Shown piece after piece: positions 1 to 64,000 of a stretch of 64,000 nucleotides of DNA (positions within the stretch are counted from its first letter, which is position 1; each line of letters opens with the position of its first letter). Position numbers and translations under genes: made by a program. The stretch spans positions 228,724 through 292,723 of the IMG/VR virus record IMGVR_UViG_3300032053_000002; one strand, 5' to 3'. Under the pieces are notes generated by a model. That model made no database searches. It had not been told where the DNA came from and was given only the letters and a program-made list of their open reading frames with translations.

Positions 1-954
1 AAGATGCCCGTTGATTATAACTTTTTCTAAAAATTCCCATGTCACGAATATTAATGGTTTAGATAGGGATGTCGATGGATATACAACTCCCGGTAACGAT
101 GAAAACGAATAGCTACTAACCACTTCATTCGCAATAAAAATAGAACCCGGTTCAGGGTTTCCATCTTTTCCGGTGCAGCGTTTAATTTGAGACCGAAGAC
201 CTTCTTCTGAAAAAGTAGTATCTAGATATTCTTTAATAGTCACCGTTTTTTTATTCTTTTGTGCTTCATCAGTTCCCATCACATTACTTTCAATCTGTAT
301 ATTAAGCGCTAACATTGTCTCGCCAAGAGTGGTTAGTTCTGTCATACAACTAAAAGAACCGTCATCGTTTTGATTCCAAGAGAAATTTGTTATCAATCCA
401 ATATAAAAATCCTGATTACCATTTGATGCTAATATTATATCATCGTATATTTTTCGCGGACTAAAATAATAGTCGTGTAATTTGCCAGTATTTTCTACTG
501 ATGTTTGGATCGGGGTTTCCGCAATGTCTGCCCATCCCCACTCCACTATTACAGAAATTCCCGGGGATAACCAATATTTCATGAGTTCGTCCAAATCTTC
601 CGCACTGGGGCAAAACCAGTTTATTGTTACTTTTCTTAAAGAACCATATTCTCCTTTACTTTCAACTGATATATTTTCTATACCTGGAATTGGACGATCT
701 TGTATTTTTCTCCCCGGTCGCCTATATACCGGTTCAAATCCACTGGCAATCTTTCCCGATTTTGTCAATAGCCCGCCGACCATTACATTCTTAGAAGAGT
801 CAAACCCGGTTGGTGGAATACCATTTGATATGGCTCTTACCCATATCGATTTTGGCTTATTAGAAGAACCGAATGAACGAGATTTTCTACTGTCTAGTTC
901 TTTTATTATTTTTTCATCTATATTAGAAAGACGTGGGAAACTTTGAATAGCCAT
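1..954 (-). CDS. Baseplate hub-like structural protein (partial, runs off the window's left edge)
   Basis: Not in the ORF track. My translation from ATG at 954 (MAIQSFPRLSNIDEK...PIPGIENISVESKGEYGSLRKVTINWFC...SVIVEWGW...GLITNFSWNQNDDGSFSCMTELTTLGE) is open to position 1; follows LysM gene in baseplate cluster. Confidence 0.65.
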   Translation of the reverse strand, partial: MAIQSFPRLSNIDEKIIKELDSRKSRSFGSSNKPKSIWVRAISNGIPPTGFDSSKNVMVGGLLTKSGKIASGFEPVYRRPGRKIQDRPIPGIENISVESKGEYGSLRKVTINWFCPSAEDLDELMKYWLSPGISVIVEWGWADIAETPIQTSVENTGKLHDYYFSPRKIYDDIILASNGNQDFYIGLITNFSWNQNDDGSFSCMTELTTLGETMLALNIQIESNVMGTDEAQKNKKTVTIKEYLDTTFSEEGLRSQIKRCTGKDGNPEPGSIFIANEVVSSYSFSSLPGVVYPSTSLSKPLIFVTWEFLEKVIINGHL

Positions 955-955
955 T

Positions 956-1267
956 TTATCTAGCCTTATTTACGGTATCTAAATCGGAAAAAATCTTGCC
1001 CAAATTTTGCGGAATTCTTAATTGAGTTCCTGGGTCTATATTCAGCGTTCCTTTTCCAATGTGGTTTGCCTGAGCAATAATCCACCACAGAGTTACATCT
1101 CCGTAATAACGATACGCTAATAAATCCAGTCTATCCCCAACATTTGAATAAATATAAATATCATTTTCATCGTCTTCTATTTTTGGATAAATTGTGGAAC
1201 TAATTTTACGAAACCCGGAATCTGTATCATTTGCAACAATCGAACTTCTATATCTATCACTGGACAT
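956..1267 (-). CDS. LysM-domain baseplate protein
   Basis: GDRLDLLAYRYYGDVTLWWIIAQAN...GTQLRIP is a LysM/tail-X-like motif; lies downstream of tape measure and tube-initiator genes. Confidence 0.85.
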   Translation of the reverse strand: MSSDRYRSSIVANDTDSGFRKISSTIYPKIEDDENDIYIYSNVGDRLDLLAYRYYGDVTLWWIIAQANHIGKGTLNIDPGTQLRIPQNLGKIFSDLDTVNKAR

Positions 1268-1285
1268 ATATTATCTCCGAAAAAA

Positions 1286-3349
1286 TTATACTTTCTTTGT
1301 TTTCCAATTTTTAATTGCTGAATAAAATGGACTTGTGGAACTAATGGGTGAATTATCCAATCCGAATATCGTGAATCCACTAATTGTTACTTCGATAAAT
1401 CTAGGTAATTTGGCTATATCAATTTCTTTTCCACTACTGTCTTTATTAGGCGTGGAGTCGCGAACCTCCCACGTCGCTTCATCAGGAATACTAATAGTTA
1501 TTCCACCGTTTAATATTCCAGGAACATTCGCAAATAAGTCGCCAATGGTTAATTTGACGAACGGGGCTTCCATATATTTACCTTCATTATCTGATAAATC
1601 TCTATATTTTGGATAGCACAATCCTATTAAGTAATTTACTTTTTCCCATACCGGTCGGACTTCTATTTCAGAATGAACAGATACCTTAAAACCGAAATTA
1701 ACAACACGAGTCGCACCTTTATAGATATAAACATTATCCGCTCTGCCAATATATTTTCTGGAATTCCAATCTGGGGTAATTGAGTCGGTTAATCCAGTCA
1801 AAGCGGCTCTAAATATAATCCACTTGGCATTATTCACATGATAAAACTTAAACGGGATTAAATCAGTTACTCCAGAAGGATAATCTTCGCCGTATGGAAT
1901 GGTGTTTATCTTATCAGCGAGCCGAGTTTCTTTTATGGCTGCCCCGGGATTGGCGAACCCGTAATCCACGTAAATAGTTTTTGTTTTATTTTTTTGTAAT
2001 TCTTTCGTGTAAGGTAATTTTTGGTCTGAACCTAAATCCACTATATTTGCGCCTCCGGCGGCATCCGCCCCTCTCTTCAAAACAATGTCTCCGTAACTCT
2101 GCAAATATCTTTTATTTAGTTTCGCGTTATCTTGCGGATTGCGAAGAATCCTATTATCTGGAATAGTAGTATTACCCAATTTACGCGCAAGTTCTTCTCT
2201 AGATTGGAACGTCCCAGTAGTTGGTTTTCCCTTATCGATAGTTTGTATTTTTTTAATCCCTTCCAGCATTGCGGCGAGAGGAGATTCAGAATTTAAAATA
2301 TCATATGTCGCAATAACGCGACCTTCTTTATTTAACATTCTAATAAACTTCGGAAGATTGGTATTATCAACATATCCGTAAGTTGGATTATATCTATTGA
2401 ATATTTTTATTTCTGTCGCCTTCGTTCCCATTATACCGTAACCGAGAAGTTTTAAGAGCACGTCTGAATACGGAATAGCTTTTAATAAGTTGGATAAAAA
2501 TCCCGCCCCTGCTTCCTGGTTCATAGTAATCTGCGCGTCTATGATCGGATTATATCCGGTAGACATAGTAAACCTAAACGCCTGAGTCGCCAATCCGATA
2601 TTTTTTTTCATTTCTTCGCGAGGACTTAATCTACTGGTTAAAGGTAGACCCGCCCCATCCGCCCCGATAGGATATAAATACTTATTCGGATTCAAATTAA
2701 AATAAGTCTGAGGCATAGTCATTATATCCCGACCAACATTTGCGTAATCTAACCCGGGATATTCGTCGCCTTTTCCAATGGAAACCTGCGGAGACTGATG
2801 TATATTTCGGCTTTTATATTCTGAAGAAAATACGGCCTGAGTATAAGTTTCAGGAACAGCACCTTTTATGAAACTAGTATCCAGCCCGAACAAAGAAGAG
2901 AGAGACATATGCCTTCTTTCATGATAACCAAACACTGGAAGTGTATTGCTAAATAGTGATAATGGATTCCATATCTTTGTTTCTATCGTCGGGTTAAACG
3001 TTTGTATCATTGTTTGATTAAAAATCATTTGTAAACCTTTTGGACTAACTAAATAATTCGCCAATCTTTTCGCGCTAGTAAGTGCATAACTTGTTTTATC
3101 GGAAAATCGTTCTTTCCCAGATGTTTCACTCGGAAGAGTCGAAAAAATCGTATCTCCCGCCAGAGCAGAGCGAACCGGTCTCGGCGCACTTTGATAAGAT
3201 TGTTCCGCCATTTTTAAGGAATTGGTTTCATTCATAGCCGGTGGCATATTTTGCACAGGTTTATCCAGCGTTGCGGTTTTCGGGGTCGGCATTGCCGAAC
3301 CCAGATTCCTAAAAATCGACCGTTCATATAGTCCTAAAATCGTTGCCAT
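1286..3349 (-). CDS. Baseplate/tail-tube-initiator-like protein
   Basis: C-terminal IFRAALTGLTDSITPDWNSRKYIGRADNVYIYKGATRVVNFGF...APFVKLTIGDL resembles contractile-tail tube-initiator folds; sits directly after tape measure. Confidence 0.65.
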   Translation of the reverse strand: MATILGLYERSIFRNLGSAMPTPKTATLDKPVQNMPPAMNETNSLKMAEQSYQSAPRPVRSALAGDTIFSTLPSETSGKERFSDKTSYALTSAKRLANYLVSPKGLQMIFNQTMIQTFNPTIETKIWNPLSLFSNTLPVFGYHERRHMSLSSLFGLDTSFIKGAVPETYTQAVFSSEYKSRNIHQSPQVSIGKGDEYPGLDYANVGRDIMTMPQTYFNLNPNKYLYPIGADGAGLPLTSRLSPREEMKKNIGLATQAFRFTMSTGYNPIIDAQITMNQEAGAGFLSNLLKAIPYSDVLLKLLGYGIMGTKATEIKIFNRYNPTYGYVDNTNLPKFIRMLNKEGRVIATYDILNSESPLAAMLEGIKKIQTIDKGKPTTGTFQSREELARKLGNTTIPDNRILRNPQDNAKLNKRYLQSYGDIVLKRGADAAGGANIVDLGSDQKLPYTKELQKNKTKTIYVDYGFANPGAAIKETRLADKINTIPYGEDYPSGVTDLIPFKFYHVNNAKWIIFRAALTGLTDSITPDWNSRKYIGRADNVYIYKGATRVVNFGFKVSVHSEIEVRPVWEKVNYLIGLCYPKYRDLSDNEGKYMEAPFVKLTIGDLFANVPGILNGGITISIPDEATWEVRDSTPNKDSSGKEIDIAKLPRFIEVTISGFTIFGLDNSPISSTSPFYSAIKNWKTKKV

Positions 3350-3367
3350 TCATTTTCTCTCTGTTAT

Positions 3368-6300
3368 TTATTTACGGGCAGTTTTTGCTAAAAATTCTCC
3401 TATACGGGCGCCATTGAGCTTTAGCTCTACTCCGTTTTCCAACCGACTTGCAATGTTATCTAATCTATCAACCACTTCTCCCATATCTATTTCCGTCGAG
3501 GCCACTGTTCCAACGGCTTCAGCCGCAGGTGCTACTACGCCCCCAACCACCCCGCCAACTCCACCTGTCGCGATGATTTTTACTGCGTTAGCAGTTTCTT
3601 GCAATCCCGGTGCTAACGACGCAAGTTTTTCCAACTGCTCAATAAGTCCACCGCCAGGAAGCAAACCGGTTATAAATCCACCAACTCCCGCTACAGCATT
3701 CGCCGCTGAAAAAGCGACAAGCGCGGACGATAAAGAAAGTATGGCAACAGAAGCGGTCATAAGACTGGTCGCAATCTCACCCAATTTAGAAAGTGGGTCT
3801 ATTATTGCGTTTAATCCAGTAGATAAAATTTGAGTGGAGAATCCAAGTGCGGTAAATGCACCCGCTAGTGCAAACATAGCAACTATTCCCGCGCCAAATA
3901 AAACCGCTCCGACACCGGATGTTATTAATGCGCCCAACGCGAAGACCGCCGCAGTCAATCCAACTAACACAACCGCTGCTTTAGCTAAATCTCCCCAACC
4001 AACGTCAGTAAACTTTTGCATTGCGATTCCTAAAAGAAGCATTGATCCGGCCATTAAACCAATTGCGACCGCTCCAATGATAGCCTTTCCAGCAATTTTG
4101 GATAACACTTCAACGGCTACTACTAATCCGACTAAAGAAGCACCCGCCTTTGCCATGTCACCAACACCAACCGTCGCAAACTCTTGCATTGCTTTTGCCA
4201 GAATAAATACTGCTCCCGCAATCATAATCAGAGACGCTCCTGCCGCTAACATCTGAGTAGGTTTCATATCCCCAAAAATACTGCCAAGTATTCCGCGTTT
4301 CCCGCCGACTTTACCCGCCGCCCCTTTACCGCCAAGAAGACTTCCCAATCCAGTTTTTGCTAAACTAAATGTTTTGAATATCCCCCACAGCGCTCCAGCA
4401 GCTGCTGCTGCGTAAAGAAGTGCCTTTCCTATTCCAGTTATACTAATACCCGCTTCTTTGCTCACAGTAGTAGCTTTATCCCAACTACCCGTTAATTTGT
4501 CGATCCCTCCCATAACCCAACCAATACCGCTGGCGACCTTACTAAGCGTGGTCATAACCAGATTAAGCAAAGGTAATATGGTTTTGAGAACAACCGTTCC
4601 GATATTCGCCAGAGAGTTTTTTAATTGCGTTAACGGCGACAATACACCTTCTACATCGAGCGCTTCGGATAATGATAGCCCTTCAACTTCAAACGCGCTC
4701 ATCGCGTGTGTGGCGACTTTATCTAATTCTTTTGATCGAGAAATCATTTTTCCTAATTCAGAAACAGAAACTCCAATAGCATCAGCCATTGCTTTTCTTT
4801 GTATAACATTCATTCGTTGAAATTCCGCTTCAGAACCGATCACGTTCACTATTTCTTTTTGAAGACCCATCAAGTCGCCTTCCAATGCGAGTGCGCGAGC
4901 CCTATCCAAGTTGACATTTCTTCCAGTCAAAACCATTGCGTTCATTTGTGCTTCGATGGAACTTTCAAAGTCTAATAACTTATCCGCAATCCCAGTTACT
5001 GTAGCAAGATTCACTCCGAGTTTTCTGGCCGCAACCGCTGCCATGACGATATTCTGGCCCATTCCTTTCGAGTATTTTGCGGCTTCTTCTGAACTTTCAG
5101 CAATATCTCTCATTACCACACCCGGCGCGACACCGCTAGCTTCCGCAAACTTTTTCGTGATTTTAATCATATTTATCGCCGTTTCGCTAGATCCGGCAGT
5201 CATATTCATAAATGAAGCGACAAGTTTAGCGGATTCATCTGCGGACATACCCAATGCGACAGATATAACGGTCGCATCTTCTATCAATTTAGTGTTTATC
5301 ATATCAAGAGAACCAAACTCACCAACCAACGCTTGAGTTTGTTCGAGCGCTTCTTTTTGAGTTATTCCAAATCTTCCCAGTGTTGACGCGACAGCTGTTG
5401 CCTGGTCATTCAAAACAGTAAATTGCGCTCCAGTTATAGCTGTTGCTTTACGAAAATCTTCACCGGCCTGAACCCAATCCACAAAAATCTTTCCAATCCA
5501 GGTCGCGATTGCTAAGGCAGCAGTAAGCGGGTTAAAAATAAATCCCATTACTGCGCCTTTTACGCGCTCAATTTTATTTCGGAGTTCGTCTATTTTATTA
5601 GCCTGTTCTTTATATCCTTCCAAGTACGCATCTTGTATTGTTTTTACTTTTTGTAATTGTTTGATGTTTTCATTAAATAGTTCACCGGCCTTTTCTTCGG
5701 ACAGTACTTTTGCTTTTACTTTATCGAGTATCGATACCGAATCATCAAGAATTTCAGAAGACATTTTTTTAAATTGCTCAGTAATAACGCCTTCTTCGCG
5801 ATATGTTTTAATCATATCTATGTGTAAATCCCCAATTGTTTCGAATAGGTCTTTATATGATTCTTCGTCTCTAATCTTTTTTTCTAATTTTTTTACAATA
5901 TCTTCCTCAACTTTTTTTATTTTTTCGCGGGATCCCTTACTCCGTTCATCAATTTTTTGTTGTTCTTTTTTGGTTTTAACAAGTTCTCCACTTAATTTGA
6001 TTCTCTCTTTTGATTTTTTCGATAATTTTTCAGTAATTTTAAGAAGCTCTCCGGAAAGATTTGTTAGTATTTTTTCATAGCCACCCTGTTCCTTAATCAT
6101 GTCCAGCATACTATCACGTCTATCACCAATGTTATCTAGAGCATGAATAAGTATTCCCAAGTTCTTTATTTCTTTTTCGTAATTCTTTGAAAGATCGCCC
6201 TCTTCTTTTACTTTCATAACAGTTGAAAGCAATTCTTTTGCAAACCCAGTAAGTATTTGTAATTTTTTTGCACTTTCATTATACGTTTCAACCGAATCTT

Positions 6301-6964
6301 CTTGATAATTTCCAATTTTTTCCGATTCCGACGCAAACCCTTTTATTCTTTCCGTCAATTCATTTATGCGATTTTTATCATCAATATTAGCGTTGTCTTT
6401 GAGAGCCGTTTCTTTTTTTATGTTTTTTATTGCATCGTTTGTTATTTCATTATATTTTTCAGATATTTTTTCTTTATTTTTTATTTCGTTCTTATAGTGG
6501 TCATTTTCGGCTTTTGAAACTTTGCTTATATTTTCTATTTGGCTTAAAGATGTCTCGGATATTTCTTTCACTTTATCTCTAATACTAGTTAGGTAATCAA
6601 TTCTATCTCGATGTTTCTTTGCAACATCTTCTTCTAAATCCTGGGTTTTTTCAAGATTATTATATATTTCTTTATATTTTGAAATTTGGTCGTTTAATGA
6701 CTCTATCGCCCGAGGTAAAAGCTTAATAGTACTGACCATGCTTTTTAAAATTCCCTTTTCATTAAAGAATTGGGATTTTTTAAAATCCAATACTTTTTTA
6801 ACTTTTTTTATAATTCTATCCGTAAGATCTATATCGGCTTCAAGATAGTTGTTAGTTTTTTTACGTTCATCGGTTAATTTTTTAGTCAGCTTAACAACTC
6901 TATTAAGAGCCTTTTCGTGAGCGTCTAGTAATTTCTTTTGTTTTTCTAAATCTTCCATTGCCAT
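3368..6964 (-). CDS. Tape measure protein
   Basis: 1198 aa; long charged coiled-coil N-terminus, then Ala/Gly-rich amphipathic repeats; between tail chaperone and baseplate genes. Confidence 0.9.
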   Translation of the reverse strand: MAMEDLEKQKKLLDAHEKALNRVVKLTKKLTDERKKTNNYLEADIDLTDRIIKKVKKVLDFKKSQFFNEKGILKSMVSTIKLLPRAIESLNDQISKYKEIYNNLEKTQDLEEDVAKKHRDRIDYLTSIRDKVKEISETSLSQIENISKVSKAENDHYKNEIKNKEKISEKYNEITNDAIKNIKKETALKDNANIDDKNRINELTERIKGFASESEKIGNYQEDSVETYNESAKKLQILTGFAKELLSTVMKVKEEGDLSKNYEKEIKNLGILIHALDNIGDRRDSMLDMIKEQGGYEKILTNLSGELLKITEKLSKKSKERIKLSGELVKTKKEQQKIDERSKGSREKIKKVEEDIVKKLEKKIRDEESYKDLFETIGDLHIDMIKTYREEGVITEQFKKMSSEILDDSVSILDKVKAKVLSEEKAGELFNENIKQLQKVKTIQDAYLEGYKEQANKIDELRNKIERVKGAVMGFIFNPLTAALAIATWIGKIFVDWVQAGEDFRKATAITGAQFTVLNDQATAVASTLGRFGITQKEALEQTQALVGEFGSLDMINTKLIEDATVISVALGMSADESAKLVASFMNMTAGSSETAINMIKITKKFAEASGVAPGVVMRDIAESSEEAAKYSKGMGQNIVMAAVAARKLGVNLATVTGIADKLLDFESSIEAQMNAMVLTGRNVNLDRARALALEGDLMGLQKEIVNVIGSEAEFQRMNVIQRKAMADAIGVSVSELGKMISRSKELDKVATHAMSAFEVEGLSLSEALDVEGVLSPLTQLKNSLANIGTVVLKTILPLLNLVMTTLSKVASGIGWVMGGIDKLTGSWDKATTVSKEAGISITGIGKALLYAAAAAGALWGIFKTFSLAKTGLGSLLGGKGAAGKVGGKRGILGSIFGDMKPTQMLAAGASLIMIAGAVFILAKAMQEFATVGVGDMAKAGASLVGLVVAVEVLSKIAGKAIIGAVAIGLMAGSMLLLGIAMQKFTDVGWGDLAKAAVVLVGLTAAVFALGALITSGVGAVLFGAGIVAMFALAGAFTALGFSTQILSTGLNAIIDPLSKLGEIATSLMTASVAILSLSSALVAFSAANAVAGVGGFITGLLPGGGLIEQLEKLASLAPGLQETANAVKIIATGGVGGVVGGVVAPAAEAVGTVASTEIDMGEVVDRLDNIASRLENGVELKLNGARIGEFLAKTARK

Positions 6965-6969
6965 TGGAT

Positions 6970-7260
6970 TTATTCTTCCTTAGATTTTCCTAACGATTTT
7001 ACATATTCAATATCATCATATTTCGCTAATCTTTGCGGTCTCTGTGCATCCCATTTTTTTGCGTAATTTTTTCCATATCTATCTTCCAGATACTTCAATA
7101 AATCTTTATAATTTTGATCTATTTTCGACACGATGGCTTTTAATTCCGGATCTTTTTGTATTTTACTTTTAACTCGTTCCAATTCTTGCCGTTTCATCGA
7201 GTCAATGATGCGGTCAATAAATCTAGTAATGATCCCCTCGTTCAGTTGTTTTTTAGGCAT
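6970..7260 (-). CDS. Hypothetical protein
   Basis: 96-aa ORF with GGAG RBS, co-oriented with tail genes. Confidence 0.7.
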   Translation of the reverse strand: MPKKQLNEGIITRFIDRIIDSMKRQELERVKSKIQKDPELKAIVSKIDQNYKDLLKYLEDRYGKNYAKKWDAQRPQRLAKYDDIEYVKSLGKSKEE

Positions 7261-7296
7261 CGGTATTCTCCCATTTAGAATATATAATTTACTAAA

Positions 7297-7304
7297 TATA
7301 AATA
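7297..7304 (-). promoter_or_regulatory. Candidate late-promoter octamer TATTTATA
   Basis: 36 nt upstream of 7260. Confidence 0.55.
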
Positions 7305-7314
7305 GTTATATATC

Positions 7315-7569
7315 TTATTTTTTTGTTTTAGAAGATGGTTTTATGTTTTTATATCTGGATGGGGATGGAGGCGGCGAACTTTTTTTAGTGGATTGTTGTT
7401 CTATCTGTTGTTTTTCTTTTTGCTTGGCTTCAGTTAATTTTCGCAGAAAAAATCGTCTTTTATGAACAGGCATAAAATACACTTCGGAAAAACCAAATGC
7501 GCCCTCGGAATAATAGCACAGGTCAAAGATTTCTTCGTGGAAGGCGACGTTATAACCTTCCGGATGGCC
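7315..7569 (-). CDS. Start-less downstream ORF, probable frameshift extension of the tail assembly chaperone
   Basis: +1 frame after CC-TTTTTTT-GG reads GHPEGYNVAFHEEIFDLCYYSEGAFGFSEVYFMPVHKRRFFLRKL...KTKK*; an in-frame TGA lies upstream and there is no start codon before this segment. Confidence 0.7.
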   Translation of the reverse strand, partial: GHPEGYNVAFHEEIFDLCYYSEGAFGFSEVYFMPVHKRRFFLRKLTEAKQKEKQQIEQQSTKKSSPPPSPSRYKNIKPSSKTKK

Positions 7570-8374
7570 AAAAAAAGGAGAGTTCCATTGGTATAGTCAT
7601 TGTTTGCTGATGCATACAGGAATTACATTCGAAATTAAAATCACTACTAATATCCGGGGAAACTCTGGCGATTTCAGATCGTAACGCTAATGAGTCTCTA
7701 CTGAGCATAGTATTGACTAAATTGGTTATAACGGCTTTTTCTTTATTCCCATCGACTTCCGTAATTGAATGTTTTAGACGAGTAGTGATTTCAAAGTCGG
7801 ATTCGGATCTCAACTTTTTTAATCCTTGTAAATCTTTTTCTATTTCTTTATCTTCGATGTGAGTTAGCAGTTTAAATTTTACTTGTTTTTTAGACGTTGG
7901 TAACTGAAAATCAAATTCTTGTTGACCTTTGACATATGTATTAAAATCGATTTCTTTCGCCTCTAATGACGTTAGATCAATCTTAACATCTTTATTAACC
8001 GCATTACATTTAGGGCAAGTAACTTCCACAGTATAATCTGACCCATATGCGAGTATTCTTGCGGAAAACATGATACCGTTCTTATCGCCTAATAATAAAG
8101 AATTATAATCAAGTTTGGTTACGATAATAGATTCGAAAAATTTATCCAATACGACACCTTTCTGAATTAAATTCTTTGATGTCAGAATATCTTCTTCCCG
8201 AGCAGTAGGATATTTTAATTCTATTCGCCCGTCCGATTCAAATAGTGGATGCCCCGAAGGATAGAAAAATCCTTTAGATGGGAGAGTGACTATTTCAGTC
8301 GGATAATCTATTTTGGTTTTCAGAGTTTCCTGATACTCTTTTAATGCTTTTTCTCTTAATTCTTTGTCATTCAT
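7550..8374 (-). CDS. T4 gp26-like baseplate hub assembly / tail assembly chaperone
   Basis: PTEIVTLPSKG...PTAREEDILTS...LLLGDKNGIMFSARILAYG, two CxxC pairs, C-terminal FFWP; directly after tail tube. Confidence 0.8.
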   Translation of the reverse strand: MNDKELREKALKEYQETLKTKIDYPTEIVTLPSKGFFYPSGHPLFESDGRIELKYPTAREEDILTSKNLIQKGVVLDKFFESIIVTKLDYNSLLLGDKNGIMFSARILAYGSDYTVEVTCPKCNAVNKDVKIDLTSLEAKEIDFNTYVKGQQEFDFQLPTSKKQVKFKLLTHIEDKEIEKDLQGLKKLRSESDFEITTRLKHSITEVDGNKEKAVITNLVNTMLSRDSLALRSEIARVSPDISSDFNFECNSCMHQQTMTIPMELSFFWPSGRL

Positions 8375-8442
8375 AAACTACTCCTTTTGAATTGATAATA
8401 ACTATTAAACTATAATAAAATCAAATTGTTCCCAAGTATATA

Positions 8443-8450
8443 TATAAATA
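8443..8450 (-). promoter_or_regulatory. Candidate late-promoter octamer TATTTATA
   Basis: Downstream of the tube terminator, 68 nt upstream of 8374. Confidence 0.6.
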
Positions 8451-8486
8451 TAACAAAAATGAATTTTTAGTTTCGCCAGAAAAAAT

Positions 8487-8517
8487 AAAGACCGCTCCAC
8501 CTGGGTGTGCGGTCTTT
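8487..8517 (-). terminator. Intrinsic terminator after tail tube gene
   Basis: Minus strand AAAGACCGC...GCGGTCTTT followed by ATTTTTT. Confidence 0.75.
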
Positions 8518-8551
8518 TATATTGAAAACGTTTAAATTTAACACGGCAATT

Positions 8552-9046
8552 TTAGAATTCGAGTATCGCCCAATCGTAATTCAGTGTGACGTTGATTTCT
8601 ATCGGCGAATCACTGGTGTAATCATAACCACCAAAATCTACGGTTTCCAAAAAGGCACCATATAATTTCCATTTTTCTACCAAGTCGCCAACCGGCCCTA
8701 ATCCATATAAATCCAAATCTTTTTTATAAAAGTCTTGGTATCCATCGCGACCAGTTAAACTTTCATGATGCAATCTAAGCCATTCCATTATAGCTTGTGC
8801 GGCGGATGGGACTACCGGATCAATCAAAGTAATACTGATCGAATTCCAGGTCCATTTTCCAGCGAATTTTCTCTGCATGTTAATATAATCAATCGGAATT
8901 ACATTGGTTTGAGGTTGCGGTCTTTGAGCCGTTTTAATTACCCATGACGGAATTCCATCGATATACATAATAAACCTGTGCATCTGCTTTGGCTGGAAAC
9001 GGTCTATCATCAATTCGTTTGCTTCTACCATGCGTTCTGTAGGCAT
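8552..9046 (-). CDS. Tail tube protein (T4 gp19-like)
   Basis: FQPKQMHRFIMYIDGIPSWVIKTAQRP...WTWNSISITLIDPVVPSAAQAIMEW...DFYKKDL...LGPVGDLVEKWKLYGAF...YDWAILEF. Confidence 0.9.
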   Translation of the reverse strand: MPTERMVEANELMIDRFQPKQMHRFIMYIDGIPSWVIKTAQRPQPQTNVIPIDYINMQRKFAGKWTWNSISITLIDPVVPSAAQAIMEWLRLHHESLTGRDGYQDFYKKDLDLYGLGPVGDLVEKWKLYGAFLETVDFGGYDYTSDSPIEINVTLNYDWAILEF

Positions 9047-9056
9047 TTTATTTCTC

Positions 9057-9938
9057 CTAAATTTTTATTCTTATAAAATTACATCCAAGAAATTTTTTTA
9101 TTTCTTCTTGTCTATAAATATCTTTTTCTCTCAATTTTCCATCAATATAATGATGTTTTTCATCAATTTCTATTACTATATTCTTTTCTTTACTATATCC
9201 GTCTACCCAATATCCTAACTCTTTAATACAGTATTCGCCACCATTCTCGGCGTGTTGAAGATCCGTAATCCCAAGCTCTTTTGCTTTTTGCTCAAGTATT
9301 GGAATGGCGGTTGGATTATATCCAGGAATTATTTGAGAGCCATTAAATTTATTTTTTTCAATCCTTTTTATAGCAATTAATCTTAACTTTTCAATATTCT
9401 CCCTCGTTAATTTTTTCCCAGTGTTTGCCCGGCCAATTTTTATTTTAGTTTCAATACTTCTCGGTTTCCTCCAACAAGGATTTTTTTCCCCAATTTTTGT
9501 CATACTTAATTTTTTTCGATGCTCTTCTGATAATTTTTTCCCAAAGAACGGGTGATTTTCCATCTGTTTAGATATACTCATTCTTTTTCTTGATTCTGGG
9601 TTTTTCGCCGGATTTTCATTCCCATACATTCTCTTGCTCAATATCATTCTACAATTCTCCGAAACTTTATGCCCCCGAAGAGATTCACCAATCTTTCGTT
9701 TAACTTCTTCGGTACGATGTTTTCCAAACATTCCATTTTTTTCTCCACGCTGAGCATCACTCATTCTTTTTCTCGTTTCATTTGAACGTTTTACGCCCCA
9801 CCCAGGATTTTTCTTTCCGAGTTTAGCACAAACTCCGCACAATGAATTAGCTTTATTCGCGCGATTTAATGAGCTCTTTTGAGAATATTTTAATTCTGTT
9901 TTACATCCTGAGCATTCTCTTATAAATTGTCTATCCAT
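9057..9938 (-). mobile_element. Free-standing homing endonuclease-like gene (NUMOD3 repeats + C-terminal PD-(D/E)XK domain)
   Basis: Repeated GEKNGMFGKHRTEEVKRKI-type NUMOD3 motifs; C-terminal WVDGYSKEKNIVIEIDEKHH...RQEEIKKFLGCNFIRI. Confidence 0.8.
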
Positions 9939-9943
9939 ATTTT

Positions 9944-10225
9944 TTACTTATTTAAAATTTTTTCTATTAACTCGGCTTTAGTCCCGACCGCAGCAACACC
10001 AACTGATTTGGCGTATGTTTTTAATTGAGCGTATGTAAGCGCATCAAGATCTTCCGCGGTGTTCTTTGGTTCTACCATTATGTCGGAAACTACTCCTTCT
10101 TCGGCTACCAACTCGTTCGTAAAATTCATCGGCGACATATCTTCACCTGCAAAAGTTTTTTTGTTGGCATTTTGAGCACGAAATTCTTTTATCATATTGC
10201 GTTTTTTATGTATTGCACTACCCAT
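9944..10225 (-). CDS. Small protein with C-terminal HeH/SAP/Rho-N-like domain
   Basis: DLDALTYAQLKTYAKSVGVAAVGTKAELIEKIL. Confidence 0.65.
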   Translation of the reverse strand: MGSAIHKKRNMIKEFRAQNANKKTFAGEDMSPMNFTNELVAEEGVVSDIMVEPKNTAEDLDALTYAQLKTYAKSVGVAAVGTKAELIEKILNK

Positions 10226-10244
10226 AATACAATCTCCCAGTTAT

Positions 10245-10258
10245 TATAAATATAAATA
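10245..10258 (-). promoter_or_regulatory. Candidate late-promoter octamer TATTTATA (two overlapping copies)
   Basis: 19 and 25 nt upstream of 10225. Confidence 0.6.
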
Positions 10259-10277
10259 TAAAGATTTTTAAAAAGTG

Positions 10278-11129
10278 TTATAAATATTTCTTCAGAAAGG
10301 TTATAAGTTTAGGAAGTTGTTCTTTTTTTATAAAAATTATTTCCCAGCGAGTTACTCCGTCCTGTTTCAGTACTATATCGTTTTCATTATCAACATACGC
10401 AATAATTGGCATCCCTTCCCCGACTTCTTTTGGATTGATGGTCTGCAAATCTTTTTTTTCTTTAATCAAATTTTTTAATTTCATTATGTTATCTCCCAGC
10501 CCTTTTTTCATTCTGAATCTTGTCGCCGCGGGAATCTCGCCAGGTAAGGCTCCAGGAACCCTATGTCGCGACCCCATTCCCGGCGGAACTTTTACGTTAC
10601 GTTTCAACATCGGCGACACCATGTGTTGAGCCCCCTTTTCAGAATCAGATCTTTCTTCACTTCCAACATAATCTTTTAGTGGAATGAACTGAATTTTATT
10701 TTTTCCGGCAGAAGAATCCCATTTATCGTTATTCCTTTTACTGTTGGGATTTATCATTTTTTCATGTTTACTTATAATAACTTCTATACGATATTTCGGG
10801 TCGTTAGAAATTTTTATATTTTTGCCAAGTTTTATATTTATTTCGGATTCCAGATCAGCGGCAACTTTTTTTATCATATTCTTTGGCGGATATTGCCAGA
10901 AAGAAATTATTTTCTTATTTGTCCATACTCTCCCAGGATATTTAAAATTTTCTCGATCTGCATGGGAGTGCATATCATCATAGTATTGACGAATATTATT
11001 ATGTGTCCCACTACTAACTCTCATTTTGTTTTTATAGTATCCAAAGCAAATTGCGCTATTGTCCCCCCAACTCAATCCCTTTTTGTCGATAAAATCCGGA
11101 CTTTCTAATATTTTTTTTAATTTAATCAT
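10278..11129 (-). CDS. Hypothetical protein with an internal second leader (MKLKNLIKE at 10484)
   Basis: 283-aa ORF with RBS; N-terminus MIKLKKILES. Confidence 0.7.
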   Translation of the reverse strand: MIKLKKILESPDFIDKKGLSWGDNSAICFGYYKNKMRVSSGTHNNIRQYYDDMHSHADRENFKYPGRVWTNKKIISFWQYPPKNMIKKVAADLESEINIKLGKNIKISNDPKYRIEVIISKHEKMINPNSKRNNDKWDSSAGKNKIQFIPLKDYVGSEERSDSEKGAQHMVSPMLKRNVKVPPGMGSRHRVPGALPGEIPAATRFRMKKGLGDNIMKLKNLIKEKKDLQTINPKEVGEGMPIIAYVDNENDIVLKQDGVTRWEIIFIKKEQLPKLITFLKKYL

Positions 11130-11153
11130 TTTTTATTTTCTCACCTATCTCCT

Positions 11154-11161
11154 TATAAATA
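11154..11161 (-). promoter_or_regulatory. Candidate late-promoter octamer TATTTATA
   Basis: 24 nt upstream of 11129. Confidence 0.6.
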
Positions 11162-11208
11162 TAAAGATTATTTGTTTTTTTAGAACCGAGTGTTTTTTTA
11201 TTTTTTTA

Positions 11209-11216
11209 TATTTATA
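11209..11216 (+). promoter_or_regulatory. Candidate late-promoter octamer TATTTATA driving kamA
   Basis: 31 nt upstream of ATG 11248; orientation flips with the gene. Confidence 0.6.
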
Positions 11217-11247
11217 CACTACGTTTAAAATAAAAGAGGGAATAAAA

Positions 11248-12345
11248 ATGGAAAGATGGCAAAAAATTCTGCAAAAAAGTTTAACGAAACCCGAACAAAT
11301 TGCTAAAAAATTTAATTTACCGTTATCGGAAATTCAACAAGTAAATAAATCATTTAAGACTCGTATCACTCCGCATTTCGCCGCATTGATAAAAGAAAAC
11401 GGCGACGCACTGTATCGTCAAGTTATACCTGATAAAAACGAATTATTAGAAGGAGATTCTGACGAAGACCCGTTAGGAGAAGACGGAGATTCTCCCGTCC
11501 ACAACATCGTTCATCGCTATCCAGATAGAGTATTATTTTTAATCAGCCATGTATGCGCATCTTATTGCCGTTTCTGCACGCGCAAAAGAAAAGTAGGCGA
11601 CGCATCAAAAATCAGTTGGAAATATGTTGATGAAGGGATCGAATATATCTCCAATCATTCGGAGATTCGCGACGTTATTTTATCTGGTGGAGATCCATTA
11701 CTTTTATCTGATGACAAAATAGAATATGTTTTACGAAAACTTCGGGATATTCCGCACATTGACATCATCCGCATTCACACGCGCGTTCTCGCGTTTTTAC
11801 CGCAGCGCATCACGGCGAAACTATTAAAAATGCTAAAGAAGTATCATCCACTGTTTATGAACGTGCATTTTAATCATCCAGACGAATTGCATCCGATGGC
11901 AGTTAAAGCATTAAATAGATTGTCAGATTCAGGAATACCGTTGGGGAGTCAAACCGTTTTGCTCAAAGGAGTTAATGATGATCCGATTATCATGAAAAAA
12001 TTGATGCAAAAGTTATTAAAAGCCAGAGTAAAACCGTATTACATTTATCAGGCCGATAGAGTGTTTGGAACGGATCACTTTCGTACTAGTGTTGAACGTG
12101 GTTTAGAAATTATGGAAAATTTAAGGGGGTGGACGTCGGGATTGGCGAATCCTTATTACGTAATAGACGCGCCAGGTGGTGGTGGCAAGATACCACTTTT
12201 ACCTAACTACGTTATTCGCCTCACCGATGATGAAGTCGTGTTGAGAAACTATAAAGGGAAAATGTTTAGATATAAACAATCTGATAACGAACAAATAAAA
12301 GTGGAAGAATTGATAGGCGAAAATTTAGACTTATCGTTGGTTTAA
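11248..12345 (+). CDS. kamA: KamA-family radical-SAM lysine 2,3-aminomutase
   Basis: HRYPDRVLF, CASYCRFC (CxxxCxxC), LSGGDPL, QTVLLKGVND, DAPGGGGK (PLP lysine); start reassigned to ATG 11248 after GAGGG RBS (365 aa). Confidence 0.93.
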   Translation: MERWQKILQKSLTKPEQIAKKFNLPLSEIQQVNKSFKTRITPHFAALIKENGDALYRQVIPDKNELLEGDSDEDPLGEDGDSPVHNIVHRYPDRVLFLISHVCASYCRFCTRKRKVGDASKISWKYVDEGIEYISNHSEIRDVILSGGDPLLLSDDKIEYVLRKLRDIPHIDIIRIHTRVLAFLPQRITAKLLKMLKKYHPLFMNVHFNHPDELHPMAVKALNRLSDSGIPLGSQTVLLKGVNDDPIIMKKLMQKLLKARVKPYYIYQADRVFGTDHFRTSVERGLEIMENLRGWTSGLANPYYVIDAPGGGGKIPLLPNYVIRLTDDEVVLRNYKGKMFRYKQSDNEQIKVEELIGENLDLSLV

Positions 12346-12653
12346 CGATCTACATTTTTTGGAATATCGTCGCCTATTAAAAACCGGTATGTAAAATTGG
12401 AATTTATTACGTCATAAAACAAAAGTCTGGCCATTGTCCATTCCGAGTTATCATACATACGCATTTCACCGGTAGATGTAATACTTTTTTTAATCCCGTG
12501 TTTTTTCATAACAGAATAAAACTTTTTTCGTAATGTCGCCAGAGAATCATCGTCCTTGATATTCATTTTAATAATATCTTTGGCGACATTTTTCATAAAG
12601 TCGTGTTTTTGCGTAGATAAACTATTCCAGGCCGCAAGTTTTGGCGTTTTCAT
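12342..12653 (-). CDS. Hypothetical protein
   Basis: 103-aa ORF, convergent with kamA, stop codons overlap. Confidence 0.6.
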   Translation of the reverse strand: MKTPKLAAWNSLSTQKHDFMKNVAKDIIKMNIKDDDSLATLRKKFYSVMKKHGIKKSITSTGEMRMYDNSEWTMARLLFYDVINSNFTYRFLIGDDIPKNVDR

Positions 12654-12654
12654 T

Positions 12655-12843
12655 TTATTTTCCTACATTTTTTAGTGGGCAACTTTTTTGAAAATCTCCC
12701 TTTCCAATAAAAAGAATCGGTATTCTGGCATCAACAGGTTCAAACATTAACCTTGTCCCATAGTCTTTAGATCCAATATATCGCATCGAATAAGTTTTTC
12801 CGGTTCGTTTATCAGTGAAAGTTATTATTTCTCCAATTTTCAT
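12655..12843 (-). CDS. Hypothetical protein
   Basis: 62 aa, tightly packed in operon. Confidence 0.55.
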   Translation of the reverse strand: MKIGEIITFTDKRTGKTYSMRYIGSKDYGTRLMFEPVDARIPILFIGKGDFQKSCPLKNVGK

Positions 12844-12844
12844 T

Positions 12845-13105
12845 TTATTCCTTTTCTATTTTTTCATATGGAAATTGCGTTTCCAAATCGTCATAAATAA
12901 CCAATTGACCACACAACAAACATCGGTCTTTTCTCTGTAAATGAAATGTGACAGCGTTTCGGCTAACCGGTAAAATCCCGTCTTTACACGCCGGACAAAT
13001 AGATTTATACAAGGAACTTTCATCGAGTCGTTCAAGTTCAGCATGATTTACGTGAATGGCTTCTTTATATATGTTTTTTGGAAATCCCGATTTCACCCTT
13101 TTCAT
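12845..13105 (-). CDS. Small zinc-ribbon protein
   Basis: CPAC...CLLC pair. Confidence 0.6.
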   Translation of the reverse strand: MKRVKSGFPKNIYKEAIHVNHAELERLDESSLYKSICPACKDGILPVSRNAVTFHLQRKDRCLLCGQLVIYDDLETQFPYEKIEKE

Positions 13106-13290
13106 TTTTTCGATTCCTTTATATTTATTTTTGATTCATTCGCCCACGCCAAGAGTATATATCCGGCGTCACGAAATATTTTTTTGGCTTCGAATTCACC
13201 GACTTTTAGTGCGTCCGACAGGGAATGAGCCGTATAATTAAAGGAAATTTTGCGACCCATGTAGGACGCTGTGATTTTGTAATCTACCAT
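13102..13290 (-). CDS. Hypothetical protein
   Basis: 62 aa; GAGGG RBS; first gene after a sigma70 promoter. Confidence 0.6.
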   Translation of the reverse strand: MVDYKITASYMGRKISFNYTAHSLSDALKVGEFEAKKIFRDAGYILLAWANESKINIKESKK

Positions 13291-13319
13291 TTTATTTAAC
13301 CCTCTTTTTTATTTAATAC

Positions 13320-13348
13320 AATATACAAAATTAAACACTAAAAGTCAA
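13320..13348 (-). promoter_or_regulatory. Sigma70-type early promoter
   Basis: Minus strand TTGACT-17 nt-TATATT. Confidence 0.8.
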
Positions 13349-13385
13349 GTTTAATTTTTATTGCGCTCATTTTTTAATTGTTCTC

Positions 13386-13577
13386 CTAATAGTCCCAAGG
13401 CATTTCTTGAAATCTTTCTCTGCCCTCTTTAATGGAAATTTCTAACAAGTCATAAATGGCGCCAGCGTCTTCAACCGATAAAATCACCATCATTTTTTTA
13501 TTCACATGAATTTCTTCTGATTTAAGTATGGCGCGTTTAAGTATATCCCTAGCAAGTTTTAAGTTTTCTAAAATCAT
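13386..13577 (-). CDS. Hypothetical protein
   Basis: 63 aa with GGAG RBS. Confidence 0.55.
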   Translation of the reverse strand: MILENLKLARDILKRAILKSEEIHVNKKMMVILSVEDAGAIYDLLEISIKEGRERFQEMPWDY

Positions 13578-13593
13578 CTCTTTATCTCCAAAT

Positions 13594-13887
13594 TTAATAA
13601 TAATATTTTTTTACTTTATGCCGGTATTTACGTCCAACAATTCCGACAACCAGCATAGCAACAACCGCCAAAAAACAAAACCCTAAATAATATGGAATAT
13701 ATGTTTCCAAAAAATTACCGACTTTTGGATAATCTTTCGCCAACGCAGACCCCATAAATAATACTCCAATTAAAATACTCGTCGCGAATGCTGTTATCAC
13801 ATATAAAATATCATCAAGTTTTTCGATAGTTTTACTTGAATATTCAGTAAAGTATTTCGCTCGTTTATGATTTCTTGGTTGTCTCAT
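13594..13887 (-). CDS. Two-TM membrane protein
   Basis: Two hydrophobic stretches; directly after a sigma70 promoter. Confidence 0.65.
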   Translation of the reverse strand: MRQPRNHKRAKYFTEYSSKTIEKLDDILYVITAFATSILIGVLFMGSALAKDYPKVGNFLETYIPYYLGFCFLAVVAMLVVGIVGRKYRHKVKKYYY

Positions 13888-13914
13888 CAGATTATAACCC
13901 TTTCTTTATAACAG

Positions 13915-13943
13915 AATATACCAAATTAAAGAGTAACAGTCAA
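13915..13943 (-). promoter_or_regulatory. Sigma70-type early promoter
   Basis: Minus strand TTGACT-17 nt-TATATT. Confidence 0.8.
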
Positions 13944-13996
13944 GTAAAAAATAATATATTTTTACCACCTTTTAACTCAATGTGGGGCAAATATAT

Positions 13997-14653
13997 TTAT
14001 CGTTTTCTCGATACCGATGACCTTCCTGAAGACCGATGGGATTGTGATACACTTTGTTTGCTTGTGTTGCCAGTGGGTCGCGTATGAACTTTCGGAGTGT
14101 TATTTTCAACCCTTTGTCTACTTAATGGTTTGAATTCGGAACGTGAACGGGTAGGCTCCTTTCTCTTAATCGTTCCACGAGTATTTTGTTTAGCGACTCT
14201 ATTTCCATTTAATTCGCGAGTATTGTTATAGATTCGTTCTCTTTTAATAGGTTGTCGCCTAATTTGTTGCGCCGTATTGGATATCTGAGTTCGGTGAGTA
14301 TTCATCGGGCGACGATCATAAAAAGAGTAATGATGGTTAGCAGCTAAATAGTGTGGGCGACTATGATAATAATGGTCGTGGTAATAATAGTAATCGGGAT
14401 AATAATATGGATAATAGTAATAATAATCAGGCCAGTAATAATACGAATAATAATATGGATAATAATAGTACGGAGCCCATCCCCAATAAAGTTCTAAATA
14501 AACTCGGGAATAACTTTCCGTGTCAACGCAGGTTACACTATCACTGTATACATCGTTGTCAGTCTGGGCGACAACCCACGGTGTGCAAGACGACAAAAGT
14601 AAACCTAACATCAATACAAATAATAATTTAATTTTCATGGCGACTTTCTCCAT
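13997..14653 (-). CDS. Lipoprotein with Tyr/Pro-rich and Arg/Ser-rich low-complexity regions
   Basis: Signal peptide with lipobox LLLSSC; YYYYPYYYSYYYWPDYYYYYP tract; start may be 14638. Confidence 0.75.
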   Translation of the reverse strand: MEKVAMKIKLLFVLMLGLLLSSCTPWVVAQTDNDVYSDSVTCVDTESYSRVYLELYWGWAPYYYYPYYYSYYYWPDYYYYYPYYYPDYYYYHDHYYHSRPHYLAANHHYSFYDRRPMNTHRTQISNTAQQIRRQPIKRERIYNNTRELNGNRVAKQNTRGTIKRKEPTRSRSEFKPLSRQRVENNTPKVHTRPTGNTSKQSVSQSHRSSGRSSVSRKR

Positions 14654-14664
14654 CTATTTACTAC

Positions 14665-14672
14665 TATAAATA
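14665..14672 (-). promoter_or_regulatory. Candidate late-promoter octamer TATTTATA
   Basis: Downstream of the cspA terminator, upstream of the lipoprotein gene. Confidence 0.55.
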
Positions 14673-14703
14673 TACTACAAATATCATACCAACTTTGAGA
14701 AAT

Positions 14704-14733
14704 AAAAAAAAGCCGCTTTATGGGCGGCTTTTT
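14704..14733. terminator. Intrinsic terminator after cspA (possibly bidirectional)
   Basis: AGCCGC-7 nt-GCGGCT stem with A-run on one side and T-run on the other. Confidence 0.85.
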
Positions 14734-14756
14734 CCAATCAACAAAAGATAAACGGC

Positions 14757-14960
14757 TTATACTATTACTTTAACATTTACAGCCTGTAAACCTTTTGCAG
14801 TTTTTTCAACATCAAATTCAACTTTATTTCCTTCACTTAAAGATTTGAAGCCATCGCTTACGATACTTTTAAAATGAACAAATACGTCTTCTCCCTCTTC
14901 GCGAGAGATGAAGCCAAAGCCCTTACTTGAGTTGAACCACTTTACGGTTCCTTGTTCCAT
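14757..14960 (-). CDS. cspA: Cold-shock protein
   Basis: [15 protein letters not shown] (RNP1), DVFVHF (RNP2), 67 aa. Confidence 0.95.
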
Positions 14961-15044
14961 AGTTCTTCCTCGTTTGTTTATTGTTTCCGTTAATTACTCT
15001 ATAACTATTATACTCACATATAAGTAGTTAGTTCCCAATAATAA

Positions 15045-15052
15045 TATAAATA
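15045..15052 (-). promoter_or_regulatory. Candidate late-promoter octamer TATTTATA
   Basis: 84 nt upstream of cspA. Confidence 0.5.
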
Positions 15053-15064
15053 TATTTTTTCGGC

Positions 15065-15586
15065 TTACTTTTCTACGTAGAGTGGTGTTCTCGCACTTTT
15101 TTGAATTTCGGCTCTTTCTGTCATTCTTCCACGAGAATGCGCATGGCTAATAGCAAGATCCGACAATAAATGAGATTCCCACGCACCTGCGCAGTTTGTG
15201 TAGTTATACTTTTCAATCAAATCTATTGAGCCCATCGGATTCAAAAAACAATGAACTATTCTATGAAAAAGAGGCAGAATTTCATCTTCTTCATAAGTCA
15301 TAGCCAAAACCGAATATCCATGAAAAATTTGAAGGAAAACTTTTAGATATTTTTTGGTTATCTCTTGATCTTCCTCATAATCCGATATTAAGTAATATAC
15401 CGCCCTTTCATCCAGAAATTTAGTTATTCCTCTTACATATTTCCCTTTACACCGAATAACTGAAAAAGTTCCTTCATAAAAGAAATGCCAAGTATCATCT
15501 TTATGGAGAATTTTTTCATAGAGAGTCTTAAAAAGTTCTCTATCATAAATCGTAGTTTCTAGTAACTTTATTTCTTTTAATTCCAT
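15065..15586 (-). CDS. Hypothetical protein
   Basis: Start moved to MELKEIKLLE (15586), because the longer ORF overlaps the upstream gene. Confidence 0.6.
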   Translation of the reverse strand: MELKEIKLLETTIYDRELFKTLYEKILHKDDTWHFFYEGTFSVIRCKGKYVRGITKFLDERAVYYLISDYEEDQEITKKYLKVFLQIFHGYSVLAMTYEEDEILPLFHRIVHCFLNPMGSIDLIEKYNYTNCAGAWESHLLSDLAISHAHSRGRMTERAEIQKSARTPLYVEK

Positions 15587-15873
15587 CGTGTGCTCGTTCC
15601 CATTAAACCGGTTTCTAAACCTTGAATCCAGTGCGGTTCGCCATTTAGCCATTCTATTTCGTCGGGAATATCCCAAACAATATTGCCGCAATCATAACAC
15701 CGCGTTCCCATGGCTCCGACTCCTTGAGCACCGCCACCTAACGTATTTGAGCCACGGCGCCAATGTGAATACTTCAGTTTTGCTGAACCGCACTTTTTAC
15801 ATTTGGGCAATCTGAGATAGGCGACAATCGGTAAAAGAATAATAACTAAAACTACTAAGAGAAAAATATACAT
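15577..15873 (-). CDS. Membrane-anchored zinc-ribbon protein
   Basis: N-terminal TM, CKKC...CYDC; follows a sigma70 promoter. Confidence 0.65.
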   Translation of the reverse strand: MYIFLLVVLVIILLPIVAYLRLPKCKKCGSAKLKYSHWRRGSNTLGGGAQGVGAMGTRCYDCGNIVWDIPDEIEWLNGEPHWIQGLETGLMGTSTRWN

Positions 15874-15901
15874 AGGCGACTCCCCATTTTTATTTTAATA
15901 T

Positions 15902-15930
15902 AATATACAAAATAAAAAAGGAAATGTCAA
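15902..15930 (-). promoter_or_regulatory. Sigma70-type early promoter
   Basis: Minus strand TTGACA-17 nt-TATATT. Confidence 0.85.
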
Positions 15931-15938
15931 GGTTTATT

Positions 15939-17768
15939 TTACCTGCTATATATCAACTCATATTTTAGGTTTCCGCAATCCCAAACTCTATCGTATTCGT
16001 TTAGTTGCATATTTTGCCATTCGGTAAGGTTAGGATCGTATTTTTTTAATTTCTTATGTAAGACTTTTTTCCTAAAATTAAAACGATGTATTCTACTACT
16101 GCCGTTCATATTAAAATACCAATAACTAGGAGATGTTTCTGATACTTTTGTAAATCCCATCTTATTGTATAGATTGCTGCCGGATTTTGTCCAACGGCGA
16201 TCGGCGAAACTTATTATTTTTTCTGGAGAATATTCGCGCACAAAAAAATTGAGTAATTTACTAGCTAATCCATTTGACCGGACAGATGTTGCAAATCTCA
16301 TCAATTCATATTCTCCTTTATTTTTTCCAGACCCAACAGACCTTTTTGATTTTCCAAAAGTCATCACGGCAACCAACTCATTATCATAAAATGCACCTAA
16401 TTTTATTTTGGTATTGTCACTTCCTTGTATGTGATTTTCGTTTAGGAATTTGTTTTTTGATGCGTTGTCTATTTCTTTTATATCACAATTTCTAGCATAA
16501 ACTTTTCTGGTTTCATCGGACAATATGTATTCTAATCTGTTTTTTACTATATTTTGTTTTTCTATCCATTCATCTTCAAATATCTGAATTAAATGAATTC
16601 CCTTGCTCTCGGCTAATGAAGTCTTACTTAGATGATATTTTTTATCTTTGTTTCCATTTATTTCGGAATGCCAAAATATACCATTATATTCTATACCAAT
16701 TTTTTTATCTGGAATGTAAAAATCTAGCTCCTTCCCGTTCAATGTTTTTCTATCATTTCTTATTATTTCGCCAGAATATATTTTCTTCAAGAAGTTATTT
16801 ATTTCGTCTTCGGCTTTAGAAACACCGCTCCACAATAACGGATAACACGTTAAACATCTTGGAATGCGCCCATTTTCCAAGCTGCCAAAAAATATATTAT
16901 TGCACTTTTTACAACGAAATTCATATTTTTTATTTTTAACTCCCTGATAATCATTTAAGGTAAATAACACTTCAACGTATTCGCGTATTTTAGGTGAGCT
17001 TAAAAAATTATTATACACCGTTTCAAATAATGATTTTTTAATCTGCGCCATTCCTTCTTCGGTTTGAGTAAAAGAATTTGCACCGTATTTCTCTTGGTTG
17101 GTTTTCTTTATTTTTGCAACCATCATTTGTTTAATCATTGGGTCGTTAGCTTTCAACGATTGTAGTTTACTGGTTTTATTAGATGTGGTTTTTTTTATTC
17201 CATATTTAACAATGTAATCCAATGGCAAGATATTATGTTTTTTTAGATGAGTATTGCTCAATTTAAAAAAATGTTCTTGACAAATTTCGCATTTAATTCT
17301 ATTATCTGGAATTAGTAGTTTATCTTTTCTATCCTTTTTTATATGATATAATTTCCAGAGATATTTATATCGCGGGTATTTATTCAGAAAGTCGTCTACG
17401 TTTATGTTGTGAATACTTTTTAGATGCGCAGTAAACACGCCAGATTTATTCTGTGTATCAGAAGTTTTCCATTCTTGGCACATTGGGCAGGAAAAACTTT
17501 CTTTTTTAATCGCGTTCTTTATTATGAAATTTTCTATGAAAAACGGAGAATTGTGCAAAGATGTTGAATGTGTAGTCAATGCTCCAGATAAATTATTTAT
17601 ATCAATACTTTCCCAATCGCATAATTTACATTTTATTATTTTTGAATTATCGTTGATTTTCCTCTTTACTGTTCGTTGTTTATTATATTCTTTGTCGGAA
17701 AACTTGCATTCATTTGAACAGTATATTCTTTTTTTGAAAATTTCTTTTTTACATATCTTACACTTCAT
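15939..17768 (-). mobile_element. Homing endonuclease-like gene (zinc-finger repeats + PD-(D/E)XK nuclease + GNAT-like C-terminal domain)
   Basis: Many CxxC/C2H2 motifs; ELDFYIPDKKIGIEYNGIFWH; FLNENHIQG...YELMRFA...SFADRRW; start reassigned to MKCKICKK after AAGGAG. Confidence 0.7.
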
Positions 17769-17848
17769 TTTCACTCCTTTAGTAGTTATTTTGACCTTAT
17801 ATGTATAGATATGAAATAAAATAAAAAAAGTTCCATTTTTTGTAAAAT

Positions 17849-17876
17849 AAAAAACCCGCTCCGAAGAGCGGGTTTT
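17849..17876 (-). terminator. Intrinsic terminator after major capsid gene
   Basis: Minus strand CCCGCTC-TTCG-GAGCGGG-TTTTTT (UUCG tetraloop). Confidence 0.92.
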
Positions 17877-17913
17877 CATTAGATTTTATAGTTTAACTGT
17901 TAAGTGTCAGAAA

Positions 17914-19545
17914 TTAGACGGTTTCCAACCCATGAACTACTATTTTTCCGTAAAATTCCGGACGCACGATTTTCTTTGCGTATCGCGTCATAACCCCGCG
18001 TCTTGGCGTGAAGTTATCCGGGTCGTATACAAGAGGAGTCATGATTAATGGAATGTATGGAGCATAAACAGCGCCAGTTTCCAAGAAACTAGTTCCTCTG
18101 AATCCGACTAGAATTACGTTTTCAACCATATAAGGATTCTTATATACTGTAAAACGTGAATTCAACATACCGACTTTTTGAACGCCCATCGCGAACGACA
18201 TGGCGGTTCCATCAGTATCAGCCGCATATCCAGGAATAGATTCAATAATCGTAGCAATATCCGGTGATAAAACTATGAAGTTTGCACCACCGCGAAGAGT
18301 CAATTGATGAATCTTGTTGGATACTTTTTGAATCTTGTTGCCAAGAGTTTGATACCATTCGTTCTTTGTACCAGTGTGAGAAGTTGCATCATAGAACGAC
18401 GCTTTATCGGAAGAGATTTCCCACCCAGGAATGGCTGACCAGTATTCTTTAGTAACGGCATTCACCATTAACATATCAAGAATTTCGAGGTCAATTTCCA
18501 TACCAATATATTCGCTTAACAGAGCGGTAAGCTCGGCTTCAGCGTCTATTGAATGGTATGCATTCAAGTCTTGGGCAAGTTCAGGAGTCCATACGGCTTT
18601 CATCTTACGAGTTTTCGAGACGATGGATTCTTGAGCGACCGATAGGTCAATTTCAGGAATGTCAAGTTTTAATGCACTACCGGATTCAGACGTATCTTCG
18701 AAATCACCGCGAGCAGTAGCCGTTGGTTGTTTATGATAACGAATTACATACGAACTTCCAGAAAAATCAGTTAATTTGGCACTACCAGAAACAACCCACA
18801 TAATATTTGCACCGACAATTTTGGTAAATTGTGGCAAATAAGAATGAATACTACTACCAGAAACGGAAAATGCGCGAACGCCTTCCAAATCCAGATCGGA
18901 TAATGAACCGGTGTTATAGAAGATTTTTACTAGCTGGCCCGCAGAAAGTGAAGCTGAAACTAATCCGGTTGTAAAATCAATATCAGCGTATGCACACGCA
19001 GCAGATGCAAATGTATTTGTGGCAGCCGTTGCGCCCCAAATAGGTATACCACCAACACTAGTATCATTGACGGAATAACCGAATTTTCCAGCGCCATAGA
19101 GACCGCCGACCGTATCATCAGTTGTTCCCGGGGTTTTTCCAACACCTGAACCACCATATACGGATTTGTTCTGGGTAAACCCAGGTTGATGACCGCTTCC
19201 ATATTTAAAATCGATATAGAATACGAGTCCAGAAGGAAGATTCATCGGCTGAATAGAAACGAATTCCTTAGCAGCCACTTCGCCGAAAATACGGCGAACC
19301 AATGGAAGAGCGACACCAGACCATTGTTCAGCACCACCCCCGCCGGTTTGCGATACTTCATGCAATACCTGACGAGCTTGGTTTTCCAAAAGGATTGCCA
19401 TTCCGTATACTTCATGTTCTTTTTCCAGACCATCAAGTAAACCGGTTGGCTCCCATTTCTTTACTAAACCACGAGTCTGCTCAATAAGAGCGTCGTAAGG
19501 GTTTTTCCCTTCCATTAACTTTTTTAAGTTGAGCAATGTACTCAT
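17914..19545 (-). CDS. Major capsid protein (T4 gp23-like)
   Basis: LPLVRRIF...VSIQPMNLPSGLVFY, KTRKMKAVWTPELAQDLNAYHSIDAEAEL, YAPYIPL...FTPRRGVMTRYA. Confidence 0.96.
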   Translation of the reverse strand: MSTLLNLKKLMEGKNPYDALIEQTRGLVKKWEPTGLLDGLEKEHEVYGMAILLENQARQVLHEVSQTGGGGAEQWSGVALPLVRRIFGEVAAKEFVSIQPMNLPSGLVFYIDFKYGSGHQPGFTQNKSVYGGSGVGKTPGTTDDTVGGLYGAGKFGYSVNDTSVGGIPIWGATAATNTFASAACAYADIDFTTGLVSASLSAGQLVKIFYNTGSLSDLDLEGVRAFSVSGSSIHSYLPQFTKIVGANIMWVVSGSAKLTDFSGSSYVIRYHKQPTATARGDFEDTSESGSALKLDIPEIDLSVAQESIVSKTRKMKAVWTPELAQDLNAYHSIDAEAELTALLSEYIGMEIDLEILDMLMVNAVTKEYWSAIPGWEISSDKASFYDATSHTGTKNEWYQTLGNKIQKVSNKIHQLTLRGGANFIVLSPDIATIIESIPGYAADTDGTAMSFAMGVQKVGMLNSRFTVYKNPYMVENVILVGFRGTSFLETGAVYAPYIPLIMTPLVYDPDNFTPRRGVMTRYAKKIVRPEFYGKIVVHGLETV

Positions 19546-19561
19546 TGTTTTTCTCCTAAAT

Positions 19562-20743
19562 TTATTTTTTAAGTTTAATGTTCGCCAATTTGTGAATACG
19601 AGATTTCATATCAGCGTTAGCGTTGACAATTGGATCATCAACTTTCGGCTTGGTCGTACCGACCGATCTCGATGCGCCTTCTACAATCCTTTGGGTTCTG
19701 TTTGGCGAGTCGCCAGAACCGAGATTTTCCATCAAAGTGGCGTAAACCAGTTTGATTTCGCGAATTGATTTTGCGCGGTCAAAGTTTTCAACAACTTTCA
19801 TTTTGCTTTTGTTATCGAGAGCAAAATTACGGAAAACTTTGTTTGTGAATAGTAATTTAGCGTTGAGCACATTAATTTCGTTCAATTTACTTTTCATAAA
19901 TCTCACTACTTCAATAGCTTTCGCAAGTTTGTTTTTGGTTTTTGCCAATTCCGTTCGAAGAGATTTGATTTTGGCTTCACCGACGAAATTATCAACTTCG
20001 TCTTCGTCATCATCTTCTTCTTCCGGCACTTCGGCAGGAACTTCTTCTTCGGCTTCACCGACCGGTTCTTCTTCAGGAACTTCTTCATCTTCCTCGATGT
20101 CGATGTCTAACTCTTCATCATCATCAGCAGCGGGAACTTCTTCGGCTTCACCAACCGGCTCTTCAGGAACTTCTTCCTCGTCATCTTCAACGTCGAAATC
20201 TAAATCGTCGTCTTCATCAACAACGGGTTCTTCCAGAGGTTCATCTTCTTCACCGGCTTCGGCTTCCAATTCGGCGACAACTTGTTCCAAATCAAGGTCA
20301 TCTTCTTCCGGCGCTTCTTCGTCTTCAGGTTCGTCCTGTTCAGTCAACTCAGACTCTTTCGCGTCTTCATGGTCAGACTTTACTTTGGTCGCACCTTCTT
20401 CGTCATCAGTAGTCGTTTCAGATGATTCTTTGGATGGTTCTTTGTTATCACCAGTTCCGATATCAGAAGTGTCTTCTTGTTCGGTTAATCCAGAATCTTC
20501 TTCCGCTTTTTCGTGATCATCATCGGTTCCGATTTGAGCACCAGCGTCATTCGTGACTTCTTCTTCTACAGGTTCTTCCAATTCTTTTTCTTCTTCATCT
20601 TCCATTTCCTGTTGAATCTTGCGAGAAATCATCGACTTAACTTGCGGAGCAAAAGCTTCTTCCAAAAACGCCTTGGCTTGCTTTAACGCCATTTCACGAA
20701 TCGTTTTTGCTTCAGCAATCGATTCTTTAAGTAATTTAGTCAT
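19562..20743 (-). CDS. Prohead core scaffolding protein
   Basis: Very acidic centre; LNAKLLFTNK...KVVENFDRAKSIREIKLVY; directly upstream of MCP; start at ATG 20743 after AGGAG. Confidence 0.85.
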   Translation of the reverse strand: MTKLLKESIAEAKTIREMALKQAKAFLEEAFAPQVKSMISRKIQQEMEDEEEKELEEPVEEEVTNDAGAQIGTDDDHEKAEEDSGLTEQEDTSDIGTGDNKEPSKESSETTTDDEEGATKVKSDHEDAKESELTEQDEPEDEEAPEEDDLDLEQVVAELEAEAGEEDEPLEEPVVDEDDDLDFDVEDDEEEVPEEPVGEAEEVPAADDDEELDIDIEEDEEVPEEEPVGEAEEEVPAEVPEEEDDDEDEVDNFVGEAKIKSLRTELAKTKNKLAKAIEVVRFMKSKLNEINVLNAKLLFTNKVFRNFALDNKSKMKVVENFDRAKSIREIKLVYATLMENLGSGDSPNRTQRIVEGASRSVGTTKPKVDDPIVNANADMKSRIHKLANIKLKK

Positions 20744-20873
20744 TACGGTTCTCCTAATACATTTATCCAATATTATTGGTTTGGATTTTAACACTATTGA
20801 TGAGTGTTAATGAATTACTAACATCATTTATTTCGGTACACTATATCGTAGATAGTGTATTCGGTAGGTTAAA

Positions 20874-20881
20874 TATAAATA
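20874..20881 (-). promoter_or_regulatory. Candidate late-promoter octamer TATTTATA
   Basis: 130 nt upstream of the scaffold-MCP operon. Confidence 0.6.
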
Positions 20882-20928
20882 TATGTAAAAAATAAAAACA
20901 TATTAAAAATGATATATTTTCTTCATAC

Positions 20929-21156
20929 TTATTGGTTTCGCCTCATTTCACTTCGCATCCTCGCTTTCGCGCGATTGCGTTTTTCGCGTTTTATAGCAGA
21001 TGGTTTACGAAAATTTGATTTTTCCTGTATATGGAGCATCAACTCTTCTTTTTTAATCATTTGTTTTAATTTTTTCAGTGCTCCATCAATATTTTTGTCA
21101 CGTACAGTTACTTGTAATCCAGTAAACCTTGATAAAACTTCTTCATTTGGGATCAT
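20929..21156 (-). CDS. rpsU: Ribosomal protein bS21
   Basis: VTVRDKNIDGALKKLKQMI...FRKPSAIKREKRNRAKAR; AGGAGG RBS. Confidence 0.9.
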   Translation of the reverse strand: MIPNEEVLSRFTGLQVTVRDKNIDGALKKLKQMIKKEELMLHIQEKSNFRKPSAIKREKRNRAKARMRSEMRRNQ

Positions 21157-21168
21157 ATTCCCTCCTAT

Positions 21169-22017
21169 TTATTTCACTTGATTATATTTTCTTTCTTCTA
21201 CACTGTCGCCAAGAACATAGGTATTAAAAAGAACTTCTAATTTTCTACCTTTGTCGCCTTTAATCATTTTTAACTGGGAAGTCAGGAATTTATCACCTTC
21301 CATATAGCGTTCCATTTTTTTAGCGTCAAACTTTATTAGTTCATTTATTATTCTTTCTTTCGCCTTTCTTAATGCGATTGTCGGAATTCTAACTTCAAAT
21401 AGATTGTATTCCGAGCCAGAAACATACGCATACTTTCCTTCAAACGCCTGAACTTTTACTGTACCGTGTCCTCGGTTTACTTCGTCTTTTACTTTACGAA
21501 TATAATGCGGTGTCGGGTCTACTTTTCTAACGGCGTTCATATCAACTGTCGCCTTGTCGCCGACTCTTAGTATGTCGTCTTCCTGCACGACAGGTTGTTC
21601 TGGTTGCGGATCATCAATCTCAAAATAACGATTGAGAACGTTACCCATGTCTTCGTATAGCGCGTTCATTCTGTCCTGTAACGATTGCGCTTCGTTGGCG
21701 ACTTTCATAAAATTACCGGATAAGCCTTTCAACTCTTTCATATTTCTTTTAATAGTAACCTGATCAAACCAATCATTCGCACTTTCTACTGTAAATCTTT
21801 CGGCAAATGTCGCAATTTCGTGTAATGTTTTTGCAATTTCTGATAAATTATTTTTACGATAAATCATTTTTCCGAAATTATTGTATTCGCGAATAGAACT
21901 CATAATCCTTTGTTTATCTTCTTCCGTTATTTTTGGCGGATCTGTAATAGAACTTTCGTTTACTTTATTCAGTTCCTTTTTTGTGAAGAAAATTTCTTTT
22001 AAGCTTCGTTTAGTCAT
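21169..22017 (-). CDS. Hypothetical head-cluster protein (multi-module)
   Basis: 282 aa; its C-terminal module resembles the N-terminus of the next-but-one gene 22797..23411. Confidence 0.75.
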   Translation of the reverse strand: MTKRSLKEIFFTKKELNKVNESSITDPPKITEEDKQRIMSSIREYNNFGKMIYRKNNLSEIAKTLHEIATFAERFTVESANDWFDQVTIKRNMKELKGLSGNFMKVANEAQSLQDRMNALYEDMGNVLNRYFEIDDPQPEQPVVQEDDILRVGDKATVDMNAVRKVDPTPHYIRKVKDEVNRGHGTVKVQAFEGKYAYVSGSEYNLFEVRIPTIALRKAKERIINELIKFDAKKMERYMEGDKFLTSQLKMIKGDKGRKLEVLFNTYVLGDSVEERKYNQVK

Positions 22018-22029
22018 TTTAGTATCTCC

Positions 22030-22470
22030 TTATTGTTTCTTAATAAATTTTGCTATTTGGAACGCTTTGTCTAAAGAACCGACCAATTTAATAAATTCCT
22101 CCGTTTTTTTATTATATTCTTTATCGTATGCCCCATTTTCATAATCTTCTTGCGCCCAACCCGCCGGACGTCCAGAATAAAAAAGAAAATCCCGAACCGC
22201 AACAAATCTCTTATCGCCCACATCTTTATCTCTCCAATCTTTCAACACTTCTTCGCGAACTATTTTGCGTATCATTTCTTTTATCTCTTTCTCAACTTTG
22301 TCGGGCAAACCTTTATGTTTTGTTTTCGCAAATTTTTTTGCATCTTCTGGGTCTATTGACTTCGCAACATCTTTTGCTTTTTTAGTAACATCCGACGGCT
22401 TAACCGTTCCTTTTTGCAATCCGTGCACAATTCCGAAAAATTGTTGCTGTTTTTTACTTACTGCCGGCAT
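22030..22470 (-). CDS. DUF3008-like small protein
   Basis: MPAVSKKQQQFFGIVH...DAKKFAKTKHKGLPDKV; family name from recall. Confidence 0.6.
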   Translation of the reverse strand: MPAVSKKQQQFFGIVHGLQKGTVKPSDVTKKAKDVAKSIDPEDAKKFAKTKHKGLPDKVEKEIKEMIRKIVREEVLKDWRDKDVGDKRFVAVRDFLFYSGRPAGWAQEDYENGAYDKEYNKKTEEFIKLVGSLDKAFQIAKFIKKQ

Positions 22471-22484
22471 CTTATTTCTCCTTT

Positions 22485-22784
22485 TTATACGGTAATACCA
22501 TAATTATTGCAGAAGATATATAATTTATTGGTTGCGTCATCAACAAGTTTGGAAACGACTTTGAATTCAGATTTGGCTTTCGCTCTACTTAGCTTGGGCA
22601 TTTTCTTTCCAGTAAACCGAGGTTCTTCGTCAAAATCTATTTCTTCCTCCAAATCAATGTCCTTTAATGCGTCCATAGTGTTTTCCAGACGATAATAGAG
22701 TTCTCCAAGAGAATCCGCATATCCTTCCTTTAACAATTTTTGTTTTTCTTCTTTAATTATTTTCACCAATTCGGATTTTTTCAT
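22485..22784 (-). CDS. Hypothetical protein with MKKSEL leader
   Basis: MKKSELVKIIKEE. Confidence 0.75.
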   Translation of the reverse strand: MKKSELVKIIKEEKQKLLKEGYADSLGELYYRLENTMDALKDIDLEEEIDFDEEPRFTGKKMPKLSRAKAKSEFKVVSKLVDDATNKLYIFCNNYGITV

Positions 22785-22796
22785 TTTAATTTCCCC

Positions 22797-23411
22797 TTAA
22801 ATATATCCCATTACCATCAACCACGACGGCGAACCGTAAGGATCGACACCATCCGGTTCAACCGTTTTTCCCACCACACTTTTCGATCTACCACTATTAA
22901 CCATTCTTTCAAGCGCTGAAAGTGATGGTGGTTTGCTTACACCGCGAACATATTTATACAAATTCTGAGTTAAGACGGCAATTTTGTTTTCATTGCCACC
23001 GCTAATTTTATAAATATACGTAACTCTATAATCTTTTGGCGTCCACTCTAGCACAACGTCTTCGCCAGATTTTATTTCAAACCCCTTTTTGCTCTTAACA
23101 TCTTTTAACGTAGTTGTCGTGAATGTTAAATGATGAGACACTCCTTCGTTCTTTGACTCTTCTATTCGCGTAAGAAGTTCTACAGGAACAGATGGGATGC
23201 CCATGACTAACGATACAGGATTTCCAGAGTAAACATCCGCAGTTACTCCATTAACAGTTTTCACTATCAGCACGCCTCTTCCGCGTTGAATCTCAGATTT
23301 AACTATTCTCAGCCAGTGTTTACCGACAACAGGTCCCATTTCTTTTGCGACTTTATTTAACTTCACATTATCAATTTTTACTTTGTCGCCAGGTTTAATT
23401 TTTTGTTGCAT
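22797..23411 (-). CDS. Hypothetical two-module protein
   Basis: 204 aa; modules separated at SKNE. Confidence 0.7.
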   Translation of the reverse strand: MQQKIKPGDKVKIDNVKLNKVAKEMGPVVGKHWLRIVKSEIQRGRGVLIVKTVNGVTADVYSGNPVSLVMGIPSVPVELLTRIEESKNEGVSHHLTFTTTTLKDVKSKKGFEIKSGEDVVLEWTPKDYRVTYIYKISGGNENKIAVLTQNLYKYVRGVSKPPSLSALERMVNSGRSKSVVGKTVEPDGVDPYGSPSWLMVMGYI

Positions 23412-23641
23412 TAGTTACTCTCCCGTTTAATTTTATTTTTATAAAAAGGATATTTTGCAGAGATTAAATCTTTTACGTTTGCAAGATCTTTTTTATCTAC
23501 AAACAAATACCCGTTTTCAAAATAGAAATTCTTTTTATCTATTCCATTTTCTTCCAAGTAACTCGTTACTTCTCTTTCCAGACCTTCTTTCAGCAGAGTA
23601 AATTCTTCTTTAATTATTTTATGGAGCTCGGATCTTTTCAT
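23411..23641 (-). CDS. Hypothetical protein with MKRSEL leader
   Basis: MKRSELHKIIKEE; AAGGAG RBS. Confidence 0.75.
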   Translation of the reverse strand: MKRSELHKIIKEEFTLLKEGLEREVTSYLEENGIDKKNFYFENGYLFVDKKDLANVKDLISAKYPFYKNKIKRESN

Positions 23642-23653
23642 TTAATTTTCTCC

Positions 23654-24304
23654 TTACATTTCGTCATCTTTTCGCCAGTATTTCGCGAGTTCTTTTTCGG
23701 CTTTTGGAGCGGCGCTATTTATATCATCTTTCAGATTTTGCATCACATCTTTCAGATATTGTTGTTTAGCAAAAGCGATTGCGCCTTTAACATCTCTCTT
23801 TTCGTAAAACTTTCGCTCGTTCATACCGATAGCGATTAAACCATCAACAATTTTTGGCTCTGGAAAATTCAGGAATTCTTCTTTGGAAAGTTCTTTCAAC
23901 AGTTGTTCTTTGATAAGACTTCGCAATTCGGATTTTTTCATTTTATTTCTCTCCTCAGCAATAATTCCGGCGTATCCATAAGATGTTCGTTTCCCTTTAG
24001 GCGCGATGGAGTGTCCATCAAACCACCATTTATCGGGATTATTTACAATGGCATCAACTTTTCCGAAATACTTTTTTTTATCAATGACGCCGTATCCCTT
24101 GATATAATAAAGTTTATTATCGGAATCCATCATAAACTTCCCGCTTCTCTGAACATCTATTTTAATATAGCTTTTTCCGGGTTTGACTTTAACCTGCCAG
24201 TCCGGCTCGAAAATTTGCCATTTATCTGGCGAAAAGTTCATATAGTATTCTTTTACTCGCTTCTCTAGAATTTCAGCGAATTTTTTCGCAAGTTGAACGT
24301 CCAT
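23654..24304 (-). CDS. Hypothetical protein with internal MKKSEL leader at 23941
   Basis: 216 aa; internal GAGGAG-preceded in-frame ATG. Confidence 0.7.
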   Translation of the reverse strand: MDVQLAKKFAEILEKRVKEYYMNFSPDKWQIFEPDWQVKVKPGKSYIKIDVQRSGKFMMDSDNKLYYIKGYGVIDKKKYFGKVDAIVNNPDKWWFDGHSIAPKGKRTSYGYAGIIAEERNKMKKSELRSLIKEQLLKELSKEEFLNFPEPKIVDGLIAIGMNERKFYEKRDVKGAIAFAKQQYLKDVMQNLKDDINSAAPKAEKELAKYWRKDDEM

Positions 24305-24305
24305 A

Positions 24306-24680
24306 TTACATACTCTGTTTCTTTTTGGTGCTGAATTGCGAGAACTTATTTTTATCCAAGTCCAACATATCAGTTAATCTTTTGAAAAGATATTCCAGTT
24401 TGTTTCTTGGAAAATTATATTTCGCCAATTCTTTTGACAATCTACCGAGTAAAAGTTCTACGTTCCCCGGAAGAGTAACTTCGGTTTCATTTACTTCTGT
24501 TTTTATCGGATTGCCTTCTTCATCAAGAACTTTTTTTCCATCTTTATCAAATTGACCTGGAAGCCCTTTGAAAGTAAAATTATCTTTTCTTTTCGGGGTT
24601 AATCCGAAAACACCGCCAACAGGTAGAAGCGAAGTAAGTAATACTATTCCTTCATTCAATTTTTTCTTATTCTTTTTCAT
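24306..24680 (-). CDS. Hypothetical protein
   Basis: Start at MKKNKKKLNEG after AGGAG. Confidence 0.65.
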   Translation of the reverse strand: MKKNKKKLNEGIVLLTSLLPVGGVFGLTPKRKDNFTFKGLPGQFDKDGKKVLDEEGNPIKTEVNETEVTLPGNVELLLGRLSKELAKYNFPRNKLEYLFKRLTDMLDLDKNKFSQFSTKKKQSM

Positions 24681-24696
24681 TTTGGTTTCTCCTATA

Positions 24697-25017
24697 TTAT
24701 TTATGAGTTGTTTTTCCAATAGTTACATCGAGAGATACATGCGCATCATCTGACCCCACCGCGGCCGCGTCTATCATAACGGTATACCCGCTATCAAAAA
24801 TGAATTCAACCACTTCACTGTCCCAAGTAGTATACGTGATTATTTTTTTAATTTTAGCGCCGCTGATTCTTGTTATCATGGCTTTATTTATCTTACCCAA
24901 CTTATCTCTGAGAACAATACCGGTATCATCCTCTTCAGCTTCATTTAATGCATCGGCTCTAAAATTCAGCCACTTTCTCCAGTCATATCCTTTTTTTTCT
25001 TCTACTTTTTTATTCAC
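24697..25017 (-). CDS. Hypothetical protein
   Basis: 106 aa, translationally coupled. Confidence 0.65.
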   Translation of the reverse strand: MNKKVEEKKGYDWRKWLNFRADALNEAEEDDTGIVLRDKLGKINKAMITRISGAKIKKIITYTTWDSEVVEFIFDSGYTVMIDAAAVGSDDAHVSLDVTIGKTTHK

Positions 25018-25505
25018 AATCGTTCTCCTTTTCTAAATCGTTCTAGCGGTCTAAGTGCGTTTTCCCACGATGGCTCCCCGAGTTTTTCAACAAACTTTAA
25101 TGCCTTGCCTACATCATCAACGTGAATCGCCAACGTTTTCAACCCGGGATGCGGTGACGTATTCATTATTTTCGCCCTAATTCCCCCGCCATTCAAATTG
25201 GCGACAAGATAACCTAATTGCTGTCTGGTATCAGAGAAAAAATTAACAACGTAATTTCCGATTACGCGATAAGTTGACGAATACTTTTCTGTTATTATTT
25301 CTCTAATTATCTCCCGAACAATTTCTTTTATTTTCGCCTTTTCCAAGTTTGCGTCATCCCATCCTTTGAGCCATTGCGCAAAAGTTTTTTCATTTTCACC
25401 GACTTCTCCGCGTATCAGTTTAATTAAAGTCGGGTCGTAAATCGGGATTCGTCTTTTTCTTTTCTTAAACGCATTTTTTCCAAGTTCGTATGCACGATTA
25501 CTCAT
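25014..25505 (-). CDS. Hypothetical protein with internal IVREIIREIITE motif
   Basis: 163 aa. Confidence 0.65.
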   Translation of the reverse strand: MSNRAYELGKNAFKKRKRRIPIYDPTLIKLIRGEVGENEKTFAQWLKGWDDANLEKAKIKEIVREIIREIITEKYSSTYRVIGNYVVNFFSDTRQQLGYLVANLNGGGIRAKIMNTSPHPGLKTLAIHVDDVGKALKFVEKLGEPSWENALRPLERFRKGERL

Positions 25506-25506
25506 T

Positions 25507-25806
25507 TTATTTTCGCCCGAAATACTTCTTATAAATATCTAACGCCTCTTTTTCATCAACAATTCCGGCTTTGACTAATTTGGAGTAATAATCCGATTTT
25601 TCAGAAAGATGATCTAGTGCGATTTCTGTAGCAACTTTTTCATCGTCAGTATGCTCTTTTTCTACAGCGACACCAATCTCAAGCTCTTTTGGATCAACAT
25701 CTTTCGGATTTAATTTGTCGCCCTTGCCTCCGGATATTTTGTCGCCCTCTATCTCGTTGACCAATGAATTTTTATAAAGCAATCTATTCCAGAGTTTTTT
25801 GTCCAT
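25507..25806 (-). CDS. DUF5661-like protein
   Basis: ELEIGVAVEKEHTDDEKVATEIALDHLSEKSDYYSKL; family name from recall. Confidence 0.65.
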   Translation of the reverse strand: MDKKLWNRLLYKNSLVNEIEGDKISGGKGDKLNPKDVDPKELEIGVAVEKEHTDDEKVATEIALDHLSEKSDYYSKLVKAGIVDEKEALDIYKKYFGRK

Positions 25807-25809
25807 AGA

Positions 25810-26064
25810 TTATCTCCACTTTTTAATATATTCACGAGCGCATATTTCGTTTGGAAATACCCACACTCCATCGCCACTTCTTGCCGGTTTTCCATTTTCA
25901 TCTATTGGAACAAACCCAACCGTATTTCCGTAGCCCTTAGCAATTACTGGAACTTCATCGAGCGTATATTTTTTACCGCTTTGAGTTTTGTATACTGTTT
26001 CTTCCGTTAAAATACTTTCTTTAAGTTCTTTTCCGAGAAGTTTATACCATCGTTTTTTGTCCAT
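25810..26064 (-). CDS. Hypothetical protein with MDKKRWYKLL leader
   Basis: 84 aa, GGAG RBS. Confidence 0.7.
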   Translation of the reverse strand: MDKKRWYKLLGKELKESILTEETVYKTQSGKKYTLDEVPVIAKGYGNTVGFVPIDENGKPARSGDGVWVFPNEICAREYIKKWR

Positions 26065-26079
26065 TATGTTTTCTCCAAT

Positions 26080-26292
26080 TTACCAACTTTTTAGCCCTGC
26101 GTCCTTAGCGGCCGCTTGCAACTCTTTAACAAAATCTTGGAATTTTTTATGAACTTCTTTATAATCTTTTCCAGAAATATTTAATTTTAAGAGTTCCATC
26201 TCCATGTCTTCAATTATACCAGACAAATATCCACCAGTGCTCTCTTTTAGCAATTCTTCTTCAATTATTTTTCTCAACTCTGATTTTTTCAT
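26080..26292 (-). CDS. Hypothetical protein with MKKSEL leader
   Basis: MKKSELRKIIEEE. Confidence 0.75.
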   Translation of the reverse strand: MKKSELRKIIEEELLKESTGGYLSGIIEDMEMELLKLNISGKDYKEVHKKFQDFVKELQAAAKDAGLKSW

Positions 26293-26304
26293 TCGTCTTC
26301 TCCC

Positions 26305-26532
26305 TTACAGATTATTTTTCTTTTTGTATTCTTTTCTGAGCAGAAACGCAAAGAAAATTAAAAATAACGGAACGATTAAAGCGAACGGCCACCCGAAAAA
26401 TGCCGAGAGCAATCCACCACCAGCTACCAGCGCACCAACTACCCAGATAGTTCCCCATTTTTTATACGAGAACTCTCCCAATTCCGCAACCCACGATTTC
26501 CATTTCTCTAAAAATTTTTGCCATATATTCAT
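26305..26532 (-). CDS. Small membrane protein
   Basis: Hydrophobic hairpin WVVGALVAGGGLLSAFFGWPFALIVPLFLIFFAFLL. Confidence 0.7.
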   Translation of the reverse strand: MNIWQKFLEKWKSWVAELGEFSYKKWGTIWVVGALVAGGGLLSAFFGWPFALIVPLFLIFFAFLLRKEYKKKNNL

Positions 26533-26533
26533 A

Positions 26534-26770
26534 TTATTTCTCCCACTCTTTAAAATTATTTCTCATTGAAATAATCAATGCTTCCAAATGTTCAAGATCC
26601 TGCTCAAATGATAGCATGTCAAGCGATTTTAATGCTTGCTCACTCCATTTCATATATTGACCCATTAAATTTAATTGACTTTTAAGTCTTAGTGCTATAG
26701 TGTTCGGCGACCATTCCAGTAATTTCTCTCTTTCTTCGCGAATAATTTTTTTCAGTTCCGATTTTTTCAT
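26534..26770 (-). CDS. Hypothetical protein with MKKSEL leader
   Basis: MKKSELKKIIREE. Confidence 0.75.
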   Translation of the reverse strand: MKKSELKKIIREEREKLLEWSPNTIALRLKSQLNLMGQYMKWSEQALKSLDMLSFEQDLEHLEALIISMRNNFKEWEK

Positions 26771-27312
26771 CGTTGTGCTCCTTGCGAATAATCGTTTTCA
26801 ATTATATCCTCAGCAACTTCTACGGCATCTTTTTCATTTATTAACGGGTCTTCTGACAACACCGACCAATGATACCCATCAACTTTTCCAACTACTTGCC
26901 ATGTATCATAAAACACTTCTCGTCCAAAATCACGAATAGACGCGGCTTTAATTTTCTTTTTCGCCGCATCATCAAACTCCTTTTCTACAGTAATAGTAAA
27001 TTTTGATGCATCGTGTCGCCATTTATTTTTACCAGTTTTTTTCCATCCATTAGGTAAATTACCTTCATTCAGGTTAAGCAACCGTAAAATTTCTTCCTTT
27101 ATAATTTGTCGCAATTCGGATTTTTTCATTTTGTGCTCCTTTTTAGTTTCATTCTTTTTTATCCGAAAAGTAACCACCTTTCTTCCGTTAATAGTAGGCA
27201 TTCCGTGTTCGTCTTTACCTATACTTTTTATTTCCGTTGATTTGTTCTTAAATTTTCCGGTAAGTATTATGTCGCCTATTTCTACAGGTATTGTTATCAT
27301 ATTATTCCCCAT
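26767..27312 (-). CDS. Hypothetical protein with internal MKKSEL leader at 27129
   Basis: 181 aa; internal AAGGAG-preceded in-frame ATG. Confidence 0.7.
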   Translation of the reverse strand: MGNNMITIPVEIGDIILTGKFKNKSTEIKSIGKDEHGMPTINGRKVVTFRIKKNETKKEHKMKKSELRQIIKEEILRLLNLNEGNLPNGWKKTGKNKWRHDASKFTITVEKEFDDAAKKKIKAASIRDFGREVFYDTWQVVGKVDGYHWSVLSEDPLINEKDAVEVAEDIIENDYSQGAQR

Positions 27313-27326
27313 CTATATATCTGATT

Positions 27327-27638
27327 TCAATTATATCTTGCATCTTCTCTATTATATTCGGATTTTTCTTCTTTTGCTAATTGTTTAATGTAATTTTTAA
27401 CTTCCGCCGGAAGATTTTTATTGACCCAACTAATAACTCCAGTTTCAGTTTGTACATGAGCCAGTTTTTCGTAATTGCCGTGTACTTCTCTATTTCTATT
27501 CCATATTGTCAATCCATTTCCCATACGCCCCGATCCAATATCATATTTTCCAATAATCTTTCCTTCTACTAGTTGTTTTTTTAATAGATCATATTCTTCT
27601 CTTATTATTCGTCGGATCGTTGACACTTTAATTTTCAT
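27327..27638 (-). CDS. Hypothetical protein with leader variant
   Basis: MKIKVSTIRRIIREE after GGAG RBS. Confidence 0.7.
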   Translation of the reverse strand: MKIKVSTIRRIIREEYDLLKKQLVEGKIIGKYDIGSGRMGNGLTIWNRNREVHGNYEKLAHVQTETGVISWVNKNLPAEVKNYIKQLAKEEKSEYNREDARYN

Positions 27639-27639
27639 T

Positions 27640-28257
27640 TTACTTCTCCATATCAACTAAAATTTCAGTAATAATTTCCTGTATTTTATCATATTTGTCG
27701 CTTTTTTTGGAAGACCTTTTATTTACCGACTCATGCAACGATTTCATAAACGCACCCTGTGTACTCGGATTGCTCACAGTATCAAATGCGATTAGCTCAA
27801 AGTCGTCCTGAACCTGATTTGCACCATCGGTGGATTCTTTTACAGAACCGAGACCACGAGAAGAAATCCCGATCCGTATTCCAGATTTTAATAATTCTTT
27901 CAGAATATTTCCAGACGGAGTCCCCAATATTTCCAGCGTGCCTATCAGATCATCGTTAGTCCAGTGCATCTCCACGATATTATGACTAACGTTTGATAAG
28001 TTGACTACACTACTGTCCGGGTGGTCTAATTCACCGAGAGCGCGTTTTTGATCGACGAATTCTTGCAAATATCGTTTAACTTCTCGGGATAATATTTCTT
28101 TTGGATATATTCTTCCGTTCTGATTTTTTGAGTTTGCGCGTTGTAGCACTCCGGTGATTAAAATTCGCCCGTTGTTTTTTTCGAGCGACTCGTTAATCAT
28201 TGAAGGCGACACATCAAACGGAACATAATCCACTAATAATTGTCTATTGTCACTCAT
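27640..28257 (-). CDS. Prohead maturation protease (T4 gp21-like)
   Basis: NQNGRIYPKEIL...ALGELDHP...VSHNI...GISSRGLGSV...FDTVSNPST. Confidence 0.94.
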   Translation of the reverse strand: MSDNRQLLVDYVPFDVSPSMINESLEKNNGRILITGVLQRANSKNQNGRIYPKEILSREVKRYLQEFVDQKRALGELDHPDSSVVNLSNVSHNIVEMHWTNDDLIGTLEILGTPSGNILKELLKSGIRIGISSRGLGSVKESTDGANQVQDDFELIAFDTVSNPSTQGAFMKSLHESVNKRSSKKSDKYDKIQEIITEILVDMEK

Positions 28258-28830
28258 TTATTTTCTCCACTGGTTATATTTACTTTTCCAATCTTTTGGA
28301 GCATATTTTCTCCAAACATCTTGCACTTCTTTTTTTCTTCCAGATTTTTCTATTTTTGAAATCAAATCCATAATGTCGCTCTTTATTGCACTACCGGATG
28401 ACCACGACCGATAATCATCACTGTATTCGTATGTCCAATCAAAGTTTTTAAGCAAACTCTTTAGTTGCTCCAAATCATCAACAAGTTTTCCGGATAAGTG
28501 TTTTTCCATCTGATAAGTATGACCCGAATCAAATTTTTGCCCATCCACTTCAAACATCCACCAACTTCTCCAAACATCTTTTTTAATCGCTTTAATTTTC
28601 GTCCCGTCTATCAGAATAATTTCAAACTCGGCCGGAAATTCTTTTGTCTTTTTGGTTGACTTCACCCATTTTTTTAGTCGCGAGTTTCGGTCATCTTTTT
28701 TATCTGTATCTTCTGGAAGGCACCAATATAATTTAATTTCCATATCTTCTTTTACATCGTAGCCGTAATCTTTGTCAGTTACTTCCCTTAAAATTTTCTT
28801 GTTTATTAAAGTTTTTAATTTCATATTCAT
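28258..28830 (-). CDS. Hypothetical protein
   Basis: 190 aa, coupled to protease gene. Confidence 0.7.
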   Translation of the reverse strand: MNMKLKTLINKKILREVTDKDYGYDVKEDMEIKLYWCLPEDTDKKDDRNSRLKKWVKSTKKTKEFPAEFEIILIDGTKIKAIKKDVWRSWWMFEVDGQKFDSGHTYQMEKHLSGKLVDDLEQLKSLLKNFDWTYEYSDDYRSWSSGSAIKSDIMDLISKIEKSGRKKEVQDVWRKYAPKDWKSKYNQWRK

Positions 28831-29276
28831 TACTCCAAATCATTATATGATGCCTTGGAAGCTTTATAAATATCATCGAATAACTCCAATTCGTTTTTGT
28901 CTAACACACTGGTTAAAATCGTCTTCAATTCTTTTATGGTTGCGGTTCTTTCCTTGCCTTCTTTTTGTTTACTAAGAGTGAGAACCAACTCTTTGAATTT
29001 GTTATTCTTTTTCAATTTTTCTACAGCACTTTTAACAGTTTCCCGATTTTTCTTCGCTAACGCTCTAACTTTCATATTACCAAATTTGTCTTTCAACGTG
29101 TCAAGTCCCATAAGAGCACCGAGTCCAAGCACTTTAAGAAGGCCCAATCCAGCAATTGACCCAACTACACCTAATACGATATTAAGCGCCAATCCCAAAT
29201 CTTCATTTATTTTTTGTTTATACAAATAAGAGTCGATCTCTTCTTTTATAATCCGTTTTAATTCTGATTTTTTCAT
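28830..29276 (-). CDS. MKKSEL-leader protein with hydrophobic segment
   Basis: MKKSELKRIIKEE...INE then LGLALNIVLGVVGSIAGLGLLKVLGLGALMGL. Confidence 0.75.
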   Translation of the reverse strand: MKKSELKRIIKEEIDSYLYKQKINEDLGLALNIVLGVVGSIAGLGLLKVLGLGALMGLDTLKDKFGNMKVRALAKKNRETVKSAVEKLKKNNKFKELVLTLSKQKEGKERTATIKELKTILTSVLDKNELELFDDIYKASKASYNDLE

Positions 29277-29299
29277 TTTGTTACTCCTTATATTAAATA

Positions 29300-29674
29300 T
29301 TAAACCCAGACCGTGCGTTTTTTATAAAGGTCAAATAGAACCGCCGCTATTTCCGCTCTAATCAGACTCTTTATCTCTTCATAATCCGCACTATCTAATA
29401 CCTCGTTTAGTTTTTCGCCTTTTTTTGTATTCGTATTTTCATATACTACTAAAGTATTTTTGTTAAGTTCTGCGGCGACATCTTGACCATCATACCAGGT
29501 AAATCCACTAACTTCTTTTTCTTCTTTTCCATATTTTACTTTTAGTTTTTCTAAATATTTTTCAGCTTCCGCTTTATCTTTTACACGAACCATAATTTTT
29601 CCTTTTAATGGAAATCCCTTGAATTCTTTTAAGATTTCATTTTTAATTATTTTCGCAAGTTCCAATTTTTTCAT
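29300..29674 (-). CDS. Hypothetical protein with leader variant
   Basis: MKKLELAKIIKNEILKE after GGAG RBS. Confidence 0.7.
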   Translation of the reverse strand: MKKLELAKIIKNEILKEFKGFPLKGKIMVRVKDKAEAEKYLEKLKVKYGKEEKEVSGFTWYDGQDVAAELNKNTLVVYENTNTKKGEKLNEVLDSADYEEIKSLIRAEIAAVLFDLYKKRTVWV

Positions 29675-29704
29675 CCGGTATTCTCCAATAATCAATCAAA
29701 GACT

Positions 29705-30055
29705 TTATTTTTTTACCTTTATCCTCGTAAATTCGGAACAATTTCCCCAAAATTTTTCAATTAGTCGATCTATTTGCACCGATAATTTACGTATCTCTTT
29801 ATAATCCGCTACCAATTTATCATAGTCATCGCGATTTAATATTCTCTTTATTCTAGTCAAGTTGCTTGCAAAATATTCAGTTCCTGTTTCAAGTGAAATT
29901 GATTTTTCATTTAGTATTTTCACGCTTTGCATAAATCCTTTCACAACAAATTTAATATTTTTTATATGATCTCCAACTCCGTGTAAAAAAAAGTTATCGG
30001 CGGCATTAACTTCAATTTCTTCCCTAATTATTTTTTTTAATTCTGATTTTTTCAT
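29705..30055 (-). CDS. Hypothetical protein with MKKSEL leader
   Basis: MKKSELKKIIREE. Confidence 0.75.
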   Translation of the reverse strand: MKKSELKKIIREEIEVNAADNFFLHGVGDHIKNIKFVVKGFMQSVKILNEKSISLETGTEYFASNLTRIKRILNRDDYDKLVADYKEIRKLSVQIDRLIEKFWGNCSEFTRIKVKK

Positions 30056-30072
30056 TTAGTATTCTCCGGCAA

Positions 30073-30327
30073 TCAATCAAAGATTTTCTTTTTGTTGGCG
30101 TTGAGTGCGTTTTTAATGACTTTTAGCACAAACTCTACATTCACGTGCGACCCACCAACATTATAGCTTGTCGCCAAGTCCTGAACGGTATAATGAACCT
30201 TTTTAATAAAGTCGTCTTCCAGTGAATAATCTTTTCCGACTTCTTTTATAGTGTAAATCAAAGAACGATCATACGCATCTCTTTTTCCCAGAAGTTTATA
30301 CCATTCTCGCATCGTCATTTTTCCCAC
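30073..30327 (-). CDS. Hypothetical protein
   Basis: 84 aa; WYKLLGK leader variant. Confidence 0.65.
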   Translation of the reverse strand: MGKMTMREWYKLLGKRDAYDRSLIYTIKEVGKDYSLEDDFIKKVHYTVQDLATSYNVGGSHVNVEFVLKVIKNALNANKKKIFD

Positions 30328-30337
30328 GGCGACTCTC

Positions 30338-31138
30338 CTAATAAAATTTTTTAATCTTTGTAATTATTCGCCCCATTTTTTCTTCTATTCGCTGTAATGC
30401 GCGATGACTTTGTTTCCAGTAATCTCCGGAATCCAATTCTGATTCTGTTTTCAATCGTAAGTTTATATCAATCATATCGTCTATTTCGCATAGATTGTCG
30501 CGGATCATTCGTAAAGAATAACCAAGTTTTTGTTTTGGAGTCAGAGTAGAATCTTCTTTGAATTCTCTGTAGCGACCCTCAGCAATTTTATTTTCGTTTT
30601 TTGATGCATCCTTATACATTTGAATTGTATATAATCCAACACTCCCGGTTTTCCAACCCTGTTTTTGTAATTTTTCGGCTTCCTTAAATCCTTTTTCAGA
30701 ACGCAGGTCAATTGTTTTATATTGTATGGCTTCATTTATAGATTCAGCAACATGCGCGGAAGCTAAACTATAAACAAACGATTCTAATTCGTGCGGGGAA
30801 ACTTTAAGTTTTTCGGCAAGCGCGTGAACCTTCTCATCAGGGATTTCTTTACCATTGTATTGTTTCAGAAGAGACATTACTTCATCTTTCGCCTCTTTAC
30901 TAACCACTTCATTCATTTTATCCGGTTTATCAACGTCACCGATCACTTCCCAATCAGTCGCCGTATCTTTGGCCTTTTTCTTGCCCCATTTTTTCGCCTT
31001 TTCAGGATCCATCGGGCCGGTAAATGCGTATGGCGTGTTATATCCAGCAACATCTCCGGTTTGCGTAACTTCTTTTAACAATTCATCTATAAGTTCGCGA
31101 ATGATGTCGCGAAGTTTTTGTTCAGTGAGTTTTGCCAT
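30338..31138 (-). CDS. Hypothetical multi-module head-cluster protein
   Basis: MAKLTEQKLRDIIRELIDELLKE...GYNTPYAF; modules punctuated by xNE. Confidence 0.75.
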   Translation of the reverse strand: MAKLTEQKLRDIIRELIDELLKEVTQTGDVAGYNTPYAFTGPMDPEKAKKWGKKKAKDTATDWEVIGDVDKPDKMNEVVSKEAKDEVMSLLKQYNGKEIPDEKVHALAEKLKVSPHELESFVYSLASAHVAESINEAIQYKTIDLRSEKGFKEAEKLQKQGWKTGSVGLYTIQMYKDASKNENKIAEGRYREFKEDSTLTPKQKLGYSLRMIRDNLCEIDDMIDINLRLKTESELDSGDYWKQSHRALQRIEEKMGRIITKIKKFY

Positions 31139-32031
31139 TATTTTTTCTCCCCAACGACTTTTTTAATCTCTCTTAGCAATTCGTAATAACGCATCAACTG
31201 TAAAATTTGACTTTCCTTAACCACTTTTCCGTGTTTTACTTTTTCAATATGTTTGATAACTTCATCCACTTTTATTTTTATCGCCTTGTCGTCTATTTTT
31301 GGCGACAATTTAAGTAAAGACGTTTTAACTTTGTCGGCTGATAAATCAACATATTCGCGAAAATGTTTTGTATCTGATACATTGTAAATATATTCACGCA
31401 GCAATGCTTTTTGCTCCGCTTCCAGCCCATTATATTTTTCGTTGAATTTATCAAGCATAATTTTATACGCAAGAGCGCGAAGATCATCGTTCTGTTTCTG
31501 GAATTCTTCTAAAACACTGGATTCTTCTTCGGTAAGAAGTTTTGGGGGAGACGTTATCGTTTTTCCAGTAATATATTCAATTAAATTATGGCGGCACTTT
31601 ACTATTTCAGATGGTGCCAAGTCCCCCTTTTCATTTGTCGCCGCTTCAAATAGTTGATATATCGAGGCGAAACTTTTGTAATTCGGGATCTTGTTGCTAA
31701 AAAATGATTCTATATCATACCGATTTTTTATTTCTTTTATTAGTTCATATTTTTCTTTACGCAATTTAACCGTACTAATTTTTTTTCTGGCGTCAATGGT
31801 TTCCTGTATCAGTTCTTTCGCCTTATCTTCTGAATTGAATTTCGTGTCCGTCAATCCACGGTATAACTGCAACTCTCTTGCTAACGTAGTATTTTTACCA
31901 AAATACTTTTTGATAAGTTTAACCGCTACGGAATCATTATTTTCATTTAGGACATCGGCCGTGGTTTGTCTGATTAATAACTCAAATAAAATTCCCGTAT
32001 TTCTGTATTTTGAATGTTTTATGCGTGTCAT
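31138..32031 (-). CDS. Hypothetical protein next to portal (probable head morphogenesis)
   Basis: MTRIKHSKYRNTGILFELLIRQ; AAGGAG RBS; position only. Confidence 0.75.
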   Translation of the reverse strand: MTRIKHSKYRNTGILFELLIRQTTADVLNENNDSVAVKLIKKYFGKNTTLARELQLYRGLTDTKFNSEDKAKELIQETIDARKKISTVKLRKEKYELIKEIKNRYDIESFFSNKIPNYKSFASIYQLFEAATNEKGDLAPSEIVKCRHNLIEYITGKTITSPPKLLTEEESSVLEEFQKQNDDLRALAYKIMLDKFNEKYNGLEAEQKALLREYIYNVSDTKHFREYVDLSADKVKTSLLKLSPKIDDKAIKIKVDEVIKHIEKVKHGKVVKESQILQLMRYYELLREIKKVVGEKK

Positions 32032-32102
32032 TTAGTTACTCCTTAATTATTAGATTATTTTAAATCTAAATTCACTACCAATAAATATATTACCGAAATC
32101 TT

Positions 32103-35100
32103 TTACTCATCATTTTCATTATTATTTACTTCTTTATTTTCTTTAGGTTTAGTTTTTGATTCTGAAAAGAAGTCTTTTAATTTGATTTCAAAATCGCCCT
32201 CAAATTCTTTTAGAATATCAGGTTTTGAAGTGGTGATAAGTCTTCTTCCCAAAACGGCTTCAGCGTGTTTTAACCTTCTGCTCAGGTGCTTATTTTTGTT
32301 TGCGTCATAATTTAGCTGAGTATCCAACTTTAATATCTTTTCATAATCTCGCTGCCCAAGTGGGTCGTCTCCAAACGGTTCATCCTTGTCGCGAGTTCTA
32401 AGTTTTTTTCCACGGCGACCATCATCGGATGGATTTACCGGTTCGTATTCTTCTTTCTTTTTATCTGCGGAACCACTACTTTCAGTCTTATCATAATTTA
32501 AATTAAACTTTTCATTTCTTCCCGCTTCATCAGTCTCTTCCCCGCCAAATGTCTGGTCTGTTTTCGCCGGGTCGTTTCCTTCGGTTTCTATTTGCGATAA
32601 CCTAAACGCTAATTTTGCGTCTTCTACTACCTGTTCTTTTTCTTCCGCAATTTCATCTTCCGTCATATTGAAAATATTTTTGTAAATCCAATATGTGCTT
32701 CTCATTTTTGTATCTTTCGCGTCTCTGGCGAGAGAAATTTTAGAGTTCCACAATTCAACCTTTTCTTGTTCGTAAATAATGCTCGGAATGGTCAGCTCCA
32801 ATTCAAAATCAACAAGGTCGCTCCCCTTAAATCCCTGAATGAATAAATGAACCAATGCAATTTTAGTCAGTTCAGAAATAATTACTTTTTGAAGTCGTTC
32901 AACAGTGCGACTAAACCGAACATCCTGGGATGCAAGAGTTGCTTTGCTATTATGCACAATCACTCCGGCGTCAGTTGCAAAATTAGAATACTCTTCTATT
33001 GTTATATCGCAAGTATTTTTTCGTTCAGTTAAAAACTCAACACTAACTACTTTATGATTTAATACGTATTTATGAATAAATCTTTTATTATTCATCGCCA
33101 ATAACATATTTTCGCAAATAAATGTTTCTTTATTGATGCCGAATCTGTCAAAAAGTTTGTATAATGTTTTAATGTCGGTGAGACCTAACCGATGTCTTAA
33201 TTCCTTAAATGATTTACTGTTTTTTGCAGCATCCAATAAGTTTTCATATTGTACTTTTGTATATTTTATATTATCAATTCTATCGTTGCCATAATCTTTG
33301 CAAGAACATTCAAATGAACAATACTTCCTATTTCTACCAAGTTCTGCCCAAAATTCTTTTCCGCAACATACACATTTTCTATTTTCTCCAGTTTTCATAT
33401 CATTATGATAACATTCATAACTACAGTATTTAGCATTTCTATCTCTATATGGGTAAGTATAAAATGACTTACCACACGATTCGCAATTAATATATTTTCC
33501 ACTTTTTTGACCTTTTTTAAGATTTTGATGGTATCGCCTATGCCCCCAATAATCCATCGAGCAATCAAAGTTTTCAGGATAATTATTTTCTTTTGTAAAA
33601 TCTTTATGATGAACCACACATCCGCTACCCTTTTTGACTAATCCATAATGTTCGGCAACAACTCTGTGTACTTCTTTGTATTTCTCATTATTTGGTTGAT
33701 AAACAGTGGAATACCCCCTATCAGTTTCATTCAAATACAACGGCATTAAACTTTGACCGACCAATAAGTCTTTCGCCTCGACCCATCTTCCATCGCGAGT
33801 CAGAAACTTATGGTCAGAAGTGCAATCAATATATTTTTCGTTATCTAATTTTACTCTTACCAATTCCGCATTTTTTCTAGTGAATCCGGCCCAAGTAATT
33901 TTTCCAGGAACAATGCTATTCGTTTTTTGGTTTATAGAATATGCATAATTAGTTATTCCATTTTCATAATCTTTGATAAGTTCCGCAACAGTTTTAGTTT
34001 TACCATTCAATAGAGGTATTTTTGTTTCAGGAACTATACAATTAAGCGCTTCTTCGTAGCCAAGAAAAGCTTTCGGAACTTTTAACGCGGCCATTAATTT
34101 ATCTTTTAAATACGCGATATCGTCTATCGCGTTATATTCAAGCCCCGCCAACGATTCGATAGAAGTCCCGCTATCTCCACCACGAACCGGTAAATAAAAG
34201 TCTTCCGTGATATTTTGCATATTAAATTTTAGGTTATATTCGCCAGTGGATTCGTCAATATACGGAATCTTTTTAACTTTATTCATAATCACTTCCATAT
34301 ACGCATCAACTTCGTTAGGCGCAAGATTTCCAACGTCTATTTTGAATACCCTTTTTTCTGGCGCACGCATAATACGATGAATAAGCATTGCGTCTTCCAT
34401 AAGTATAAGTTGTTTCCAGACTCGGCGAGCACCTTCTATTATCGAGTTATGTACCACAAATCCTTCAGCGACAAAATTGTGCAAACTATTATCTATCTGA
34501 ATATCATATACATCATCTTTTCCGATATATTCTATGCTTTGTACTTTTTCTACAGCATAATTTTCGCTGATTTTTTTATAGTCGCGAGATTTTTCTCTAA
34601 AAGTAAATAAACACATTCCTTTATTTTCTGATTTAGCACCCCAGGTGCGAGTAACCGAAAATCCCGCCTGGACTGCTAAGGCGCGGGAATCTTGCATCAA
34701 TTTATAATTCACAGTTCCGATTTGCCAAAGTCCTTCGCTAATATCACAACCATCGGCATCGGCAAATCCATACAAAAATTCTTTTTTGGTATTGGCATCT
34801 AATCTCCAAATCCACTCCGGAACTTCTTTATTAAAAGAACCTGTTATAAATCCCAACTGTTCAAATAATTTATAAAAATAAACAGAATTCACAACACAAG
34901 ATGAATCCGATTTCAACTCATTTGTTAATCTATAATTTATACCTAATTTTTCTATAAAATCTAAATACTTTTTGCTTTTATCTAGTCTGTCGCCAATAGA
35001 AAAACAAACTGTTTTATTTGACTTGTCTAACCAACCATCTCCAATCATAAAACCGAAAAATCTGACAAAATCATTAAAATTATCTTTTAATATGTTTTCA

Positions 35101-36125
35101 TCAATAATTTTTAATTTGGAATCGTATTTCCAATTTTCGCTTTCTTCCACTATCAACTTAGGATATGACTTTTCTATATTCGCAACTGGAAACATCAAAT
35201 GGTCGTTTACTGTAAGTTCAGAAACCAGTTTATATTTACCGTCTTCAGTCATTATTGGATGACTTTCAGTAGCATATAAAGTTTGATGAGCAGTTTTAAT
35301 TTTGTATATTTCCTTTCTTCCAGAATAAATAGTTTTTATAACACGAGATTTCAACAATTTTTCATCGTTATAATCAAACGAAAAAACTTCGTCGTTTTCT
35401 TCCACGTCTTTTATATTTTTAATTCCAGAAGAAGTCCAGACTTTACTGTCCCATCTTAAACATTTACCATACGGAAGAAAGTTACTATCACTATTCAGTC
35501 TAAAATGCGCAACCTGAAATTTTTCAAATTCCGCTTTTCCGGTCATTCCTTGTAAAACAAACTTCACCTCGTCGGGCTTTTTCGGGTCTATTCCTTCCAA
35601 CCGTGTCACTTCATAAACCGGAAGAGGCATTACTCCAGTTACACCATATTCTTTCGCCAAGTCCAAGTATAAAAAATAATCGCCATATTTGCACATTCCC
35701 CGAACCCACGTCGGTAAATTAAATTCTATATTCATTATATCGTAAAAAAGATTTTCTAACACTTCTCGAACACTTTTTGTTCCCGATTTTATTCTCAAAA
35801 TATATCCCATTTCATTTTTTAATGTGCTCTCTTCTGAGAAAACATCGAGTGCAGCAGATATAATTGCGTCCATATCCATAACTTCATAATCTCTAAACAG
35901 TTGCAATCTTGCAGCAGTAACTCCGTAGGGAGTTCCCTGGGCGAAAGTTCCATAACTTAGCGTAGAATACAAACGAGTGTATTTATCATTCATTCGTCTG
36001 TCGCCGATTTTCTGCACCGAGTCTATATCAACTACGCGCAGACGGCGACCACCGATGTTACGAACTACTACATCACTGGAAAAAAATCTTTTTAATCTAT
36101 TAAAAATGTTGTCATTAGTTGCCAT
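32103..36125 (-). CDS. Portal protein (T4 gp20-like) with two inteins
   Basis: FRDYEVMDMDAIISAALD, EDAMLIHRIMRAPEKRVFKIDVGNL, EDFYLPVRGG, DVRFSRTVERLQ; 637 aa after splicing. Confidence 0.95.
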   Translation of the reverse strand: MATNDNIFNRLKRFFSSDVVVRNIGGRRLRVVDIDSVQKIGDRRMNDKYTRLYSTLSYGTFAQGTPYGVTAARLQLFRDYEVMDMDAIISAALDVFSEESTLKNEMGYILRIKSGTKSVREVLENLFYDIMNIEFNLPTWVRGMCKYGDYFLYLDLAKEYGVTGVMPLPVYEVTRLEGIDPKKPDEVKFVLQGMTGKAEFEKFQVAHFRLNSDSNFLPYGKCLRWDSKVWTSSGIKNIKDVEENDEVFSFDYNDEKLLKSRVIKTIYSGRKEIYKIKTAHQTLYATESHPIMTEDGKYKLVSELTVNDHLMFPVANIEKSYPKLIVEESENWKYDSKLKIIDENILKDNFNDFVRFFGFMIGDGWLDKSNKTVCFSIGDRLDKSKKYLDFIEKLGINYRLTNELKSDSSCVVNSVYFYKLFEQLGFITGSFNKEVPEWIWRLDANTKKEFLYGFADADGCDISEGLWQIGTVNYKLMQDSRALAVQAGFSVTRTWGAKSENKGMCLFTFREKSRDYKKISENYAVEKVQSIEYIGKDDVYDIQIDNSLHNFVAEGFVVHNSIIEGARRVWKQLILMEDAMLIHRIMRAPEKRVFKIDVGNLAPNEVDAYMEVIMNKVKKIPYIDESTGEYNLKFNMQNITEDFYLPVRGGDSGTSIESLAGLEYNAIDDIAYLKDKLMAALKVPKAFLGYEEALNCIVPETKIPLLNGKTKTVAELIKDYENGITNYAYSINQKTNSIVPGKITWAGFTRKNAELVRVKLDNEKYIDCTSDHKFLTRDGRWVEAKDLLVGQSLMPLYLNETDRGYSTVYQPNNEKYKEVHRVVAEHYGLVKKGSGCVVHHKDFTKENNYPENFDCSMDYWGHRRYHQNLKKGQKSGKYINCESCGKSFYTYPYRDRNAKYCSYECYHNDMKTGENRKCVCCGKEFWAELGRNRKYCSFECSCKDYGNDRIDNIKYTKVQYENLLDAAKNSKSFKELRHRLGLTDIKTLYKLFDRFGINKETFICENMLLAMNNKRFIHKYVLNHKVVSVEFLTERKNTCDITIEEYSNFATDAGVIVHNSKATLASQDVRFSRTVERLQKVIISELTKIALVHLFIQGFKGSDLVDFELELTIPSIIYEQEKVELWNSKISLARDAKDTKMRSTYWIYKNIFNMTEDEIAEEKEQVVEDAKLAFRLSQIETEGNDPAKTDQTFGGEETDEAGRNEKFNLNYDKTESSGSADKKKEEYEPVNPSDDGRRGKKLRTRDKDEPFGDDPLGQRDYEKILKLDTQLNYDANKNKHLSRRLKHAEAVLGRRLITTSKPDILKEFEGDFEIKLKDFFSESKTKPKENKEVNNNENDE
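32949..34040 (-). mobile_element. Intein 2 in portal (HNH endonuclease + Cys-rich repeats), 364 aa
   Basis: N-terminus CIVPETKIPLLNG, block B DCTSDHKF, C-terminus GVIVHN followed by Ser; core VHRVVAEH...VVHHKDFTKENN. Confidence 0.92.
34446..35462 (-). mobile_element. Intein 1 in portal (LAGLIDADG endonuclease), 339 aa
   Basis: N-terminus CLRWDSKV, block B ATESHPI, FFGFMIGDG and FLYGFADADG, C-terminus FVVHN followed by Ser. Confidence 0.93.
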
Positions 36126-36144
36126 ATAATTCCTTTATTTTTAT

Positions 36145-36573
36145 TTATCCTTCGTCCATCGCGTCTATAAACTTATGAATATCTCTTGTCGTCTTTGGAA
36201 GTTTAGTTCCTGTAATGTCTTCAAATGCATCCTTCATAAAAGGCTGATTATAACGCAGGTGGCTTTTTAACCACCCCTTATTATTTGTTTCTATGTTTCT
36301 CGCCAACTGGCGATACATTGTCTCAACCGCATCTTTATTATTTTTTCTTACAAAATCTTCAACATCTTTTTCGGTATATTTAAGAGCATTTTTATCGCCA
36401 CGTTTTTGCGCTACGTTCAATTCTTTTTTCTTTAGCGCAAGTAAGTCATTCAGTTTCCAATAATCAATTTCATCTAGTTTATCATATAATTTATCAAACG
36501 ATTCTTTTAATTTTGATTCTCTAATTTTTTGTATCTCTTCTCTTATAATCCGTCTAAATTCTGATTTTTTCAT
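36145..36573 (-). CDS. Hypothetical protein with MKKSEF leader
   Basis: MKKSEFRRIIREEIQKIRESKLKES. Confidence 0.75.
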   Translation of the reverse strand: MKKSEFRRIIREEIQKIRESKLKESFDKLYDKLDEIDYWKLNDLLALKKKELNVAQKRGDKNALKYTEKDVEDFVRKNNKDAVETMYRQLARNIETNNKGWLKSHLRYNQPFMKDAFEDITGTKLPKTTRDIHKFIDAMDEG

Positions 36574-36576
36574 TTT

Positions 36577-36822
36577 TTATCTCCAAGTTTCCGCAGCTCG
36601 TTTCGCATCTTCTATGGTAGTATAATACTGCCCACCCTTATCATTTCCATTTTTATCCGTAACATTTAACAGCGCCGCTTCCCCAAGCGCATAATAACTT
36701 ATGTGATAATTATATTTATCATCTTTTGCTGATAATTCTTTTCCCATCTTTTTCCAAATTAAAGCCGATTCAGTTACTAATTTATTGTATTTAAGTATTT
36801 TATTCCAAAGTGATTTATCCAT
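36577..36822 (-). CDS. Hypothetical protein with MDKSLWNKIL leader
   Basis: 81 aa. Confidence 0.7.
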   Translation of the reverse strand: MDKSLWNKILKYNKLVTESALIWKKMGKELSAKDDKYNYHISYYALGEAALLNVTDKNGNDKGGQYYTTIEDAKRAAETWR

Positions 36823-36823
36823 T

Positions 36824-37189
36824 TTATTTTTCTCGCATAACTTCTTTTACTAACTCGCGAATAATGTCGCGAAGTTTCAATTCTTTTATCTTCATTTCAT
36901 CTCTTCTTTTACTGTCGCGAATAATCTGCGCATATTTGCTCCAATCGGGTGGAAGCACAGGTGTTCCATCATTCGGTAAATCTCTGAGAACCTTTACATT
37001 ATCTATCGTAAACCGTAGCAATTGCCCACCCGGCATTTTGCCGATTATACCTCTGTTCGTATTAAATGATCTCGCAAGTTTATTTTTTTCATCTGCCGGT
37101 ATAGGCATTTTTTCTATTCTAAAGTCTATTAGGCCAATACCCTTCGCATTATAAACGGCGTGCGGAGTCTCCAGTATTTGTTTATTCAT
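36824..37189 (-). CDS. Hypothetical protein with C-terminal KLRDIIRELVKE motif
   Basis: 121 aa. Confidence 0.65.
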   Translation of the reverse strand: MNKQILETPHAVYNAKGIGLIDFRIEKMPIPADEKNKLARSFNTNRGIIGKMPGGQLLRFTIDNVKVLRDLPNDGTPVLPPDWSKYAQIIRDSKRRDEMKIKELKLRDIIRELVKEVMREK

Positions 37190-37190
37190 T

Positions 37191-37373
37191 TCAATTTAAC
37201 TTTCTTTTTCCACTTTTCTTTTCTGCCAATAATATATTTTCCACATCTTCTATTGGTATTTGTAACGCATATCTCATTTTTTCCTTTATTGACCAGTGTT
37301 TGTTTTTCACCTCGTTCCAGCGTTTTTTAGTTTCTTTAGTCATTTGCACTTTTTCAACAGTAAAAACATCCAT
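37191..37373 (-). CDS. Hypothetical protein
   Basis: 60 aa, GGAG RBS. Confidence 0.55.
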   Translation of the reverse strand: MDVFTVEKVQMTKETKKRWNEVKNKHWSIKEKMRYALQIPIEDVENILLAEKKSGKRKLN

Positions 37374-37389
37374 CTTATTTCTCCATTTT

Positions 37390-38988
37390 TTATAAATATT
37401 CTTTCAAATCTATTCTAGTTTTTCCCACGCCATAGTCAAATGGGTTTACCCGCAAATCCGTGGATTTATAGACGCCGTCATAAGAAACTTTTCCTATCCT
37501 GCCTAAAACAATTTTTGTCAGCTCAATTCCCTGGGTTTTTAACTTTAACGCTGTGTCGCGAACCCATAATAATATACCCAACGACATAACCAGATCATCA
37601 TTTCTTCCCGTCATGGCTTCAGCTCGCCCATCTTTCCAAATAAATGTTTCTAATTCGTTTATAGTTCGTATTGAACGAACAATTATTTCTCTATCTAAAA
37701 AATATCTTTCTACTTTTGAAATAAGCAACGGACGAGTTCTCATCGTGGTCGCGAAACCAGGTTTCATTTTTTTCTCTTCCCGATGTATTTTATTTTTAAT
37801 TTGGTGAGTCGTATCAACATATTTTAGATCTTCCGTAGAATAGAAAACGTTCGGATAATTCAGATTAATAATTTCCTGCAATGTTCCCCAACCGAGATTT
37901 TCTCTTTCCACAACTATCATCGCGTTATTATATGTTATCCCGAGACTGGCGAGTAATCTTCCAAATGCGCGAGTGTCTATTTTCCCCCGATATTCCGCTA
38001 CTTGTATTACATTTTCCACATCAAAAACTTGCGCGGCGGAAAAATCAGACCCGTCTCCGCGAGCAACGTCCGCCGATATTACATATGCTTTAGTATAATC
38101 TGGATAATCCCAGATCCATAATCCGTTATCAATTCCGCTTTTTTCTTTCGGTTCGGCTACGTGAGTCGCCTTATAGAACTGAAGTATTCCCATATCCACG
38201 ACAGTATTTCCAGATGTTAAGAAATCTGCGTCGCACTCTTGCGCGGCCTTTCGTTTTCCGAGTTTAAGGTCTTGCTCATCTCTCCACATCTGATCTCGTT
38301 CTGGATGCACGTACCACGGCAACTTCATCGTCGCAAACCCGTTTATCCCGTCTTCAGCGTCTGTCCACATTTTATGAAACCAGTTACCGATACCATTCGG
38401 TGTTGAAAGAACGATACAATCTCCACCTGTCGCCAACGTTTGTTGAGCGGCGACCCATATTTCGTCAATGTATTCTATGAATGCGGCTTCGTCTAAAATT
38501 AGCAGAGACAAGGCTTCAGAACGACCGGCGGTCGGAGAAGAAGAAATTGCTTTAACAATTGAACCGTTACTTAACGCTAAAGACATTTTGTTGTTTTCAG
38601 TTTCAACCGTTTTTAACCATCCGGGCAAGTTATCATACATAACTCGTATTTTTGTAATCATATTTTTGGCGACATCTCGTACTGTTGCAATAACTAAAAT
38701 GTTTTGATCCGACTTGAAAAGGATTCTCCACAATGCGTATCCGGCCGTTAAAGTGGATAACCCCAACTGGCGAGATTTCAGAATTAAATTATAACGATTC
38801 TTTTTAATTTCTTCTAGAGTTTTTTCCTGAAACGGGAATAAAATGAACGGTATTTTCCCAGCACTTACGGGATGTTGTATTTTCGCATATTTTTTTAAGA
38901 AATAGGCGGTATCCACAGAACATCGTTTGTATTCTTCGGCAACAATATCTTTTAGTGACTTTGCTACTATGGGTAATGTTTCATTCAT
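37390..38988 (-). CDS. Terminase large subunit (T4 gp17-like)
   Basis: Walker A LKSRQLGLST, Walker B LLILDEAAF, STPNG, nuclease ADVARGDGSDFS and DDLVMS. Confidence 0.95.
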   Translation of the reverse strand: MNETLPIVAKSLKDIVAEEYKRCSVDTAYFLKKYAKIQHPVSAGKIPFILFPFQEKTLEEIKKNRYNLILKSRQLGLSTLTAGYALWRILFKSDQNILVIATVRDVAKNMITKIRVMYDNLPGWLKTVETENNKMSLALSNGSIVKAISSSPTAGRSEALSLLILDEAAFIEYIDEIWVAAQQTLATGGDCIVLSTPNGIGNWFHKMWTDAEDGINGFATMKLPWYVHPERDQMWRDEQDLKLGKRKAAQECDADFLTSGNTVVDMGILQFYKATHVAEPKEKSGIDNGLWIWDYPDYTKAYVISADVARGDGSDFSAAQVFDVENVIQVAEYRGKIDTRAFGRLLASLGITYNNAMIVVERENLGWGTLQEIINLNYPNVFYSTEDLKYVDTTHQIKNKIHREEKKMKPGFATTMRTRPLLISKVERYFLDREIIVRSIRTINELETFIWKDGRAEAMTGRNDDLVMSLGILLWVRDTALKLKTQGIELTKIVLGRIGKVSYDGVYKSTDLRVNPFDYGVGKTRIDLKEYL

Positions 38989-38999
38989 TTATTTTTCTC

Positions 39000-39383
39000 T
39001 TACTTTAACGTAAGACCGACCGTTGTAATTATTAGCAATGAAGTGGCAATCCGATATATCCATATTTCTATATCTTTATCTTTTAGCTGTTTGTTTACTA
39101 CCGCAAGTTGCTCTTTTCTGAATTCTAGTTGAATATCTTTTTTTGCCATAATAGAATCAGCAAGCTGATTTGCTCTTTGTAACTCATATACTTCTGATTG
39201 GAATAAAGAGCATCGCTGTTCGTATAAATTATTCAAATATTCGCAATTTGATAGTTCGGAATCCACTTCAGTATATGTATGTTTCAGAAATTCCCAATCT
39301 TCCCTCGCGACTTTTATAGAATCTTGCGCAAATAAATTAACAGAAAGAAATAATAATAAAACTAAAAATATAAACTTTTTCAT
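39000..39383 (-). CDS. Signal-peptide coiled-coil protein with C-terminal TM (spanin-like candidate)
   Basis: MKKFIFLVLLLFLSVNLFA-QD; C-terminal hydrophobic helix; 4-nt overlap with upstream gene. Confidence 0.55.
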   Translation of the reverse strand: MKKFIFLVLLLFLSVNLFAQDSIKVAREDWEFLKHTYTEVDSELSNCEYLNNLYEQRCSLFQSEVYELQRANQLADSIMAKKDIQLEFRKEQLAVVNKQLKDKDIEIWIYRIATSLLIITTVGLTLK

Positions 39384-39721
39384 TTATACTTCTCCAAAAT
39401 ACTTTTCGCCAAATCACGTTTTTCTTTTAAGTTTTGTTGTTTCTTTTTATGTTCTTCAATTTGTTTATCTAGAAGTTTTCCTTGTTCGTCCAATTGATTA
39501 GCGTTATCTAAATGCAACTTTCGCTCATTTTCCAGTGCCTTTATCGTGTTTTGTAAGTACGCAATTTCTTTTTCCAGTTGTTTTAATCTTTCTTCACTAC
39601 CATCTTTTTTCAAAATCAACCGATAAAGAATTATCATGCCAATAAGGACGAGCGCTCCCCATACCCATTGAAGAACGGATTTCAATTTTTGACAAAACAT
39701 TTTATTTTTCTCCTGCGGCAA
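39380..39721 (-). CDS. N-terminal TM + coiled-coil protein (i-spanin-like candidate)
   Basis: WVWGALVLIGMIILYRLIL then heptad coiled coil. Confidence 0.55.
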   Translation of the reverse strand: MPQEKNKMFCQKLKSVLQWVWGALVLIGMIILYRLILKKDGSEERLKQLEKEIAYLQNTIKALENERKLHLDNANQLDEQGKLLDKQIEEHKKKQQNLKEKRDLAKSILEKYK

Positions 39722-39722
39722 C

Positions 39723-41300
39723 TTATATCGCTTTATTGGTTTCGGCGCTTCCTATCTGAGTCACTCTTTTTTTCGCACGTTTACGGCTAAGCCCTCCAGG
39801 AATTTCGTTAAACATAACGAATTTTAGCTCTTCCCGAACCAACTGACGAACTTTCTGAACTTCTTTGCTTTCTTTCGCAACGATTTGATCGCGTTTTTTT
39901 GCTTTCAATCTTTTTGTCGGGTTATATTCTGGCTCACCCGCTGCCTGAGAAACTGGCTCAAGAGTTTCTTTTTTAATTTTTTCATCTTTGCATTCAGATT
40001 TGCCTTTCCAATTTTTTTCCACGTATGAAAAGAATTCATCTTTTTTGTCGCCTAAGTCGGCTGGCGATTTTGCACCGAACTTCTCAAGTGCGTCTTTGAA
40101 GAATTGCTGATATTCATTGGTTTCTTCTGCCAAGACTTCTTTGATAAGCCCTTTTAATTCTGACATTTTGATCTTCATCGTATTTTCTCCTAGTTGATTA
40201 TTTTCGTTCTTTTTATTTTTTATTGCGTGTCCTTCAAATCCATACGCAATTTTCCAAGCATCGTCTCTGTCAATTTGCGGATTTGCTTTCATTATCGCTC
40301 TTGCCATTGAAGTAGCATCGGGATATACGACAGCTAAAGCGGATTTAATTGCGTTTTCAAATTTCTTTTCCTGAGCTGCGGAAACTTCCTTTATCATCGT
40401 ATTCTCTCCTTGTTGTATATTTTCTTTTATCATCACAGTATTATTGCCACTAAATTGCAAATCTAATACTGTTTTATGTCCTTGTTGTTGCATATATTTT
40501 GCAAATTTTTGAGCGTCGGTTTTGTCGCTAAAACGGAATTCCAATCCTTCTTTTCCTTTACTAACCGGTTTCCCAACAGATACCAATTTCATTTTTTTAG
40601 CAACTGGTAAACCGTCGTCAAGTGCCTTTTTGAATTTTTTTGGAATAGGACTCGTTATGCGAAATTTAGGTTTTTGTTTAGCACCGGTTACGTCACCCGC
40701 TTTCGTTTTTTGTCCCGAAACAGTTACTACGGTATTGGGTCTAACCTCGTGTTTTTCAGAGTATTTTGTAAATTCATCTTTATCCGCAAATTCTAATTCT
40801 TTCAATGAATTTTCTTTTATTGCCACATAATCTTTAGTCCGTAATTTATCTTCCAAATTTATCGGGGATATTCTTGCAGATTTTATTTGTTTATCATCTG
40901 GAATAATCATATAATTAAAATTTTTATCGTCATATTTTATTGTCGCAGTCAACCACCCCTTTCCAGAACCTTTGTAGAATTTTTCAAACTTTATTCTAAA
41001 CGGTTTCAAATGCGCAGAAAGTTTATTTAATCGCGACAAATTATATTTTCCGCCTTCATTCATTTTATTTTCTCCTAATCGTTTTATATTCGCCGGTATT
41101 TTACCGCCTTTTTTCGCCATGTCTTTTTTCAGATCGTCATAGGCGTCAGCGTCAATACCGTGTTCAGTCTCGTTCCATTCTTTCGCTTTGGCGACCAACC
41201 CATCTAAAGTTAAATCACCATTTTCTACATCTACCAAGCCTTCCATATCAGCCTTTCGTTTCGCGTTTTTATTCTTAAAATAATTTATTGGATAGCTCAT
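39723..41300 (-). CDS. Multi-module (polyprotein-like) hypothetical protein
   Basis: 525 aa with three internal RBS + ATG junctions (41063, 40397, 40178). Confidence 0.75.
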   Translation of the reverse strand: MSYPINYFKNKNAKRKADMEGLVDVENGDLTLDGLVAKAKEWNETEHGIDADAYDDLKKDMAKKGGKIPANIKRLGENKMNEGGKYNLSRLNKLSAHLKPFRIKFEKFYKGSGKGWLTATIKYDDKNFNYMIIPDDKQIKSARISPINLEDKLRTKDYVAIKENSLKELEFADKDEFTKYSEKHEVRPNTVVTVSGQKTKAGDVTGAKQKPKFRITSPIPKKFKKALDDGLPVAKKMKLVSVGKPVSKGKEGLEFRFSDKTDAQKFAKYMQQQGHKTVLDLQFSGNNTVMIKENIQQGENTMIKEVSAAQEKKFENAIKSALAVVYPDATSMARAIMKANPQIDRDDAWKIAYGFEGHAIKNKKNENNQLGENTMKIKMSELKGLIKEVLAEETNEYQQFFKDALEKFGAKSPADLGDKKDEFFSYVEKNWKGKSECKDEKIKKETLEPVSQAAGEPEYNPTKRLKAKKRDQIVAKESKEVQKVRQLVREELKFVMFNEIPGGLSRKRAKKRVTQIGSAETNKAI

Positions 41301-41833
41301 CTTACCAACTCATTTTTTTTACAAAAATCAATAATCAGTTTTATATCTTTATCAGAAAAATCTTTTCCGTAGATATTTCTTGCGTAGCCTTTCGTAAGAT
41401 ATTTTTCAAAGTCACCATCAAAGCGACCCTTTGCCGATTCTATTGCGAGCGCAATAAAATGTCTTTCGTCTTCATTCGCCATGTCGCCATCGCTCAACAT
41501 TAAACTTTTTAATCTAGGAAAAGTTGTTGAATAATACTGACCTTGCGTTTTGAAACTTATATTTGGTTTCGGTTTCTCTTCTTCGCCTTTTCCTTCAGGA
41601 GATTGCGGCTCTTTCGGTAAAGACATTCCGCCACCGCCGCCACCACTGGCCTGTTTTACATTGGATTGTCTTTTATCAAAGTTTAATTTTTCTTTGTTAA
41701 AATCTGTTTTTTCTTTATCCACATCAATTTTTTGTTTTTGTAACTTATTTTTTTCTTTTTCCGATTTATCTACGGAAGAAGTTTGTTCTTTTAAAATATT
41801 CCGTATCAATTTCTTTAATTCATTTATTTTCAT
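41297..41833 (-). CDS. Hypothetical protein with leader variant
   Basis: MKINELKKLIRNILKE; start at 41833 preferred. Confidence 0.7.
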   Translation of the reverse strand: MKINELKKLIRNILKEQTSSVDKSEKEKNKLQKQKIDVDKEKTDFNKEKLNFDKRQSNVKQASGGGGGGMSLPKEPQSPEGKGEEEKPKPNISFKTQGQYYSTTFPRLKSLMLSDGDMANEDERHFIALAIESAKGRFDGDFEKYLTKGYARNIYGKDFSDKDIKLIIDFCKKNELVR

Positions 41834-41853
41834 CGTTTTTCTCACCATATATG

Positions 41854-41861
41854 TATAAATA
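41854..41861 (-). promoter_or_regulatory. Candidate late-promoter octamer TATTTATA
   Basis: 20 nt upstream of 41833. Confidence 0.55.
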
Positions 41862-41879
41862 TGATATTTTAATAAAACA

Positions 41880-42125
41880 TCACAATCCTAAAACAATTTT
41901 GATTACGAACGCCAAAAGAACTCCGCCGGCACCTGCCAATAGGCCCCACAACCCGGATTTTATTTGTAAAGAAGTTATATCATTATCCAGTGCACTTATC
42001 TTGTTCAGCAACTCGATCACGTTTTTTCGCAAGTTTTCGTTCTCCGTTTTGAGTTCCCGTACACTTTCAATGATATAAATTTTATATTTATCCCAATCAG
42101 TTCCGTTACTAAGTTCATTACCCAT
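41880..42125 (-). CDS. Coiled-coil + C-terminal TM protein (holin/XhlA-like candidate)
   Basis: C-terminal GLWGLLAGAGGVLLAFVIKIVLGL. Confidence 0.55.
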   Translation of the reverse strand: MGNELSNGTDWDKYKIYIIESVRELKTENENLRKNVIELLNKISALDNDITSLQIKSGLWGLLAGAGGVLLAFVIKIVLGL

Positions 42126-42465
42126 TATCTTCGTCTTCTTCTGATCCGAGTATTTTCAGTTTTCCAGGGTTGTTCGGATCGGGAATAACATCACCATCCG
42201 ATTTATTACACAACGAATCAACCGTATATCCGGCCGTAAATACACCAACCACACTCAACCCACCCGTCGCGATCAATGATGCGTATAAAACTATTGCGGA
42301 AATACAGGTAACAAGCGTATTCTTAAAATGACTACTAAAATACTGTTTAATATCTGCGAATGTTTCGCCCAATATTTTTTTCTTTAGAAAGTGACTAAGA
42401 ACTCCCAGCCACAATACAATAAAGTATAAAAAATAAATTAAAATTTGCATCCAATCGATATTCAT
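42118..42465 (-). CDS. Multi-TM membrane protein (holin-like candidate)
   Basis: Two to three TM segments and an acidic C-terminal tail. Confidence 0.55.
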   Translation of the reverse strand: MNIDWMQILIYFLYFIVLWLGVLSHFLKKKILGETFADIKQYFSSHFKNTLVTCISAIVLYASLIATGGLSVVGVFTAGYTVDSLCNKSDGDVIPDPNNPGKLKILGSEEDEDNG

Positions 42466-43037
42466 GACTTTTCTCCCAATTCTTGTTTTTCTTCTTTTTC
42501 TATTTTTTCAAGTTCAGAGTCAACAAATTTTAGCTCATTTTCCCAGAACTCTTTTATTTTTTCGTCGACCGTCCACTTTTCAAATTCGCCTTTTTCATTT
42601 ACAAACTCAATATATCCTTTTTTCATTTCTTCAAGATAATTCCCGATCTCCGCTTTCGCTTCCGAATAAAACCCCCTTTGTTTGCTTCTAATATATTGTT
42701 TTTCATATTGCTGAAAAGTTCCTTCGGTTATCATTTTCGCGTCTCGTTCAATTAAGCAACTTAAGCAAAATCCGAACTTCCAGTAAACATGCATATCTTT
42801 TGATGCTTTACCGAGAACATTTTTGCATTTAGGGCAAAACAATGGAATATTCGCATCTATTTTCGGAACTTTTACTTTATAACCGTTTTTTTGTTCCCAT
42901 TCCCCATTCTCGTCTTCCCACACATCACCTATTTGATGCAACGTTCTTATATTTGGATTGATATACCCAACTTGGACTTTGGGATTTTCTCCGCGCAAAA
43001 CCGAGCGGATTCGTTTAGGATAAATATATTTGCTCAT
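42462..43037 (-). CDS. Zinc-binding hypothetical protein
   Basis: CPKC...CLSC. Confidence 0.7.
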   Translation of the reverse strand: MSKYIYPKRIRSVLRGENPKVQVGYINPNIRTLHQIGDVWEDENGEWEQKNGYKVKVPKIDANIPLFCPKCKNVLGKASKDMHVYWKFGFCLSCLIERDAKMITEGTFQQYEKQYIRSKQRGFYSEAKAEIGNYLEEMKKGYIEFVNEKGEFEKWTVDEKIKEFWENELKFVDSELEKIEKEEKQELGEKS

Positions 43038-43815
43038 TTTTAACTCCTATAAATTTCTTTTTGGTCATTGATAATTTATATTTTTCATTTCTTTCTTTTT
43101 GTCTTTTATCGGCTTCATTTTTACCATACTTATTTAACCAAATAGAGTATATTGATCTACCATACATAGGATTCTTTTTGCCTCTATTTAAACCTGGATG
43201 CTTTTTACCATAATTAGGATTATCATTATTTGCTCCATATTTTTTATGCCATTCACTCATTTTCTTTTTAGTTTCTTCTGGGTGATGTTTTCCGAAAAAT
43301 GGATTGTTTTCTCCAGACATTCGTATTGATAATTCCGGAAATTTCTTCCCAAAATTAGGATGATTCTTACCTATTCTTTTTTTATTTATTTCTGATAGAT
43401 CAGGTCTTTTCTTACCGTACATGGGATGATTTTTTCCAGTTCTACCATACATACCATTTTTTTTACCACGGCAACTCATCGCGGGCCACGCGCCATTATT
43501 TGCCCAATCATTCCTCTTATAAATTTTTTTATTTACTTTGACTTCATATTTTCGCGCTTCGTCTATTGTATCAAAAGTCCAACGCAATTTCCACTCAAAA
43601 TTATTAGGATTTTTCTTAAATTCCTCTTGAAATGTGCCACTTGTAAAATAATTTTTAGAAAAATCATCCGCCGGACAGATTTTAGAAAAAACGTTAGCAT
43701 ATCTCAATCCATGATATTTTAACCCATCAGATTTCCGTTTAATAAAATATGTATATGGTTTTATTTTAGTAAAATGTTTTGTCTTCAATTTGTTCGCTCT
43801 TTTTTTATAATGCAT
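43015..43815 (-). mobile_element. GIY-YIG-like homing endonuclease with NUMOD3 repeats
   Basis: YTYFIKRKSDGLKYHGLR...YFTS...ARKYE...N; repeated GKNHPMYGK/GENNPFFGKHH. Confidence 0.75.
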
Positions 43816-43842
43816 TTCATTTTTCTAGCCATAATAACTCCT

Positions 43843-44787
43843 TTATGATAATACTACGGTGATGTCGTATCTGTCTAGTGGATCTTCTACACTTCCCGCT
43901 CCAGCGGCGTGTAAACTTCCGTATATTTTTTTAATCTTGCCTTGTTTATCGTGGAACTCAATTTCAAAATTCCAAATTTTACCGGTGGGAGTATTCCAAC
44001 CGATAGAGCCATCTTTCGCATGTGTGTATGTGGCTTTTGTTGTATTCCACTGCAAATTCATTTTTTCAAATTCTTTCCAGATTTTATTTACGCCTTCCCA
44101 GCTATCATCTTTGAAAATCCCCTTTGTAAGCGGGGTTATTTTTTTATAGATGTATCGTTTCGCAGTCTCTTTATCTTTTCCATCTATTTCAGATTCAGTT
44201 TGTTCTCTGAGAACTTTTTTAATTTCTTCGCGAATGATTTCCCTAAGTTTTAAATTTTTCATTGTAGTGTTTTCCTTTACTTTTTTTATTTTTTTCGCCT
44301 TGTTTTTTACTATTTCGTATGGAACTAATTTCTTTCCAGTTGGGATTTTTAATCCTTTCATCCCACCGATAAAATCTATATTTCCGCCCGGAATAGTCAT
44401 TCTTTCCCTATGGTTCATTTCAACATAATCTTCGCTACCGTCTTTATATTTTACTCTGTAAAGAACCTTGGGCGACACTTCTTCTTTTAGTATACCGCGA
44501 TTCCTGAACCATTGTTTATAAAATTGCGGAATAAATCCTTCAAATTTTACATCATACTCTTTTAAGAGCGTCCAATACGCTTCCATTTGCATACTCGGTC
44601 GCTCGTTATTTTGCGATGTGCTCGGCACCAACTTATACCAATTATCTTTTTTCTCAACAACTAAATGATGCGCAAACATACTATCAAATTTAACTCCCAT
44701 TTCATCTATTTTATATTTTTTAGTAATTTCATTAAAAAATTCTTCGTTTACCCACAGTTGATAATTTTCAAACTTTGCGACATACAT
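43843..44787 (-). CDS. Multi-module hypothetical protein with internal leader at 44262
   Basis: Internal MKNLKLREIIREEIKKVLRE. Confidence 0.72.
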   Translation of the reverse strand: MYVAKFENYQLWVNEEFFNEITKKYKIDEMGVKFDSMFAHHLVVEKKDNWYKLVPSTSQNNERPSMQMEAYWTLLKEYDVKFEGFIPQFYKQWFRNRGILKEEVSPKVLYRVKYKDGSEDYVEMNHRERMTIPGGNIDFIGGMKGLKIPTGKKLVPYEIVKNKAKKIKKVKENTTMKNLKLREIIREEIKKVLREQTESEIDGKDKETAKRYIYKKITPLTKGIFKDDSWEGVNKIWKEFEKMNLQWNTTKATYTHAKDGSIGWNTPTGKIWNFEIEFHDKQGKIKKIYGSLHAAGAGSVEDPLDRYDITVVLS

Positions 44788-44799
44788 AATAATTTTCCC

Positions 44800-45462
44800 T
44801 CAATCATTTATAAAAATTATTCGCCTTTTCATTTTTATTTCAACCGCTGACGCTATATTATAATCACTATCCGCAAGCACGGCCGTTTTAATTCCAGTAG
44901 TACCTGTCGCAGTATAAGTTGCCCAACTCATTGCCAATATTTGATTGGATGCAGCTGCGGCGGTATTTCTATCCAGTATTTCTGCAAAAGTTGGAGAACC
45001 TGTTGGCGGGGTGCTGGTTGTTCCATACATAGCAGAACCGATATGAAGATATACATCACCGATATATTGTATATTTAATGGCGGAGCTGTATTCCATGTA
45101 TCAGACACGTTATTCACGTTTACACTACTACTTACTATTGGAGCGGTTTTGTCGGCTCCGCTAAACACCACCATTCCAACACAGGATTCATCAGTTGCCG
45201 AAGCATAAACATTATAAGATGTTGCTTCAGCGACTCCTGCGACTTTCCACCAAACATACTGATGATGTGTTCTGGTAGATAACGGAGCATCAACTATTTT
45301 AGTCCAGGGGGCGGACATGCTTAAAGTATTTGTCGCATCTTTAATAACTCCACCAACAATCATCAGATTTCCAACTCCCACGGCCGGATTGCTGCCAATA
45401 GTTATCGGATTTGCTTGCGACGTCGCACCGGCGAAAGAAGATGTGACAAATGATATTGCCAT
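44800..45462 (-). CDS. Putative virion appendage/decoration protein
   Basis: beta-rich, Ser/Thr/Ala-rich; resembles the N-terminal modules of 56767..58404 and 62050..63348. Confidence 0.6.
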   Translation of the reverse strand: MAISFVTSSFAGATSQANPITIGSNPAVGVGNLMIVGGVIKDATNTLSMSAPWTKIVDAPLSTRTHHQYVWWKVAGVAEATSYNVYASATDESCVGMVVFSGADKTAPIVSSSVNVNNVSDTWNTAPPLNIQYIGDVYLHIGSAMYGTTSTPPTGSPTFAEILDRNTAAAASNQILAMSWATYTATGTTGIKTAVLADSDYNIASAVEIKMKRRIIFIND

Positions 45463-45477
45463 TTTATATCTCTCTTA

Positions 45478-47229
45478 TTAAGGTATTGAACTGCTGTAAA
45501 ATACGGTATAACCTATTGAAGTAACAGTTCCGGTAGTAGCACCAGTCTTTAACCACGCGAATGACCCGGATGTTATTTTCGCGTTCGTAAATGTTTTATA
45601 GAAATCGCCCGTGGTTGTACTTGTACTGGTTGAACTAGTTACATACGTTGGCGCAGTATTCGTTCTGGTTGGATCAAATACTAATGACCACGAGACCGTT
45701 GGTGTTGTTCCAACTAATATAACGGCTATTTCCTGAACCGTCATATCTCTTTTCGCCCTAAACAGTGTTATATTTTCTGTTGCGGATGGACTTTCTATTG
45801 TCACCGCTTTCATTTCAGTCGGTGTCACTCCCGCTGCACCAGCCGCGCCACTGGTTCCCGAAGTTCCGCTTGTTCCACTAGTTCCCGAAGTTCCGCTACT
45901 ACCTCCAGTTCCTGCAGTACCGCTACTACCTCCAGTTCCAGCAGTACCGCTTGTTCCACTACTACCTCCAGTTCCAGCAGTTCCGCTACTACCACCCGTT
46001 CCAGCAGTTCCACTAGTCCCGTCCGTTCCGCTACTACCTCCAGTTCCAGCAGTTCCACTAGTCCCATCCGTTCCGCTACTACCTCCAGTTCCGGCAGTAC
46101 CCGATGTTCCGCTACTACCTCCAGTTCCTGCAGTACCGCTACTACCTCCAGTTCCAGCAGTACCGCTTGTTCCGCTACTACCTCCAGTTCCAGCAGTTCC
46201 GCTACTGCCTCCAGTTCCAGCAGTTCCGCTACTTCCTCCAGTTCCAGCAGTTCCACTAGTCCCGTCCGTTCCACTACTACCACCAGTTCCCGCAGTTCCG
46301 CTGGTTCCGCTACTACCTCCAGTTCCAGCAGTTCCACTAGTACCACTCGTACCACTAGTTCCTGAAGTTCCAGTTCCACCTGTAAGAGTTTGTTTTCTTT
46401 TAACCTGACCGCTTCCAGATTCCCAAACCAATACGTCAGTAAGTCCTTCATTGATACTCGCGGTTGATAGATAAAAAACACTTGCGGAAACTGCTCCAAA
46501 AGAACCCGTTCCGGTAATACTTGCAGTAACGGCCTGAATTTCTTCTATCGATAATATATTACCACCGACATCTAAATATCCAAATGAACCAGTAGCGCTA
46601 GTATATAAACTTCCAGTAATATAAACGTCATGAGTTGTCGCCAGATAACTTCCAGAGTCACTCCACGAACCAGCCCCGCCAACCCCCGAAGTACCACTAG
46701 TTCCGCTGCTACCACCCGTTCCAGCAGTTCCACTTGTTCCGCTACTACCACCCGTTCCCGCAGTTCCGCTACTACCACCAGTTCCAGCCGTACCAGATGT
46801 TCCGCTACTACCACCCGTTCCCGCAGTTCCGCTACTACCACCAGTTCCAGCAGTTCCACTTGTTCCGCTGCTACCACCCGTTCCAGCAGTTCCGCTGCTA
46901 CCTCCAGTTCCGGCGGTTCCAGATGTTCCGCTACTACCTCCAGTTCCAGCCGTTCCGCTTGAACCGCCAGTTCCCGCTGTACCGGATGTTCCACTAGTTC
47001 CTGAAGTTCCACTACCACTGCTTTCACTATTTAACGCATACGATGCAGTTAATGCATAATTCGCATAACTTGAACTGCCAACTATATTTGCAGAAACGTA
47101 TAAACTTCCAGTTATATATACATCACGGGAAATCGCTACATAACTTCCACTGTCAGACCATGCACCGGTGCCAGCTCCAGAAGTCCCGCTTGTACCACTA
47201 CTTCCGAATCTTCCGATAACTAATGACAT
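45478..47229 (-). CDS. Collagen-like (Gly-Thr-X) fibre protein
   Basis: Two long GTSGTAGTGGSS arrays with Gly at every third residue, plus WSDSGSY..DVYITGSLY modules. Confidence 0.8.
   Translation of the reverse strand: MSLVIGRFGSSGTSGTSGAGTGAWSDSGSYVAISRDVYITGSLYVSANIVGSSSYANYALTASYALNSESSGSGTSGTSGTSGTAGTGGSSGTAGTGGSSGTSGTAGTGGSSGTAGTGGSSGTSGTAGTGGSSGTAGTGGSSGTSGTAGTGGSSGTAGTGGSSGTSGTAGTGGSSGTSGTSGVGGAGSWSDSGSYLATTHDVYITGSLYTSATGSFGYLDVGGNILSIEEIQAVTASITGTGSFGAVSASVFYLSTASINEGLTDVLVWESGSGQVKRKQTLTGGTGTSGTSGTSGTSGTAGTGGSSGTSGTAGTGGSSGTDGTSGTAGTGGSSGTAGTGGSSGTAGTGGSSGTSGTAGTGGSSGTAGTGGSSGTSGTAGTGGSSGTDGTSGTAGTGGSSGTDGTSGTAGTGGSSGTAGTGGSSGTSGTAGTGGSSGTAGTGGSSGTSGTSGTSGTSGTSGAAGAAGVTPTEMKAVTIESPSATENITLFRAKRDMTVQEIAVILVGTTPTVSWSLVFDPTRTNTAPTYVTSSTSTSTTTGDFYKTFTNAKITSGSFAWLKTGATTGTVTSIGYTVFYSSSIP
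45851..46380. repeat. Coding tandem repeat array 2 (27/36-nt units)
   Basis: Degenerate units of cagcagttccgctactacctccagttc encoding GTAGTGGSS / GTSGTAGTGGSS; boundaries approximate. Confidence 0.9.
46684..47016. repeat. Coding tandem repeat array 1 (27/36-nt units)
   Basis: Same unit as array 2; boundaries approximate. Confidence 0.9.
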
Positions 47230-47257
47230 GCACTATCCCCAAAATTAAAATTTTATT

Positions 47258-48286
47258 TTATATATATTTTTTCTTTCTAAGTTCCCACGCCCTTCTTAGT
47301 GCGCTTTTATGTTCTTCACTTTTCGGTTTCCCTTTTAATGACAAAGAAAGTTTTTCACTTATTTTTCTTTTGTGTTCTTCTGATTGATGTTTCCCCTTCC
47401 AATATGCGCACTTCTTTCTTATTTCAGGATCTTTCATCGCTTCTTTTGTCGCCCGTGAAATTTTTTCACTCATTTCTGATGACTTCATAATTTCAGAATG
47501 TTTTGAGTTTTTTATTCCTGTTTTTATTCTTTGTTTTGTTTCTTCACTTCTTTTACGACCCGTATGTAATTCTTTTGCGTATTGCGCGAATAACTTTTTA
47601 TTTTCTTCGGTGTGTGTTTTTCCATAGAACGGATTATTTTCACCAAAAAAATTTATACTTCTCATTTTTTCAAGACCGGATTTACTATAAATCTCTTCCC
47701 ACGTTTTTCCTTTTCTTATTTCACTTATTTTTCTACGGCGCTCTTGAGAAAACACTTTCCCCTTTAGAGAGTTGCTTATTTTTTCTCTAACTTCAGGTCG
47801 TTTTACTGGACTATTTTCTCCACTAAGTTTTTCACTCATTTTTTTTCTAAATTCTTTATTTTTCCACCTTTCTTTCATAACTTTACTTATTGATTTAGAT
47901 ATAAGATCTTTAGTATAATCACTCATTTTATAGTTACCATTTTTTCTTCTGGTATTTACTATTTTTCCGACAACCTCGTTTGTAGCTCTTAAACCTTCTC
48001 CTCCATAAGTAAGATTGCATAAGCTATCAATTCCTATTTCATTTATTCTTTTAATCTCTTTTTCATACGCATCATTCTCGTTTTCGGTAATAAAGATTTT
48101 TTTATATTTTATTTTCATGTTCCCATTCATTATCTTTTTAATTTTATTAAAAAGTTTTTTATTTCCATGCGGGATCTTTCCTCTTTTAACATTTTTAGCA
48201 TGAAAATACATTCGTAATCCCGTCCCCTTTCCTATATAAAAAGGTTTGTTATTTCTTGGGTCTATAAGCTCATATACGTAATACAT
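47258..48286 (-). mobile_element. GIY-YIG homing endonuclease with NUMOD3 repeats
   Basis: YYVYELIDPRNNKPFYIGKG...R...AYEKE...NLTYGGEG; multiple NUMOD3 repeats. Confidence 0.85.
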
Positions 48287-48316
48287 TTCAATTTCTCCTT
48301 ATCTCTATATCTTCAA

Positions 48317-48324
48317 TATAAATA
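48317..48324 (-). promoter_or_regulatory. Candidate late-promoter octamer TATTTATA
   Basis: 30 nt upstream of 48286. Confidence 0.55.
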
Positions 48325-48343
48325 GTAAGAAATAAAAAAATTT

Positions 48344-51010
48344 TTACCTAATGAACTTAGTTATACCAAGCAACCGATTCAACGGGGCAAACGCGCCCGT
48401 CAGTTTAAAAAGTTTCCCGTTATACATAAAAGTTATTCCTTCGGCAGGAACTACGGCGTCAATCCCACCTATTGCGTTTAATCGTTCCAATTGTTTTCTA
48501 AACTCTTCCATTTTTTTAACATCTTTCGCCTTTTCCAGTTCTTTTATTGTTCTATCAAACTCGTCTTTAATTTTTTGAACGGCGACATCGGGATTATTAG
48601 TTAAAAACGTATTCAGATTTTTTAGCACTTCCACTCCGAGTTTCAGAAATAGCACTTCAAACGGTTTCATATTTTCTTCCATTTGCGCATCGTGATCTTT
48701 TTTATCAAAGTTTATCACCCAGTTCGCAAAATCTTCGTTTGGTATGTCGCCTTTGACATTGCGAATTCCGTAAGATTTGTCGCCAAATGCCCAACGATTT
48801 ACGAGCGACTGAAATAAATTATTCGGTAATTCATACCCGAACTCTTGCGACTTTTCCGTTATAAAATTTTCCCACCATCGCTGATGATACAGAGTAATCT
48901 GGTCGGTGTCTTTCAGATTAAATTGTTTTTGCAACTTACTTAATTCCGCAAAGTATTTATTTTTCTTTCTGGAAAAATCTTTTACTTGCGACAAATTTAT
49001 TTTTGGAACATCATTTATATTAAAATGTTTCTGAGTGTTTTGATTTACCTGTTTTATCATTCCCGACAGAATTCTCGCATCTTCCTTACTTCCCCCTGTC
49101 GCCATCCCGTTTTCATCGTATTCTATTGAACCGTGAAATAATAGCATTGAAAATCCATACGGTATAACATTGGCGGTTTGCGGATAAATGACTTCCAGGC
49201 TCATAAACTTTTTACCTTCCTGAAAAATCTTATTTCTTTGTTTTTCAGTCAACTTGGAAATGGCGTTTTCCAAATCATCAACCGCGAAAACAAACGCGTT
49301 TTGTATTTCTCCGCGACCGCTAAACATCTGAGAAATACCGCTCTTATCTAATGCATTTTCGCCAAAGTTTTTTAGGTGCGACTTATTTCTTGCGGCGACT
49401 AACTTACCGTTTTTCCAGCTGATTAAAATGTTCTGCCCATCCGTCTTTTCTGCCGCCACTTCCAGCTTCCCCTGAAGCGCTGCGTCTATTATGGTTTTTA
49501 GGTCTCCAAAAGTCAGACTCCAGTCTTCAAATGGATGAGCGAGATGTCCATATGCTCCACCGCACAATAATAATTGTCTATATTCTTTTTTTGCATTTTC
49601 TGTAATTATTCCGCTTTCATCCCCCAGCAACCAATCCACTATACGGTAACCAACAGATGTAGCGGCTTTTTCAATAAATCTTTTATATTTACCTACTACG
49701 TCGCCAGGATAATCATAAACTCCGACTTTACCTGGCGAAATAAACGGTTCAGTATCATATTTGTATGTTTCATCAACATATCCATTTTTTTCGCCCGTAA
49801 GATAATCAACTATTTGCCATCCGAGATCCCGACAGATTTTACCCGACCGTTTATCATATTCTTTTTTGTTGCGATAATAGTCTGAAGGCCCGTCATCTAC
49901 AGAAACCGCTATATCGGTCATAGAAGATTCTGTTATTATTTTTTTTATATTATTTTTTTCTATAAACGTTTCAATAACTTCGCCAGAAAGTATTATACTT
50001 TCATTTAACTTATTTACTATTAAATCATATATTTGCGGATCAAACTTTCCGTACAATTTTTTGAATAAAGTTTTCTTTGCATTAACGCTAACATTTGAAC
50101 CGAACACTTTTCGTATCTGGCTTCCGCTTATAGTTTTTCCGCCGACTTTTACTTCCAGTTGCGGAACGGTTATAACATAACCTTCGTCCTCAAATCCTTT
50201 CGTCGCCGTTCCCGTCCACTTTTTGAAATACTTTCCAGTTAGTCGCGATTCATCTTTTACGCCAACTGCGGCGACATAAGCGGTTTTCTTAGGATCAAAC
50301 TTTTTCAGCAACTCTTCCGCTTTATATGGGTTTTTTGTCAGAACTATTTTGTCTTTCGGGATACCGAACATGCGCGACATAATCAGTCTTTTTTCAGCGA
50401 AGTTAAATGGAGAATCGTCAGGATTGACTATGTTGGATGTTGCAACATAAACATTTTCTTTTCCGAACTTTTTAACCAAATAATCATACGAAAAATAATG
50501 CCCAGAGTGGAATGGCTGAAAGCGCCCAGAAAACACCGCGACAACTTTTTCTACCTGATCTAATAAAAGATTTTTATCATTTTTATTTTTTTCGCCTTCA
50601 TTCACATCGTTGGCGACATTTGAAAACATATAAAGTGATACATTTTTCGGATACGCGATTTTAATACACGGGATCAAATAATCTTCTCCATACGCTTCTT
50701 TGCAGGCGAGCCATCGATGATGCCCATCCAGAATGTAGCCATCACTGGAAACAAAAATCGGGTTTATTTTTTTATTTATGTGCAAATCGCCCTTCATACT
50801 TCCGACTTTAATCGGATTGTAGTCTTCTTGCGTCGGTTTTAATTCGGCGCAAGAGATTCGCCCCTTTTCGTATTTAATGTTTTCATTGTCAAATATGCGC
50901 AATGTTTCGGTGACATCCTTACTGCGAACTTGCGGCATATCGGCACGACCTATTTCCATCAAATAGATCGGTAAAAGTGCTTGTTCAACTAACGTATTTA
51001 ATGATTTCAT
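48344..51010 (-). CDS. Three-domain fusion: ParB/Srx-like + HIGH-family nucleotidyltransferase + ligase-like covalent nucleotidyltransferase
   Basis: LKPTQ...PIFVSSDGYILDGHHRW; FSGRFQPFHSGH; GGAYGHLAHPFED...EKTDGQN...EGITF...FKLTG; start at 51010 preferred over TTG 51031. Confidence 0.72.
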   Translation of the reverse strand: MKSLNTLVEQALLPIYLMEIGRADMPQVRSKDVTETLRIFDNENIKYEKGRISCAELKPTQEDYNPIKVGSMKGDLHINKKINPIFVSSDGYILDGHHRWLACKEAYGEDYLIPCIKIAYPKNVSLYMFSNVANDVNEGEKNKNDKNLLLDQVEKVVAVFSGRFQPFHSGHYFSYDYLVKKFGKENVYVATSNIVNPDDSPFNFAEKRLIMSRMFGIPKDKIVLTKNPYKAEELLKKFDPKKTAYVAAVGVKDESRLTGKYFKKWTGTATKGFEDEGYVITVPQLEVKVGGKTISGSQIRKVFGSNVSVNAKKTLFKKLYGKFDPQIYDLIVNKLNESIILSGEVIETFIEKNNIKKIITESSMTDIAVSVDDGPSDYYRNKKEYDKRSGKICRDLGWQIVDYLTGEKNGYVDETYKYDTEPFISPGKVGVYDYPGDVVGKYKRFIEKAATSVGYRIVDWLLGDESGIITENAKKEYRQLLLCGGAYGHLAHPFEDWSLTFGDLKTIIDAALQGKLEVAAEKTDGQNILISWKNGKLVAARNKSHLKNFGENALDKSGISQMFSGRGEIQNAFVFAVDDLENAISKLTEKQRNKIFQEGKKFMSLEVIYPQTANVIPYGFSMLLFHGSIEYDENGMATGGSKEDARILSGMIKQVNQNTQKHFNINDVPKINLSQVKDFSRKKNKYFAELSKLQKQFNLKDTDQITLYHQRWWENFITEKSQEFGYELPNNLFQSLVNRWAFGDKSYGIRNVKGDIPNEDFANWVINFDKKDHDAQMEENMKPFEVLFLKLGVEVLKNLNTFLTNNPDVAVQKIKDEFDRTIKELEKAKDVKKMEEFRKQLERLNAIGGIDAVVPAEGITFMYNGKLFKLTGAFAPLNRLLGITKFIR

Positions 51011-51036
51011 CTTTATCTCTATTTTTTCCAACTATC

Positions 51037-51044
51037 TATAAATA
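51037..51044 (-). promoter_or_regulatory. Candidate late-promoter octamer TATTTATA
   Basis: 26 nt upstream of 51010. Confidence 0.55.
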
Positions 51045-51071
51045 TAAAAGTTTATTATTGTTATCTGTATT

Positions 51072-51446
51072 TTATCTAAAATATTCGCCGTTTGTAATAT
51101 CCCATAAAAAGAAATCCAAATCGTTCAATCCATCATTTAATTTTATTCTATCATTGAATACAAAATGTCCGTCGGAGAAACTAAACTGAACCCAGTAACA
51201 TTCCCCGTCGTCTTCTTCTATCAGTATAACATCAGACAAATTATTTACATTCCTATCCCGATTTTGTAAAAAAGTTCTAATTCTATCAGCAATCAGATTT
51301 ATATGTTTTTTTACTGCGGCTCTAATTTCTCTTATTTCGCTTACTATTATCAGCACCCGATTATTATGCCAAATTATTTTTATACTAGGCGTTATGTCGC
51401 CGTCAGGTGTTGAAACAGTATAAAATCTATGTAATAAAACTTCCAT
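51072..51446 (-). CDS. Hypothetical protein
   Basis: 124 aa, co-oriented. Confidence 0.6.
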   Translation of the reverse strand: MEVLLHRFYTVSTPDGDITPSIKIIWHNNRVLIIVSEIREIRAAVKKHINLIADRIRTFLQNRDRNVNNLSDVILIEEDDGECYWVQFSFSDGHFVFNDRIKLNDGLNDLDFFLWDITNGEYFR

Positions 51447-51448
51447 AT

Positions 51449-53875
51449 TTAATTAAAAAGCTTTTTTAATTGTGTATAATTTTGTTGGATTTCTGCATCC
51501 GTTAATGCTCGATTGTATCTCATTATCGCTCCAATACTGCCGGTACACCATTGCGTTAAAGTTGTTGAATGAGCAGGCATGAACCATTTACCGATTGTCA
51601 TATCTAAACCGCTAGCGTAATACTTAAAATTATATGGAACGCTGTTAGATGTGTTCGGTTCTCCGTTTACGTATATTTTTAGAGAACCGCTGGCAATTAT
51701 CAAAGAAATGTTTGTCCATTCAGAAGATGTTAAATTAGTTATTGGTTTTGAGACTATTGTATTAGTCATTACGTCTTGCATATTGACGCAGGTGAAATCA
51801 TTCTTATTTAATACCGATACTCTATAAGACGCACCAGCCGCCACATAAATATAATTTTCATCCATCTTTCTATCATATACGGCATAATATCCGCCGCCGC
51901 AACTATGATAACCGAATTCTTCTGTTGTATTTGTCGCCAGATATTGCCGTTGCATATTTATTTTTTTCTCCAATATAGGGTCATCTTGTAATGTATAATA
52001 TGCATTGTATTCTCCGGCTCCGCCACCGGTTAAATATATTCTATCAGAATATCTATCATAACGAACACAAAATGGATATTGCATTAAATAACTTTGCGAC
52101 ACATAATTTAAGTCGGTATCTAGTATTTTAACTGGTTGATATTGGCCGCTTGAGCCAACAAACAAATAACTGCCAGATATATCCATCCACGCCGGAGACA
52201 ACACCGTTCCAGAAATTGAACAGGTTACATATGTTAAATCTTCTTTGTTTAATTTTTTTATGCGATGATTACCTACATCAGAAACATATGCGTAACTGCC
52301 ACTGAATACAATATCTCGCGGATTGTTGTACGAATAAATATCAGACCCCGCCGCTCCGTGAACTCCGCTGCGTGTTACAAAAGTAATAATTGGGCAAGTA
52401 TATTTTTGTATAGAATGTTGGTCATAACAAACAACATAATAATTTCCGTTATCTACTCGGCATGCATGGCTATCAGCATAATATCCGGTAGGTAATAGAG
52501 AACGAGAAACAAATATCATATTGCCATAGCTGTCTTTTTGCCAAATAGATTGGTATCTACTTCTATCAAATAAATGAACATATCCGTCGCCAGCGTCCAC
52601 TTCTATTGACTTTCCTGCGGCAGTTAAATTATAATAATTATAAGAAGGCGGTTCATTCATAGAAATATCCACAAAAGTTGTTTTATCTATTTTATAGATA
52701 CCGTATAAATATGTAGTATAATAGATACTATTATCATCAACCGTTAATCCAAATATCGGGCGACTGACTGAATGAGATGCTACAAAAGTTAAATCTGATT
52801 TATTAAATACTTTTATGTATTTGGCTTGATCTGTTACATATACATAATTCCCGTATACTTTTAGATTTGCAAAGGCAGTAGAAGAACTTACAGTCGTACC
52901 AAATCCAAACTTGTACGGTTCCTGAGCAGTCGCCGAACCAGTAGTCATAACAAAAGATAAATCGGATTTATTAAATATATAGATAGATTGGCTTCCATAA
53001 GAAAGTGCATAAACATAATCATCGTCAATATCCAATCCAGTCGCATATCTGCATAATGAATGCGTATAATATGTGCCATTTGATGCTGTTGCTTTACAAA
53101 CTCTATGATTACTATAATCTGAATAGTAAACATAATCATCGTCAACGGCGACTCCCATTATAGAACTTGCGTACGTTTCTGGAACACCAACACCGTTGGT
53201 TCTGCTTACTAACGTAGAATACGCTTGAGTGTTCATATAGGAAAGAATTTTTGCAACAGGTAAATTGCGAATGTTGCTATAATTAGCACAAATAAGAGAT
53301 CTCGACCATTTAGAAGTATAACCAGAATTTATATGATAGTTATTTGATAATAGGCTTCTATTTGTCGCAAGCGCCCATCTTGAAGCCGAAAGTTCCAAAC
53401 TATTGCTATCGTAGCAACAGTATTCTACAGAATTATTACCACCAACAGAATTTATAGACCATAATTGCCCTTGAACTATGGCCGGATTATAAGAGCGATA
53501 CACTGAATTCGGTTTCAGGGTAAAATTTAATTGGTTTTCGGATGTTAAATAACAACTGAAATGATCTCCATTTTTTCCAAACAAATACTGATTGTTAGTG
53601 TTTGTCCTGAACCAGAAATTTAATGTCGCTCCAACTTCATGCGTTCCTAAATTGAAAGTATCATAATTAGTATTCATTGTTAGCGTCATTGATTCTGAAA
53701 CTTTCATATTTTTTTTATATAAAGACGCACTCATCTGAAAATAATTAGACTGGTTTATTCTATCAGTCCAGGTTGTTGACCCGGACGTATAATATCGGGA
53801 ATTATCAAGCGGCGCAAAATAAGACGTAAGACCGCCAGTCACTATTGAAACGTCACTTCCCCGTGTAATAGTCAT
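51449..53875 (-). CDS. LamG/ConA-domain protein with inserted beta-propeller (putative tail fibre/adhesin)
   Basis: TLNFWFRT (N-half) and WTNISL...LKIYVNG...IGAIMRYNRALTDAEIQQNY (C-half) flank repeats such as YVSDVGNHRIKKL; start at ATG 53875 preferred. Confidence 0.72.
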   Translation of the reverse strand: MTITRGSDVSIVTGGLTSYFAPLDNSRYYTSGSTTWTDRINQSNYFQMSASLYKKNMKVSESMTLTMNTNYDTFNLGTHEVGATLNFWFRTNTNNQYLFGKNGDHFSCYLTSENQLNFTLKPNSVYRSYNPAIVQGQLWSINSVGGNNSVEYCCYDSNSLELSASRWALATNRSLLSNNYHINSGYTSKWSRSLICANYSNIRNLPVAKILSYMNTQAYSTLVSRTNGVGVPETYASSIMGVAVDDDYVYYSDYSNHRVCKATASNGTYYTHSLCRYATGLDIDDDYVYALSYGSQSIYIFNKSDLSFVMTTGSATAQEPYKFGFGTTVSSSTAFANLKVYGNYVYVTDQAKYIKVFNKSDLTFVASHSVSRPIFGLTVDDNSIYYTTYLYGIYKIDKTTFVDISMNEPPSYNYYNLTAAGKSIEVDAGDGYVHLFDRSRYQSIWQKDSYGNMIFVSRSLLPTGYYADSHACRVDNGNYYVVCYDQHSIQKYTCPIITFVTRSGVHGAAGSDIYSYNNPRDIVFSGSYAYVSDVGNHRIKKLNKEDLTYVTCSISGTVLSPAWMDISGSYLFVGSSGQYQPVKILDTDLNYVSQSYLMQYPFCVRYDRYSDRIYLTGGGAGEYNAYYTLQDDPILEKKINMQRQYLATNTTEEFGYHSCGGGYYAVYDRKMDENYIYVAAGASYRVSVLNKNDFTCVNMQDVMTNTIVSKPITNLTSSEWTNISLIIASGSLKIYVNGEPNTSNSVPYNFKYYASGLDMTIGKWFMPAHSTTLTQWCTGSIGAIMRYNRALTDAEIQQNYTQLKKLFN

Positions 53876-53892
53876 TCTATTTTGATCCCCAG

Positions 53893-53991
53893 TTAAAAAA
53901 TGCCCCAAACAATGAACTGTGCATCTGATGAAGATAATACTATATCAAAGGTATTCGCCCCTTTTGATTTCAATGCGATATTAAATACCAT
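53893..53991 (-). CDS. Unlisted 32-aa ORF
   Basis: AAGGA RBS then MVFNIALKSKGANTFDIVLSSSDAQFIVWGIF*; fills the intergenic gap. Confidence 0.5.
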   Translation of the reverse strand: MVFNIALKSKGANTFDIVLSSSDAQFIVWGIF

Positions 53992-54003
53992 TTTATTTTT
54001 CCT

Positions 54004-55968
54004 TTACGCCGGTTTTCCACTATCACTGCGACCGAGATGCGTAGAATCCTGATATGCGACGCAATAAATATCTTCTGTATTATCGTACCAGTTTCCAGTA
54101 AAACCACCACCGACTGCACTGGTTAAACTTAAAAGTTTTTTATCATCACTATCTCTAAATACATCTACTGTAATACCGCTTCCATCTCCAGTATATCCTG
54201 TTAAAGTTCCGCTTACAGTGTAATCAATCGTGTGATACGTTGTCCAAAACCCGATTGAACCATTGTATGCCGTTCCTGGAACATTTAGTCGCCAAGAATA
54301 CGGAGATTTTACGCTCAATTTATTTGTTTCAGTAGAGTTTGCCCATTGTTGAAACTTATTAGTAGAGTCGCCAATAATATCAAATGCGTATTCTTCAGTA
54401 GTTGCCATACCGTTCAGACTAAGCACATCTCGCCAACCAAGTCCTGTAAAAAGTTCGCCAGCCGCAACAGTATATCCAGACACGCCTTGAGCAGCGGTTG
54501 AACCTTGACATCTTGCGCCGATACCCGTAATAAAATAACTATCTTCAGGAATATGTGAAGCACTTAAACTTGCGCTGAAACACCATCTATTGCGTGCGCC
54601 AGCAGTTTGACCGAAGACGGATTCTATATTTCTATAAACTGAATGATTATGCGCACCATCACCATCAGTATATTTTCCTGACTTATAGTTTATTAAATAA
54701 TATCCATTTCTTGCCCATAGTTGAGACCCATTTGCCGTATTAGATACAACTCTTGTTGTTAAATTATTTTTACCACGTTTCAGTGTTCCGAAAGCAGTTC
54801 CATGGCGACCTGTATTATCAATTTTATGCACAAAAGAACCGAGTGCTGCAACACCCATTTTCTGATAATATGTGCAAGTAGCAAGTGTCATAGAACCAGT
54901 TTGTGCCCCACATGCTATAAGAGTTGGATTTAATGTACTACCTTGCGCTTCCAAATAAAAAAGATTAAGCGATGAGGTCTGTAAAGTAATAGTTTCTGGT
55001 TCCTGAATATAAAAATCTTGCGAATCCTGAGAACAGGAAACTATTGCATTAGCAAGAGTTATATCTCCACCTGCGACACCAGTATTTACTGGCGCATACG
55101 GTATAAGAATACTGTTCCAGATTGTTGTTGATGTGTCGTGATTATAGGTATAAGTAATACCGTTCATTCCGCCTAAACCTGCTAATCTGAATCCTTGTCC
55201 ACTCATTGAAACTTCTAACAGTTGAGCACTGTTAGCCAAAGATGTAGTTATAGCGGCATAGCAATTAAGACCAGTCGCTAATGTAGTTTCTTTTTTATGA
55301 AAATCAATTACATTAAGAGCGCTTGCTCTATTAACTACTAGCGATGCAGTCCAGTTTTTAACCGTACCGTCGCCAGTTGGTGCCCATAATTCAACCCAAG
55401 ATTGTTTTACTGAACATTCTGCTTCGGGTAAACTTGAAGATGCGAATATTGCACCTTTTCCACCAAGTTCGCACCACGAACCAGATTTAATATATGAACC
55501 CGTGCTTTCAATCGGAATATAAATTGTTTTTGTCCGAGTTGTCGCCGAAGTATCGTCAAATGCGTATGAAAGCGTAAGTTTTCCAGTTCCATTTACATTA
55601 TTTGTTCCGACAGTAGCATAACTGGCAGTACATCCCATATTAGTGCCAGTCCAATTTGTTCTAAAATAATTTGTATAATCAAATACATATAATATATTTT
55701 TGTTTTCACCAGCGGCAGTTATTGTTATTGAACAAGTTTGTGGAGAAACAGCAACAGTTCCGAGTCCTAAAGAAACTTGTCCTGCTGTTGTATCCGCTGC
55801 TGCTGTAACTGCATCGGATACTACCAATTCTAAAATAACACTTGTAAAAGCAGGTGTCGGTTCAGCAACCCAAACTGTGATCGGTGGCCACACTGTATTT
55901 ATGGCAGCTGCCCTTGTATTTGTGTCGGTGTTAAAAATATATGATATTGTTCGTGTTCTATTAGCCAT
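54004..55968 (-). CDS. Putative virion structural/appendage protein
   Basis: 654 aa, Thr/Ser/Gly-rich beta protein; C-terminal Ig-like segment. Confidence 0.65.
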   Translation of the reverse strand: MANRTRTISYIFNTDTNTRAAAINTVWPPITVWVAEPTPAFTSVILELVVSDAVTAAADTTAGQVSLGLGTVAVSPQTCSITITAAGENKNILYVFDYTNYFRTNWTGTNMGCTASYATVGTNNVNGTGKLTLSYAFDDTSATTRTKTIYIPIESTGSYIKSGSWCELGGKGAIFASSSLPEAECSVKQSWVELWAPTGDGTVKNWTASLVVNRASALNVIDFHKKETTLATGLNCYAAITTSLANSAQLLEVSMSGQGFRLAGLGGMNGITYTYNHDTSTTIWNSILIPYAPVNTGVAGGDITLANAIVSCSQDSQDFYIQEPETITLQTSSLNLFYLEAQGSTLNPTLIACGAQTGSMTLATCTYYQKMGVAALGSFVHKIDNTGRHGTAFGTLKRGKNNLTTRVVSNTANGSQLWARNGYYLINYKSGKYTDGDGAHNHSVYRNIESVFGQTAGARNRWCFSASLSASHIPEDSYFITGIGARCQGSTAAQGVSGYTVAAGELFTGLGWRDVLSLNGMATTEEYAFDIIGDSTNKFQQWANSTETNKLSVKSPYSWRLNVPGTAYNGSIGFWTTYHTIDYTVSGTLTGYTGDGSGITVDVFRDSDDKKLLSLTSAVGGGFTGNWYDNTEDIYCVAYQDSTHLGRSDSGKPA

Positions 55969-55987
55969 ATATTAAAAATCCTTTTTA

Positions 55988-55995
55988 TATAAATA
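55988..55995 (-). promoter_or_regulatory. Candidate late-promoter octamer TATTTATA
   Basis: 19 nt upstream of 55968. Confidence 0.55.
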
Positions 55996-55996
55996 G

Positions 55997-56755
55997 TTAA
56001 TCCATTATTATTTTTCTTCCGGATAATGTTGTTTGGTCTTCCCCAATCCAACCTTCAGTTGAAACGGCAAATAAATCATAATATGTTGTAAAACTGACCG
56101 TTGATGTTGAATAACCACCATACCCGATATACCAATATCGAGGAGCTCCACGGTCAAGATTCCCGGCTAAAATTCCTTGTGAATCTCCGTCGACCAATAA
56201 TTGATGAGAACCGGTTCCGCTATCATCAATTTTTATTTCTACTCTATACCAAGTATCAGTAGATATTGATGAAGATGAATATGCATTAGACCAACCGGCT
56301 CCGAAATGAACTGCCAATCTCCAGCGATGTGTGCCCGCATCATTATAAATTCCAAAATTCATCGTAGTATTTGCATCCTCATCACTATCATTACTCATTG
56401 CTAATATACACCCATCTTCTTGTGATACACTACTAGATAATGCTGAAAAATATATATAGAATCTTGTATACGATGTATTTACTTGAGAACCGTAATCACG
56501 TCTTGCATACGCATTTGCTCCAGAAATTTTTACATAATTAAGGCATTGAGAACCGGCGTTTGGCGGAGTTGCGCCAGGTATTGCAGAATCTTCGTTTAGA
56601 GTACACCCACCACTATTATATTCTGTCCAACTCTCTTCATACCCCGTTCCCTCAAAACTTTCATCGATGATTTTAGCGACACCAATAGGAAATGCAATAG
56701 AAAGCGTTTTCATTCGCTGAGTAGTAAATATAGAAGACCTTTTGCTCATTAACAT
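55997..56755 (-). CDS. ConA/lyase-like beta-sandwich protein (putative appendage)
   Basis: IIDESFEGTG...YTRFYIYF...DTWYRVEIKI...LLVDG...YYDLFAVS. Confidence 0.6.
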   Translation of the reverse strand: MLMSKRSSIFTTQRMKTLSIAFPIGVAKIIDESFEGTGYEESWTEYNSGGCTLNEDSAIPGATPPNAGSQCLNYVKISGANAYARRDYGSQVNTSYTRFYIYFSALSSSVSQEDGCILAMSNDSDEDANTTMNFGIYNDAGTHRWRLAVHFGAGWSNAYSSSSISTDTWYRVEIKIDDSGTGSHQLLVDGDSQGILAGNLDRGAPRYWYIGYGGYSTSTVSFTTYYDLFAVSTEGWIGEDQTTLSGRKIIMD

Positions 56756-56766
56756 TTAATTTTTCC

Positions 56767-58404
56767 TTATCTAAATCTGAATCTAGCGGTGCCGATTCCT
56801 TGAAATACAACTTTCGGTAAAATTACTGATGGAGTTCCGGCCGTGTATTCAAACGCACCAATATCCCAGACAGTATTATACGGTCTAGTTGTTCCGATTA
56901 TATCAACACTAAAAGAACAAAACGCATTTGCAGATAAATCCGCTCCTATGTCTCTTGCGCCAGCATCTGTAGCTGCTAAACAAAAATTATCAGCGTCTCT
57001 ATCAACAAACGTAAAAGTCTGACTTGCATAATTAGTTCCACCGGGATTATCCGTCTGGTTGCTGGAGTTATTGGTTGATAGCGCGTCGTAAGTACCGATA
57101 AAAACATCGCCATCAGCAGAACCAGTTATCAGATTATTTATTACAATTGCATCCCCCGCTGTGCGGCGAATCCCTCGATTGCAATTTATTATCGTGTTAT
57201 TATAGACCGAAGCAGTCGCAAGAGTCGCAATTGAAATTAAAATACCTGTATTTTCAGAACCCTTTGCATCATAAATAATATTATTATATATTTTATAGAA
57301 TTGCCCAGGTTCCCCAATCGCACTTACAATGTTTATATACAAAGTATTTGAACCGCGTAAAATACAATTTTTAACTATCGGATTTCCAACCGAATCTGTC
57401 GCCCCGGTCTGAAAATCTAATGCTTGTGACGACGAACCCCACAATTGTAACCCATCAATCGTCACCCACGTATCATATATCACCATTGATGTCAGGTCAG
57501 CCGTTATTGAAACATTTCTATATTTTGTGTCGTCCCAGACTCCATTGTGTCTGTCGCTTCCAGTTGAAGTAATAACAACACCTTTACCGCTTGCCATTAC
57601 CCAACCGAGAACACGGCAGCGTGCTGTATCAGCAACCCCGTCCGAAGATTTACAATATACCCATTTTTGGCATCCGTCACCGACCGTTAAATCGGCCTCT
57701 TCAGTCGATTCCCACGTTGTTAAGCTTGTATAATTTCCAGTTCCGCCGGTATCTACCAGTGACATAGACACACTTACTACCACGGGGACATCTGGTTCCG
57801 GTTTTAGTGCTAATAAAATAGTACCCCAACCACGTTCAGTTCCAAGAGTTGCCGACTTTGCTCCACTTGAACCCGCTACTGCTTGAACATCTCCCGCTGC
57901 AAATATAGTTATACCGTCATCTAATCTTTCTGTTAAAGTAGAAAGTGTAAGTGATGTATAATCATTACTTGTTGCGCCTACTAGAATTACTCCAGCTCCA
58001 GCTGTCGCCGTTGTAATAGCCGAACACGATACAATCGTGCTGCCATCGCTCCACGCCGAACCCGTCGGTGCATCAAGTGGATTGCCGGTAGAAACTACTC
58101 CAGTCATTCTCCAAATAAAGCCATCAGTATAAACAGCACCCACAGTACTCCACGAATAAGAAGTACCCTCACTTGATGCGCGTTTATACCACAACCGTAA
58201 ACGATATTCGTTTGCAGCTGGATAAAAATCATAGTTTTGGAATTCTGTCCATCCTGCTGGAGGAGTCATTACTTGATCAGATGTATATATAACTCCAGCT
58301 AGCATGAAATCGCCATTAACAACACCAGTGGGTTTGTTAATAGATGTTATATTTGCACCTGCTGATTGCGAAACCTGTATATTAAGAGTTAAATCTATTG
58401 CCAT
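56767..58404 (-). CDS. Two-module appendage protein with C-terminal beta-helix
   Basis: Beta-helix signatures IYNNIIY, VYNNTIINC, WDIGAFE. Confidence 0.7.
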   Translation of the reverse strand: MAIDLTLNIQVSQSAGANITSINKPTGVVNGDFMLAGVIYTSDQVMTPPAGWTEFQNYDFYPAANEYRLRLWYKRASSEGTSYSWSTVGAVYTDGFIWRMTGVVSTGNPLDAPTGSAWSDGSTIVSCSAITTATAGAGVILVGATSNDYTSLTLSTLTERLDDGITIFAAGDVQAVAGSSGAKSATLGTERGWGTILLALKPEPDVPVVVSVSMSLVDTGGTGNYTSLTTWESTEEADLTVGDGCQKWVYCKSSDGVADTARCRVLGWVMASGKGVVITSTGSDRHNGVWDDTKYRNVSITADLTSMVIYDTWVTIDGLQLWGSSSQALDFQTGATDSVGNPIVKNCILRGSNTLYINIVSAIGEPGQFYKIYNNIIYDAKGSENTGILISIATLATASVYNNTIINCNRGIRRTAGDAIVINNLITGSADGDVFIGTYDALSTNNSSNQTDNPGGTNYASQTFTFVDRDADNFCLAATDAGARDIGADLSANAFCSFSVDIIGTTRPYNTVWDIGAFEYTAGTPSVILPKVVFQGIGTARFRFR

Positions 58405-58416
58405 TTTATTATCTCA

Positions 58417-59307
58417 TTAAAATTGTTCATCTAATCTATTTAATAACCACAATTTTAGAGTCGCCAAATCAGTAGTTATACTTCCACCCTGACCCACGAT
58501 TGTATCTATTTGCGCTTCCGAAATTCTAAATTGTCGTCTAAACACCGGTCTTTCAACCGCCCGTGCAACTTCTCTTTTGAAAACTTGCAAAACATCTTGG
58601 CGGGTAATACTCATTGTAATAATTTTATTAGTCGTGTCGTGAGCAGTTACCGTGCCGCGATTTCCCTTTACAATATCTTCTGCTCGTTTCGGTTCAACAT
58701 TAGCAAAAGCAGAATAATCAACTTCCACCATATGAATTCCGCCAGCTTGCGTATAACTGGTTTCGTTAAAAACCAATTGACCTGTCGCAAATCCCCAGAA
58801 TCCTTGCGATTGCAATGCACCCGGATTGTTACTTCCATCTTTGAAAATGGCGACATCAAAAGTAACGGAATTGTTGCCAAAAGTAACTACTGAACCATTC
58901 CACTTGGTGATAAAACTTTCAACTTGAGCACGAGTTATTCCTGCTTTCCCACCAGGATAGTTGGTAGAAGCCGCACCGGCATTTGTTGCATAAAATCGTA
59001 GACGCCAACCGTCAATCGTTAAGTTCTGATTGACCACCTCATAATCAATTTTTTTGTCCCACGATTGGTCTAATCGATTTGCACCAAAATCGGTTTGTAT
59101 CATTGCGTTTATTTCGGCGACTGTTGTACCGGGAATATTGACGTGAACGAAATATGGTAGCCATTCTTTACTGCCCCATACTGCGCCGTCATCTTTCATG
59201 ATAACTGGATACCCCTTTTTATAAACCCCCTGTTCATCTTTTTCAGGATCGGGATGAACGTAAATACCATTCGCATGATATTCGGTTTTGAATAAAATCT
59301 CTGCCAT
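58417..59307 (-). CDS. Hypothetical protein
   Basis: 296 aa, AAGGAG RBS. Confidence 0.7.
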   Translation of the reverse strand: MAEILFKTEYHANGIYVHPDPEKDEQGVYKKGYPVIMKDDGAVWGSKEWLPYFVHVNIPGTTVAEINAMIQTDFGANRLDQSWDKKIDYEVVNQNLTIDGWRLRFYATNAGAASTNYPGGKAGITRAQVESFITKWNGSVVTFGNNSVTFDVAIFKDGSNNPGALQSQGFWGFATGQLVFNETSYTQAGGIHMVEVDYSAFANVEPKRAEDIVKGNRGTVTAHDTTNKIITMSITRQDVLQVFKREVARAVERPVFRRQFRISEAQIDTIVGQGGSITTDLATLKLWLLNRLDEQF

Positions 59308-59334
59308 TGTTAAATCTCCTTTTTGTTTATTTCA

Positions 59335-59342
59335 TATAAATA
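59335..59342 (-). promoter_or_regulatory. Candidate late-promoter octamer TATTTATA
   Basis: 27 nt upstream of 59307. Confidence 0.55.
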
Positions 59343-59345
59343 TAA

Positions 59346-60083
59346 TTATTTATCATCAACCCAATCAACATACATAACTTGCGCGATTGACGTTGACATA
59401 TAAAATCTTGTATATGAATCATTGTAATATCCATTATCAATCCATGTCTCATATCTAAATTCTTCGGTGGAAACCGACGTAGAGTACGCGGCGACTAACG
59501 TACTATCAATATAAAAAGATGCGGTGCCGTTGTATCGTCTTGTTTCATATGTGTGCCATTCACTCAGGTCATATCCAACTATCGTTTCATTAAAACTGGG
59601 TGCTCCATTATTAATAACCTGAGCTCTAAGTCCACGCATAAGCACCGTGTTTTTTAGACCGCCGTACCAAAACCAAATAACATCCGCCGAGCCCATATTT
59701 ACGTTCCACATTCCGGCTCCCCATGTGCCACTCGGAGCAGTAGTATTCAATCTCATATTAAATTTGGCGATATTGTTTCCATTTCTATCGGTCGCATCTT
59801 CATGAAAAGACGCATCGTGATAGCCGGCATCGCTTGATATTACCGGAATCCCGGCTTCCACGACTGACTTATATTTTCCATCAACCGTTACAGGACAAAT
59901 AAAATAATTATTTCCCTGCGAATAACTCCATTCCCAAACACTTGACTCATAAAAGAAATGGTCGAATCGCGGTATATCTATTTCTTCTCGCATCTTAAAT
60001 ACATTTAGCCAATTATTATTTTTGCTCCGTATTTTGAATGTATTGGTATTTCCGATTCTATTACTAATTGATAATGTTACCAT
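59346..60083 (-). CDS. GH16/ConA-like beta-sandwich protein
   Basis: KFNMRL...WGAGMW...WHTYETRRYNGTASFYIDSTLV...MYVDWV. Confidence 0.6.
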   Translation of the reverse strand: MVTLSISNRIGNTNTFKIRSKNNNWLNVFKMREEIDIPRFDHFFYESSVWEWSYSQGNNYFICPVTVDGKYKSVVEAGIPVISSDAGYHDASFHEDATDRNGNNIAKFNMRLNTTAPSGTWGAGMWNVNMGSADVIWFWYGGLKNTVLMRGLRAQVINNGAPSFNETIVGYDLSEWHTYETRRYNGTASFYIDSTLVAAYSTSVSTEEFRYETWIDNGYYNDSYTRFYMSTSIAQVMYVDWVDDK

Positions 60084-60093
60084 TTTTTACTCC

Positions 60094-62049
60094 TTAAAAT
60101 CTAATTTTAATTCTTGCGCCTAATCCTCTGAATAATATTCTATTGGCTGTCGCCGTATATTCATCCGCTTCATACGCACCGATGTCCCAACTTGCGCCAA
60201 TCGGGCGACTTCTTCCGGCAATATCAGTCGTAAATGATATATACGCATCATTTGATAAATCGGCACCTTTGTCTTTTGCAGCGGTATCAGTGGATGATAG
60301 CCTGAAATCCCCGCTTCCAGAATCCTGAAATTGAACCATACTTCCTGAATAAGCGTAACTTCCAGGAGCCGTATTATCGTTTGAAATATTATTAATAGAA
60401 TCATCAGAAATACCAAGATAATTCTCTCCCATTGTATTCTGAACTATAATATTTTTACAAGTAGCCGTTCCACTAGTTCGTCGCACTCCATAAAATCCAC
60501 CTATTACGGTACAATTATAAATTTTTGCGGATGTACCTCCAAAATTAATTTGACGATTGTTATTATTATTAAGAGCACTATTCATATTATAAAGAATAGA
60601 ATTAAAAACTTTTAAATTTATATTGTCATTTTCTTCAGCGGTAATACTTCTACCCCAATATGTAGTATCGTTATGGTGCTTACAAATTAAACTTTCCAAC
60701 CAAATTTCATTAGATACACCCTGACTAGATATATAAACATTGTTTCTCCCATTGCCCGTTGGTGAACTTGTTTCCATTTGAATACCTATTACTTTAACAT
60801 AATCATCTAATATAGCCATACAAGAATCGTCGGTGATAGAAATTCTATACTTATTGGTATTCCATATTCCAGAATGGCGATTGCTTCCAGAAGTATAAAT
60901 TTTTATATAGTTTGTCGCCGATGTGTCCCATCCATTGATAGTAGTTCCGGCCGTATCAGCCGCTCCGTTTGTTGCTCTACATTCTGCAATAGCAATTTTA
61001 TTACTAGCTGTCAGATTTGTTTGTTCACCACTTTCCCAAGTTGCTAAAGTGGAATAGTGCCCAGTTCCTCCGGTATCAACTATTCTTGCGCTTTCGGTTA
61101 CGTGGAAGGCACCGATGTCCCAGTTCTGCGTACCGCGACTAGTTCCTAAAATATCTGTACTGAAAGAACAATTAGCGTCCGCATAAAGTGGAGTACCGTT
61201 CATACTTGCAGAATAATCATACGGCGACAACCTAAAGTCGCAACTGGCAGAGTTTATAAATAAAACCGTTGTACTTCCAGAATATGCATAACTTCCGGGA
61301 GCAGTATTGTCTTTACTTATATTATTAGCAGAATATGTCGAAAATGTACCCACATAATCATTAGTATTTCCGTAACATAAATTGTTTTTAGAGACAACAA
61401 CATTAGAATATCCCGCCGACGATAAAATACCCGTCGAACAACTTATAATTGTATTATTATATATGTAAAAGGGATTCGAAGTCCATACTGCGATACCACC
61501 ACAATCAGTACCTCTCCAGTTATATAATATATTATTATAAATATAATAAGTTTTTCCACTTCCATCAGAATATCCCTGAATTCCATCAGAATATTGCGAC
61601 GTTGCAGTTGTTCCTCTTATAATAGCGTTTGATACAGAATTAATTCCAGATTCGCCAGACGAATCTCTAAATTCAATCGCGCTATCATGATAACCAGTAG
61701 CACTTTTACTTATCTGTATTCCGTCAATCCTAACATTGCCGCCTACATTTATATAAACTGTTGCACCATTACTTCCATCAGTTTGCAATCTGTATTTGGT
61801 ATCATCCCAAAATCCGTTATGTTTGTCGCTACCAGTACACGCAATTTTTATATAATTCCCCGCAGCAGTTGTCCATCCGCTTATATAAACATCCAACGCA
61901 TCTGCACTACCATTAGAAGATTTACAATAAACGGTATGAATACATCCTTCACCAACTGTAAGATTGGTTTGTTCTGTACTTTCCCAAGTTGTTAAATTAG
62001 TATAATTTCCTGTTCCGCCGGTATCAACCAGCGACATACTTACTGACAT
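60094..62049 (-). CDS. Tandem double beta-helix protein (putative depolymerase/adhesin)
   Basis: Two copies of VDTGGTGxYxxLxTWES...WDIGA(F/Y). Confidence 0.72.
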   Translation of the reverse strand: MSVSMSLVDTGGTGNYTNLTTWESTEQTNLTVGEGCIHTVYCKSSNGSADALDVYISGWTTAAGNYIKIACTGSDKHNGFWDDTKYRLQTDGSNGATVYINVGGNVRIDGIQISKSATGYHDSAIEFRDSSGESGINSVSNAIIRGTTATSQYSDGIQGYSDGSGKTYYIYNNILYNWRGTDCGGIAVWTSNPFYIYNNTIISCSTGILSSAGYSNVVVSKNNLCYGNTNDYVGTFSTYSANNISKDNTAPGSYAYSGSTTVLFINSASCDFRLSPYDYSASMNGTPLYADANCSFSTDILGTSRGTQNWDIGAFHVTESARIVDTGGTGHYSTLATWESGEQTNLTASNKIAIAECRATNGAADTAGTTINGWDTSATNYIKIYTSGSNRHSGIWNTNKYRISITDDSCMAILDDYVKVIGIQMETSSPTGNGRNNVYISSQGVSNEIWLESLICKHHNDTTYWGRSITAEENDNINLKVFNSILYNMNSALNNNNNRQINFGGTSAKIYNCTVIGGFYGVRRTSGTATCKNIIVQNTMGENYLGISDDSINNISNDNTAPGSYAYSGSMVQFQDSGSGDFRLSSTDTAAKDKGADLSNDAYISFTTDIAGRSRPIGASWDIGAYEADEYTATANRILFRGLGARIKIRF

Positions 62050-63348
62050 TTATAAATCTCCCCCCTCCCAATCATCACCGGCAAAATTTACATTTCCTGC
62101 AGCGTTATACAGATTAACACCAACTCCTCTATATGTTCCTGGAAAAGCACTACCAGTATCGGTATAACTTCCAACTTGAACGTCATTTATGTATGCGTAT
62201 AAAATGCTACCATCGACAGATAATTTAATAGTATCATTCGCAACAATTGTATCAACTGAAAAAGATGCAAGTTGAGAATATGTTGTATTGTTAGAACATT
62301 TATATATTCTTACATTACTCGTAGACGCTATTGCCAACGCATAAAAATAACTCGGAGCATCTAAATTCATTCTAACAATTACTGATTGCCATAAAACAGA
62401 GCCTACTACTTTTAATTTACTATAATGGTCGCCAGTATTGCATGGAATAGTATAATAAGAAACGGTATCTTCACCTGTTTCAGAAGTTGATATTCTATTA
62501 TTTAATAATTGAACCCCGCTCCATAATGTACCCGCCGCCCAACTTCCACTTAAAGGATTTTGATTACCACGATTAAAATCATCAGAAAAATACATCTTTT
62601 TCGTAATGGGTTGGGTATTAAATGTCGCTAAATGATGTATCGGTTTCCGCGACATTATTAAATAATTTTGATTTGTAGATTTTCTGCCAAATTTAGCAAG
62701 ACGAGAAGAAATCGCGGCTCTAAACGCAGCTATTGCTCCGACTTTGCGACAAGTCTCCGTGGTAGTCCATTTAGGATCAACAGTATCGCCACCTATTAAA
62801 TATGCCATCGTACCACTCATATCATTACCGTTATATTGACTGGTAGCTATACTAAAATTATCATCAATGGTCGGTTGTTCATTTGTACTGTACCCATCAG
62901 AATATAAACATATCAGTAAACTGCCGGCTTCAGATGGAGTAAAACTCGGTAATTGGATAGAAACATTTGCACTAGAACTTATACTGCCACTTTCTCTGTC
63001 AAATACGGTTTCATCGGTACGGCTACCTTTCCACGCACTTACCGTTATGGTTTTATAACTTTGACCTGATGTAAGTGTAAAAGTATGGTCAGACCCAACA
63101 CTCAATGCACTACCACTAACATCATACGAATAAAATATTTGGGCACCGCCAGCTTGAGCGGTATCCAAATATCTATTAAGTCCATACCATGTATTTCCTT
63201 TATTATCAGAAATGCTTCCGCTTTGTTCTCTCCAACAATGACTTCCGACAACCAATAAAGTAGCATCGGTAGTATCTATTGTAGTTCTAACCGGCGAGCC
63301 GACACTATTGGTCAACGCGCCGCTTGCTGTTATAAAAGTTATTACCAT
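62050..63348 (-). CDS. Two-module appendage protein (C-terminal ConA-like)
   Basis: C-terminal FSDDFNR...TIKLSVDGSILYAYIND...GVGV...DDWEGG. Confidence 0.62.
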   Translation of the reverse strand: MVITFITASGALTNSVGSPVRTTIDTTDATLLVVGSHCWREQSGSISDNKGNTWYGLNRYLDTAQAGGAQIFYSYDVSGSALSVGSDHTFTLTSGQSYKTITVSAWKGSRTDETVFDRESGSISSSANVSIQLPSFTPSEAGSLLICLYSDGYSTNEQPTIDDNFSIATSQYNGNDMSGTMAYLIGGDTVDPKWTTTETCRKVGAIAAFRAAISSRLAKFGRKSTNQNYLIMSRKPIHHLATFNTQPITKKMYFSDDFNRGNQNPLSGSWAAGTLWSGVQLLNNRISTSETGEDTVSYYTIPCNTGDHYSKLKVVGSVLWQSVIVRMNLDAPSYFYALAIASTSNVRIYKCSNNTTYSQLASFSVDTIVANDTIKLSVDGSILYAYINDVQVGSYTDTGSAFPGTYRGVGVNLYNAAGNVNFAGDDWEGGDL

Positions 63349-63366
63349 ATTAAATCCCGACTTATT

Positions 63367-63999
63367 TTAAGCAATATTTACTGATTTACTTGTAATCACA
63401 TTAAAAGTCAAATCTTGCGCCGCATTTGTGGTACTTACCAGAATCCTTAATCTATCATATTGTGCTAACGATTGGCTTAGCGTCATACTGCTCGAATACC
63501 ACATAGAATTGCTTACTGGAATTGGTTCTCCGAAAGATACTTCGTTGTGTTCCATCGTCACAGTTAATGAACCGCTAATCGTTTTCGCTCTTACTGAATA
63601 TAAATTCATACTATCTGGAATTATTACTCGAGGCGAATGAAAGTCGGTAATAGTTCCGCGAACAACAAAAGGAATGTTTGAGTTAAATGTCGCCTTGAAT
63701 GGCGTATTACTTTGCGAATGTTGTAATAATCCGAAAGAACCGGTTTGTACTATTATTTCGGCAGCATTTACGTTGATATATCCGTAAGAACCTGTTTGTG
63801 AAACAACTAAACTCCCGGTAATATAAATATCATGAGTGGTCGCCATATAACTACCGGAATCAGACCATTTTCCATCTCCCGCCGCACCAGAGGTTCCGCT
63901 TGTTCCGCTACTACCTCCGGTTCCTGCGGTACCGCTACTACCACCCGTTCCCGCCGTACCCGAAGTTCCGCTACTACCACCGGTTCCGGCTGTACCGCT
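63367..63999 (-). CDS. Second collagen-like Gly-Thr-X fibre protein (partial, start outside window)
   Basis: Frame stays open upstream of ATG 63846: ...GTAGTGGSSGTSGTSGAAGDGKWSDSGSYMATTHDIYITGSL, paralogous to 45478..47229. Confidence 0.8.
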   Translation of the reverse strand, partial: SGTAGTGGSSGTSGTAGTGGSSGTAGTGGSSGTSGTSGAAGDGKWSDSGSYMATTHDIYITGSLVVSQTGSYGYINVNAAEIIVQTGSFGLLQHSQSNTPFKATFNSNIPFVVRGTITDFHSPRVIIPDSMNLYSVRAKTISGSLTVTMEHNEVSFGEPIPVSNSMWYSSSMTLSQSLAQYDRLRILVSTTNAAQDLTFNVITSKSVNIA

Positions 64000-64000
64000 C

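What the first reader, a model, noticed from the sequence alone, without database searches (positions are those of the whole stretch)
10278..44787. Polyprotein-like ORFs made of in-frame fused cassettes that keep their RBS and ATG
Seen: long ORFs contain internal in-frame ATGs preceded by Shine-Dalgarno sequences that are read through as protein. 39723..41300 has three (LGENK-M 41063, QGENT-M 40397, LGENT-M 40178). Others are 23941 (GAGGAG), 27129 (AAGGAG CACAAA, nearly identical to the true RBS of the next gene at 26770), 44262 and 10484; most are followed by the leader. Modules elsewhere end in xNE or xxE. Inference: separate cassettes fused by stop-codon loss and are tolerated because the prohead protease cuts them apart, and/or nested isoforms are co-translated.
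Basis: partly seen in the sequence, partly recalled or inferred. Interest (0 to 1): 0.7.

Follow-up and report, generated by a model that had tools for sequence, protein, structure and literature searches.

The report
Phage head cassettes fused in frame
In an uncultured T4-like giant phage, several long genes are strings of small, separately mobile head-region gene cassettes joined in frame at their old ribosome-binding sites and start codons, so gene boundaries here can switch between separate genes and one polyprotein.

Summary
The window is the last 64 kb of a 292,723-bp sediment-metagenome contig of a T4-like jumbo phage. It encodes a gp20-like portal with inteins, a gp23-like capsid protein, a T4-type TerL and a Peptidase_S77 prohead protease.

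Five minus-strand ORFs hold seven in-frame ATGs preceded by GGAG-type Shine-Dalgarno sequences. Four are followed by the leader MKKSELxxIIxEE or a variant of it.

The modules are independent units:
- Each is stand-alone, or joined to different partners, in relatives.
- AlphaFold gives separate domains, with disordered linkers exactly at the junctions.
- A 99.7%-identical strain and two further metagenomes lack exactly one 219-nt cassette. The breakpoints lie in a 16-nt SD-ATG repeat found only three times in the genome.
- Unfused boundaries nearby have the same layout with a stop codon, such as TAA GGA GAA AAT TAA ATG.

At the best-sampled junction GGAG and ATG are invariant in 11 of 11 divergent orthologues while the encoded residues vary. 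This is conservation at the nucleotide level.

Cassette fusion is well supported. Internal initiation has only this indirect support, and cutting by the prohead protease is inferred and untested. I rate this a new variant of the T4 internal-protein and capsid-targeting theme.

The parts
39723..41300 (-). 525-aa ORF of four cassettes: A (aa 1-79, 41064-41300), B (aa 80-301, 40398-41063; itself two sub-domains), C (aa 302-374, 40179-40397), D (aa 375-525, 39723-40178; starts with the leader variant MKIKMSELKGLIKEVL)
   Evidence: Translation. Modules hit different sets of relatives, many starting at residue 1 of the relative. The AlphaFold model has confident separate domains with pLDDT below 50 at residues 81-85, 298-304 and 357-375, and pTM 0.34.
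41061..41076 (-). Junction A|B: the 16-nt SD-spacer-ATG element AGGAGAAAATAAAATG, read as (L)GENK-M
   Evidence: It is the highest-scoring internal ATG of the genome on a start-site matrix.
40395..40410 (-). Junction B|C: AGGAGAGAATACGATG, read as (Q)GENT-M. It is the left direct repeat flanking cassette C.
40176..40191 (-). Junction C|D: AGGAGAAAATACGATG, read as (L)GENT-M. It is the right direct repeat flanking cassette C.
   Evidence: The orthologous junction keeps GGAG and ATG in 11 of 11 relatives.
40179..40397 (-). Cassette C, 219 nt (73 codons), present or absent between strains
   Evidence: Strain contig L187 is 99.7% identical but lacks exactly these 219 nt. A joint 40185->40405 skipping 219 nt is seen in contigs of metagenomes X3 and X4.
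23654..24304 (-). 216-aa ORF: leaderless N-module (aa 1-121), junction ..IIAEERNK|M at ATG 23941 with GAGGAG, then a leader-bearing C-module (MKKSELRSLIKEQ)
   Evidence: Relative P0166 (149 aa) has the N-module plus a leader-like helix without M, and then stops. Contigs of X2 and X3 cover the junction without indels.
26767..27312 (-). 181-aa ORF: small N-module (aa 1-61), junction ..KKEHK|M at ATG 27129 with AAGGAG, then a leader-bearing C-module (MKKSELRQIIKEE)
   Evidence: The N-module is a stand-alone 60-75-aa ORF in L002 and L066, has its own leader in L087, is fused to a leader plus a different cargo in L086, and lies inside large ORFs in L025, L026, L048 and L052.
43843..44787 (-). 314-aa ORF: N-part (aa 1-175), junction ..VKENTT|M at ATG 44262 with AAGGAA, then a C-module with the leader variant MKNLKLREIIREEI and a cargo domain ending GAGSVEDPLDRYDIT
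   Evidence: The cargo domain is a stand-alone 107-152-aa gene with other leaders in about 15 metagenome loci, and is fused to unrelated N-parts in others. Residues 103-167 of the N-part have a stand-alone 81-aa paralogue at genome 27066-27311.
10278..11129 (-). 283-aa ORF with junction ..GLGDNI|M at ATG 10484 (GGGAG). It has the same junction type, but the modules cannot be tested.
   Evidence: It has no relatives other than itself.
27640..28257 (-). Prohead protease, T4 gp21 family, in the middle of the cassette array
   Evidence: PF03420 Peptidase_S77, E 1.4e-30. phrog_207, E 3.5e-58.
22485..30055 (-). Array of tightly packed small cassette genes between the portal and the capsid gene. Canonical-leader starts are at 22784, 23641, 26292, 26770, 29276, 29674 and 30055 (another lies at 36573). 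Variants start at 27638, 28824 and 31138. Members of a second leader family, MDKKLWxKLL, start at 25806 and 26064 (also 36822).
23639..23656 (-). Example of an unfused boundary with the same layout as the fused junctions: TAA GGA GAA AAT TAA ATG. Others are 26062-26082 (TAA ATT GGA GAA AAC ATA ATG), 22782-22799 and 22015-22032.
   Evidence: Of 38 boundaries, 10 are in frame, and 7 of those are separated by a single stop codon.
32103..36125 (-). Context: gp20-like portal with inteins. The gp23-like capsid protein is at 17914-19545 and the T4-type TerL at 37390-38988.

Best explanation
SHOWN. The head region of this T4-like jumbo phage carries an array of small cassette genes. Most begin with a short conserved leader peptide, MKKSELxxIIxEE; a second type begins MDKKLWxKLL. 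Cassette boundaries are compact and stereotyped: stop codon, GGAG, about 8 A-rich nt, ATG. They are often in frame with the upstream gene. The seven flagged sites are such boundaries without the stop codon, so the SD and spacer are read as x-G-E-N-(K/T) and the old start codon as M. The cassettes are independent units of folding, of domain shuffling among relatives, and of gain or loss within the population. The gain or loss happens by recombination between the repeated SD-ATG elements.

INFERRED, likely. GGAG and ATG at the junctions are kept by selection on the nucleotides. I therefore expect ribosomes to start at the first codon and also at the internal sites, giving nested products. The same short repeats also serve as recombination joints.

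INFERRED, plausible. The leader works like the T4 capsid targeting sequence. It would take its cargo, and any leaderless module fused in front of it, into the prohead core. The gp21-type protease would then cut after the [I/L]-x-E at the leader's end and after the [L/I]-x-E often found just before the junction, freeing the modules. That would explain why loss of a stop codon is tolerated.
For: Junction layout equals true starts:
- GGAGAAAATAAA-ATG is also the start context of neighbouring genes in relatives.
- Unfused boundaries in the window read TAA GGA GAA AAT TAA ATG and similar.

Modules are stand-alone or re-partnered:
- Module D starts at residue 1 in more than 15 relatives. In P0007-P0017 it is the last module behind different partners.
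- Module A is stand-alone in several relatives, in P0026 with the canonical leader.
- The N-module of ORF 26767-27312 is re-partnered in several ways.
- The cargo of ORF 43843-44787 likewise.
- Relatives P0014 and P0007 have several further junctions of the same type..ENK|M.
- L104 is a leader-cargo-leader-cargo fusion.

Other lines:
- Folding: separate domains with disordered junctions.
- Population: an exact 219-nt cassette indel between 16-nt repeats.
- Nucleotide-level conservation: the junction Gly codon is GGA in 10 of 10 sequences, against 8 of 28 at three other conserved Gly columns. GGAG is kept even where E became D or N became S. GGA is 38% of Gly codons in the window's genes.
- The leader is normally N-terminal: 82 of 87 non-redundant copies. 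Its synonymous codons vary, so it is a peptide-level motif.
- Protease context: the S77 protease gene lies inside the array. [LI]xE falls in the 9 aa before 14 of 27 junctions, against a 12% background.
- T4 precedent: a 10-residue CTS with processing determinants at residues 8 and 10, packaged CTS fusions, and an internal second start in gene 21 (PMC9026906).
Against: - There are no expression, proteome or cleavage data for this phage or any close relative.
- Some junctions in relatives have a degraded SD (AAAGAA, GAAGAA) but keep x-E-N-K-M. That fits a peptide-level role or simple descent.
- Other multi-module proteins here carry leader-like helices with no M or SD (22030-22470 and 25014-25505; P0166). 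The start signals are therefore not always kept.
- One canonical leader and several leader-like genes lie among baseplate genes, not head genes.
- Junctions 27129 and 44262 have no [LI]xE just upstream.
- The orthologous junctions are related by descent, so the codon statistics overstate independence.
- T4's CTS has only been shown to work at an N-terminus.
Confidence: 0.6

Rival explanations
1. These are ordinary multidomain proteins. The fusions are real, but the SD-like and ATG sequences are only relics or linker codons. In this view there is no internal initiation and no cleavage, and the full-length proteins are the functional form.
For: - GGAG before an in-frame ATG occurs at 2% of internal ATGs by chance.
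- Many relatives of the 43843-44787 cargo domain are fused to other N-parts without any M, SD or leader at the joint.
- Fused forms of module D persist across relatives only 55-65% identical.
Against: - GGAG and ATG are invariant in 11 of 11 orthologous junctions while the encoded residues and spacer codons vary. Relics should decay at this divergence.
- The same 16-mer is repeated three times in one ORF and occurs nowhere else in the genome.
Confidence: 0.17
2. The junction is kept mainly as a peptide: a protease recognition site or linker of the form (L/I)-x-E|N-(K/T)-M. Its likeness to a ribosome-binding site would be a by-product of the codons for G-E-N.
For: - [LI]xE enrichment before junctions.
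- Junctions in L186 and L185 with a poor SD (AAAGAA, GAAGAA) still read I/L-K/E-E-N-K-M.
- Modules after the junction often begin M-N-E.
Against: - The Gly codon is always GGA.
- E-to-D and N-to-S changes keep GGAG but break the peptide motif (L191, L106 and L189).
- The residue before M varies among K, T and I.
- Unfused boundaries carry the same nucleotides between a stop codon and a start codon, where no peptide is made.
Confidence: 0.1
3. The SD-ATG repeats are kept mainly because they are the crossover points for cassette exchange. Every swap would re-install a canonical junction, so their conservation would say nothing about translation.
For: - The 219-nt cassette indel has its breakpoints inside the 16-nt repeat.
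- Different upstream partners are joined to module D at the same junction in relatives.
- Leader starts share exact runs of 20-24 nt.
- Short conserved motifs are known to mediate module shuffling in T4-type phages (PMC2839356, PMC4122927).
Against: - This view is compatible with the best explanation rather than exclusive of it.
- It does not explain why the joints are in frame and free of stop codons.
- A 16-nt homology is short for general recombination.
Confidence: 0.1
4. Artefact: sequencing or assembly errors removed stop codons or shifted frames in A-rich runs.
For: The junctions lie next to homopolymer runs such as ATGAAAAAATC.
Against: - Independent metagenome contigs from other samples cover the junctions with substitutions but no indels.
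- Independent assemblies encode the same fused proteins.
- Divergent relatives have the same in-frame junctions.
Confidence: 0.02

Closest known systems
T4 internal proteins (IPI-III, Alt) with the capsid targeting sequence, processed by the gp21 prohead protease (PMC9026906, PMC3012670; Mullaney & Black 1996, as cited there)
   Same: - Otherwise unrelated small proteins share only a short N-terminal peptide ending in I/L-x-E.
- The genes lie in a variable region of a T4-type head module that encodes an S77 protease.
- In T4, fusions behind the CTS are packaged and processed.
   Different: - The leader is longer (about 13-16 aa), and no sequence relationship to the T4 CTS was tested.
- There are many more cassettes, two or more leader types, and some copies outside the head module.
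- Cassettes are concatenated in frame with retained SD and ATG, so the leader is internal. Neither feature is described for T4.
- Targeting and cleavage are not demonstrated here.
Paralogous head and ejection proteins of giant phages phiKZ, 201phi2-1 and SPN3US with shared N-terminal propeptides cut after Glu (PMC5694885)
   Same: - It is a jumbo phage with many head-associated proteins of unknown function.
- N-termini are conserved among otherwise diverged paralogues. For example, SPN3US gp53 and gp54 share 15 identical N-terminal residues that contain the cleavage motif.
- Multiple cleavage motifs can lie within one propeptide.
   Different: - Those phages use an A/S/G-x-E motif and a diverged protease. 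Here the protease is a clear S77 family member and the motif is I/L-x-E.
- In-frame cassette strings with SD-ATG junctions are not reported there.
PeSL-mediated modular shuffling in hyperplastic regions of T4-type genomes (PMC2839356, PMC4122927)
   Same: Small genes of unknown function are gained, lost and swapped between close relatives by recombination at short conserved motifs that flank each cassette.
   Different: - PeSLs are promoter plus stem-loop motifs between genes.
- Here the repeated element is a 16-nt SD-spacer-ATG that lies inside a continuous ORF.
- No promoter-like or terminator-like sites beyond chance were found around cassette C.
Polyvalent proteins of phages and conjugative elements (PMC5512222)
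   Same: Several unrelated domains sit in one polypeptide encoded near virion genes. That polypeptide is proposed to be packaged and in some cases proteolytically processed.
   Different: - Polyvalent proteins are large and built from recognisable enzymatic or conflict domains, often with their own peptidase domain.
- Here the modules are 60-220 aa with no Pfam hit.
- The proposed cutting is by the separate prohead protease.
- Junctions keep translation start signals.
Nested in-frame genes in head-assembly modules: T4 gene 21 with its second start at Met45 (PMC9026906), and lambda C/Nu3 (from my own knowledge)
   Same: An in-frame internal start inside a head-module gene yields a shorter product that shares the C-terminus.
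   Different: - Those are single internal starts within one protein family.
- Here up to three junctions in one ORF, and more in relatives, separate unrelated modules that occur elsewhere as separate genes.

Membership tests
T4-type internal protein / capsid-targeting-sequence system | A gp21-family (Peptidase_S77) prohead protease is encoded in the head module | tested here: met
   ORF 27640-28257: PF03420, E 1.4e-30; phrog_207, E 3.5e-58. gp20-, gp23- and gp17-like genes flank it.
T4-type internal protein / capsid-targeting-sequence system | Otherwise unrelated small proteins share only a short conserved N-terminal peptide | tested here: met
   There are 10 strong leader copies in the window. 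In 1.8 Mb of own and related DNA, 82 of 87 non-redundant copies are N-terminal. The sequences downstream of the leader are unrelated. One cargo domain carries different leaders in different phages.
T4-type internal protein / capsid-targeting-sequence system | The leader ends in the protease motif (L/I)-x-E | tested here: met
   I-(K/R)-E lies at leader residues 10-12 in nearly all copies, and L-K-E a few residues later in the two exceptions. This is a sequence match only.
T4-type internal protein / capsid-targeting-sequence system | The proteins are packaged into the prohead through the leader, and the leader is cut off | not testable with these tools
   This needs virion proteomics or packaging assays. 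The phage is known only from metagenomes.
T4-type internal protein / capsid-targeting-sequence system | All members lie in the head module | tested here: not met
   One canonical leader gene (genome 29846-30127) and several genes with leader-like N-termini lie among baseplate-like genes at genome 27-30 kb.
PeSL-type modular shuffling | Cassettes are flanked by a conserved promoter plus stem-loop motif | tested here: not met
   The repeats flanking the polymorphic cassette C are 16-nt SD-ATG elements inside an ORF. The promoter and terminator scan of 39500-41500 found nothing above chance at those sites.
PeSL-type modular shuffling | Cassette presence or absence differs between near-identical genomes, with breakpoints in the flanking repeats | tested here: met
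   L187 is 99.7% identical and lacks exactly 219 nt. The joint is also seen in two other metagenomes.
Polyvalent proteins (Iyer et al. 2017) | Multiple recognisable effector or enzymatic domains, often with an embedded peptidase | tested here: not met
   The five ORFs have no Pfam family at E<=0.01. There is one weak PHROG hit of unknown function and no fold match at E<=0.001.
Nested in-frame genes (internal initiation) | An in-frame internal ATG with a start-like ribosome-binding site | tested here: met
   GGAG and ATG are conserved in 11 of 11 orthologues.
Nested in-frame genes (internal initiation) | A separate shorter product is made | not testable with these tools
   No RNA, ribosome or protein data were available.

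The most novel reading that the evidence does not exclude
The gene boundaries of this cassette family may be built so that a single stop codon toggles between operon and polyprotein. The stop, SD, spacer and ATG unit is in frame and dual-coded. When read through, it becomes a linker carrying a prohead-protease site, (L/I)-G-E|N. When used as a start, it makes the downstream cassette alone. In-frame fusion would then let leaderless cargo ride into the capsid on a neighbour's internal targeting leader, and the same 16-nt unit would serve as the recombination joint for swapping cassettes. That would be a general way for T4-like phages to diversify what they package and inject.
Probability: 0.3. 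Interest if true: 0.8.

Novelty: new variant of a known kind. Interest (0 to 1): 0.62.

Why it matters
If confirmed, gene boundaries in a phage hyperplastic region would not be fixed. The same short element would act as ribosome-binding site, start codon, inter-domain linker, recombination joint and possibly protease site.

- It would explain how leaderless proteins could be loaded into capsids.
- It would show how packaged-protein repertoires diversify quickly in the wild. The cassette indel is polymorphic in sediment populations.
- It would explain why automatic annotation of such regions either merges or splits genes.
- It would extend the T4 capsid-targeting idea to a large group of uncultured aquatic and sediment phages, in which the leader is widespread.
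- It would offer natural design rules for multi-cargo packaging in phage capsids.

Tried and rejected
- **Function of the modules.** Pfam gave nothing for the five ORFs. PHROGs gave one weak hit of unknown function. Foldseek of the ORF 39723-41300 model against PDB and BFVD gave no match at E<=0.001.
- **Leader on scaffold proteins.** I suspected that the roughly 330-aa leader-bearing ORFs just downstream of the protease in other T4-like loci were gp22 scaffolds. That would have tied the leader to the prohead core. They hit no PHROG, so I dropped the claim.
- **Close phage genomes.** Megablast against 50,697 phage records found nothing. The best capsid-protein relatives are only 53-58% identical.
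- **IMG/VR searches.** Searches with ORF 23654-24304 and ORF 43843-44787 found no relatives.
- **ORF 26767-27312.** The exact protein is not on record elsewhere.
- **ORF 10278-11129.** It has no relatives at all, so 10484 stays untested.
- **Start-site weight matrix.** It discriminated poorly. The median score was 3.3 for true starts, against a 99th percentile of 4.1 for internal ATGs. Only 41063 stood out.
- **Sequencing artefact.** Rejected.
- **Alternative genetic code.** Not considered further. Table 11 gives 88% coding density with compact genes.
- **Complex prediction.** No job was sent. A transient protease-substrate or leader-core contact was unlikely to give a usable verdict.
- **Length bias.** The search could only see proteins of 76-243 aa. 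I therefore repeated the question without a length limit. That search found both stand-alone and fused forms.

Full report
**What the window is**

The window is the last 64 kb (228,724-292,723) of a single 292,723-bp contig. The contig is a JGI sediment-metagenome scaffold. Almost all genes lie on the minus strand.

The head module is of T4 type:
- a gp20-like portal with inteins, 32103-36125
- a T4-type large terminase, 37390-38988
- a gp23-like major capsid protein, 17914-19545
- a Peptidase_S77 prohead protease, 27640-28257

The nearest capsid proteins in the phage collection are 53-58% identical. They belong to an uncultured huge phage, Microcystis phage Mel-JY01 and Flavobacterium phage immuto.

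Between the portal and the capsid gene, and again next to the terminase, lie about 30 tightly packed small ORFs of unknown function.

**The leader**

Many of these ORFs begin with MKKSELxxIIxEE(I/L). An HMM built from ten copies finds ten strong matches in the window and one elsewhere in the genome. Eight of the window's ten are at ORF starts and two are internal, at ATG 27129 and ATG 23941. Weaker variants start the ORFs at 27638, 28824, 31138 and 41833, and sit internally at 40178 and 44262. A second family begins MDKKLWxKLL.

Synonymous codons differ between leader copies, so the leader is conserved as a peptide. Across 1.8 Mb of this genome and fetched relatives, 82 of 87 non-redundant canonical leaders are N-terminal. 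The leader is widespread in uncultured phages, where it sits on unrelated downstream sequences.

**Checking the observation**

All seven named ATGs are in frame and preceded by GGAG-type motifs at the spacing used by true starts.

SD plus ATG alone is not rare. It occurs at 28 of 1374 internal in-frame ATGs, and 6 of those 28 are the named sites. The specific element is another matter. AGGAGARAATAMRATG occurs three times in the whole genome, all in frame in ORF 39723-41300, and its relaxed form otherwise marks true gene starts. The junction peptide pattern occurs six times inside long ORFs genome-wide, and five of those are the named sites.

Contigs from other sediment metagenomes cover the junctions at 23941, 27129, 41063 and 44262 with substitutions but no indels. 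Independent assemblies encode the same fused proteins.
- 44262 has a weaker SD.
- 10484 has only a vague leader.
- 40397 and 41063 are not followed by a leader.

**Are the modules separate cassettes?**

ORF 39723-41300 was scored against 1.84 billion representative proteins.

- Module D (aa 375-525) aligns from residue 1 of more than 15 relatives, for example P0020 and P0049. In the closest relatives (P0007-P0017) it is the last module behind different upstream partners of 58 to about 450 aa.
- Module A (aa 1-79) is stand-alone in several relatives. In P0026 it stands alone behind the canonical leader MKKSELKKIIEE. In others it is N-terminal or internal.
- The second half of module B starts proteins in P0008 and L106.
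- Relatives P0014 and P0007 contain several further junctions of the same type..GENK|M..KENK|M and ..EENK|M.

The AlphaFold model of the ORF has confident separate domains. Its pLDDT is below 50 at residues 81-85, 298-304 and 357-375, which are the junctions, and its pTM is 0.34.

The other ORFs give the same picture.

- ORF 26767-27312: the small N-module occurs in five arrangements:
  - a stand-alone 60-75-aa ORF in two phages
  - with its own leader in L087
  - inside a 170-aa Pelagibacter phage protein
  - inside large ORFs in four loci
  - fused to a leader plus a different cargo in L086
- ORF 43843-44787: the C-terminal cargo domain is a stand-alone 107-152-aa gene with other leaders (MDKKLW.., MKLKNL....AKELL..) in about 15 metagenome loci, and is fused to unrelated N-parts in others. 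Residues 103-167 of its N-part have a stand-alone 81-aa paralogue elsewhere in this genome.
- ORF 23654-24304: its one relative has the N-module followed by a leader-like helix without M and then a stop.
- ORF 10278-11129: it has no relatives.

**Cassette gain and loss in the population**

Contig L187 from another assembly matches ORF 39723-41300 with 4 mismatches in 1359 nt. It lacks exactly the 219 nt of cassette C, and the breakpoints lie inside the two 16-nt SD-ATG repeats. The same joint (40185->40405, skipping 219 nt) appears in contigs of two further metagenomes. A third shows assembly breaks at both repeats.

**Junctions compared with true boundaries**

In relatives, the internal junction sequence GGAGAAAATAAA-ATG is also the start context of neighbouring genes. 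In the window, unfused boundaries read:
- TAA GGA GAA AAT TAA ATG
- TAA ATT GGA GAA AAC ATA ATG
- TAA GGG GAA ATT AAA ATG
- TAA GGA GAT ACT AAA ATG

Of 38 boundaries, 10 are in frame, and 7 of those are separated by a single stop codon. Losing that stop gives exactly the observed x-G-E-N-x-M junctions. In the fused junctions, the codon before GGA is usually one substitution away from TAA or TAG (CAA, CAG, TTA or GAA). This agrees with stop loss but is weak evidence, because these codons are common here.

The junction at 27129 differs from the overlapping stop/start at 26770 by one base in length (AAGGAGCACAAA-ATG against AAGGAGCACAACG-ATGA). That is the difference between an in-frame and an out-of-frame arrangement.

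**RBS or peptide?**

I compared the orthologous junction before module D in 11 sequences that are 46-65% identical in protein.

- GGAG and ATG are invariant.
- The Gly codon is GGA in all 10 sequences of the codon alignment. At three other conserved Gly columns of the same sequences it is GGA in only 8 of 28. In the window's genes GGA makes up 38% of Gly codons.
- The following residues vary (E/D, N/S, K/T/I), and the E-to-D and N-to-S changes keep GGAG.

This is the pattern expected of an SD, a spacer and a start codon, not of a peptide motif. It is the main argument that the internal starts, or at least the nucleotide element, are under selection. The sequences are related by descent, so the probabilities are only indicative.

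Some evidence points the other way. Several junctions in L185 and L186 have a degraded SD (AAAGAA, GAAGAA) but keep (L/I)-x-E-N-K-M. [LI]xE falls within the 9 residues before 14 of 27 junctions, against 12% of background windows. By eye, it falls within 13 residues before about 22 of 27. A dual role as protease site is therefore plausible.

**How it most likely works**

Shown:
- Cassettes are independent units.
- Junctions are former boundaries.
- The SD-ATG repeats are sites of cassette gain and loss.

Inferred, likely: ribosomes start both at the first codon and at the internal sites, giving nested products.

Inferred, plausible: the leader acts like the T4 capsid targeting sequence. In T4, the first 10 residues of IPIII suffice for packaging, residues 8 and 10 determine processing, fusions are packaged and cleaved, and internal proteins share only this sequence (PMC9026906; PMC3012670). 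Here the leader has I-x-E at residues 10-12, and the S77 protease gene lies in the middle of the array.

In every fused ORF the last module carries the leader and the upstream modules do not. This fits leaderless cargo riding on a neighbour's leader and being freed by cleavage.

Caveats:
- There are no protein data.
- Some leader-like helices are internal without M.
- Some leader genes lie among baseplate genes.
- T4's CTS has been tested only at the N-terminus.

**Comparison with known systems**

The leader and protease logic matches two known cases. One is the T4 internal proteins. The other is the shared propeptides of giant-phage head paralogues (PMC5694885). Cassette turnover at short flanking repeats resembles PeSL-mediated shuffling (PMC2839356, PMC4122927), but the repeat here is an in-ORF SD-ATG, not a promoter plus stem-loop. 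The strings of unrelated domains recall polyvalent proteins (PMC5512222), but they lack recognisable effector or peptidase domains. Internal in-frame starts have precedents in head genes, such as T4 gene 21.

My literature searches turned up no description of two features:
- repeated, conserved, in-frame SD-ATG junctions that join otherwise separate cassettes
- the polymorphism of cassettes at such junctions

**Verdict**

- Observation: confirmed.
Cassette fusion is strongly supported, internal initiation indirectly, and protease cutting is inferred only.
- Novelty: a new variant of a known kind.
- Interest: 0.62.

Noticed in passing
window 32103-36125 (-), compared with L187:8957-9359: The portal gene here encodes 1340 aa, with an intein splicing domain plus HNH at about aa 703-1059 and a second HINT-like stretch at about aa 229-311. 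The near-identical strain L187 has a portal gene of 1001 aa with one intein. An intein therefore seems to be present or absent between strains.
   Followed up: no
window 25507-25806, 25810-26064, 36577-36822, 30073-30312 (-); genome 28847-29236: A second conserved leader family, MDKKLWxKLLxxNSL, sits on otherwise unrelated small proteins. In relatives it replaces the MKKSEL-type leader on the same cargo domain (P0157 and P0158 against the C-module of ORF 43843-44787). A third leader type, ..AKELVKIAKELLA.., appears on the same cargo domains in more distant phages (P0048, P0054, P0159, L200, L214).
   Followed up: partly
genome 27066-30127 (outside the window): A second small cluster of leader-type cassettes lies among baseplate-like genes. 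One ORF there starts MKKSELREMIR, another MIKLKKLFEIMP (compare MIKLKKILESPDF at the start of ORF 10278-11129), and another MDLKQWQKLL. This location does not fit a purely head-related role for the leaders.
   Followed up: partly
window 22030-22470 and 25014-25505 (-): Two more apparently two-module proteins have a leader-like helix in the middle (..EIKEMIRKIVREEVLK.., ..KIKEIVREIIREIITEK..) but no Met or SD there. The first begins with a DUF3008 domain. They may be older fusions that have lost the start signals.
   Followed up: no
window 43015-43815, 47258-48286, 9057-9938 (-): Three homing-endonuclease-like genes carry NUMOD3 motifs, and one also a GIY-YIG domain. They are scattered through the structural region. 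A relative's terminase gene (L185, 991 aa) carries a weak LAGLIDADG hit.
   Followed up: no
window 15939-17879 (-): A 646-aa ORF next to the capsid gene has weak, below-threshold matches to the Mom family and to a GNAT acetyltransferase in its C-terminal third.
   Followed up: no
L188:1650-2489 and the contig of P0016: In two relatives a papain-like peptidase gene (PF00112 Peptidase_C1) lies close upstream of the multi-module ORF that ends in module D, immediately upstream in L188. No such gene was seen at that place in the window.
   Followed up: no
window 39000-39383 and 39380-39721 (-): Two small ORFs lie between the multi-cassette ORF and the terminase. One has a transmembrane-like N-terminus and the other a signal-peptide-like N-terminus. 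The pair is conserved in position in relatives (L004, L187, L188, L192).
   Followed up: no
window 19562-20794 (-): The ORF before the capsid gene has an extremely acidic, low-complexity centre and an N-terminus MTKLLKESIAEAK containing I-A-E. From its position it is a likely scaffold or prohead-core protein, but it hits no Pfam or PHROG family.
   Followed up: no
window 23941 and 27129 (-): The two internal canonical leaders share the longest exact DNA run of any leader pair in the window: 24 nt, AAAATGAAAAAATCCGAATTGCGA. This hints at a recent common origin or at gene conversion.
   Followed up: no

Follow-up and report, generated by a model that had tools for sequence, protein, structure and literature searches.

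Leader genes in the head module

The window (the whole stretch of DNA analysed, 64 kb of a 293-kb contig) encodes the head machinery of a phage of the far-T4 type, with a gp23 capsid protein, a gp20 portal, a gp22-like scaffold and a gp21-type protease; all features described here lie on the minus strand. The gp23-type major capsid protein (17914..19545) matches Pfam Gp23 with an E value of 1.7e-75, and the acidic gp22-like scaffold (19562..20794; probable start at 20743, MTKLLKESIAEAK) is encoded between it and the protease. Two inteins interrupt the gp20-type portal (32103..36125; Pfam Portal_T4, Intein_splicing, HNH_3 and PT-HINT). The gp21-type prohead protease (27640..28257) matches Peptidase_S77 (PF03420, E 1.4e-30), and its catalytic His79 and Ser132/133 are invariant in an alignment with T4 gp21, bearing out the gp21-like protease of a T4-like phage that an earlier, sequence-only reading had recognized.

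Packed tightly among these late structural genes, and co-oriented with them, are genes that share the leader MKKSELxxIIxEE. The nine near-exact copies counted by the sequence-only reading were all located where it had placed them, on the coding strand, and the observation proved larger than it had described. The 14-nt pattern ATGAAAARATCNGA matches nine times against 0.08 expected, a number that none of 100 shuffles reaches, and a leader HMM trained solely on sequences from outside the window scores the nine at 21.6–37.2 bits, with reversed translations peaking at 6.7 bits. I-x-E occupies residues 10–12 in all nine, and a second (L/I)-x-E falls at residues 15–25 in eight, the leader at 30055 being the one that lacks it. 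Identical DNA runs among leaders within the genome span only 18–21 nt.

Canonical leaders at the N-terminus are carried by small cargo genes of 99 aa (22485..22784, leader at 22784, 23.7 bits; L-K-E at residues 18–20, acidic payload, homologue in 0 of 80 relatives), 76 aa (23411..23641, MKRSEL... at 23641, 24.5 bits; L-K-E at 17–19), 70 aa (26080..26292, at 26292, 27.6 bits), 78 aa (26534..26770, at 26770, 21.6 bits), 148 aa (28830..29276, at 29276, 29.5 bits; a hydrophobic Gly/Leu-rich payload segment), 116 aa (29705..30055, at 30055, 26.0 bits) and 142 aa (36145..36573, MKKSEF... at 36573, 31.3 bits). The last lies between the terminase and portal genes, and in its AF2 model the leader helix (pLDDT <50) is detached from a helical payload (pLDDT 70–90). 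The payload of 26080..26292 has one other copy in 5.8 billion proteins, 96% identical. The leaders at 23941 and 27129 do lie inside longer ORFs, as had been claimed, each with its own GGAG ribosome-binding site ~7 nt upstream. The former begins at residue 121 of a 216-aa two-module ORF (23654..24304; 21.7 bits), between an N-domain and a C-terminal payload, and AF2 predicts, with low confidence, a disordered linker at 106–121 and then the leader helix at 124–138; the latter begins at residue 62 of a 181-aa ORF (26767..27312; AGGAG, 37.2 bits).

The variants that had been listed alongside the nine fared unevenly. The 314-aa ORF at 43843..44787 has an internal variant leader (start 44262, MKNLKLREIIREEIKKVLRE; 15.9 bits), and variant leaders open the genes at 27327..27638 (MKIKVSTIRRIIREEY..., start 27638; 10.8 bits against a null maximum of 6.7), whose start overlaps the end of the protease gene, and at 29300..29674 (MKKLELAKIIKNEILKE..., start 29674; 8.8–12.7 bits). 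The candidates at 41833 (2–4 bits) and ~40178 (6.3 bits) are at noise level. The latter is internal to a 525-aa ORF (39723..41300) with two in-frame translated ribosome-binding sites ('GENTM'), which is consistent with fused cassettes. Those at 31138 and 36895 are leader-like, yet prove to be copies of a different, though related, leader (KLRDIIREL) of a conserved head-module family (p266, below). The second of these forms the end of a 121-aa ORF (36824..37189), where hairpin-forming RDIIRE DNA is identical to that at 31094–31113.

Neither 10484 nor 11129 gives a leader-HMM signal. Both belong to a 283-aa two-module ORF (10278..11129), beyond the 22485–44787 range on which the sequence-only reading centred, that starts with MIKLKKILE↓SPD (arrows mark cut positions, candidate or known) and contains MKLKNLIKE at 10484. 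Its body is homologous to protein P0009 (BLASTP E 2e-18), which has canonical leaders at the two equivalent places, so that 10484 sits where P0009 has its second, internal leader. Because of this homology, and because I-L-E↓SPD at 11129 aligns with I-N-E↓SPD of P0009, 11129 is a shortened leader, of 9 aa here and 20 aa there. The window thus holds nine canonical leaders and several variants. In-frame leader–payload fusions of two or three units per ORF also occur in databases, and leader genes are found in tandem arrays.

Anatomy, distribution and payloads of the leader

Across relatives the leader forms a module of 20 residues with the consensus MKKSEL[KR]QII[KR]EEIxK[VL]L[NK]E, and 229 of 236 leaders start with Met at the start of an ORF. 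Positions 1–14 are near-invariant (2.3–5.2 bits), positions 15–20 carry 0.7–1.1 bits and each position from 21 on at most 0.21. Of 220 leaders, 217 have a motif [LI]xE whose Glu is residue 12. The motif ends again at residues 16–20 in 76%, compared with 13% in the other ORFs of the same loci and 3–6% deeper within the leader-bearing proteins, an enrichment that is suggestive rather than proof since (L/I)-x-E arises easily in Lys/Glu/Ile/Leu-rich helices. Positions 17–20 played no part in finding the sequences counted, and the second copy sits exactly where conservation of the leader stops. Relatives show no conservation of the sequence 5' of the start codon (an SD-like motif is present in 26%), and at Ser4, Leu6, Ile9/10 and Lys/Arg7 and 11 the codons change freely among synonyms while the amino acids are fixed; selection therefore acts on the peptide. 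The leader had also been called amphipathic, a property that is not demonstrated, as the hydrophobic moment of the consensus (0.24) does not exceed that of its own shuffles.

A profile search returned 2,035 leader-bearing cluster representatives from environmental viruses worldwide. More than 120 leader stretches were found in viral contigs versus five in 596 Gb of cellular genomes. Most of those five come from a single Bacteroidales MAG and lie in contigs that look phage-like, and the leader is essentially virus-specific. Cultured phages all but lack it, with INPHARED yielding a single weak match.

The payloads of the window are BLASTP singletons and mutually unrelated, as the sequence-only reading had stated. 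More widely, 213 payloads fall into 177 clusters, 155 of them singletons (E 1e-3), with lengths of 20 to 467 aa and a bimodal pI (57% >8, 32% <6). They include LRR, all-helical and mixed alpha/beta proteins and a few that are membrane-like; transmembrane-like segments, unusual for packaged internal proteins, occur in seven of the 213, including 28830–29276. Small groups of paralogous payloads exist within single contigs, such as five LRR proteins in L182. Very few payloads match Pfam or PHROG. The 16 window proteins have no family in either, and the 80 longest payloads gave only two weak single hits, three DUFs and, in four payloads, LRR repeats. The leader-bearing proteins have no Pfam or PHROG family in common, and no curated model spans the N-terminal motif. 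Payload invariance across relatives, which had been named as a refuting outcome, was not what we found: the canonical cargo genes have no homologue in 80 relatives, compared with 43–80 of 80 for the core head genes.

The sequence-only reading had placed the leaders around the prohead protease. A leader gene lies directly 3' of the protease gene in several lineages, but clustering there is no general rule: relatives also have leader genes between tail-tube and baseplate genes, and adjoining genes for ribonucleotide reductase, primase, DNA polymerase B, ligase, thymidylate synthase and chaperonin. Since many thus have genes of replication and nucleotide metabolism as neighbours, not all leader genes can be taken to be expressed late. 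This touches on the occurrence of the leader in non-late genes, which had been listed as counter-evidence. It is no refutation, because the T4 ip and alt genes, whose products are targeted, are equally scattered and lie among early and middle genes.

Processing sites in head proteins and the p266 family

Head proteins of the window carry (I/L)-x-E near their N-termini, LME and LIE in the capsid protein and LKE and IAE in the scaffold, as the sequence-only reading had noted. The scaffold N-terminus, LKE...IAEA, matches MLKEQLIAEA of T4 gp22. In the capsid protein, L-H-E63↓V aligns with the T4 gp23 maturation site L-T-E65 and is the predicted maturation site; QL[IV]xE↓[AS] at this place is kept in 39 of 40 relatives. 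The E63/E65 alignment and the scaffold motifs suggest that the specificity of the protease is probably conserved relative to T4.

The p266-family protein (30338..31138) has a leader-like N-terminal helix (KLRDIIRELIDELLKE) followed by VTQTGDVAGYNTPYAF. Its family has homologues in 57 of 80 relatives, with conservation confined to the N-terminal ~45 aa, and its genes sit between portal and protease. Aligned with the N-terminus of this family, the leader profile gives an hhalign probability of 73% (E 3e-5), and E20 of the leader falls on a Glu that precedes a (V/A)(S/N)xT(G/S) site resembling that of the capsid protein. The family begins with a helix ending in (L/I)-x-E, and in T4 the place between portal and protease belongs to the prohead core proteins gp67/gp68, to which no sequence homology was detected. 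T4 gp24, with a propeptide of 10 aa, starts MAKINELLRE↓S; the p266 protein of the window starts MAKLTEQKL.... The p266 N-terminal helix is a probable ancestor of the cargo leader, which appears to have been copied from this propeptide and then spread onto accessory genes of fast turnover.

A candidate prohead-targeting propeptide

In 1996 Mullaney and Black reportedly described the T4 capsid targeting sequence (CTS) on the internal proteins IPI, IPII and IPIII and on Alt, from which gp21 removes it. T4 Ip1–3 inhibit GmrSD enzymes. The T4 precedent invoked by the sequence-only reading is well documented: T-even internal proteins are unrelated to one another and have only the targeting leader in common (PMC3012670, PMC9026906, PMC12373910). 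T4 targeting sequences are 10–20 aa long (PMC9026906, PMC5694885), and in IPII and IPIII residues 4 and 7 serve targeting, residues 8 and 10 processing (PMC9026906). The present leader (12–20 aa) likewise starts MK, ends in hydrophobic-I-x-E and stands on unrelated small proteins, in a phage with a T4-type head and a gp21-family protease whose cargo genes vary among relatives. Its L6, I9, I10 and E12 are spaced as Y4, F7, I8 and E10 of IPII/IPIII (hydrophobic-x-x-hydrophobic-I-x-E). Comparison with the T4 N-termini detected no homology, the resemblance being one of pattern only; on this comparison the leader is either analogous to the CTS or related to it very distantly, and is no member of its sequence family. 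It is also longer (20 aa), with two candidate cut sites. T4 has three ip genes and alt, with at least 10 reported across related phages, against nine canonical leader genes plus variants here. Unlike in T4, there are more than 2,000 payload families, many cargo genes are interleaved with morphogenesis genes and in-frame ORFs hold several leaders.

Other systems are alike in part. In the giant phages phiKZ, 201phi2-1 and SPN3US, propeptides of inner-body and ejection proteins are cut by gp21-like proteases at S/A-x-E (PMC5694885, PMC10052503). There too several internal head proteins are processed after Glu, often at multiple sites, with prohead targeting inferred, whereas the propeptides usually exceed 100 aa and are specific to paralogue families instead of forming one portable 20-aa tag. 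Encapsulin cargo-loading peptides and phage P22 scaffold-tail fusions show that a short tag suffices to load diverse cargo into an HK97-fold shell; however, these tags mostly sit at the C-terminus, attach to the shell protein itself and are not removed by a protease, and the systems are cellular nanocompartments or engineered ones. Polymorphic MuF-toxin fusions and the Dar proteins of phage P1 are variable capsid-borne payloads delivered with DNA, but what targets them is a large conserved domain or their assembly partners, not a cleavable 20-aa leader.

We consider it reasonably probable that the leader is a propeptide of the T4 CTS kind, directing cargo to the prohead core before the protease cuts it off. 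As a short helix it would lend unrelated small proteins affinity for the core (scaffold and core proteins), and cargo would therefore be enclosed as the gp23-type shell assembles. The scaffold is the presumed docking partner and the protease encoded at 27640..28257 the presumed processing enzyme; cutting after Glu12 and/or a Glu at 16–20 would free the mature payload inside the head, and internal leaders in fused two- or three-unit ORFs would be docking and cutting sites at once. The T4-type head, the CTS-sized leader and the hypervariable payloads support the cargo-targeting interpretation of the sequence-only reading, shorn of general clustering at the protease and of its recombination handle. 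From them we infer docking, cleavage and encapsidation and, more weakly, injection and a host-directed (e.g. anti-defence) function of the payloads. It is a good deal more doubtful that a single portable 20-aa propeptide, taken over from a core protein, loads thousands of unrelated payload families into proheads, with polyprotein-like ORFs cut in the capsid and the products injected as first-wave host-directed effectors. Were this so, searching metagenomes for the leader would directly list the effectors that phages inject.

Another explanation, which we think unlikely though the strongest competitor, is that the leader is a retained, uncleaved N-terminal docking or oligomerization helix, unrelated to the capsid, that recruits accessory proteins to a common phage or host hub (e.g. 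polymerase, ribosome, chaperonin or membrane complex). Leader genes beside replication, nucleotide-metabolism and chaperonin genes as well as structural ones would suit such a helix, whose conservation would be expected to end just as abruptly, and an AF2 helix detached from its payload fits any tag. In T4, however, the genes of targeted proteins also lie among early and middle ones, and a docking helix leaves unexplained the two fixed (L/I)-x-E positions, one exactly at the boundary, the capsid-like maturation site after the related p266 helix, and the homologous payload that keeps a 9-aa stub ending in I-x-E.

The remaining alternatives to a targeting propeptide are much less probable. The sequence-only reading had suggested that the ribosome-binding site and leader DNA could act as a recombination handle; that this is their main role, in swapping, duplicating and fusing cassettes with the peptide incidental, is very unlikely. 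The short identical runs between window leaders, the tandem arrays, the in-frame unit fusions here and in databases and the complete turnover of cargo between relatives would all be accommodated. Against it, the identical runs are no longer than 18–21 nt, upstream DNA is unconserved and codons are free where amino acids are fixed; given selection on the peptide, a handle can only be a side effect of peptide function. Still less likely is a single fast-diverging paralogous family recognizable only by its N-terminus, of which the one-contig payload groups such as that in L182 are reminiscent: the range of payload lengths, the bimodal pI, the mixed folds and the 155 singletons among 213 payloads speak against it, and conservation is lost within one residue past position 20, with no gradual decay. 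Least probable, and already disfavoured, is an RNA-level element in the 5' coding sequence, such as a regulon-wide translational operator or enhancer. The A-rich codons 2–3 (AAA AAA) are typical of efficient initiation regions, and T4 RegA-type repressors bind near start codons; yet conservation over the 60 nt tracks amino-acid and not nucleotide identity, and the internal in-frame copies retain the whole peptide.

Head module of a far-T4 phage

All recognizable genes of the window bar one lie on the minus strand, and Pfam assigns them a gp23-type major capsid protein (17914-19545, -; E 1.7e-75), a prohead protease of the Peptidase_S77 family that includes T4 gp21 (27640-28257, -; E 1.4e-30), a gp20-type portal with two inteins (32103-36125, -), and a T4-type large terminase (37390-38988, -). 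An acidic scaffold-like gene lies between the genes for the protease and the capsid protein. Judged by its capsid protein, the window phage is closest among published phages to an uncultured 484-kb phage (58%), followed by Microcystis phage Mel-JY01 and Flavobacterium phage immuto (both 53%) and Rhodothermus phage RM378 (38%), which on sequence places it among the 'far-T4' phages. The window matches pieces of the 292,723-bp IMG/VR contig IMGVR_UViG_3300032053_000002 at 100% identity. The span from portal to capsid protein occupies ~6 kb in the compact relative immuto versus 12.5 kb with ~30 genes in the window.

Several other features of this region are apparent. One of the two portal inteins contains an HNH endonuclease, and a 98.6% identical contig (L193) is without ~1.0 kb at window 34443-35462, indicating an intein presence/absence polymorphism in the portal. 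A ribosomal protein bS21-like gene (20929-21156), kept also in the relative L023 (11111-11317), is located within the head module between the scaffold and a conserved 282-aa gene (21169-22017). The N-terminus of this 282-aa family, usually MKLKxLLKE, is short, with L-K-E at residues 7-9; it is similar to the gp24 propeptide of T4 and to the leader variants proposed at 10484 and 11129 in the sequence-only reading. The only clear plus-strand gene, identified by eye at ~11245-12345 among minus-strand structural genes, encodes a lysine 2,3-aminomutase-like radical-SAM protein (CxxxCxxC motif, KamA/EpmB-like). Tail-fibre-like ORFs (45478-47229 and 63367-63980) contain long collagen-like GTSGTAGTGGSS repeats.

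A shared leader on unrelated payloads

The sequence-only reading had described nine near-exact copies of an MKKSELxxIIxEE leader, and all nine were recovered: the pattern ATGAAAARATCNGA is found nine times, on the coding strand every time, versus 0.08 expected, and the sites score 21.6-37.2 bits with an HMM trained solely on sequences from other contigs, for which reversed window translations give a maximum of 6.7 bits. The proposed variants fared unevenly. With the HMM, those at 44262, 27638, and 29674 are above noise and those at 40178 and 41833 are indistinguishable from it, while at 31138 and 36895 a leader is present but is a related one of a different family. The HMM missed the sites at 10484 and 11129, yet both fall within a single ORF of 283 aa with homology in its body (E 2e-18) to a database leader protein that has canonical leaders at both corresponding places; MIKLKKILE followed by SPD in the ORF aligns with ...VINE followed by SPD in the database protein. 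The description of the leader as amphipathic found no support, as its hydrophobic moment is ordinary.

The internal leaders at 23941, 27129, and 40178 retain an in-frame ribosome-binding site, and the ORFs that contain these three thus look like in-frame fusions of adjacent cassettes. Translated ribosome-binding sites ('GENTM', 'GLGDNIM') occur in frame within the long ORFs 39723-41300 and 10278-11129, where adjacent cassettes without stop codons between them appear fused, and database proteins P0003-P0009 have the same leader-payload-leader-payload arrangement. Single-sequence AF2 models of two leader proteins, of low to moderate confidence (pLDDT 63 and 69), weakly depict the leader as a low-confidence helix apart from the payload and, in the fused ORF 23654-24304, a disordered linker followed by a leader.

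The leader is widespread among viral contigs. A degenerate DNA pattern for its first 13 codons occurs in at least 120 viral-contig stretches among the matches listed but in only 5 stretches across bacterial and archaeal genomes totalling 596 Gb; phage-like contigs of one Bacteroidales MAG account for most of these. The cellular matches fall in Bacteroidales and Flavobacterium records, and Flavobacterium is also the host of the relatives. The fetched loci afforded 236 distinct leader ORFs (229 with a Met start), encoding proteins of 20 to 467 aa (median ~100 aa) with the leader at the very start in nearly all cases; L023 (13.9 kb) has ten. A profile search of 1.84 billion cluster representatives returned 2,035 proteins at E <= 0.001, a minority with two or three leaders per ORF, and the leader begins at residue 1 in ~130 of the best 150 matches. 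A tblastn comparison of the consensus leader with cultured and published phages gave one weak match, and the leader is undescribed in the literature searched, including a survey of far-T4 contigs. A homologue search with a 70-aa cargo protein retrieved only itself and one 96% copy, although this search was word-indexed and as such unable to follow a 20-aa leader.

Within the leader, positions 1-14 are strongly conserved and 15-20 moderately (Leu18, Glu20), with background from position 21 on. In 217 of 220 leaders, residue 12 is the last of an [LI]xE motif, and 76% have a second one ending at residues 16-20; the comparison values are 13% for other ORFs from these loci and 3-6% deeper in the same proteins, and positions 17-20 played no role in finding the sequences. 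Eight of the nine window leaders contain the second motif. Synonymous codon changes occur at Ser4, Leu6, and Ile9/10, Lys and Arg codons alternate at 7 and 11, and among the relatives compared no DNA conservation extends upstream of the start codon, which argues that selection acts on the leader peptide. An additional N-terminal motif, MDKKxWxKLLxK, heads four otherwise unrelated small proteins (gene starts 25806, 26064, 36822, and 30327, minus strand); it recurs once in the fetched loci outside this contig, in L130, and was dismissed as a second leader system because it is almost confined to this contig.

The payloads are as unrelated and variable as the sequence-only reading had proposed. 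BLASTP groups 213 payloads, stripped of the leader, into 177 clusters, 155 of them singletons. Pfam and PHROG searches with 16 window leader proteins gave no convincing family match, and the cargo proteins share no family and contain hardly any domains (Pfam and PHROGs for those of the window, Pfam for the 80 longest); the 80 longest include four with LRR repeats and three with DUF matches. Payload pI is bimodal, and a membrane-like segment is present in only 7 of 213. The canonical cargo genes tested, a query set that did not include 26080-26292, have a homologue in none of 80 protease-seeded relatives; 43-80 of these relatives retain the genes for capsid protein, scaffold, protease, portal, and terminase along with three head-module genes that are unnamed.

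Maturation protease and the proposed origin and mechanism of the leader

Alignment shows that the window protease retains the catalytic His and Ser of T4 gp21, and that L-H-E63 of the capsid protein corresponds to L-T-E65 of T4 gp23, the end of its 65-residue propeptide (PMC5694885). The capsid protein motif QL[IV]xE followed by [AS][SN]xT[GS] is kept in 39 of 40 relatives' sequences. The LKE previously noticed at the scaffold N-terminus is likewise borne out, as the scaffold begins MTKLLKESIAEAK, close to MLKEQLIAEA of T4 gp22.

Between portal and protease lies the gene for p266 (30338-31138, -), a head-module family found in 57 of 80 relatives with conservation limited to the first ~45 residues. 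Its N-terminus is a leader-like helix that ends ...EL[EK]E and precedes (V/A)(S/N)xT(G/S), by its sequence a copy of the cleavage-site context of the capsid protein. In hhalign, this N-terminus matches the profile of the cargo leader (probability 73%, E 3e-5), with leader Glu20 at the Glu before the (V/A)(S/N)xT(G/S) site, and the p266 homologue of one relative (L178) bears an exact MKKSEL leader. These similarities lead us to infer an origin of the cargo leader in the propeptide of the core-module protein p266. The DNA encoding RDIIRE in the p266-type leader (31094-31113) forms a perfect hairpin, TTCGCGA...TCGCGAA, that recurs at 36855-36872, at the 3' end of ORF 36824-37189.

The protease C-terminus (window 27640-27700; also L023 and L201) has a helix-like segment, KIQEIITEIL or SIINDIL, loosely like the leader core; it gives no score with the leader HMM and could represent a docking element common to both. 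Among 67 relatives, the gene that immediately follows the protease gene varies and bears a leader only sometimes. In many relatives (L055, L077, L052, L078, and L076), a conserved 320-425-aa protein is encoded downstream of the protease, with a leader-like helix at its start followed by L(I/L)TEKF(A/Q)SK and no homologue in the window.

As targeting sequences, T4 uses propeptides of 10-20 aa that gp21 removes after L/I-x-E; residues 4 and 7 of IPIII function in targeting and 8 and 10 in processing, and the leader is the sole feature shared by T-even internal proteins (PMC9026906, PMC3012670, PMC5694885, PMC12373910). All three such head-carried proteins of T4 inhibit host restriction enzymes (PMC12373910). 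The N-termini of IPII and IPIII in the T4 record contain Tyr4, Phe7, Ile8, and Glu10, and leader residues Leu6, Ile9, Ile10, and Glu12 reproduce this spacing shifted by two residues, although sequence homology between the leader and the T4 capsid targeting sequence is undetectable. The likeliest mechanism, which we favor with modest confidence, is that of a T4-like, protease-removed propeptide on a hypervariable cargo set: the leader would target payloads to the prohead, where the maturation protease would remove it. Injection and anti-defence roles of the payloads are plausible only by analogy. What sets the system apart is its scale, the distinctness of its leader, an apparent origin in the propeptide of a core protein, and the presence of fused ORFs with several leaders.

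If the leader acts as its T4 counterpart does, a simple sequence search would identify head-carried proteins co-delivered with the DNA of uncultured marine and freshwater phages. To our knowledge, such proteins have hitherto been findable only through virion proteomics of cultured phages. The payload families, more than 2,000 in number, would then be a rich and unexplored source of candidate proteins for counter-defence and host takeover, and the leader a second, independent cargo-loading tag for T4-type capsid engineering. Copying of a core protein's propeptide onto accessory genes, as would have occurred here, suggests an evolutionary route for such systems. Should the leader instead be unrelated to the capsid, it would still be an unrecognized tag common to thousands of viral dark-matter proteins.

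Gene position and expression signals

The expected clustering of leader genes near head genes is not general across relatives, where some are also found between genes for the tail tube and the baseplate hub. Where a locus has no structural homologues, leader genes adjoin those for ribonucleotide reductase, primase, thymidylate synthase, DNA polymerase B, ligase, and chaperonin, nearly always in the same orientation. Because the ip and alt genes of T4 are similarly scattered (alt adjoins the ligase gene in the T4 region examined, which contains no ip genes), gene position neither refutes nor supports the capsid-targeting model, and late expression remains putative.

A scan for sigma-70 promoters gave a background level. 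The consensus for T4 late promoters, TATAAATA, is overrepresented, though mostly antisense to genes; it thus carries no information on timing and was rejected as a sign of late expression. Window-wide, TATAAATA on the plus strand (TATTTATA in gene sense) occurs in 30 copies versus 10 expected (for example, at 20874, 41854, 48317, 51037, 55988, and 59335), most in short intergenic gaps immediately upstream of minus-strand structural genes, and could be a motif with a promoter-like role in this clade.
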